In this document: positions 1-34,895 of the stretch, in pieces
How positions within the stretch are numbered: position 1 is the first letter of the stretch
Layout of the letters: the number at the start of each line of letters is the position of its first letter
The notes under the pieces: model-generated
What the model was told of the DNA's origin: nothing
The model's database searches: none
What the model saw: the letters and a program-made list of their open reading frames with translations, nothing else
Program-made: the position numbers and the translations under genes
Assembly: GCA_963733195.1 (NCBI GenBank)
Contig: CAVTCR010000037.1
Coordinates: 1 to 34,895 of the forward strand
DNA length: 34,895 nucleotides
Source: an uncultured delta proteobacterium
Lineage (GTDB): Bacteria; Desulfobacterota; Binatia; Bin18
Direction: 5' to 3'

Positions 1-612
1 CGTACAGATTGGTTTCTACTTGAACCGCTGTATCGAAGAACAAGGCGCTTCAGCAAACTGCGCCCCAGCTGGCTTGTATGGGAATCGCGAACGGATCGAC
101 GGATTCAGTGGCAACCGGGTCCAAACGCTCGACCTTACTGGTTATCCGCCCGCGAGGCTTCGTGGCGACGCGCCGCTCAGTCTCATCCTCCGTTACTTCT
201 CCGTCTCTACCCTTAGCGGTCGTACCGAGGTCTGGCTGTGGAAAGACCGAGTCACAAGTGATGCAGCAGCAACGGTCAATCTCGCTGTATATGATGAAGA
301 TGAAAACGCGCACTCCATCACGTTCAGTCTTCCTGATGAGGTCAACTTTGCACCGACTGCACAGATCATCACCCCAGGGGCACCGGGGGCTGGTTCCGCA
401 TCCGCTTTGTCTGTGGACAGTTTGGCTATTGCGATTACGCCCCGCTTTCTCCTGCAACCTGGGGTAGCTCTGCAGCACCGACGACACCGATCCAATCGGT
501 CGCGTATTCGCTCCAATTCGCGAACAGCCAGAGCGCTACACTGCGCTGGGATACAGTCTTCCCCGCTCACCGGCAGTATACGACCTATATTGGTGGTATC
601 GGTGCGGAGTAA
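1..612 (+). CDS. Hypothetical protein, 5'-truncated by the window edge, with a probable frameshift near 385-390
   Basis: ORF 20..628 reads as plausible protein up to ...IITPGAPG. After a shift at the G-run near 385-390 it continues GWFRIRFVCGQFGYCDYAPLSPATWGSSAAPTTPIQSVAYSLQFANSQSATLRWDTVFPAHRQYTTYIGGIGAE to TAA at 610-612, followed by a terminator-like hairpin. Confidence 0.55.
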
Positions 613-638
613 CAGATTTCCCGCTTAGATAGCAGCAC

Positions 639-683
639 GGTAACCGATGAGGCGGAAGTAATGCTCCCGCCTCGTTACCTTTC
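639..683 (+). terminator. Probable intrinsic terminator
   Basis: GGTAAC..GAGGCGG / CCGCCTC-GTTACC stem followed by TTTC, just after the stop at 612. Confidence 0.5.
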
Positions 684-836
684 TCAACTCAGTTTTTCGC
701 AGAGATTTCTCACTTGCTCGATAAGTCCCAAGCAAATGAGAGAAGAACGGCACGGGGAGAACACAAACTCACGTGCTGATGCGAAAGAGGTTCGGGATAG
801 GCACTATCGAACGCGTGCCATCGGATCTCTCCGTAC

Positions 837-1034
837 TTAGAGACGTTTCGTTTCACCAACTTTCATTCCATACAACACGATCCCTTTATCAATACGGATG
901 GTAAAACCACAGACTGGATTGATACAACTCCAGACTTTGTACTGGAAGGACGCTCCACGTGGACCAAAGTCTGACAATGGCACGAGTAGTCCTTTATTGC
1001 ATTTCTGACACTGAGGAAGATCCACACCTACCAT
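837..1034 (-). CDS. Small zinc-ribbon-like hypothetical protein (65 aa)
   Basis: ATG at 1034 follows a GAGGAG RBS. Sequence MVGVDLPQCQKCNKGLLVPLSDFG...WSCINPVCGFTIRIDKG has CxxC and CxxxxC pairs. Confidence 0.7.
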   Translation of the reverse strand: MVGVDLPQCQKCNKGLLVPLSDFGPRGASFQYKVWSCINPVCGFTIRIDKGIVLYGMKVGETKRL

Positions 1035-1149
1035 CTCCTCTCGAAAGTATTCTGCCTCCCAGCCTTTACAGTAGTATGCCAGGGAGCATCCGAAACTCAA
1101 GGGGAACAACCGATAACGAACAGGCACCTCTCAGCACCTGCCCACACCT

Positions 1150-1962
1150 CTAGTCTTGGCACATCGGACAGAAAAACGAACTACGCCCACCACGAGTCTC
1201 GCGGCAAATGGCAGTCCGACAGGTTCGACATGGTTCGCCATTACGATCATACACTCGGAAACGTTGCTGAAACCCACCTTCTTTTCCTTCGCCATCCCGG
1301 TAGTCAGAGATAGAACTCCCACGATGACGAATCGCGTCCCGCAGTACGGCTTTGGTCGCTTTGACAACCCGATCAATCGCAGCGTGGTCTAACGCCGTAG
1401 CGATGCGGTCTGGGCGCACCCCGGCACGAAAGAGCAATTCGCTTGCATAAATGTTCCCTACCCCAGCCACGACACGTTGATCCATCAGTACATCTTTAAT
1501 TGTGCGCTTGGTACCGGATGCTTTACTAAGGAGATAACGAGCTGTGAAATCCTTACTCAGCGGTTCACATCCCAGCCTCGTGACCGCGTCGATCTCTTCT
1601 ACAGTTCCAACCACCATGAGCCCAAACCGGCGGGGATCATTATAGCGAAGATAATGACCAGAACTCAGCGCCACACGTACATGGTCATGCAGAAGGGGCA
1701 ATGCCTCGTGGGTTTCGACAATCAGTTGTCCGGTCATACCAAGATGGACAAGCCATATCCTGTGGTCATCGAGCTGAAAGTGCAGATACTTCCCACGACG
1801 ATCAATCGCACGAATGGTGCGTCCGGTGAGTGTTTGCGCAAACCCAGCAGGAAGCGTTCGACGCAGACGCGGCTCACGAACTTCGACCTGCGTGACTGTC
1901 CGACCAACCAGAAACGGTTCGAGGCTACGTCGCACGGTTTCGACTTCAGGTAACTCCGGCAT
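1150..1962 (-). CDS. mutM: Formamidopyrimidine-DNA glycosylase / AP lyase (Fpg)
   Basis: N-terminal MPELPEVET, RRGKYL, HLGMTG, DPRRFG, H2TH motif AGVGNIYASELLF and C-terminal zinc finger CRTC...FFCPMCQ. True start is at 1962 inside the longer ORF. Confidence 0.97.
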   Translation of the reverse strand: MPELPEVETVRRSLEPFLVGRTVTQVEVREPRLRRTLPAGFAQTLTGRTIRAIDRRGKYLHFQLDDHRIWLVHLGMTGQLIVETHEALPLLHDHVRVALSSGHYLRYNDPRRFGLMVVGTVEEIDAVTRLGCEPLSKDFTARYLLSKASGTKRTIKDVLMDQRVVAGVGNIYASELLFRAGVRPDRIATALDHAAIDRVVKATKAVLRDAIRHRGSSISDYRDGEGKEGGFQQRFRVYDRNGEPCRTCRTAICRETRGGRSSFFCPMCQD

Positions 1963-2113
1963 GATTCTTTTTTTCCCTTTCAGTGGCCCTTTCATGCCAT
2001 AGCTCTGGCAAGACGGCAACCAAGACGTAATACACATTTCCCATTGCTTGTCATGCCTAGGGAAGGTGCAGTATACACAAGGGAACAAATACACGTGACA
2101 GACTGAGGAATGT

Positions 2114-2434
2114 ATGGATGTATTTAAGGATGTGGGTGCTCTCGTCGCCTTCGCGTCTGACAAGATGAAGAAGGTCAACATTTTTGACACTGAACGGATG
2201 TTTTGCGACGTGTACTGCTTTGAACCCAATCAGACACAGACCGCGCACGCCCATAAGGGCTCAGACAAAGTCTACTACGTGCTCCAAGGCAGCGCTGAAA
2301 TCCGTATTGGTCAGGAAACGCGTGTGCTCGGCCCTGGGCATGCAGCGCTCGCTCCGTCTGGTGTCGAACACGCAGTACGCAATCCCAGCGCGGAGCGCAG
2401 CACAGTACTCGTATTTATGGCTCCCAAACCGTAA
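2114..2434 (+). CDS. Cupin domain protein
   Basis: GAGGA RBS; cupin motifs HAHKGSDKVYYVLQG and APSGVEHAVRN. Confidence 0.85.
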   Translation: MDVFKDVGALVAFASDKMKKVNIFDTERMFCDVYCFEPNQTQTAHAHKGSDKVYYVLQGSAEIRIGQETRVLGPGHAALAPSGVEHAVRNPSAERSTVLVFMAPKP

Positions 2435-2450
2435 ATGTTATTGGAGGAAG

Positions 2451-2918
2451 ATGTTCCCCGACTTCGCTCTCACCAAACAAGAGAGAAGAAAAGAGTACCC
2501 TATGGAAGACATACAATCGATCATTGCTGCGAATCAGGCGTTCTATCGTGCATTTGAAACGCTCGAAATCAAAGAAATGGAAAAAGTCTGGTTACGTGCT
2601 AGTCACATTAAATGTGTTCATCCTGGATGGCCACTGCTCTGTGGATGGGGACCGATTATGACGAGCTGGGAGCGCATTTTTGACAACACGTTTTCCATGC
2701 GCTTCACCCTGACGGATGTTCGCGTGGAAGTGTCGGGCTCTCTCGCTTGGGTAGTGCTGATCGAAAACCTCGAATCGCACGGTTATGATGGTCCTTCGCG
2801 TTCACAGGTACTCACCACTAATATTTTTGAACAACAAGATGGGCACTGGTTCATTGTCCATCATCATGCCTCTCCGATCTTTGGCCCACCTGCGACGGGA
2901 GAAGATCAGTTGCAATAA
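2451..2918 (+). CDS. SnoaL/NTF2-like family protein
   Basis: AANQAFYRAFE...CVHPGW...SWERIF...TNIFE..DGHWFIVHHHAS signature. ATG 2451 follows GGAGGA; alternative start at 2502 (MEDIQ). Confidence 0.85.
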   Translation: MFPDFALTKQERRKEYPMEDIQSIIAANQAFYRAFETLEIKEMEKVWLRASHIKCVHPGWPLLCGWGPIMTSWERIFDNTFSMRFTLTDVRVEVSGSLAWVVLIENLESHGYDGPSRSQVLTTNIFEQQDGHWFIVHHHASPIFGPPATGEDQLQ

Positions 2919-2934
2919 ATCCCTTTCCCTCTTT

Positions 2935-2963
2935 TTGCCCCAATGATACAGTAACTTTATTCT
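2935..2963 (+). promoter_or_regulatory. Putative sigma70 promoter for efp
   Basis: TTGCCC-17 bp-TATTCT upstream of the AGGAGG RBS and ATG 2991. Confidence 0.4.
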
Positions 2964-2990
2964 CAATCGTTCGTCAGGAGGAGCGCCCGT

Positions 2991-3557
2991 ATGTTGGTAG
3001 CCGCAACCCAGTTGCGCGTGGGAAACGTCATTATGCATCAAAATGACCTCCACCGCGTTATGGAAACGACCCATGTCACCCCAGGAAACTGGCGGGGATT
3101 TGTCCGCAGCAAGTTACGCAATCTCCGCAGTGGAACACAAACCGAGTATCGGTTCCGTTCAGAAGAAAAGGCCGAACGCGTCACACTTGAACAGCAAGAT
3201 ATGGAGTATCTGTATGAATCAGGTGGCGACTATTTCTTTATGAATTCGGAAACATTTGAGCAGATCTCCCTGTCAAAAGATGATTTGGGTGATTCAGTGC
3301 TGTATCTGAAAGCGAATCTCAAAATTCGTATTGAGCTCTACGACGGGAAGCCGATTGGCGTCTCGCTGCCGAAAACCGTTGACTTAACAGTCACCGATGC
3401 ACCGCCGGCAATGAAAACCGCCACGGTCACGAACGAACTCAAACCAGCGACGACGGAGACCGGACTGGTCGTACGCGTGCCCGCCTTTATTGCTGTGGGA
3501 GAGGCGGTGCGGGTTGATACTGAAACCGGGCAGTACGTCTCACGGGCCAAAGAGTGA
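2991..3557 (+). CDS. efp: Translation elongation factor P
   Basis: 188 aa; LRVGNVI, HVTPGNWRG loop, YFFMNSETFEQ, KPATTETGLVVRVPAFI...VRVDTETGQYVSRA. Confidence 0.96.
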   Translation: MLVAATQLRVGNVIMHQNDLHRVMETTHVTPGNWRGFVRSKLRNLRSGTQTEYRFRSEEKAERVTLEQQDMEYLYESGGDYFFMNSETFEQISLSKDDLGDSVLYLKANLKIRIELYDGKPIGVSLPKTVDLTVTDAPPAMKTATVTNELKPATTETGLVVRVPAFIAVGEAVRVDTETGQYVSRAKE

Positions 3558-3594
3558 GGAAGGACCTCCGAAGTTCTCTCTCTCTTGAGACTGT

Positions 3595-3987
3595 ATGAAA
3601 CAGTTTGTCATCGGCGTAAGTGTCGGCGCCCTTGTAAGTATACTCAGTGGAACGAATCTGGTGACAGGTTTGTTCCACACCTCCCAAAGCCTGGCACAAA
3701 CGACCGCCGAGCCTGTACTCGTTTTTGAGAATGAACGGATAAAAGCCTGGAGTCTCACCTTAGAACCAGGACAATCGACACCACAACATACACACCAAGT
3801 AGATGAAATTGTCGTCTGTTTAGAAAGCAGTAAGCTCCGCCTCACCACACCAGGCCCAGACTCTGATGGACAAACCGTTCACCCTAAGAATGGCGAAGTC
3901 TTCATGCCGAAGGTCAAAGGGGTCACTCACATTCTCACCAATGCTGGCGCAACCCGCTACAAACAGATTGCGATCGAGATAAAGTAA
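3595..3987 (+). CDS. Secreted cupin-fold protein
   Basis: N-terminal hydrophobic signal ending SLA-Q; VFENERIKAWSLTLEPGQSTPQHTH...THILTNAG cupin pattern. Confidence 0.75.
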   Translation: MKQFVIGVSVGALVSILSGTNLVTGLFHTSQSLAQTTAEPVLVFENERIKAWSLTLEPGQSTPQHTHQVDEIVVCLESSKLRLTTPGPDSDGQTVHPKNGEVFMPKVKGVTHILTNAGATRYKQIAIEIK

Positions 3988-3996
3988 AAATCTGTC

Positions 3997-4029
3997 GGGG
4001 CACAGCGTATACTGTGCTTTCCTCTTTTG
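3997..4029. terminator. Possible terminator between convergent genes
   Basis: GGGGCACAG-CGTATA-CTGTGCTTT hairpin followed by a T-rich tract. Confidence 0.4.
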
Positions 4030-4257
4030 TCATTCATCTGCGTCCTCAAGCGCTCTACTGGAGGCTTCAAGCGCGCTTTTTGCTTCGTGCGCTTGATTGA
4101 TGGCTCCGTGTAGGGTTTCGCCATACTCCCGGCCAACAGATGGTGATGGAGATTGCACGGTCTTGGCTTTGGGCTTTTCTCCGTCCCGACACCCGGCAAG
4201 CAGCACAGTAGCACCGAATACCACTACAAAAGCTATTCGAATCATGTATTTGTTCAT
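4030..4257 (-). CDS. Small putative lipoprotein
   Basis: Basic N-terminus, hydrophobic stretch and lipobox LLAG-C. Confidence 0.65.
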   Translation of the reverse strand: MNKYMIRIAFVVVFGATVLLAGCRDGEKPKAKTVQSPSPSVGREYGETLHGAINQAHEAKSALEASSRALEDADE

Positions 4258-4540
4258 ACGTCACTCGTTCAATCACAGACCATATTGTCCCTTACAGGGA
4301 CTATCGGCACTTTCCTTTTTATTCTTCAGCCACCCGCCTCTTCTTTCGCCTCAGCCCCAGCAAGCGGTACGGAGAACCCGCCGCTCACCATCGCGAGCGT
4401 CGTATTAGGGAAAAGATAGCCAACCCCTACCAGAACGGTATCCGAAATTTCTAGCTTGCAGCGGCAATGGCAGCACTGTAGAAGTTTAACATCAGGTATT
4501 GCTCATAGAGCACTAAGGTGACAGCCATTCACGTTTGCCA

Positions 4541-4939
4541 ATGACCATCGGACGAATTTCTCTCATACTTTCTGCGCTGGTGTTCGGAGCCTTTGGCTTG
4601 GCTTTCTTGCTCTGGCCCACTGCAATGGCTGGACTTGTCGACATTACACTTCCAACCTCAACTGCAATCATCGACTTCCAAGCAACCTACGGAGGTTTGG
4701 AAATTGGCCTTGCAATGTTCTTTGCCTACTGTGCCACTACGAATCGCTTGATACACCCAGCCCTACTCGTCCAAGCTTTGTCCTTGGGCGGTCTTGCACT
4801 GGGACGGATCATCGGGCTACTGCAGGCTGGGCCGGCACAGCCTTTGATATATTGGCTCTTGCTGGCAGAGCTATCTGGATGTGCTTTGGGGGTATTTGCA
4901 CTGAAAAGGGAACCGCATCTGTTAGACCAACAAACGTAG
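4541..4939 (+). CDS. DUF4345-like membrane protein
   Basis: Four hydrophobic segments with ATYGGLEIG and LGRIIG motifs. TTG at 4535 is an alternative start. Confidence 0.75.
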   Translation: MTIGRISLILSALVFGAFGLAFLLWPTAMAGLVDITLPTSTAIIDFQATYGGLEIGLAMFFAYCATTNRLIHPALLVQALSLGGLALGRIIGLLQAGPAQPLIYWLLLAELSGCALGVFALKREPHLLDQQT

Positions 4940-4967
4940 GTAGAGACGCGACATGTCGCGTCTCTAC
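4940..4967. repeat. GTAG-type REP palindrome, intergenic between convergent genes
   Basis: Perfect 28-bp palindrome GTAGAGACGCGACATGTCGCGTCTCTAC. Identical copies at 30447-30474 and 34414-34441. Confidence 0.9.
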
Positions 4968-4986
4968 ACCATACCTCTTCCGGAAA

Positions 4987-5400
4987 TTAACTATGCGCCG
5001 GTCGATTATCCGGCTTCACCTTGCGTTCCGTAAACAACCACTTCCCATTCACTTTTTCCATTCTGTCTTCATAACGACCAGAAACGATCAACTCGGTCTT
5101 CCCTTCACTCGCGTGAGTCATGAGCAAATAGCACTCACCGGTGGCATGATTACCTTCAACGTTGAGTAACACGTTCATCACGCAATGACGCGGTTGTGCG
5201 TTCCCTGTCCAGGAACGGTACTTCTCGGTGAATTGCTTGAGCATCGTTTTGCCTTGCCAGCGGCCGAGAATCGGACTGTCAAAGACGCCATCCTCAGTAA
5301 AGGTTCCCACCCAATCGTCGTAACGTCCAGAATCAATGTACAGACAGTAGCGCGTCACCAAATCACGTAGTTCCTCTTTCTCTTCCAATAGACTCGTCAT
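4987..5400 (-). CDS. SnoaL-like (NTF2 family) protein
   Basis: ELRDLVTRYCLYID...FTEDGVF...RHCVMN...GRYEDRMEKVNGKWLFTER; AAGGAGG RBS. Paralog of 12829-13238. Confidence 0.88.
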   Translation of the reverse strand: MTSLLEEKEELRDLVTRYCLYIDSGRYDDWVGTFTEDGVFDSPILGRWQGKTMLKQFTEKYRSWTGNAQPRHCVMNVLLNVEGNHATGECYLLMTHASEGKTELIVSGRYEDRMEKVNGKWLFTERKVKPDNRPAHS

Positions 5401-5425
5401 GAAATCCTCCTTTGCTAGGGAAACA

Positions 5426-6016
5426 CTAAAAAATCTGAGTCATGCTCCCATGAATCGGCTCTAGCTTGACTGCATGCGCCTCGCCGCCAGGTAACGCCAC
5501 CTCAAAGAGGCGGGCTGCGACAAAAATGGGGCGATGAAAACGCAGGGCCAACGCAATCGCATCACTCGGGCGACTATCGATCTGCAGCGGATTTTTTCCG
5601 TTCGCAAGATAGATGAAGGCATAGTAGGTATTATCCTTCATCTCGGTCACAACGACCTTCTCGAACCCTACCCCGACTTTCTCAAGAATATTCTTCAGGA
5701 GATCATGCGTCATGGGACGAGGGAGGACGGTTCCCTCCAACTGCAGATGAATCGCTTGCGCTTCAGCCATACCGACCCAAATGGGAATCGCTTTCGTCTG
5801 CTCCTGGTTTTGTAAAATAACAACTGGTGAATTCACAGCAGGATCGAAACTCACCCCTTTAACTTCAACTTGCACATACTCATCGGAGCCTGAGCGTACA
5901 GAATCGCGGCAGGACGTGAGCAGTACGACAGGCACTACCATCAGGGTCCAGAGGCGCCAGGTGCTTCGTATTCGCAGGGACAAAAAAGAATGGCTGACAG
6001 TAATATGCGTGTCCAT
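5426..6016 (-). CDS. Bifunctional nuclease (DUF151) family protein with an N-terminal lipoprotein-like signal
   Basis: IPIWVGMAEAQAI, RPMTHDLL and IDSRPSDAIALALR motifs. Start is probably ATG 6016; VVPVVLLTS-C resembles a lipobox. Confidence 0.88.
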   Translation of the reverse strand: MDTHITVSHSFLSLRIRSTWRLWTLMVVPVVLLTSCRDSVRSGSDEYVQVEVKGVSFDPAVNSPVVILQNQEQTKAIPIWVGMAEAQAIHLQLEGTVLPRPMTHDLLKNILEKVGVGFEKVVVTEMKDNTYYAFIYLANGKNPLQIDSRPSDAIALALRFHRPIFVAARLFEVALPGGEAHAVKLEPIHGSMTQIF

Positions 6017-6088
6017 AAGCGCCCCCGTCTCGCGAGAATGGATGCAGTCTATTTCCTTTTCGCACATCTTGCTAGTATAATTTGTGTT

Positions 6089-6664
6089 ATGGGGAAAATG
6101 ATTGTAGGCAATGATCGGCTGAAGTCCTTTTTCTTGCAATGTGCACAGCAAAGCTTCCGTGAGCTCGGCTTGAACGATGCAGCCATTACGGACTATGTCG
6201 CTAGCGTCTTGACGACGTTCGCACACACAGACCACCTCTATCGCGTACGAACACCGAAAGGCCGACGACTCGACAGTGTGGTGGAAATGTTGAATGCCTA
6301 TCTCAGTCCAACAGATCGAGTCCAGCACCCGGTTCATCGTGAACGCGAGTTTCGCAAGTACGTGGGGGACTACACCCTTTTCATGAGCGGCTTGTTTCGT
6401 ACGCATGTCGAGCAGGATGGCGTGCTGGAGTATTACTTCTCCGAAGGGCGACGCTCGTACTTGAAGGTGTCAGAACTCGACGTCGCGCTCTATCAGACCG
6501 GATTTCTGTTGTTTCAAGAGTTGTCAAAGAATTTTGAGTATTACTCCGGGGCTCTCGACTACATGCGTAAGGCGTACTTCGCCCCGCTGCCAGGTGAAGA
6601 TCCGTTCGGGCAATTTCTACGGAATGTTGAAGGGTGGATGAAAACCAACCTCTCACACAACTAG
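6089..6664 (+). CDS. Conserved hypothetical protein
   Basis: DYVASVLTTF...REREFRKYVGDYTLFMSGLF...YYFSEGRRSY. Divergent from the DUF151 gene. TATAAT at 6076-6081 lies just before ATG 6089; ATG 6098 is an alternative. Confidence 0.75.
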   Translation: MGKMIVGNDRLKSFFLQCAQQSFRELGLNDAAITDYVASVLTTFAHTDHLYRVRTPKGRRLDSVVEMLNAYLSPTDRVQHPVHREREFRKYVGDYTLFMSGLFRTHVEQDGVLEYYFSEGRRSYLKVSELDVALYQTGFLLFQELSKNFEYYSGALDYMRKAYFAPLPGEDPFGQFLRNVEGWMKTNLSHN

Positions 6665-7593
6665 CTACCACCGTAGCCAGCGACACAGTGCAGCAGTGGC
6701 TTGTCTGTGACTCAGATAGCGGGCGGCGGCTCGATACTTTCCTCATTGCCCATTTGCCAGAAATAACACGTCGTGAGATTATCGAGCGGCTTGCTGCAGG
6801 CCACGCTCGCATTAACGGTCGCGTCAGCGTCAAAGGGTCCCCTGTGCGGCTTGGAGATACAGTTACCTTCACCTCGCCCCTTACGCTTTCTCCCAATCCG
6901 CAATTGCCTATTCAGACTCTCTGGGTTGATGACGCTATTGTTGTAGTCAACAAACCGATTGGCATCCCCAGTGTGGCGTTGCGACATGACGAGACAGCGA
7001 CCGTCGCCAACTTTCTGCTCGCCCACTTTCCTGAGATGGCGACGGCGAGCCCGCGTACACTAGAAGCTGGTGTTGTGCATCGCCTTGACACCGCTACGTC
7101 GGGTGTGTTGGTGGCAGCTCGTATCCCTCATGCGTACACTGTGCTGCGTGAACAATTCGCCAAGCAGACCGTTAAGAAACAATACCTGGCCCTAGTTCAT
7201 GGACAGTTACAGCAGACCGGCTCGCACCGATCGGTGCTGATACCAAGCGGCATACATGGCCAACGCATGCGTGAAGTAACGACAGGGAGCGGACAGGAGG
7301 CTCACACTTTCTTCACGTCAGTCGCGCACTTTGCCCGTCACACGTTAGTGCGCGTGACGATTCCTACTGGAGTTCGCCACCAAATTCGCGTTCATCTCGC
7401 CGCCCTCGGACATCCCATCGTTGGCGATGCTGTGTATGGCACGCAGATGGAAAACGAGCGCCTCTGTCTGCACGCCGAAATGCTTTCTTTTCTCCACCCA
7501 CAGACAGGAATACGCGTGCAATTCACCTGCCCACTGCCTGAAGACTTTCAGGCAGTACAAGACCGCGTCACGAACATGAGCTCGGTTTCTTAA
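6634..7593 (+). CDS. RluA/RluD-family pseudouridine synthase with N-terminal S4-like domain
   Basis: GRRLDTFL, VVVNKPIG, catalytic VVHRLDTATSGV, TGVRHQIRVHLAALGHPIVGDAVYG, LCLHA. Start is GTG 6634 or 6688. Confidence 0.93.
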   Translation: MDENQPLTQLATTVASDTVQQWLVCDSDSGRRLDTFLIAHLPEITRREIIERLAAGHARINGRVSVKGSPVRLGDTVTFTSPLTLSPNPQLPIQTLWVDDAIVVVNKPIGIPSVALRHDETATVANFLLAHFPEMATASPRTLEAGVVHRLDTATSGVLVAARIPHAYTVLREQFAKQTVKKQYLALVHGQLQQTGSHRSVLIPSGIHGQRMREVTTGSGQEAHTFFTSVAHFARHTLVRVTIPTGVRHQIRVHLAALGHPIVGDAVYGTQMENERLCLHAEMLSFLHPQTGIRVQFTCPLPEDFQAVQDRVTNMSSVS

Positions 7594-7598
7594 GTAAT

Positions 7599-7733
7599 GT
7601 AGAGTTGGACAAACGCGCAGCGTTGCCCAACAGGAAGGCGAGGAACGTTGCGCTTTGTGTTCTCTCAGTTGCATCGCCTAACTAGCGTGCAGCAAAATCC
7701 GTGCACAGGAATCCCGGATTGCATCCGGGCTAC
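7599..7733. repeat. Degenerate pair of GTAG-type REP hairpins (BIME-like)
   Basis: GTAGAGTTGGACAAACGCGCAGCGTTGCCCAAC (7599-7631) and, inverted, CCCGGATTGCATCCGGGCTAC (7713-7733), whose reverse complement is GTAGCCCGGATGCAATCCGGG. Confidence 0.6.
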
Positions 7734-7820
7734 GGCACTAGTGCAGCGACTGTACGGTGCAAGACAAGAGGGCAGAGAAGAGCTGGAAAAATACACGGAT
7801 CTCGCCTAGGGTAACATGGT

Positions 7821-7880
7821 TGGTTCACCGAAGGATTTACCCAAGGACTTACAAGAGGCGAAGGCGTTGCTAGGGACTAA
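7821..7880 (+). pseudogene. Orphan 3'-terminal fragment of a cyclase-STAND-TPR gene
   Basis: TGGTTCACCGAAGGATTT..CCAAGGACTTACAAGAGGCGAAGGCGTTGCTA encodes WFTEGF..KDLQEAKALL, matching the ends of the three complete paralogs. No upstream TPR sequence is recognisable. Confidence 0.8.
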
Positions 7881-8062
7881 GTCAACGCGTTGAAGAGAGA
7901 CGGAACAGTGAACGCTGGACGAGTGGCACGAATATTGGCTAAGATGGGTGGTCATCCCTCGCCAGTACCTTCAGGCGGCGGGTGGAGCCGTCACGCTCCG
8001 CGCCTCTAAGATGCTTGTTTGCGTACCTGCCTCAGATGCCATGAGCACGCACAGGAGCGCCG

Positions 8063-11000
8063 ATGAAATTCTCTGACATCGTCAAACAAGCCACTACCCT
8101 CCTCCAGGACAAAGGCCAGATTTCTTACCGGATGCTCAAACGCGAGTTCACGCTGGACGACGAGACGCTGGACGACCTCAAAGCCGAACTCATTGAAGTG
8201 GACAGGCTCGCGGTTGACCAAGACGGCAAGATGCTTGTTTGGATAGGGGAAAGGATAAAGGGAGAAAAGGAGAAACGGAGAAACGGCAATACGGAGGGCG
8301 AAAAGGGGAAATGGGCGAAATCAGTGCTAAAGTATCAGTTGCCAGTCCCCAACCCCCAGTCATAGACGCCACCCCACTTAGCCGAACGTATCCGTGCAGT
8401 GTCCGTGGCGGATGGCGAGCGCAAAACCATCACCGCGTTGTTTGCTGATCTAAGGGCTCGACCGCATTGATCGAAGGACTCGACCCCGAAGAAGCGCGGG
8501 CGATTATTGACCCCGCCTTGCAGCTGATGATGGATGCCGTCCATCGCTATGAGGGCTATGTGGCGCAAGCCTTGGGCGATGGCATCTTTGCGCTTGTTCG
8601 GCGCGCCACTTGCCCATGAGGATCACCCCCAACGGGCATTATATGCGGCACTCCGCATGCAAGAGGAGATGCGTCGCTATGCCGACACGTTGCGAGCCAA
8701 AGGACATCCGCCGCTGTTGATGCGGGTCGGGGTGAATACCGGCGAAGTGGTGGTTCGCTCGATCCGCAAGGAGGACTTGCATACCGATTATGTCCCGATG
8801 GGGCACTCCACCAATTTAGCCGCCCGGATGGAACAATTAGCGGCGCCGGGCTCCATTCTTGTCACCGCCCATACCCACAAACTCACGGACGGCTACTTTG
8901 AGTTCAAGAATCTCGGCCAGACACACATCAAAGGAGTAGAAGAGCCGCTGAACGTCTATGAAGTGCTGGGCGCAGGGCCGTTGCGCACCCGACTGCAAGT
9001 CGCTGCCCGCCGGGGGCTGACCCGGTTTGTCGGGCGGCAGAGCGAACTGGAGCAGATGCAGCGGGCTTTTGAGCAAGCCAAGGCGGGGCATGGTCAGATC
9101 GTGGGCGTGATGGGTGAACCTGGACTTGGGCAAGTCGCGGTTGTTCTATGAATTCAAATTGCTCTCCCAAGGCGGCTGTCTGGTGCTCGAAGCCTACTCG
9201 GTCTCCATGGCAAAGCCTCGCCCTATCTGCCGGTAATTGAACTCCTCAAGAGCTACTTCGACATCCAGCCTCAGGACGAGGAGCGCAAACGGCGCGAGAA
9301 GGTCACCGGCAAGGTCTTGACCTTAGACCGCAGCCTCGAAGACACCCTGCCCTATCTGTTTGCCTTGTTGGGCATGGAAGAGCAGCCCTCACCGTTGCAG
9401 CAGATGGACCCGCAGATCCGGCGCAAGCGAACGTTTGAGCCATCAAGAAACTCTTTCTGCGCGAGAGTCTCAACCAACCCTTCATCCTCATCTTTGAAGA
9501 CTTGCATTGGATCGATAGTGAGACACAGGGGTTTCTCGATGTCCTGAGTGAGAGTGTGGCCAGTGCCAAGGTGCTGCTGCTTGGTGAACTATCGCCCCGA
9601 GTATCGCCACGAGTGGGGACAGAAGACGTACTACACCCAACTGCGCTTGGCGCCCTTCGGCAAAGCCGAGGCGGAAGAGTTTCTTGACGCGCCTTGTTGG
9701 GTGAGCCACCGTAGGGGCGACCGGCCATGGTGCGCCCCTACAAGCACTCAAACAGCTCATTCTGGAGAAGACCGAAGGCACGCCGTTTTTCATGGAAGAG
9801 ATCGTGCAGGAATTAGCTGAGCAGGGCGTACTTAGTGCGTGAGCGCGTGGAGCGTCGGCACGTCGCGCCATCTACCAACGGATCTGCATATCCCGACCAC
9901 CGTGCAAGGCGTCCTCGCTGCCCGCATCGACCGCCTCGCTCCAGAAGAGAAAGCCCTGCTCCAGCAGCTCGCGGTCATCGGGCGGGAGTTTCCGCTGAGT
10001 CTGATCCGCCAGGTAATCGCCCAGCCCGAAGAGGAACTATATCGTCTCCTTGCCGTCCCTGCAACACAAAGAGTTTCTCTACGAACAGCCCGCATTTCCC
10101 GAAGTCGAGTACATTTTCAAGCATGCGCTGACCCAGGAAGTCGCCTACAACTCGGTGCTGCAGGAGCGGCGCAAAGTCGTTGCACGAACGCACGGCGCAA
10201 GCGATCGAGCAGCTGTTTCACGACCGGTTAGAGGACACTACAGCGAGTTAGCGCATCACTACAGTCGCAGTGGCAACACCCAGAAGGCAGTAGAGTATCT
10301 CCAGCTTGCTGGACAACAGGCGGTGCAACGGTCGGCCAATACGGAAGCGATCACTCACCTCACCACGGCCCTAGAGCTGCTCAAGACCCTGCCGGACACT
10401 CCCGAGCGCACCCAGCACGAACTCACGCTGCAGCTCACTCTGGGCCGGCGTTGATGAGCCACCAAGGGCTATGCGGCCCCGGAAGTGGAAGCAGCCTACA
10501 CCCGGCGCGCGAGCTGTGCCAGCAGATCGGAGAGACTCCTCAGCTCTTCCCGGTGCTGTGTGGGACTGTGGACGTTTTATACTAGTGCGGGCGGAGTTAC
10601 AGACGGCCCGTGAGCTGGGCGAGCAGCTCCTTACGCTTGGCCCAGCGCGCACAAGACTCCGCTCTCCTTCTGGAAGCCCACAATGCGCTGGGAGACACCT
10701 TAGTACTGGCTAGGAGAGTTTGTCCTCAGCCCGAGAGCACCTAGAGCAGGGCATTGCCCTGTACGATCCCCAGCAGCACCACTCTCTAGCCTTCCTCTAC
10801 GGGGTATGACCCTGGGGTGGCTTGCCGTCTCTATGCAGCCTAGGTCCTGTGGCTCTTGGGCTATCCGGACCAGGCCCTGAAGAGGAGCCACGAGGCGCTC
10901 ACCCTGGCCCAGGAGCTGTCTCACCCCTATAGCCTGGCTTTTGCCCTAGTGCTTTGCTGCCTGTCTCCATCAGTTCCGCCGGGAGGGGCAAGTAGCTCAA

Positions 11001-11631
11001 GAGCGGGCAGAGGCAGCTATGGCGCTCTCTGACGAGCAGGGTTTCCGTTCTGGTTGGCGTGGGGACTATCCTGCAGGGCTGGGCGCTGGCCGAGCAGGGA
11101 CAGGGAGAGGAAGGAATTACCCAGATGCGCCAGGGCCTGGCCGCCTACCAGGCCACGGGGGCAGAGATTGCACGGCCGTATTTTCTTGCCCTGCTGGCCG
11201 AGGCGTATGGGAAAGTGGGCCAGGTAGAAGAAGGGCTGAGCGTGCTGGCCGAGGCGCTGGCTCTGGTAGACAAAACTGGGGAGCGTTTCTACGAGGCGGA
11301 GCTGTATCGGCTGACAGGCGAGCTGACGCTGCAAAAGTTCACAGTCGTCAGAGTCTAAGTTAACAGTCACCAGCCCCCAGCCCCTAACACCTCGCCCCCA
11401 GGCGAGGCCGAAGCGAGCTGTTTCTCAAAGCCATTGAAATTGCTCGAAAGCAACAAGCCAAGTCGCTCGAACTGCGTGCCGCGATGAGCCTGGCGCGGCT
11501 GTGGCAACAGCAAGGCAAGACAGCACAGAGAAGCTCACCAGATGTTATCCGAGATCTACAACTGGTTCACCGAAGGGTTTGACACCAAGGACTTGCAAGA
11601 GGCCAAAGTGCTCTTGGAAGAATTGGCCTGA
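8063..11631 (+). pseudogene. Class III nucleotide cyclase + STAND/AAA ATPase + TPR protein, copy 1; multiply frameshifted as given (may be sequence error)
   Basis: Fragments in order: MKFSDIV N-domain, ERKTITALFAD, YVAQALGDG, RVGVNTGEV, GHSTNLAAR, Walker A GEPGLGKSR, Walker B FEDLHW, FKHALTQEVAY, TPR region, and [22 protein letters not shown] ending at 11631. Confidence 0.9.
9711..9741. repeat. GTAG-type REP hairpin inside cyclase-STAND copy 1
   Basis: GTAGGGGCG-accggccatggtg-CGCCCCTAC with 9-bp terminal inverted repeats. Same protein position as the 34291-34318 palindrome in copy 4. Confidence 0.75.
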
Positions 11632-11643
11632 AATAAAAGGGCG

Positions 11644-12817
11644 GTGGCATCTATGAACGTGACCCATTTGTCTTGCTCGTCATGTCACGCCGAGTATGAG
11701 CCGGGGAGGCTGTACAACCTGTGCCAGCAATGCGGCAAGCCATTGCTCGTCCACTACGACCTAGAGCGTGCTGCGGTAACTTTGACGCGTGCTGCGCTGG
11801 CCGCGCGCGCTGCCACGCTCTGGCGGTATCGTGAAGTGCTCCCGGTCGAGCGAGAAGAGAATATCGTCACCCTTGGGGAGGGCTGGACTCCGTTGCTGCC
11901 CGCGCCACGACTGGGTGAGCAGTTCGGCATGCGCCACCTCTACATCAAGGATGAGTCGTTGAACCCGACGGCATCGTTTAAGGCTCGCGGCATGGCCGTC
12001 GCGGTGTCGATGGCGAAGGAGCTGGGCGCTACGCAAACTCGCCGTGCCGACCGCAGGTAATGCGGGAGGTTCACTGGCAGCATACGCGGCGAGTGCCGGA
12101 CTCGAAGCCTATATCTTCATGCCCCGTGACGTTCCACGAGCCAACCTGATCGAGTGCCAACAGTGCGGCGCCCACGTAACACTGGTGGACGGGGTCATCA
12201 CTGATTGCGGGCGTATCGTTGCGGAACGAAAAGAGCGTGAAGGCTGGTTTGATGTCTCGACCCTCAAGGAGCCCTATCGCATCGAAGGCAAAAAGACGAT
12301 GGGTTACGAACTCGTGGAACAACTGCACGGCGAGTTGCCCGACGTGATCATTTATCCGACAGGCGGAGGCACAGGACTCATCGGCATGTGGAAAGCGTTT
12401 GATGAGATGGAACGCCTGGGCTGGATCGGCGCGAGACGACCACGCATGGTGACCGTCCAAGCGGAAGGGTGTGCCCCGATTGTGCAGGCCTTTACTGCGA
12501 ATACCAACGTGGGCGCCGAGATTACCAATCCCCACACCGTTGCAGCGGGGTTGCGCGTGCCCAAAGCAATCGGCGATTTCCTCATCCTTGACATTCTACG
12601 TCGTAGTGGTGGAACCGCGGTGAGTGTAAGCGATGCCGAGATCATGCAGGCCGTGGCCGACATTGGCGCAACCACAGGGATCTTTGCGGCGCCAGAGGGA
12701 GCAGCGTGTGTGCCGGCGCTGAAAAAACTCCTCGAACGTGGTCAAGTAAAGAAAGAGGAACGCGTGGTATTGTTTAATACCGGTTCGGGACTAAAGTATC
12801 TGGACCTATACGCATAA
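11644..12817 (+). CDS. thrC: Threonine synthase (PLP-dependent, N-terminal Zn ribbon); one frameshift near 12030-12044
   Basis: CSSC..CQQC, LWRYREVLP, TLGEGWTPL, PLP lysine NPTASFKARG, PTAGNAGGSLAAYAA, PYRIEGKKTMGYE, YPTGGGTG, FNTGSGLKY. Confidence 0.88.
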
Positions 12818-12828
12818 GGAGGAACACT

Positions 12829-13238
12829 ATGAGCCAGGATGACATCGCACGGGATAAGGCGGCAATTGCGGAACTGATCGCCCGGTACAATTACGCTATC
12901 GACCATGAGGACTATCAAGGTTGGGCGAACACATTTGCTCCAGATGGCGTGTTCCACGGCATCATTGGGAAGTTTGCTGCACATAAGGAGCTCGACAAAT
13001 TCATTGCGAGTGTCAAGAACTTGACCGCAACCTCGCCTAATCTGCGGCACTATGTGACGAACATTCTCCCGGAGATCAACGGTAATGAAGCCCGCTGCAC
13101 CTGCTTTCTGTTGATGACCTCGACCACCAAAGAAGGCGGTAGCAAGATCGCCGCTGCCGGTGAGTATGAAGATCGCTTGGTGAAAGCAACGGACAGTGGC
13201 TGTTCCTGGAGCGGATCGTTCGTGTGGATGCGGCGTAA
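12829..13238 (+). CDS. SnoaL-like (NTF2 family) protein; frameshift near 13187
   Basis: AGGAGG RBS; IAELIARYNYAID...GEYEDRLVK, then in a shifted frame NGQWLFLERIVRVDAA* (TAA 13236-13238). Confidence 0.85.
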
Positions 13239-13252
13239 TGCACCGAAGACGG

Positions 13253-14452
13253 CTACATGAGCGACCCACTGGGTAATCCGACTAAGGTCCGACCATAGGA
13301 CTCCATAGCAAACTCGAACTGTAAGCCCAGATGCTGGCTGGCGGCGTGCACGTCACGCCAAATCCGCTGGAGCGGATGCTGGAGATACAAGGCACGGCCG
13401 CCGCTCAACTCAAACATGCGATCCACGACCCGGGTGGCTTGGCGCACCATGTAGCTGCGCCAAGCGTAGTACCGCATCCGCTCTTGCTCTGTCGGCAGGC
13501 GTCGTTCGTGACTATACAACGACATGATTTCCTCGGCGCACCGCAGCATGAGCCCTTCCACTGCGTCTAACGTCGTGGAGGATTCGGCCAAGGCTATCTG
13601 AGCGCTGGCCATTCCTTGTTGTGATGTCCCACCCGTCATATAGACAGGGACACGCGTCTGCACCCCCTGCTGAAAATGCGCGATGGCCGTCCGCGCAGAG
13701 CCGACGGATGTGGGCACCAGCGCGATCCCAAGGGTAGGAATGAAGGGAAGCCGATATAACGGGCCGGAATTCAGTTTGTGTCCGGGACTCTCACCAGTCC
13801 GTTGTGAGCGCTCTAACCAGAAGACCCGGTGGCGGGGCACAAACGCATCCTCAACTACAATCGTATTGCTATCTGTCCCCTGCATGCCGACGACATGCCA
13901 TTGATCATCCACCCGGTAATCCGTCTTCGGAACGAAGAACATCGTCCATTCGGGATTGCCGCCTTGTTCGGGAGTAACCTGCGCGCCGACCGCGACCCAA
14001 TCGCTGCACCACAAACCGCTTAAGAAGCTCCAGCGACCACTGAGCCGGTACCCCCCGGACACTGGTTGGACTTTTCCCACCGGAGCAAAAGAGTCGGCCA
14101 TCATCACACTTGAGTCCTTGCCCCAGATCTCGTGCTGCAATTCCGGCTCCACATAGCCGATCCAGAAATTATGGACCCCTAAAATGCAATAGACCCACCC
14201 GGTTGAGGTATCTCCCTTGGCAATCTCGGTTGCCACACGCACGAAGGTCCCCAGGTCCATCTCATAGCCGCCCCAGTGGGCTGGCTGTAGGATGCGGAGC
14301 AAACCTGACTCTTTCATGGCGGTCATCAAATCATCGGGCAACCGTCGTTGCTGATCGATAGCCTGTGTACGCTCCGCTGCCATCTGGGCGATCCCACGGG
14401 CTTGCTCAAGCAGAGCGTCTAAAGTCCTCTTGGCCTGTCGGTTCTCTGCCAT
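13253..14452 (-). CDS. Acyl-CoA dehydrogenase-fold flavin-dependent monooxygenase (HsaA/HpaH-like)
   Basis: GLLRILQPAHWGGYE, STGWV, GGYRLSGRWSFLSG, WHVVGMQGTDS, SGGRALYLQHPLQRIWRDVHAASQH. ATG 14452 follows GGAGGA. Confidence 0.88.
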   Translation of the reverse strand: MAENRQAKRTLDALLEQARGIAQMAAERTQAIDQQRRLPDDLMTAMKESGLLRILQPAHWGGYEMDLGTFVRVATEIAKGDTSTGWVYCILGVHNFWIGYVEPELQHEIWGKDSSVMMADSFAPVGKVQPVSGGYRLSGRWSFLSGLWCSDWVAVGAQVTPEQGGNPEWTMFFVPKTDYRVDDQWHVVGMQGTDSNTIVVEDAFVPRHRVFWLERSQRTGESPGHKLNSGPLYRLPFIPTLGIALVPTSVGSARTAIAHFQQGVQTRVPVYMTGGTSQQGMASAQIALAESSTTLDAVEGLMLRCAEEIMSLYSHERRLPTEQERMRYYAWRSYMVRQATRVVDRMFELSGGRALYLQHPLQRIWRDVHAASQHLGLQFEFAMESYGRTLVGLPSGSLM

Positions 14453-14587
14453 ACGTTCCTCCATGTGGATCAAACCATTAACACATCTCTCCATGATTCA
14501 TTTTTGGAACAATGCTCATCTTTCGCTCCCAACTACTGGGATATCGCACGTAGCGTCTTCTCTTTTCTGTTCGCAGCTCTCAGGCTT

Positions 14588-14937
14588 CTATTTTAATGGC
14601 AAATATTCAACCTTATTCGCGAAATCCTCAAGCTCACCAGCTTTGGCGAGGAATTCCAGATCTTTTATGCATTGGCCGATTGAAACCCTCTCTTGATGCG
14701 CATAAATCACGCCGGCAAAGACCTTTCTGCTCTGCTGCCGTTCTGCTGCCTCGCGTAGCAAGTCGTCGTCTTGAGTGAATAAGATGCGCTCCAGTGCCGT
14801 GGCGCGGTCAAGCAAATCTGGGTCGGAGAACCCCGTGCACCATCCGCCTGGGCAGTCAGAACATCCACCTGACGCAGACGCAGTCCTACAGTGATTGCCT
14901 GTGGAACGTGCACATCCATGTAGAGCTTGACACTCAC
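14588..14937 (-). CDS. DUF5615-like PIN-domain putative toxin; one frameshift
   Basis: MSVKLYMDVHVP...VDVLTAQADG / SDPDLLDRATALERILFTQDDDLL...FAGVIY. GTG start overlaps the TGA of the upstream gene. Confidence 0.82.
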
Positions 14938-15243
14938 GGTAATTTGCCCATTGCCCGCATGCGTTTACGGAAGGGTGAGTCGATGCTGCTTGTACCGCGC
15001 GTACATCAACTTCCTTCACTTGCCGCTCTATTTCCGCGTCTATTGTCGCTTGATGATCATAATAGTAGGAAAGGGCCATGAATTTGCGCTAACGAGAGAT
15101 CAGGATATTGAAAGTGATCTCCTCTGGACTAAAGCCATAAGCGGTCTTATCCAGCACGACTTCGATGACTTTACATTCGTGTCATCAATCCAGGCAATGC
15201 CTCGATAGTCGAGGTGAATATGAGCGGTTTCTGTATGGAGCAT
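14934..15243 (-). CDS. DUF433-family putative antitoxin; several frameshifts
   Basis: Reassembled across frames: MLHTETAHIHLDYRGIAWIDDTNVKVIEVVLDKTAYGFSPEEIHFQYPDLSLAQIH.ALSYYYDHQATIDAEIERQ. It is translationally coupled to the PIN gene and is not a single ORF in the track. Confidence 0.78.
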
Positions 15244-17010
15244 CGCAGTGTATCTCTTAACTGTCTTTTCTTATACCTTACCCATCCAAGGACAGTTCCT
15301 CCAACAGCGCCCTTGCCTCTTGCAGATCTTTGGTATCAAATCCTTCGGTGAACCAGTTGTAGACATCTGACAACAATTTGTGAGCTTCTGGCTGCTTGCC
15401 TTGCTGCTGCCAGAGGCGGGCGAGGCTGGTCGAGGTGCGTAATTCCCAGGACTTGGCTTGTTGCTCGCGGGCAACGTCGAGCGAGGCCAGGTAGTTCTGC
15501 TCCGCGCCGGCGAGGTCGCCTTGAAGCGCAAGCATCCAGCCTTTAAGCCGCAGGATTTCGGCCAGGTACCAGCGCTCTTCCCAGCCCGGCCGCGCAATCT
15601 GCGTGAGACTGTCCTCGATCAACTGCAATCCGCCCTCGATATCCCCGCTCAACGCCAAGCCTTCGGCCAGGACCGCTCGCCAGTACGGCATCCAAAGCTC
15701 GCCGCCATGCGCGTTCCATCGTTTCCATTGCACCCCGCAGCTGTGGAATGCCCTCGGCGAGGCGCCCGGCCCGCAGCCAGGCAATTCCCTTCATCAGCTG
15801 CGCCAGCACATCCGAGATAAAAGGCAAACTATGCGCGCGGCCTAGCCGCTCGGCTTCCTCGACCCGCGCCAGCATCTGCTCGGGTTCACGGCGGTGATCC
15901 CAAACCAGGCCGCCCACGGTGAGCGCCCAAGCCGAGGTCGAAAGGGATGGCCGCGCCGGCGTGCGTGCGCATCGTTGGCATCGCAGAGCTGCACGGCACG
16001 ATCCGGATAGCCCTGCATCCAGGTTCCCAGGGAACCGTGGATGCCGACAGTCACTTTTCGGGTCGGTGTTCATGAGGTCGGCGAGGTGAGCGGTGCTGCT
16101 CCTCGTCATACAGCGCCAGCACTCTGTCGTCCATGCTCGCGGGATGGGTCGAGATCTCCCCGCCAATAGTGGGTGATGCATGCCGCCCAGTGTGCCACGA
16201 TCAACAGATCCGAATCGCCACTGGCCTCTGCAGTCGCCAGCATGTCATTGACCCAGTCCAGCGACTCAGCGACGCGGCCCTGGACCATCACATACATCCA
16301 CAGTCCCCAGTAGATCGGCAGTAACGCCTCGTGGCGGCCGAGGGACTTGGCCAACCCCAGCGCCGGGTGGAGGCTGGTCCACACCTCAGGCGCTCCCCAG
16401 CCTTCGAGCGCCAGCCAAGCCATACCAAGCCGAGTGCGCAGGTCCAGTTCTTTCCCGTCGCGCTCCGGTGACGGCGGCAGCGTGCCGATCAGCGCCATCC
16501 CCTGGTTCAGGTGCGCAATCGCTTCCTTGAGCGCCAGACGTTTGCTGGCTCAGCTCGCCCGCCTGCTGCCAATAGGGAATCGCCTGTACGATGAGGCCCG
16601 CCTCGGTGTAGTGATGCGCGACTAGCTCCGGTTGGGTCTCGACGGTCTGCGGAAACTTCTTCACCAATACTTGCGCTACTTGTTGATGCAACTGCTGGCG
16701 ACGACTCTTGAGCAAGGACTGATAGGCCGTGTCTTGAATAAGCGCATGCTTGAAGAGATACGTTGCCTGGGGCGGTCGCCCACTCTGGTAGACCAGCTCC
16801 GCCTCAACTAATTGCCGTAGCCCCTGCTGCAACGTGTCCTCGGTGAGTGGGGAGACGGCCTGGAGTAACGTCATAGTTAAATTCGCGCCCAATCGTCGCT
16901 CCGACTTGCGCGATCTCTTTGGCTGCGCCGAGCCGATCCAGTCGGGCCATCAATGCATCCTGCAACGTGGCGGGAATGCCCAACCGTAGGGATGACTGGC
17001 CGAGTTTCTC

Positions 17011-17046
17011 TTCAGACTCAATAGACTCTCTAGACTCTACAGACTC
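17011..17046. repeat. 4 x 9-bp tandem repeat (nnnAGACTC) in copy 2 linker
   Basis: TTCAGACTC AATAGACTC TCTAGACTC TACAGACTC, encoding ESVESRESIESE. Confidence 0.75.
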
Positions 17047-17520
17047 CAAGACGTCTTGGTGAGTTCTTCAACAAACAACGGCACCCCATCGGTCTTACTC
17101 ACGATCTGTTGCACGACCTCGGCGGGCAGCGCTCTTGCCGTCCGTGTCGACCTTCTCCACCATCAGTCCCACCTGCGTCCGGCTCAGCCGACTGAGGAGA
17201 ATCTGGCTGAGATAGGAATGAGAACCCCACGGCGGCGTAAACTCAGGCCGAAAGGTCAGTACGGCAAGCACCCGTGTCGTCGGCACTTGCTCCAGAAAGA
17301 GCGTGAGCAATTCGAGAGTAGACGGATCGGCCCAGTGCAAATCCTCCCACGCATACGTCACGGCTTGCTGCTGAGCCTCGGCACAGAGCCAGGTGACGAG
17401 CGCTTCGTGGGTCTTCTCTTTCTGTTTCTGCGGACTCAGAGAGAGGGGAGGATAGCGATCGGGAAGTGGAAGTGACAAAAGAGAAGCAAACAATGGGACC
17501 ATCTCCTGCAGACGGGCAGT

Positions 17521-17595
17521 GTCATTGCGAGGAGCCGGAGGCGACGAAGCAATCTCTGTTTCGGGCAAAGATTGCTTCGCTACGCTCGCAATGAC
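17521..17595. repeat. 75-bp palindromic REP/RPE-like element in frame in the ATPase region of copy 2
   Basis: GTCATTGCGAG...CTCGCAATGAC terminal inverted repeats with an inner CGAAGCAATCT/AGATTGCTTCG stem. It encodes 25 aa (VIASVAKQSLPETEIASSPPAPRND) absent from the aligned region of copy 3. Confidence 0.85.
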
Positions 17596-18265
17596 TTGCA
17601 CCATTGAGTTGTCAGAGAGTCCGTAAGCTCCACTTCTACGCCCCAAGGCATGCTCCAGCTTCTCCAGCTTTTGCTCAGAGGAATCGGTTTGCTGAAACTG
17701 CAAGACTCGCTGCAAATGCTCAAGCACCGGATAGAGCGCACTGTTTTGGTGATACGGCGAACAGCGTAATTCCAGGCAGCTTACACCCTCGTGCTTGAGA
17801 GAGTCCTTGAGCGCTTCCACGAGTCGCGATTTGCCAATACCCGGCTCGCCGCTGAGCAGCACGACCTGCCCTTCCCCGTCTCTTACCCGTTCCCAACGCT
17901 CACGTAACAGCCCAAACTCATGTTCGCGCCCCACAAGCGGGGTGAGGCCTTTGCGTGCGACGACCTGAAACCGGCTTTGCGCTTCACCCTCCTTGACCAC
18001 GCGATAGAGGGTCAGCGGGGTCGCTACCCCTTTGAGTTCTGGTTGTCCGCGGTCCTCACATTCAAACAAGCCTTCCACCAAGCGATAGGTGGTTGCGCTG
18101 ATGACTACGGTATTAGGATCAGCTTGCCCCTGAATGCGCGCGGCAAGGTTGGGTGTCTCGCCTAACGCCAGTAGCTCTCGCTTTACTCCACCTCCCATCT
18201 CGCCAACCACGACAGGACCGGTATGGATGCCGATGCGCACCTGCAAGGGATGGTGGTAACCGTGT

Positions 18266-18298
18266 CCCCTCACCCTGGCCTCTCTCGAGGGGAAGGGA
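18266..18298. repeat. CCCTCACCC-type REP inside the cyclase domain of copy 2
   Basis: CCCCTCACCCTGGCCTCTCTCGAGGGGAAGGGA; a related element is intergenic at 22150-22232. Confidence 0.65.
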
Positions 18299-18927
18299 AC
18301 CTAGTTGCTGAAGTGCCTCGACAATTCCAATCCTGTCCGTACCGCCCGCTGGGCATCATCTTCATGCGCGACGGGATAGCCGAAGTACACCAACAATCCA
18401 TCGCCCAGATATTGCGCAATGTGACCACCAAAGCGTTCAATCACGGCGGCGCTCGTTTCCTGGTAGCCACGTACCACCTCGCGCAATTCTTCGGGATCAA
18501 GTTGCGTCGAGAGCGCAGTCGAGCCCACGAGGTCACAGAACATCACCGTCAATTGGCGGCGTTCGGCTCAGGGACTGGGGGCTGGGGCTGGGTGCTGGGG
18601 ACTGACAACTGGCAACGTGAGAACTGACAACTGCTTTGGTGCTGGGTGGAACTTAGAACTTTGAACTCGGAACTTTGAACTGGCGAAGCCCCGACCCACA
18701 CAAGCACCTTGCCATCTTCATCGACTGCGAGGCGTTTGGCGTCGATCAGGTCCGCCTTGAGGTCCTCTATGTATTCGTCATCGAGTGCAAAGCGGCGCTT
18801 CAAGACGCGGTAGGCCACCCGCCCTTCGCGCTGGAGCAAGTCGATCACTTGGGCCAAAATCTCGTCAAATGTGCTCATCGTTCATCCACGTCGCAGCGCA
18901 GCGAGAATCTCCACCGCGGCTTCCTGA

Positions 18928-21900
18928 TCAATCCGCTACCTTCATCATAGGAGGTTCTATCTCCTGCGGAGGTGGCGAGACTTTTCTCCGGTGAAAGAGT
19001 CGCTCGACCACGTAGAAGGAAACCGGAACGAGAAAGATAGCTATCAGTGATGCCGTGGTCATGCCGCCAATGACTGCCGTCCCAAGGACTTGCCGTGACT
19101 GTGCCCCCGCCCCCGTAGCAATCGCCAATGGCACTGCCCCCAAAATAAAGGCAAACGCGGTCATCAGAATGGGACGCAAGCGCAACCGCGCGCCGGTCAA
19201 CGCGGCCTCGATCAGAGGAGTACCTCGTTCAGACTCCAGTTTGGCGAACTCGACAATGAGGATGGCGTTCTTGGCCGCCAGTCCAATGAGCATGATCAGG
19301 CCGACTTGGGTATACACATTGTTCTCGAACCCGCGTAACCAGAGCACCAGAAATGCGCCGAAAACTGCGATCGGCGTACTGAGCAACACACTGAACGGTA
19401 ACGTCCAACTTTCGTACTGCGCCGCCATAATGAGAAACACTACTATCAGTGAGAGCCCGAAGACCACGCTTGGTTTCACTCCTTGAGCCGCCTGTTTTTC
19501 CTGGAATGACATGCCCATGTAGTCGTAGCCCATCTCAGCCGGCATCGTCTCAGCGAACACCTGCTCTAGCGCTGCCATTGCTTGGCCAGTACTATAGCCG
19601 GGCGCTACGCTGCCGTTGATCTGCGCCGCCCGGTAGCCGTTGAAGCGGATGGTAAACTCCGGTCCGTATATCGTCTTCATGCTCATCAAGGTCGACAGCG
19701 GCACCGCTTGTCCTTCCGCATTGCGGACCCGGAACTGGCCAACATTCTCCGGCGTCGTGCGATATTCACCCTCGGCCTGAACATAGACCTGCCAGACACG
19801 TCCGAAGAGGTTAAAATAATTCACGAAGCTCCCACCCATAAATGCCTGGAGCGTCCGGTAGACCGCACTTAAATCGACCCCTTGCTTCATCGCCTTGTCA
19901 TGGTCAACATCAGCAAAGACTTGCGGGACGCTGGGGATGAGCGTCGTGGTCAGGGACGCAAACTCGGGGCGCGTGCGAGCCACTTCAAGAAACTTGCTGG
20001 TGTTCTGTGCCAAGAATTCGACACTCTGGCCGGAACGATCTTCCAGCATGAACGTGATACCACCAGAAGTACCAACGCCAGGAATCGCCGGTGGCGAGAA
20101 AGCGAACGCCTGCGCTTCCATCAATCCGGCGAGCCGTTGATTGAGACGGCGCATGATAACCTCGGCCGTTAACCCCTCCGGGTCGCGTTCTTCCCAGGGT
20201 TTGAGCATGACGAAAGAGAAGGCGTTGAAAGTCGTGTTCGAGAAACTGAGCATGCTGAAGCCGACGACCATATTGAAGGTCTCGATTCCCGGCGTCTCTT
20301 TCAGAATCGCCTCAATCTGTTTACACACCTCGTCGGTCCGTTGCAGCGAGGAAGCGACTGGGAGCTGCACATTCAAATAGAAATAGCCCTGGTCCTCTTG
20401 CGGCAGAAAACTGGTGGGCAGCCGCGACCCGAACCAGCCCGCAAGTGCGGAAAACGCGACGAGCAACAACAGAGCGACCCCACCTTGCGGATCAGAAAGG
20501 CACACCAGTTTACGTAACCATCAGTGAGGCGATTGAATACACGATTAAACCCGCGGAAGAACGCCCCGAGTGGTCCGCGGGTTGGCGTACGCGGTCGCAA
20601 CAACAGAGCCGCCAGCGCCGGGCTCAGGGTGAGTGCATTGAAGGCGGAAATGACCACCGACACTGCGGTCGTCACCGCGAACTGCTGATAGAGCCCACCC
20701 GTGATGCCAGGAATAAAAGCGGAGGGGATGAATACCGCCACCAAGATCAGCGCGATGGCGATCACCGGGCCGGACACCTCCTCCATCGCTTTCAAGGTCG
20801 CGTCGCGCGGAGATAGACCTTCCTCGATATGACGTTCGACGGCTTCAACCACCACGATCGCATCATCGACCACGAGGCCAATCGCGAGCACCAACCCGAA
20901 GAGTGACAAGGTGTTAATCGAGAAACCCAAGAACGGAAAGACAATGAACGTCCCGACCAGGGACACCGGCACCGCCAGCAAAGGAATCAACGTCGCCCGC
21001 CAGCCCTGCAAGAAGAGAAACACGACAAGCGTCACCAATGCAATCGCGATAAAAAGTGTCTCTACGATCTCTTTGATGCCTTCACTCACTGCGCGGGTTG
21101 TATCAAGAGTGAGTTCATAATCCATATCAGCCGGGAACCGCGTCTTGATCTCGTCCAACAGCGCCTTCGCGCGGTTCATCGTCTCGAGGGCGTTCGACCC
21201 GGGTACCTGGTAGATGGCGATCAATGCCGCAGGCGGCCATTGATGCGTCCCTGCATATTATAGGTCTGCGAGCCGAGTTCCACCCGCGCCACATCCTTCA
21301 TCCGCACGATCGAGCCATCAGGATTAGCGCGGACGATAATATTCTCGAACTCCTCAACACTGCTGAGGCGGCCTCGCGCCCGCACGGTATAGGTGAAGAC
21401 TTGTCCGGGTGGCACGGGTTCAGCACCGATCTGGCCTGCCGGGTTCACACTATTCTGTTTGGTGAGTGCCTCAATAATCTCATTCACAGTGATATTGAGC
21501 TTGGCTAGCGTGTCTGGCCGTACCCAGAAGCGCATCGCATATTGACCGGCACCAAAGACATTGACTTGACCAACACCGGACACGCGCGTCATCGGATCGT
21601 TGATGTTGATATTGGCATAGTTGGTGAGAAACAGTGCATCATGAGTCCCGTTGGGGGAGTACACAGAGAAGAGCGCGAGCGGGCTCGCAACCGCCTTACG
21701 GAGCGTGATCCCGTAGTTGCGCACCTCAATCGGCAGTTGGGATTCTGACTGCTGGTAGCGCATTTGCGTGAGAATCTGGTTCATGTTCGGGTCGGTGCCG
21801 ACGTCGTAGATCACATTCAGCCGCACCTGGCCGTTGTTCGAGTTAATGGAGTACATATACAGCATGTTATCCACACCGCTCATCTGCTGCTCAGTCGGCG

Positions 21901-22087
21901 TGGAAACCGATTGTTCGAGAGTCAACGCGTCGGCGCCGACGTACGTCGCCCAGAGCTGGATCTGTGGCGGAGCGATGTTGGGGAACTGCGCAATCGGCAG
22001 CTGCACGAGCGCGGCGAGCCCGATCATCACCATGAGGATCGCAATGACCATGGCCACCACCGGTCGGTCAATAAAGAATTTTGCCAT
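18928..22087 (-). CDS. RND efflux permease (AcrB/HAE1 family); frameshifts near 21225 and 20485
   Basis: MAKFFIDRPVVAMVIAI, GLVVDDAIVVVEAVER, LTLSPAL, GLAAKNAILIVEFA, RLRPILMT, split over ORFs 21221-22216, 20373-21224 and 18928-20505. Confidence 0.95.
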
Positions 22088-22149
22088 CGGACGTTGCCTC
22101 CGCTTCTTAGCTTTGAAACGAATCTGAGAATTTCGGGAGCAATGTTCCA

Positions 22150-22232
22150 CCCTTCTCCCTTCCCTTACGGAGGGTAGGGTGAGGGTGTCAGTGGCCGAGA
22201 CTGAGTTGCCCCTCACCTGCCCTCCCTGAAGG
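22150..22232. repeat. Intergenic CCCTCACCC-type REP dimer between MFP and RND genes
   Basis: CCTTCTCCCTTCCCTTACGGAGGGTAGGGTGAGGG...CCCCTCACCTGCCCTCCCTGAAGG with inverted arms. Confidence 0.65.
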
Positions 22233-22258
22233 ACGATTGCGCATCCCCAAACATATCA

Positions 22259-23496
22259 TTAGGTTCCCTTGGGAGCCCCCGTGACCGCCTGCGCAGGAGG
22301 AGGCTCCACCACGGACAGCTTCGGATTCACCACCATCCCGGCTTTTACTTTCTGCGCACCTGAAACGACGATCCGCTCTCCTGGCTTAAGCCCTTGCGTA
22401 ATAATCCACATATTTCCAACCTGCTCCCCAACTTTCACCGAAACCTGCTCCCCAACTTTCACCGGACGGATATCGACTTTATTATCCTCCCCTACTATCA
22501 CTACCTGATTACTGCCTTGCAGTTGCTGGACCGCCTGTTGCGGAATAAGCATTGCCCCCTTCCTGGTCTCAGCTGCAACCCGAATCTTGGCATACTGACC
22601 GGGGCGCAAAATGTTATCGGGATTGGCAAAGAGGCCCTGGACAGTAATGGTGCCGGTTCGCAGGTCGACCTGGCGATCGGCGAGGCTAAATGTGCCCCGC
22701 TCGGGATACACGCTGCCGTCGGCGAGGGTCAACTCAAGCGGCGTCCTCTCGACCGCCCCGCCCCTGCCTCTATTTCGCGGATCCGTCGCGCGAAATGCAT
22801 ATATTCCTGTTCACTAATGGGATAGTAGACCTTGATAGGGTCAACCTGTGAAAGAGTAGTCAGTAGGGCACTCGGAGTGACCAAGTCGCCGATCTGCGCA
22901 ACCGAGATGCCGGCGATACCAGTAATCGGAGCGGTAACCTTGGTCCAACTGAGATTGAGTTTGGCCCGTTCCACAGTGGCGTGAGCCGCTTCGACTGATG
23001 CTCTGTTCGCCTGGTGGGCTTGTATGGCATTGTCGAGTTCTTGCTGGCTAATGGCTCCCTCTTTTGCCAAAGGCGTATAACGGGCGACGTCGAGTTGCGT
23101 CTTGCCGAGATTAGCCTCAGCCCGGCGGAGATCTCCCATCGCCTGATTAAGAGCCGCCTGGTACTCACGCGTGTCGATGGTGAACATGAGCTGTCCAGCC
23201 TTGATGAGAGAACCTTCCTTATAATCCCGCGATTGTAGAGAGCCCTGAACACGCGGACGGATTTGCGCATTCACATAGCCCTCGGTCGTGCCAATCCATT
23301 CAAAATAGATGGGGACGTCCTGCTGAATCACCTCAGTCACGAGGACCTCGGGCGGAGGTGGCGGGGTCGCCGCTTTAGGGTCAGTCTGGTTTCCGCACCC
23401 GACAAAGACAAACATGGCAGCAATAAAGAGACGGTAGATGAAAAACCATCCTTGAGCTGCTCGACACATATACCAGGACGTGATCTTGAGGGCCAC
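22259..23496 (-). CDS. RND periplasmic adaptor (MFP, AcrA-like lipoprotein); frameshift near 22740
   Basis: GTG 23496 follows GGAGGAG; lipobox FVG-C; NAQIRPRVQG, KVTAPITGIAG, VDLRTGTI, NPDNILRPGQY, GLKPGERIVVSG. Confidence 0.93.
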
Positions 23497-23531
23497 ATTG
23501 TTTACTCCTCCCAAGAGGTAGTGCTACCCAA

Positions 23532-23613
23532 CTCATGCTAACAGGTAAGCGCTGTTCCATCACATAGGCAATATAAATTGCGTTTGTGGGAAGCGCTCTG
23601 AGTAAAGCATGAG
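23532..23613. other. Long bulged stem-loop in the divergent intergenic region (possible structured leader or sRNA)
   Basis: Nested pairings CTCATGCT/AGCATGAG, CAG/CTG, AGCGCT/AGCGCT, TCC/GGA, CACA/TGTG and GCAAT/ATTGC around an ATAA loop. Confidence 0.4.
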
Positions 23614-23734
23614 AGGAATGACACTTCCCCTACTGGGACTATTCTCGATTCCGCGTATTGGGTAATAGCGATAGACAATCTTTTTTGCAACCAAAAGTGG
23701 AAATCGCTGTAACTTCATTAGAGGAGGGAGAGAT

Positions 23735-24856
23735 ATGGCTAGTCACAACACACCGCCATTCCGGGCAGACCACGTCGGCAGCCTGCTCCGGCCTAGAAGA
23801 CTAGTGGAAGCCCGCGAGAAGCTGAAAAAAGGCCAGTTGCGCGCAGACACCCTTAAGGCTTTGGAGGACGAAGCGGTCCGCGAGGTCGTACGGATGCAGG
23901 AAGGGATCGGCCTCCACAGCGTCACCGATGGTGACTTTCGGCGTGATCATTGGTGGGTGGACTTCATCGAGGCGATCGAGGGCGTCGCGATTGAGGGCGG
24001 CCTGCCGATCAAATTTCACAACGCCGAAGGCGACGTCGAGTACTCGCCGCCCAAGGCGGTTGTTAAAAGCAAACTCGGTCGCCCTCACGGCATTGCCACC
24101 GCCGGCTTCGCGTTCCTCAGATCGGTCGCCGCCCGCACGGCAAAACTCTGTGTACCGTCGCCGACGCTCGTGCATTTCCGCGGCGGACGCGGCGCGATCG
24201 ACAAAGCGGCCTACCCGGAGATGGGCGCCTTCTTCGACGACCTCGCGCGCGTCTACAATGAAGAATTCCACGAGCTCAAACGCCTCGGCTGCACTTACCT
24301 GCAAATTGACGACACGAATTTGGCGTTTCTGTGCGATCCGCGCTTGCGCGAAAACACGCTCAAGATTGGTGAGGACCCGGATAAGCTGCCCGAGACTTAC
24401 GCTAAGTTGATCAACCACGCGATCGCCGGCCTCAGACCCGAGGTGACCGTGTGTATGCACCTGTGCCGGGGCAATTATCAAAGCTCGTGGGTGGCCGAGG
24501 GCGGCTACGAACCGGTGGCGGAAGTGCTGTTCAACGCGTTTGACGTAGACGGATTTTTTCTAGAGTATGACAGCCCGCGGGCGGGTGATTTCGCACCGTT
24601 ACGCTTCGTGCCGAAGGGCAAGAAGATCGTACTGGGGCTGGTGACGACGAAAACGCCACAGTTAGAGAGACCGGACGAACTGAAGCGTCGGATCGACGCT
24701 GCCGGCAAATACGTGCCCTTGGACAATTTGTGCCTGAGCCCACAATGCGGGTTCGCGAGTGAATTGTATGGTAATAAAGTTACTGTCGATGACGAGAAGG
24801 CGAAGTTGGGGCTCGTGGTGAAGGTAGCCGAAGAAGTATGGGGAACGGCTTCATAG
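23735..24856 (+). CDS. Cobalamin-independent methionine synthase II family protein (single-domain MetE-like)
   Basis: PPFRADHVGSLLRP, VTDGDFRR, YLQIDD, Zn ligands HLCRGN, FLEYD and LSPQCGF; GAGGAGG RBS. Confidence 0.92.
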   Translation: MASHNTPPFRADHVGSLLRPRRLVEAREKLKKGQLRADTLKALEDEAVREVVRMQEGIGLHSVTDGDFRRDHWWVDFIEAIEGVAIEGGLPIKFHNAEGDVEYSPPKAVVKSKLGRPHGIATAGFAFLRSVAARTAKLCVPSPTLVHFRGGRGAIDKAAYPEMGAFFDDLARVYNEEFHELKRLGCTYLQIDDTNLAFLCDPRLRENTLKIGEDPDKLPETYAKLINHAIAGLRPEVTVCMHLCRGNYQSSWVAEGGYEPVAEVLFNAFDVDGFFLEYDSPRAGDFAPLRFVPKGKKIVLGLVTTKTPQLERPDELKRRIDAAGKYVPLDNLCLSPQCGFASELYGNKVTVDDEKAKLGLVVKVAEEVWGTAS

Positions 24857-24971
24857 GATAAAAGGAGAATAGGTTTGTAGGCTGTGCTTGCCCACCAAGG
24901 CTGATTGCGGTGTCGGTACGAGTGGGATAGGCGTAGCGCGAGAACAAGTCGTCGAAAGAGTAGAGCCAGCG

Positions 24972-27900
24972 ATGAAATTTTCTGAAATAGTGGCCCAGAC
25001 ACTCGCCTGGCTCCAGCGTGACGGGCGGATATCGTATCGGGCGTTGAAACTAGAGTTTGACCTGAACGATGACGTCCTTGACGCCCTCAAGGAAGAACTC
25101 ATCGAGGCCAAACGCCTGGCCATTGACGAGAATGGCAAGGTGCTTGTTTGGGTAGGAACAGGTGAAAAGGCGAAAAGGGGAAAGGTCTAGCGTCTAGAAC
25201 CAGGGTCTAGAATCCAAAGACCAGTCGGAGTCCCTCAGCACGTCTGGACACTGGACGGTCCATTCGCGCTGAAGGCGAACGACGCCAATTGACGGTGATG
25301 TTCTGTGATGTGGTGGGCTCGACCGCGCTCTCCGAGCAACTCGATCCCGAAGAGTTGCGCGAAGTCGTGCGAGCGTATCAAGAGACCTCCACCACAGTAA
25401 TCCAGCGCTATGACGGACACGTTGCTCAACACCTGGGCGATGGCTTACTGGTATACTTTGGGTATCCCCAAGCGCACGAGGATGATGCACGCTGCCGTAC
25501 GGGCGGGTAAATTATTTGCGGTACAAAAGCATTCCTGGAAGAATACTGCTGACGAAATCCTCCCTGTCCCTCCTTTTCCACCTGTGGCCGGTGGCAGGCC
25601 AGGGGGAACCCAAAAGCCCCCTTAGAGGCCGCGCGCAGCGCGGGGGATTTGGCGGTATGGAAGTTGGGAGGGAATTACAAGTCCGCATTGGCATTCACAC
25701 CGGGTTAGTCGTCATCGGCGAGATCGGCAGCAGTGAGAAACGTGAAATCCTGGCTCTGGGCGAAACACCGAACATCGCCGCTCGCATTCAAGGGCTAGCC
25801 GAGCCGGACACTGTGGTCATCAGCGGAGCGACCTATCACTTAGTGGAAGGGATTGTTCGAGTGCCAGGACCGTGGTCCTCAAGAGTTGAAAGGCATTTCG
25901 ACTCCACTCGCACTGTACCGCGTCACGCGGGAAAGTGAAGCGCAGAACCGCTTTGAGGTTGCGGTCAGTACAGGCCTCACGCCACTGATCGGCAGAGACG
26001 GAGAACTCGGCTTGCTGCACGAGCGGTGGACACAGGCGAAAGGCGGCGAAGGGCAAGTCGTGTTGCTCAGTGGTGAGGCAGGCATTGGCAAATCGCGCTT
26101 AGTGCAGACGCTCAAAGAGCAGGTCATGGCCGAGAGCGCGACCCGCATCGAGTTTCGTTGCTCGCCCTATCATCAGAACAGTGCTTTCTATCCGATCATC
26201 GAGCATCTGCAGCGGCTGTTACAGTTTGCAGCGGGAGGATACGCCGCAGACCAAGTTGACCAAACTTCAGCATGCTCTCATGGCGTATCGCTTTCCCCAG
26301 GCAGATACCTTGCCGCTGTTAGCAGCCTTGCTCTCTCTGCCCCACCCGGAGGGGTATCCACCTCTGACACTGAGTCCGCAAAAGCAGAAGCAGAAGACCC
26401 AAGAAGCGTTAGTGGCGTGGATTGTGGAAGAGGCAGAAAAAGCCGCCGTGTACTGTGCCTGGGAAGATCTGCACTGGGCTGATCCTTCCACGCTCGAGTT
26501 CCTCACGCTCTTCCTCGATCAAATCCCTACTTCCCGTCTGCTGGCCGTGCTGACATTTCGGCCGGACTTCACGCCGCCGTGGCGGTCCCGTTCGCACATC
26601 GCCCAGCTCACGCTCAACCGCTTAGGCCGCAGCAGGTCGAGGCGATGGTGGAGAAAATCACTGATGGTAAACGCTTTCCGCCGAGAAGTGATGCAACAGA
26701 TCGTCGACCAAGACTGACGGAGTGCCGCTGTTTGTCGAAGAGTTAACCAAGATGGTATTGGAGTCAGGGTTGCTGAGTAACAGTAGAGGATCGACTACGG
26801 CTATCGGTCCTCTCCCTCCACTTGGCGATTCCGTACGACGTTGCAGGATTCGCTGATGGCGCGGCTTGATCGGCTAGGACCAGCCAAAGAGATTGCCCAA
26901 CTGGGCGCGACCCTCGGGCGGGAATTTCGCTATGACCTGCTCCACGCTGTCTCCCCCTTAGACGAAGGGACCTTACAGCAGGGGCTGAAGCAGTTAGTCG
27001 AAGCGGAACTGCTCTATCAGCGCGGGTTGCCTCCGCAGGCACCTATCTCTTCAAGCATGCCCTGGTGCAGGACACGGCCTATCAATCCTTACTGAAGAGC
27101 ACACGCCAGCAGATCCACCAGCAGATTGCCCAGGTGTTAGAGCAGCGCTTCACAGAGACAGTCGAGACCCATCCCGAACTGCTGGCGCATCATTACACCG
27201 AGGCGGGTCTCATCAGCACAGGCCATTCCCTATTGGCAGCAGGCAGGGCAGCGAGCCACCCAGCGCTCGGCCAATGTGGAAGCGATTGCTCACCTCACCA
27301 AAGGGCTGGAGTTGCTCAAGACCCTGCCGGAGACGCCTGAGCGCGACCCAACAAGAGCTGACGCTGCAAATCGCCTTGGGTGTTCCGTTGATCGCGACGA
27401 AGGGCTTTGCCGCGCCAGAAGTCGGAGCACATCTATACCCGGGCACGAGAGCTATGCCAGCAAATAGGAGAGACTCCTGCAGCTCTTCCCGGTGCTGCGG
27501 GGATTATGGGTAGTTTTATTTGTGCGGAGCGGAGTTGCAGACAGCCCGTGAGCTGGCAGAGCAGCTCCTCAGTCTTGGCCCACAACGTCCAAGATTCTTC
27601 GCTTCCTCTTAGAGGCCCACAGTGCACTGGGGATGACCTTGTTATCTTTGGGAGAGTTGGCTCCGCCCCAGAGCACGCTGGAGCAAGGCATTGCACTCTA
27701 TGATCCCCAACAGCATCATGCCTCACGCTTTCTTGTATGGGGCTATGACCCTGGAGTGGATTGCCTCGCCTTGACGGCCTTGAGCCTGTGGATGCTTGGT
27801 TATCCTGGATCAGGCGCTCAAGAGACTGTCACGAGGCACTCACCTTAGCCCAGGAGCTGTCTCACCCATACAGTCTGGCCATTACCCTAGTGCTATGCTG

Positions 27901-28627
27901 CACAGCTCCATCAGCTTCGCCGGGAGGCGTAACGAGTCCAAGAGCGGGCGGAGGCAGCGATTACGCTTGGCAACCGAGCACGGATTTCCGCACTGGCGTG
28001 GGTACGTATCTGGCGGTGGCTGGGCACTGAGTCGAGCAAGGCCAAGGAGAGGAAGGGATGCCCAGATGCGCCAGGGTCTGGAGAGCTATGAGGCGACGGG
28101 AGCGAGTTAGACACGATCATATTTTCTTGCCCTTATTGCTGAGGCGTATGGGAAAGGAGGACAGGTGGAGAAGGGACTGAGCGATGCTGGATGAGGCGCT
28201 GGCTCAAGTAGACAAAACTGGGGAGCGTTGGAGCGCATGACCGAGGCGCTGACGCGGTAGACATGACTGGCGAGCGACCCACGAAGCGGAGCTGTATCGG
28301 CTGAACGGGGAGCTCTCGCTCCGAATGGGTGAACGGGAGAGCGGGCGAACGGGCGAAAAAGAGTTAATCGCCCCATCGCCCAGTCGCCTTGTCGCCCTCT
28401 CGTCTCCAGAGGCGTGTTTCCACAAAGCCATTGAGATTGCTCAACGGCAGCAAGCGAAATCCTGGAACTCCGCGCAACGATCGAGCCTCGCGCGACTGTG
28501 GCAACAACAAGGTAAGCATCACGAAGCACACAAGATGTTATCTACCATCTATAACTGGTTCACGGAAGGATTTGATACCAAAGACCTGCAAGAAGCGAAG
28601 GCACTGATTGATGAGCTGGAACGGTAA
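24972..28627 (+). pseudogene. Class III nucleotide cyclase + STAND/AAA ATPase + TPR protein, copy 3; multiply frameshifted as given
   Basis: MKFSEIV N-domain, [37 protein letters not shown], Walker A GEAGIGKSR, WEDLHWAD, TPR region, and [23 protein letters not shown]. Confidence 0.9.
25555..25655. repeat. Composite repeat-derived insertion in the cyclase domain of copy 3
   Basis: AAATCCTCCC...GGGGGAACC...GCCCCCTT...GGGGGATTT arms with a nested CCGCGC-GCA-GCGCGG hairpin, just before [10 protein letters not shown], the same site as the copy 2 insertion. Confidence 0.55.
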
Positions 28628-28635
28628 ACTATCAT

Positions 28636-28974
28636 ATGAGTCCACAAACCGATCCTATTGTCCGTATTCAAGAGTTGGTGCGGACTAAACACTACCGCAT
28701 TGGTTTGCATGCGGTGCGACACATGGTCGAGGAAGGGTTCGATGAAAACCAACTTTTGGAAGCAGTAAGAGGGAAACTACGGATAGTGGAGGAATATCTA
28801 GCGGAGTCACGATATCTGCTGCTAGGCTATTTCCACTTCACGCTGAAGACCATTTCGCCTCTGCATTTATTGTGCGACCTGTCCAAATCGAATGTGGTAG
28901 ATATTGTCACTGCTTATATCCCTCAGCGTCCCTGGTGGCTCAGTCCAATCCGAAGAGGGAGAGAAAGACAATGA
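28636..28974 (+). CDS. DUF4258-like putative toxin
   Basis: YRIGLHAVRHMVEEGF...IVEEY...YLLLG...PLHLLC...IVTAYIP..PWW pattern. Starts 8 bp after the stop of copy 3. Confidence 0.78.
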   Translation: MSPQTDPIVRIQELVRTKHYRIGLHAVRHMVEEGFDENQLLEAVRGKLRIVEEYLAESRYLLLGYFHFTLKTISPLHLLCDLSKSNVVDIVTAYIPQRPWWLSPIRRGRERQ

Positions 28975-29222
28975 GAGACTTCCTACGCTCAACCTGTTCT
29001 GAGTGCGGTGGCGCTGTGCGTTCCCGTACCATTACCCAAGAGTTCGAACGCGAGGGATTACGCGTCTCGGTTTCTGGCATCCGCGCACTAGTCTGCACGA
29101 AGTGCGAAGCGGTATACTTTGAGCCTGGTGGCGCACAAGCCTTGGTAGAAGCAGTGAATAGCTTGTTTGTCCTGGCTAAGAGAAACCGCCAGCATAAAGG
29201 GAAACTTGTCAGCGCAATATGA
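28971..29222 (+). CDS. YgiT/MqsA-type zinc-finger protein (putative antitoxin)
   Basis: ATGA overlap with the upstream gene; CSECGG...VSGIRALVCTKCEAVYF. No C-terminal HTH is evident. Confidence 0.8.
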   Translation: MRDFLRSTCSECGGAVRSRTITQEFEREGLRVSVSGIRALVCTKCEAVYFEPGGAQALVEAVNSLFVLAKRNRQHKGKLVSAI

Positions 29223-29253
29223 GAAGACGTTAAGAATCACCAGGAGAATAGAC

Positions 29254-30404
29254 ATGCAGCGGAGTACTAATCGTATTCTCACCACTCACTGCGGCAGCTT
29301 AGCCCGCCCTGCGGATCTGCTCGATCTGATGAAGGCGAAAGTCAACGGCCAACCATACGATCACAATGCCTATGCCAGGCGAGTGCAGAGCGCTGTCGCC
29401 GAGATTGTTCGCAAGCAAGTCGAAACTGGAATCGACATTGTAACAGATGGTGAGCAGAGCAAGCCTGGGTTCTTCACTTATGTGAACGAACGGCTCACTG
29501 GGTTTGTGCCCAAGCCTGGTGCTCGCTTTTCAATGTTCGCTGATGAAGTCGCCGCCTTTCCAGAGTACTACGAAGAATACTTTCGCCAGGCGATGCTGGG
29601 CGGATCAGTTGCGTCAGTTGTCCCGATGGTGTGCACTGGTCCTGTTACTTATCAAGGACAAGAGGCGCTACAGCGAGACATCGATAACCTCAAAGCAGCA
29701 CTGGCAGGAGTGAATCCCGAGGCAGTTTTCATGCCCGCTGTAGCTCCGAGCGGTGTGGGCACGAACGAATACTACCGCACCGAAGAAGAATACTTGCACG
29801 CAGTCGCAGAAGCCCTACGTACAGAGTACCAAGCAATCGTTAATGCCGGCTTCCTCGTGCAGATTGACGACCCATTCCTTACCGATGTCTACAGCGATTC
29901 CTCTTTGAACAACACCGAGAAACGCAAGAAAGCTGAGATGTATGTCGAGGCACTCAACTATGGCTTGCGAGGGATTCCGGTGGAGAAGGTGCGTTTCCAC
30001 ACCTGTTACGGCATCAATGAGGGACCTCGCGTCTACGATGCTCAGTTGAAGGACGTCTTGGAAGCTATGTTAAAAGTCATGCTGGTGCCTATTCCTTTGA
30101 GGCCGCCAACGCACGGCACGAACATGAATACCATCTCTGGGAAACCGTCAAGCTGCCCGAGGGCAAGGTGCTCATTCCTGGGGTGATTACGCATGCGAGT
30201 AATATTGTCGAACATCCAGAATATATTGCCGAGCGCATCGTTCGCTATGCCAAGCTCGTGGGTCGAGAACACGTGATTGCCGGAGCTGATTGTGGCTTTT
30301 CGTCACAAGCAACCTATCATCCAGAAGTTCATCCGACCGTCGTGTGGGCTAAATTTCAAGCGATGGCAGAAGGCGCACGTTTAGCTACAAAACAGCTCTG
30401 GTAG
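29254..30404 (+). CDS. Cobalamin-independent methionine synthase II family protein (second MetE-like paralog); frameshift near 30075
   Basis: AGGAG RBS; MQRSTNRILTTHCGSLARP, VTDGEQSK, VQIDDP, HTCYG, then in a shifted frame FEAAN..HEHE, LIPGVITH and AGADCGF. Confidence 0.9.
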
Positions 30405-30446
30405 TTACGGTGACGAATGACATCTGCATGCGACTAAGGATTCCCC

Positions 30447-30474
30447 GTAGAGACGCGACATGTCGCGTCTCTAC
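30447..30474. repeat. GTAG-type REP palindrome, intergenic between convergent genes
   Basis: Identical to 4940-4967. Confidence 0.9.
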
Positions 30475-30480
30475 AAAGCC

Positions 30481-31251
30481 CTATTTCTCAACAAGACGAA
30501 AACGCACACCGCAGATATTGACCATATCATCAGCGACGCGTTTTCCACGACGTTCCGCAGCAGCGAGTAATCGCTCTCGATTTGCAACGATCAGATCCAC
30601 TCCGCCAAGTCCTTCACCACGACCATCCGTATCTTTGACAAAGCGAACATCGGCATTGTCAAAGTGGATATTCTGCGCCCCTGCGGCATCCGCCTTCACT
30701 GGCAGTTCGACAATTTGCCCCCACCGGTTGGCCAGTTCTGTGGGATCAGGCGACTGAATCTCTGCCGCTGCGATGCCACGTACTACTTCAGTACGAACCG
30801 CAGATTTCCAATTCTTGCTTGCTGGCATCCACGCCCCATCAAGAGCGTTGTCACCAATCTGTTCATCGATTTCCAGAAGGCAGCCACCAGTGTCACGCGG
30901 GTGGAGCTGCATAATGCGGAATTCTGGCTCGTCATGCTCCATGGCCTTGCGAATGCCAAGTTCCGCAGCGCGACGTTTGCGCGGTGCATGTTCATCACAC
31001 TGGCAGATCACCATGTAACCACCATCGCCTTTACGCCGGTCGAGGTAGCGACCGCCAGCCGTGCCTTCGCGAATTGGCGCGACCACTTCAAGAAATTGAC
31101 TCCCAACCGGGAACACTGCGTTCTCGAGCCCAAAGGTTTTCACCGCCGGGTCACGAAAGGCAACCTCAAGACCAAACACCTCACGAATGTCATCGACAAC
31201 AGGAGCGAGTTCCCGTGCAATCAAGGCAATCTGTCGTACTCGAAGCCACAT
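30481..31251 (-). CDS. VOC/glyoxalase-like family protein
   Basis: LRVRQIALIARELAP...FGLENAVFPVGSQFLEVVAP...GDGGYMVICQ...QLHPRDTGG; AAGGAGG RBS. Confidence 0.8.
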   Translation of the reverse strand: MWLRVRQIALIARELAPVVDDIREVFGLEVAFRDPAVKTFGLENAVFPVGSQFLEVVAPIREGTAGGRYLDRRKGDGGYMVICQCDEHAPRKRRAAELGIRKAMEHDEPEFRIMQLHPRDTGGCLLEIDEQIGDNALDGAWMPASKNWKSAVRTEVVRGIAAAEIQSPDPTELANRWGQIVELPVKADAAGAQNIHFDNADVRFVKDTDGRGEGLGGVDLIVANRERLLAAAERRGKRVADDMVNICGVRFRLVEK

Positions 31252-31368
31252 AGAATGTCCTCCTTTTGATCAGCGTCCCTTAGATCAGGGAGAGGCTATC
31301 ATGGGGTTACCAAGAATCAAATGAGAGTTTCCTCTTTCCAATGTGATATGCTGCGCAGGGGAGGAGGC

Positions 31369-31845
31369 ATGAGCGAACCCATAGTGGATACCCTGGAGAC
31401 AAACCAACTGCTCCTGTTTCTTTGTACTGGCAACTACTACCGCAGTCGCTTTGTGGAACTTCTGTTTAACCATCAGGCCATCCGAGCGGCGCTGTCCTGG
31501 CGTGCGGAATCCCGTGGGATTGCGCTGGATCTTGGGGTGAATAATCGCGGGCCAATCTCTCTGGCGGCGCTGGCAGCACTGCAGGAGCGTGGGATCGTAC
31601 CCGCAAAGCCAGTGCGATTCCCGCAGCAGGTACAAGCAGAGGACTTTGCCCGTGCCCAGCGTATTATTGCGCTCGATGAGGCAGAGCATCGCCCGATATT
31701 GACCCACCGCTTTCCCCAATGGCTTGAGCGGGTTGAATTTTGGCAAGTGCCTGACGTACCACGCACTCCAGTGACCGCCGCCGTAGCATTGATGACTACC
31801 GCAGTACAGGAACTGATGCGGACACTCGTGGACTCGGACTCATGA
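31369..31845 (+). CDS. Low-molecular-weight phosphatase family protein
   Basis: LFLCTGNYYRSRF (CX5R P-loop), AESRG, IIALDE; GGAGG RBS before ATG 31369. Confidence 0.85.
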   Translation: MSEPIVDTLETNQLLLFLCTGNYYRSRFVELLFNHQAIRAALSWRAESRGIALDLGVNNRGPISLAALAALQERGIVPAKPVRFPQQVQAEDFARAQRIIALDEAEHRPILTHRFPQWLERVEFWQVPDVPRTPVTAAVALMTTAVQELMRTLVDSDS

Positions 31846-31910
31846 TACAGTGGGCTAATGACATGTGATGAACAAAATCGATAATCAGAGTTCTTGGTGG
31901 GACGGGCTTC

Positions 31911-31970
31911 GGTAGGACAGGTATCTTGCCTGTCTTCATCCGCAGAAACAGGCTGGAAGCCTATTCTACC
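31911..31970. repeat. GTAG-type REP dimer, intergenic
   Basis: GGTAGGACAGG-TATCTTG-CCTGTC ... ACAGGC-TGGAA-GCCTATTCTACC; imperfect terminal inverted repeats with two internal hairpins. Confidence 0.6.
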
Positions 31971-32051
31971 AACACATAACCAAACTTGGTGGTCAAAACT
32001 CATTAGTCAGAGTACCCGCCCGTCCGAGACGAATGGACTAACACGCTTCTC

Positions 32052-32537
32052 ATGAGGATCTCTATTCCCCTGCTCCGCGCTGCGTATCGTTGCGTCTATC
32101 TGTTGTTACGTGTCTATTGGTTTATCGTGCGTCCGCAGGTGCGGGGGGTAATTTGTCTGCTCGTCCACGAGAATCATTTCTTACTCATTCGCAATACGTA
32201 TGGCCGTCAAAGCTGGACGATGCCGGGCGGCATGATGAAACGAACAGAGGACCCAGAGGTCGCCGTACGGCGCGAGGTGCAGGAAGAAGTCGGCCTTCGC
32301 CTTGAGCATGTCCACTCTCTCGGCCAGTTTACCGGGCGCCAGGCATACCGACGCGATACCATTACAGTGTTTACGGCGCAGGTGCCGAACAGGGTTGTCC
32401 ATCTTGATCCGGGGGAAATTCTAGAGGCGCGCTGGTTTCCCCTGGCAGCGTTGCCACCACTCTCGGGGTATGCCCAACGCGTCGTTCAGCTATGGCAGTC
32501 TTGGTCGCGTAACACTCTCCCGACTTCACCACAGTAA
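32052..32537 (+). CDS. Nudix hydrolase
   Basis: Nudix box GGMMKRTEDPEVAVRREVQEEVGL; EILEARWF. Confidence 0.9.
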   Translation: MRISIPLLRAAYRCVYLLLRVYWFIVRPQVRGVICLLVHENHFLLIRNTYGRQSWTMPGGMMKRTEDPEVAVRREVQEEVGLRLEHVHSLGQFTGRQAYRRDTITVFTAQVPNRVVHLDPGEILEARWFPLAALPPLSGYAQRVVQLWQSWSRNTLPTSPQ

Positions 32538-32581
32538 GCACTATCCTTGCGCAGGCTCTAATATGACAATGAGGTTAAACT

Positions 32582-32668
32582 CTTCGACCTTCGACTACGC
32601 TCAGGACAGGCTTCGCTTCGTGTAGTTTATCCTAAGACTAACAAAGGGCGCAGGCTGAGCGAGAACGG
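32582..32668. repeat. Degenerate nested palindromic repeat upstream of copy 4
   Basis: CTTCGAC-CTTCGACTACGCTCAGGACAGG...TATCCTAAG..AAAGGG...CTGAGCG; short direct repeat plus partially inverted arms. Confidence 0.4.
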
Positions 32669-32724
32669 TTTCATCACACGGTAGAGTGTGTATGATGTTA
32701 GGCATTTCAACATAGACTGTTGCG

Positions 32725-34895
32725 ATGCATTGCCCAAGTTGCCAATTTGACAATCCCGCGGGAGTGAAGTTCTGCATTGAGTGTGGAGCGTCGCTCAAAA
32801 ACCAGTGCTCTGCATGTGGAGTAGAGAATTTGCCGCAGGCCAAATTTTGCGGCGAATGCGGCGCGCCCCTGACGGGAAAACAACCGGCGAAAAGGAAACC
32901 GACTTCGGACTCTCGGCCCCCAGTGAGCTACACCCCGCGACATCTTGCGGAACGGATTCTGGCCGAGCAGGTGGCACTGGAAGCGCGTGGCGCGCCGGAC
33001 GGAGAACGCAAGACCATCACCGCGCTGTTTGCCGACATCAAAGATTCCACCGCGCTGATCGAAGATCTTGATCCCGAAGACGCGCGCCGCATTATCGATC
33101 CAGTGTTACAAGTCATGATGGACGCCGTGCATCGTTACGAAGGCTATGTCGCGCAGTCTTTGGGGGATGGCATCTTCGCGCTGTTTGGTGCTCCCATTGC
33201 CCATGAAGATCATGCGCACCGCGCGCTCTACGCGGCCTTGCTGATGCAGGAGGAAAGCCGGAAACAGGCCGAGCGACTCCGTTTTGAAAAAGGCATCAAC
33301 GTCCAGATTCGCGTCGGCATCAACACCGGCGAGGTGGTGGTGCGCTCGATCCGTAAAGATGATCTCCACACTGATTACGTGCCGATTGGTCACTCCACTA
33401 ACATCGCGTCCCGCATGGAGAGCCTGGCGACGCCAGGGACGATCGTGGTCAGCGAGCATACTCACAAATTGACCGACGGATACTTTGAGTTTACGTCGCT
33501 GGGCGCGGCGCAGATTAAAGGCGTGAGTGAACCGCTCACGATCTATGAGGTGCGTGGGGTTGGTCCGTTGCGTACGAAGTTACAGGTGGCGGCCCGGCGT
33601 GGGCTGGCCCGCTTTATCGGGCGCCAGCGGGAAATGGAGGTGTTACAAGCCGCTTTGCTCCAGGTCAAATCTGGACATGGACAAATTGCCGGGGTGATGG
33701 GCGAGCCGGGCGTGGGAAAGTCTCGCTTGCTCCATGAATTCAAATTGCTCCACCAGGCCGGCTGTCTGATTCTGGAAACTTTTTCCGTCTCCCACGGCAA
33801 AGCTTATCCCTATCTGCCGTTGATCGATCTGCTCAAAAACTATTTTCAGCTCACTAATCAGGATGACGAACGTAAGCGGCGGGAGAAAATCACTGGCAAA
33901 GTGCTGACCCTTGATCGCTCGTTGGAAGAGATCTTGCCCTATCTGTTGCATCTCCTGGGCAGCGCCGAGCCGACGTCGCCGTTGCAACAGATGGACCCAC
34001 AGATTCGCCGCAAGCGTACGCTGGAAGCGATCAAGCGGTTGTTAATCCGCGAGAGTCTCAACCAGTCGCTCGTCTTGATCTTTGAAGATTTGCACTGGTT
34101 GGACAATGAGACACAAGCGTTTCTCAGCTTGCTCGGCGAGAGCATTGCCAGCACGAGAATATTGCTACTGGTCAACTATCGACCCGAGTATCGGCACGAG
34201 TGGGGCAACAAGACGTACTACACGCAATTGCGGCTCGATCCACTGGGCAAACCAGACGCTGAGGAAATGCTGACGGCGATGTTGGGAAATATAGAGACGT
34301 TGCATGCAACGTCTCTACGACAGATGATTCTCGACAAAACCGAAGGTAATCCCTTCTTCATGGAAGAAATCGTACAGGCGTTGGCGGAGCAAGGTGTACT
34401 GGCGCGCGACGGCGTAGAGACGCGACATGTCGCGTCTCTACCGGCGGAGTTGCATCTGCCCCCCACGGTCCAGGCCGTCCTCGCCTCGCGCATCGACCGC
34501 CTGCCGCCGGACGAGAAAGCGTTCCTGCAAACCCTGGCTGTCATCGGCAAAGAATTCTCGCTCGGCTTGGTCAAACAAGTTGCGAATCAATCTGAAGATA
34601 CACTCCAACAGCACCTCTCTCGACTACGCGATGCGGAGTTTATCTACGAACAACCAACCTTTCCGGACGTAGCGTATGTATTCAAGCATGCACTGACGCA
34701 AGAAGTCGCATACAACTCGCTGCTGCAGGAGCGGCGCAAAGTGTTACACGAACGAGCGGCCACAGCGATCGAGACACTATTTCACAATCGGTTAGAGGAT
34801 CAATACAGCGAACTCGCATCACACTACAGCCGTAGCGGGAACACGCAAAAGGCAGTGGACTACCTCGGCTTGGCTGGGCAGCAAGCCGTGCAGCG
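32725..34895 (+). CDS. Double zinc ribbon + class III cyclase + STAND/AAA ATPase (+TPR) protein, copy 4; open frame to the window end
   Basis: Translated by hand; it is absent from the ORF track because there is no stop in the window. MHCPSCQFDNPAGVKFCIECG..CSACGVEN..AKFCGECG, ERKTITALFAD, YVAQSLGDG, GHSTNIASR, GEPGVGKSR, FEDLHW, FKHALTQEVAY. Confidence 0.93.
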   Translation, partial: MHCPSCQFDNPAGVKFCIECGASLKNQCSACGVENLPQAKFCGECGAPLTGKQPAKRKPTSDSRPPVSYTPRHLAERILAEQVALEARGAPDGERKTITALFADIKDSTALIEDLDPEDARRIIDPVLQVMMDAVHRYEGYVAQSLGDGIFALFGAPIAHEDHAHRALYAALLMQEESRKQAERLRFEKGINVQIRVGINTGEVVVRSIRKDDLHTDYVPIGHSTNIASRMESLATPGTIVVSEHTHKLTDGYFEFTSLGAAQIKGVSEPLTIYEVRGVGPLRTKLQVAARRGLARFIGRQREMEVLQAALLQVKSGHGQIAGVMGEPGVGKSRLLHEFKLLHQAGCLILETFSVSHGKAYPYLPLIDLLKNYFQLTNQDDERKRREKITGKVLTLDRSLEEILPYLLHLLGSAEPTSPLQQMDPQIRRKRTLEAIKRLLIRESLNQSLVLIFEDLHWLDNETQAFLSLLGESIASTRILLLVNYRPEYRHEWGNKTYYTQLRLDPLGKPDAEEMLTAMLGNIETLHATSLRQMILDKTEGNPFFMEEIVQALAEQGVLARDGVETRHVASLPAELHLPPTVQAVLASRIDRLPPDEKAFLQTLAVIGKEFSLGLVKQVANQSEDTLQQHLSRLRDAEFIYEQPTFPDVAYVFKHALTQEVAYNSLLQERRKVLHERAATAIETLFHNRLEDQYSELASHYSRSGNTQKAVDYLGLAGQQAVQ
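34291..34318. repeat. REP-variant palindrome in frame in copy 4
   Basis: ATAGAGACGTTGCATGCAACGTCTCTAC with a 26-bp perfect core; encodes IETLHATSL. Confidence 0.85.
34414..34441. repeat. GTAG-type REP palindrome in frame in copy 4
   Basis: Identical to the intergenic copies at 4940 and 30447; encodes VETRHVASL. Confidence 0.9.

Follow-up and report, generated by a model that had tools for sequence, protein, structure and literature searches.

REPs are tiny repeats that are usually located between genes. The closest described systems in which they enter coding sequences are the transposases of TnpA-REP subclass 2.4 (RAYT group 4; Quentin et al. 2018, PMC6006769), where, in the sections of that paper considered here, REPs of the GTAG...CTAC type lie in frame at one variable position with heterogeneous content, the host gene being the transposase itself. 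Intragenic GTAG and CGTC REPs translated in frame were also reported by Di Nocera, De Gregorio and Rocco 2013 (PMC3733652), including two different REPs at about one recB site in two Xanthomonas species, for which flexible loops were proposed as an explanation. These inserts occur across a range of unrelated genes, many of them for DNA repair, and mostly occupy differing sites (the one "cyclase" row of the supplement is a diguanylate cyclase); the parts of the paper covered here describe neither family-wide slots nor overwriting nor a length filter. Rickettsia palindromic elements (RPEs) are likewise palindromes that add peptide to expressed proteins, and they occupy unrelated single-copy genes (PMC3733652 and PMC3184786, in the parts considered). 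Furthermore, orthologous RAYT genes undergo a REP orthoswitch, in which a conserved position passes from one REP class to another, these sites being extragenic RAYT flanks (PMC3686654, same restriction). Cleavage and strand transfer by TnpA-REP are described in vitro, and in the portion of PMC8266576 covered here only for other groups.

The window analyzed here, a contig of 34,895 nucleotides from an uncultured delta proteobacterium (genome G000), carries four copies of a cyclase-STAND-TPR gene with repeats in their reading frames. The REP type is that of subclass 2.4, but the host is an unrelated signalling family of about 170 members, in which repeats of several classes fill seven slots. Unlike the inserts of PMC3733652, the repeats are concentrated in this one family; in contrast to RPEs, the GTAG REPs stay out of other coding DNA and often replace an ancestral segment instead of lengthening the protein. 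As the slots are coding, unlike the orthoswitch flanks, the geometry of a replacement can be read from the frame. Whereas a diversity-generating retroelement relies on a reverse transcriptase, a template repeat and a variable repeat and makes adenine-specific changes, the slot variants are whole different palindromes. In-frame REPs are thus already known; such a concentration and turnover in one family is without match in the literature searched.

Results

According to an earlier note on this DNA, one 28-bp palindrome is shared by two gaps between convergent genes and the reading frame of copy 4, with a variant about 120 bp upstream in the same gene. Indeed, the three sites are identical (repeat family D10), and the variant lies 123 bp away, start to start (Table 1). 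The REPs of the window are long palindromes with GTAG as the 5' foot and CTAC as the 3' foot, as in the double-foot type of TnpA-REP subclass 2.4. Copy 4 had been called intact; both of its REPs do lie within one frame open over 723 codons, but the gene is cut by the contig end. In copy 1, the GTAG hairpin at s1 was recovered, and so was the degenerate repeat at s2, which folds no better than shuffles (z 0.25) and can be aligned to a genome REP. As noted before, the cyclase segments of copies 2 and 3 do differ in the repeat that they hold ahead of VRIG; these two repeats are not GTAG REPs and do not, on their own, out-fold shuffles. Outside the family, the copy 3 repeat matches 19 places and the copy 2 repeat two, with short matches.

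The earlier note overlooked the CGTC-type dimer and the 9-mer array of copy 2, and also the heptamer arrays that occupy N-linker and TPR slots. The dimer comprises 75 bp (17521-17595), is in frame and folds with a z of -7.05; 58 non-family places match it. The N-linker and TPR slots were also considered as empty inverted-arm cassettes, a candidate rejected as not above shuffles (0.31 vs 0.35 and 0.16 vs 0.10 in shuffles, respectively).

Table 1. Repeats, slots and family genes in the window.
Feature	Position	Strand	Remarks
Extragenic double-foot GTAG REP, 28 bp	4940..4967	.	Adjoins DUF4345 stop; between convergent genes
Copy 1, type A cyclase-STAND-TPR gene	8063..11632	+	29 frameshifts, probably assembly errors
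Copy 1 N-linker slot	8243..8416	+	Heptamer-type arrays
Copy 1 slot s1	9711..9741	+	GTAG REP; noisy VGATGRSPL variant; fold z -3.5
Copy 1 slot s2	9847..9875	+	Degenerate or error-ridden REP
Copy 1 TPR slot	11329..11423	+	Heptamer array
Copy 2, type B cyclase-STAND-TPR gene	15278..18878	-	Close counterpart L305 in G003
Copy 2 slot s2 (second STAND slot)	16972..17049	-	9-mer tandem array replacing ancestral segment
Copy 2 slot s540	17506..17664	-	159 nt vs 45; in-frame CGTC-type hairpin dimer; empty in L305
Copy 2 cyclase slot	18266..18300	-	One arm of the repeat type flanking the genome's DUF559 gene
Copy 2 N-linker slot	18565..18695	-	Heptamer arrays
Copy 3, type B cyclase-STAND-TPR gene	24972..28627	+	31 frameshifts
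Copy 3 N-linker slot	25152..25276	+	
Copy 3 cyclase slot	25515..25677	+	Composite dispersed repeat (about 25553-25650)
Copy 3 TPR slot	28319..28420	+	Heptamer array
Extragenic REP, identical to 4940 copy	30447..30474	.	Convergent flanking genes: methionine-synthase-like (+), glyoxalase-like (-)
Copy 4, type A	32725..34895	+	Double zinc ribbon, class III cyclase, AAA_16 STAND; open to contig end
Copy 4 slot s1	34291..34318	+	REP variant, reads IETLHATSL
Copy 4 slot s2	34414..34441	+	REP identical to 4940 and 30447 copies, reads VETRHVASL

The genome contains 172 cyclase-STAND-TPR loci, amounting to 457 kb (6.6% of the genome). A single gene encodes the domains Guanylate_cyc, AAA_16 and TPR (the latter identified in the C-terminal ORF of copy 2 and in full-length ORFs of relatives), a class III cyclase-STAND-TPR architecture that may resemble the mycobacterial Rv0386 type. 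The catalytic residues are kept and dN/dS is 0.064 in the core (0.43 in the TPR part); the family genes remain under purifying selection. The order of cyclase, AAA_16 and TPR is common to the family and the C-terminal part of the TOMM kinase/cyclase fusion (TIGR03903). However, assignment to that fusion was rejected: the scores were 311, 417 and 632 bits against a cut-off of 705.75, the matches begin at model position 282, and the family has no kinase domain, has expanded to about 170 copies and possesses Gln at the position usually held by the substrate Lys. Matches to defence-system models were limited to the cyclase domain (PycC models). A PDB profile search with the STAND part gave no matches, and a single-sequence structure model was unusable (mean pLDDT 37); variability and sequence pattern suggest the putative placement of the slots in a "loop" and a "wing".

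Copies 1-3 contain 19-31 frameshifts each. These look like assembly errors, since 1658 frameshifts stand against 36 stops across 96 genes of G000. True pseudogenisation of these copies is disfavoured by the same ratio and by the unbroken counterpart of copy 2.

The proposal that intragenic REPs are enriched in this family over other genes was borne out. G000 possesses 105 strict GTAG double-foot REPs (two codon-shuffled genomes gave 0 and 2), 43 inside family loci and 62 outside. A coding test that passes 51% of random family positions and 49% of random non-family positions was passed by 24 of the 43 family REPs and by none of the 62 others, about 326 being expected outside; the sole borderline non-family REP sits within a RAYT gene. 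The test was likewise passed by 0/38 non-family REPs in the relative G011, and RPE-type scatter in many unrelated genes was rejected on these two zero counts. An earlier relaxed REP detector was discarded, as 85 of its 299 hits were shuffle hits, and so were three loose patterns giving chance matches in ordinary genes. Copy number alone does not explain the enrichment, because the REP-free remainder includes the luciferase-like family of G000, with 150 matches among 175 candidates. Nor do the family genes lie in repeat-rich islands, with 0/62 extragenic REPs within 1 kb and 7/62 within 3 kb of them (5.1% and 10.9% expected). No GTAG REP occurs in the cyclase-TolB family, whose 36 regions are about 75% identical, and paralog homology is therefore insufficient without seeding. 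A hidden family with GTCG or GTTG feet in G002 and G003 was also considered and rejected, the counts reaching only 24 and 8.

The suggestion that fixed slots are refilled by different repeat families was supported by paralog comparison, which revealed seven slots containing GTAG REPs, DUF559-type repeats, a CGTC-type dimer or heptamer arrays. In a REP-free outgroup, the slot positions lie at the 73rd-98th percentile of variability. The left junction is fixed at s470 (13/13) and the right one mostly at s1 (18/24) and s2A (30/41), and 98 of 102 slot repeats use a single reading frame. REPs whose length would shift the frame are excluded: in s470, s1 and s2 of G011, all 21 repeats are 28-mers, compared with 14/38 extragenic ones (p 6e-7), with 27- and 29-mers absent from these three slots, and the commonest extragenic type of G000 accounts for 0/43 REPs in slots and 12/62 outside. 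The s470 variants are genome-specific. Variant spectra differ between slots and extragenic REPs. The idea of a tolerated sink needs an addition, as random insertion into tolerant loops cannot account for the fixed register or for a count of zero REPs across some 5 Mb of coding sequence outside the family. The earlier note had also named inheritance from one ancestral event as a contrary outcome; the position of a slot does look inherited from one or a few seedings, but its content appears to be exchanged in place, not passively inherited.

G008 possesses 59 strict REPs, yet a near-perfect stem is found in only 1/11 of its slot REPs. A rich extragenic pool is therefore no guarantee of refresh, and the notion that a REP-rich genome implies fresh slots does not hold.

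RAYT genes, which had been expected in the genome, were found together with flanking REPs. Their motifs are NHLH, WQ and YIAMNP or YIQTNP (the subclass 2.4 pattern being NH[IFV]H, WQ and YIxNNP), and they score 71.7 and 64 with NF047646 at a cut-off of 80. REPs of cognate type flank the genes at C26:75217 and, on both sides, at C62:139132, and the same is true for RAYT genes of G009 and G011; in G000, no RAYT gene was seen next to the exact GTAGAGACG subtype that copy 4 carries. The RAYT gene on C26 itself holds an in-frame REP, which reads VGAQHAAPL.

Discussion

We favour, with moderate confidence, the reading that small repeats entered each slot in one or a few seeding events and were then overwritten in register by short-patch exchange with paralogs and extragenic copies. 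A tree of 137 genes requires 45 and 53 changes of REP variant, the linkage of slot content to its flanks fades within about 5 codons, four-fold sites of same-peptide REPs are far more alike than their flanks (see below), and at s2 and s540 the ancestral segment was replaced, not lengthened. Copy 2 and L305 of G003 are 97-100% identical up to the edge of s540, beyond which copy 2 resembles paralog C38, and the dimer in this slot is 96% identical to extragenic copies over 56 nt; note that this is one case from an error-rich assembly, showing a difference and not the direction of change. Seventeen public runs (each share at most 0.12) were considered, and contigs of five (soil; 98-99% alike) included none spanning a slot; in-place overwriting is likely from genome comparison, with no event caught in a population. 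The differing variant spectra of slots and extragenic REPs, the few near-perfect stems of G008 and the REP-free cyclase-TolB family speak against it. For overwriting in place, a repair-captured repeat would survive only if it is in frame at a tolerant position. The conserved flanks of about 170 paralogs and the arms common to REP variants would then serve as homology for very short conversion tracts, and RAYT nicking of single-stranded REP DNA, as in E. coli in vitro, could supply free ends. Selection would act chiefly as a frame and folding filter, the process being mostly neutral for the host and the slot peptides passengers.

Alternatively, the host may retain the repeats for their diversifying effect on an NLR-like receptor repertoire, exerted either by RAYT-type nicking or through the variable peptides. 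The near-exclusive occurrence of GTAG REPs in the family is in line with such a domestication, as are the higher dN/dS of the TPR part and the mosaic repertoire, with TPR sensors swapped among paralogs in 71/990 type A pairs; the breakpoints of these swaps, 60-140 codons downstream of s2, leave room for nick-initiated tracts. However, breakpoints cluster at the STAND/TPR junction and are not enriched near slots (0.085 vs 0.134 expected for type A, 0.148 vs 0.15 for type B), and tract ends at slots amount to 3/36 and 1/9 (4.8% expected). A REP-guided shuffling machine with slots as crossover sites, and with it the recombination mechanism of the earlier note, is thus unsupported. Moreover, the REP slots are in the cyclase and STAND parts, outside the variable TPR repeats, the slots decay in G002, G003 and G008, and REPs are present in 0/32 members of the outgroup family. 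We therefore regard this diversification as unlikely. Similarly unlikely is a homing-like spread driven by RAYT and perhaps by DUF559 and four-helix-bundle nucleases, in which the host would co-opt the cassette exchange, loop peptides tuning the STAND switch and hairpin nicks starting the swaps of TPR sensors.

There is a small chance that selection acts on the hairpin itself, as RNA or DNA (e.g., for ribosome pausing between domains, or mRNA processing or decay), to keep down the expression of a risky signalling protein. In fact, four-fold sites of slot REPs with the same peptide have an identity of 0.95 and 0.93, compared with 0.48 and 0.52 in the flanks, although recent rewriting and hairpin selection are not separable in these pairs, picked for identical peptide. 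Furthermore, some decayed slots of G002 and G003 keep the stem with both GTAG feet altered. On the other hand, many slots are empty (s1 in 35/130 paralogs, s2 in 36/127), some fillers fold no better than shuffles, and three genomes show decay of the stems.

That every filled slot arose by its own de novo insertion at a sequence-specific target appears improbable. On the gene tree, a slot switches between filled and empty 9-21 times, and s470 is preceded by TTG, TTT or TTC in 18/18 cases, TTT being the commonest flank of extragenic REPs, both as expected for repeated insertion; but s1 and s2 share no flanking triplet, unrelated repeat classes occupy the same slots, and independent insertions accompanied by deletion should tolerate REPs of every length in either open frame, against the one frame (98 of 102) and the lack of 27- and 29-mers in three G011 slots. 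Although family genes of G000 are heavily frameshifted, the chance that the slot repeats stem from errors in assembling or polishing a repeat-rich long-read genome is negligible and this reading is refuted for the phenomenon, since G005, G010, G011 and G001 have the same slots filled in frame in intact ORFs of 950-1230 residues, even if individual G000 alleles may still carry errors.

The spread of REPs in vivo is still an open question, and intergenic replacement leaves little trace. Coding slots record its geometry, i.e., fixed junctions, a single frame, exclusion of wrong lengths, very short tracts and replacement over addition, and hundreds of paralogs across several genera provide many replicates. 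With about 170 copies and swapped TPR sensors, the family resembles a putative receptor repertoire, in which the slots show selfish repeats writing new peptide into proteins that remain under purifying selection. If the repeats are swapped in place over time, as is likely, the genes of this family would be a readable record of how REPs spread.

The cyclase-STAND-TPR gene family

Frameshift-aware alignment to profiles built from 59 intact ORFs of relatives revealed 172 family loci in the studied genome (G000; 6.95 Mb in 87 contigs, one of which, C37, is the window), comprising 456,679 bp or 6.6% of the genome; 96 of them are near full length. The family splits into two subfamilies, A (copies 1 and 4 of the window) and B (copies 2 and 3). 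Among the relatives, G001, G005, G010 and G011 also have many members; in several others there are few, or none was found. The translation of copy 4 contains a double zinc ribbon, a class III cyclase and an AAA_16 STAND domain; the TPR part is seen in the last ORF of copy 2. PADLOC matches the family as a generic cyclase only. Residue 142 of copy 4 (QSLGDG) is Gln at the usual substrate-selecting Lys position, as in 53 of the 55 REP-bearing members counted, and the nature of the cyclic product is therefore uncertain. Small toxin-antitoxin-like genes often lie 3' of family genes (~30 of 90 downstream neighbours genome-wide, counted by eye).

The genes are under constraint. The median dN/dS, estimated from 159 pairs by an approximate counting method, is 0.064 for the core; it is far higher, 0.43, for the TPR part. 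Of the 37 REP-bearing genes of type A, 35-37 retain the catalytic and Walker residues, and in the relatives 14/67 REP-bearing genes have breaks vs 19/86 REP-free ones. Copies 1-3 contain 19-31 frameshifts each. As the 96 near-full-length genes of G000 have 1658 frameshifts vs 36 in-frame stops, this indel-dominated profile is read as probable assembly error. The aligned part of L305, the G003 counterpart of copy 2, lacks the breaks of copy 2.

In-frame GTAG REPs are enriched in the family

The REP and repeat coordinates reported for the window in the earlier note all hold. A strict detector found 105 double-foot GTAG REPs in G000, 43 of them inside the family; two versions of the genome with shuffled codons gave 0 and 2. 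A coding test (open frame and coding score on both 90-nt REP flanks), applied alike to all 105, was passed by 24/43 family REPs and 0/62 others, so that the proposed intragenic enrichment over other coding sequences was borne out. At a laxer threshold, 25 family REPs passed and one other, inside a RAYT (TnpA-REP transposase) gene. Since random positions pass almost equally often (51% of 1495 family vs 49% of 1402 non-family), ~326 passing REPs would be expected outside the family at family density; none was observed (p = 3e-27, overstated because the events are related). The G011 sample comprised the first 50 of 112 matches to the pattern; 12 were placed in family genes by coordinates, and none of the 38 others passed the test (model trained on G000). 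One G011 REP (L245, C10:85998) lies a few codons 5' of the start of a uvrA-like gene, reminiscent of the association with uvrA described in PMC3733652.

Such confinement applies to GTAG REPs and does not extend to all repeats: outside the family, 1/50 DUF559-type repeats and 21/321 heptamer arrays pass. They sit in STAND and cyclase-TolB genes related to the family, and in a small number of housekeeping-like genes.

Slots and other features (G000 unless stated)
Feature	Location	Strand	Remark
N-linker slot
Cyclase-segment slot	before VRIG		type B only
s470	directly past Walker A		type A
s540			type B
s1			type A
s2			types A and B
TPR slot	close to C-terminus
RAYT gene, HHRRS-type	C26:75262-75882	+	GTAG REP-flanked; one REP in frame inside
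RAYT gene, HHRRS-type	C62:139066-139647	-	REP-flanked; likely degenerate REP in another frame inside
PF05635 genes	C53:98001, C62:337157, C50:197724, C63:35727, C53:41378, C84:36049, C52:83201, C7:79628
Single in-frame non-GTAG repeats in ordinary genes	C5:32939, C62:50236, C21:36997, C56:111901, C62:304609		presumably flavoprotein-, tsaD-, prmC-, proRS- and kdsB-like
Toxin-antitoxin-like neighbours (DUF4258 pair)	window 14588-15200, 28636-29222

Slots and their fillers

Alignment of the family genes of G000 and its relatives gave seven slots, i.e., fixed repeat-bearing positions, and these are filled by GTAG REPs, DUF559-type repeats, heptamer arrays and a CGTC-type dimer, in agreement with the idea of fixed slots filled by different repeat families. 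A strict REP is present in 32/104 near-complete genes of G000 and, in the best-scoring subsets, in 20/27 of G010, 15/26 of G011, 8/11 of G001, 9/22 of G005, 2/9 of G002, 1/16 of G003, 0/5 of G008 and 0/32 of the outgroup. In this lineage, 65% of the N-linkers (n = 249) and 59% of the TPR slots (n = 234) show heptamer periodicity; in an outgroup set labelled Binataceae-like the counts are 0/32 and 0/15, respectively. The slot stretches are among the most variable in the outgroup (73rd-98th percentile), yet nearly constant in length. At s2 and s540 the ancestral segment is often replaced by a repeat, sometimes without length change. From variability and sequence pattern, s2 may be a winged-helix 'wing' and the other slots loops.

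A genome search for RAYT genes, as the note had proposed, found two that are flanked by GTAG REPs. Their motifs resemble subclass 2.4, for which Quentin et al. describe the same REP type and in-frame placement (PMC6006769); the C26 gene carries such an in-frame REP. By eye, the single short DUF559 gene of G000 is flanked by the repeat type of the copy 2 cyclase slot and many s1 slots, and 8/8 of the four-helix-bundle (PF05635) genes listed have heptamer-type arrays upstream, several also mirror arrays downstream. No cognate gene for the CGTC-type dimer was found in G000; the hairpins adjoining the short GIY-YIG gene are of another kind.

Apparent inheritance of position, probable rewriting of content

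Descent from one ancestral event, which would have spoken against repeated filling, seems to apply to one aspect only, and there to one or a few seeding events. REP junction offsets are fixed (13/13, 18/24 and 30/41), and 98/102 REPs in intact genes use a single one of two open frames; slot position thus looks inherited. Slot content does not look inherited along with it. The 36 REPs at s1 comprise 26 sequence variants, and the 58 at s2 comprise 40 (G000 errors included). Parsimony on a FastTree tree of 137 type A genes (G000 left out) requires 45 changes of variant at s1 and 53 at s2, and 19 and 21 switches, respectively, between filled and empty, counts inflated by recombination and a mixed 'other' class. 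Four-fold sites are identical at 221/233 and 238/257 in same-peptide REPs vs 334/693 and 361/700 in flanks, and a common REP variant lifts flank identity only within ~5 codons. Furthermore, 21/21 REPs in s470, s1 and s2 of G011 are 28-mers, vs 14/38 outside; the dominant extragenic 27-mers are absent from these slots and confined to s540, where the left junction is shifted. This exclusion matches the prediction of arm-to-arm overwriting with a frame filter.

Copy 2 provides one direct case: it is 97-100% identical to L305 over ~75 codons ending at the s540 edge; next comes a cassette resembling paralog C38:9896, and after it the gene is L305-like once more. Note that copy 2 (window 16900-18200, minus strand) has ~90-99% DNA identity to L305, with G003 listed as another genus, which may reflect recent transfer or faulty binning (10% contamination in G003).

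Two observations count against rewriting. Near-perfect slot REPs make up 24/29 in G010 and 24/36 in G011, 1/8 in G003 (three of the 8 at noise level) and 1/11 in G008; the slot REPs of this REP-rich genome are decayed. Cyclase-TolB-TPR, a second high-identity family in G000 (20 PxxPSIxVLPF sites), has heptamer-coded linkers and no GTAG REPs.

One soil contig (depth 2.9), which elsewhere agrees with the window at 98%, is missing 23 bases of a small dispersed repeat that lies 5' of copy 4 (window 32588-32610); this hints faintly at repeat polymorphism between strains.

Possible mechanism

The data show the enrichment of REPs in the family, their register and frame, the length filter, the turnover, the replacement of ancestral segments and the constraint on the genes. 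The process that we consider probable would begin with rare seeding of repeats at tolerant positions, followed by in-register overwriting through common REP arms and conserved paralog flanks. RAYT nicks could plausibly set it off; in vitro, E. coli TnpA-REP cleaves at CT and carries out recombination (PMC8266576). Co-opted diversification appears unlikely: breakpoints are not enriched at slots, which speaks against the suggested role of REPs as a recombination mechanism, and extragenic REPs do not cluster near family genes in G000. Selection of the hairpin as RNA or DNA is slightly less likely again, independent targeted insertion into the slots is doubtful, and an artefact is barely conceivable. 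In-frame REPs were already known (PMC3733652; PMC3184786; PMC6006769), and so was the substitution of REP classes for each other beside RAYT genes (PMC3686654); in the literature searched, subscription journals being largely uncovered, no report of slots shared by a whole family and overwritten by several classes of repeat was found.

Exchange of TPR sensors

The family is a mosaic. Significant change-points occur in 71/990 type A and 54/1127 type B pairs of G000, 52 and 30 of the change-points, respectively, falling at the conserved STAND/TPR junction (alignment columns 887-1013), where TPR sensor regions were exchanged among paralogs (172 loci). This swapping is real and, given the breakpoint and extragenic REP distributions, seems to proceed independently of the REPs, although a nick at s2 might conceivably be resolved farther downstream. 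In its behaviour the family resembles a receptor repertoire.
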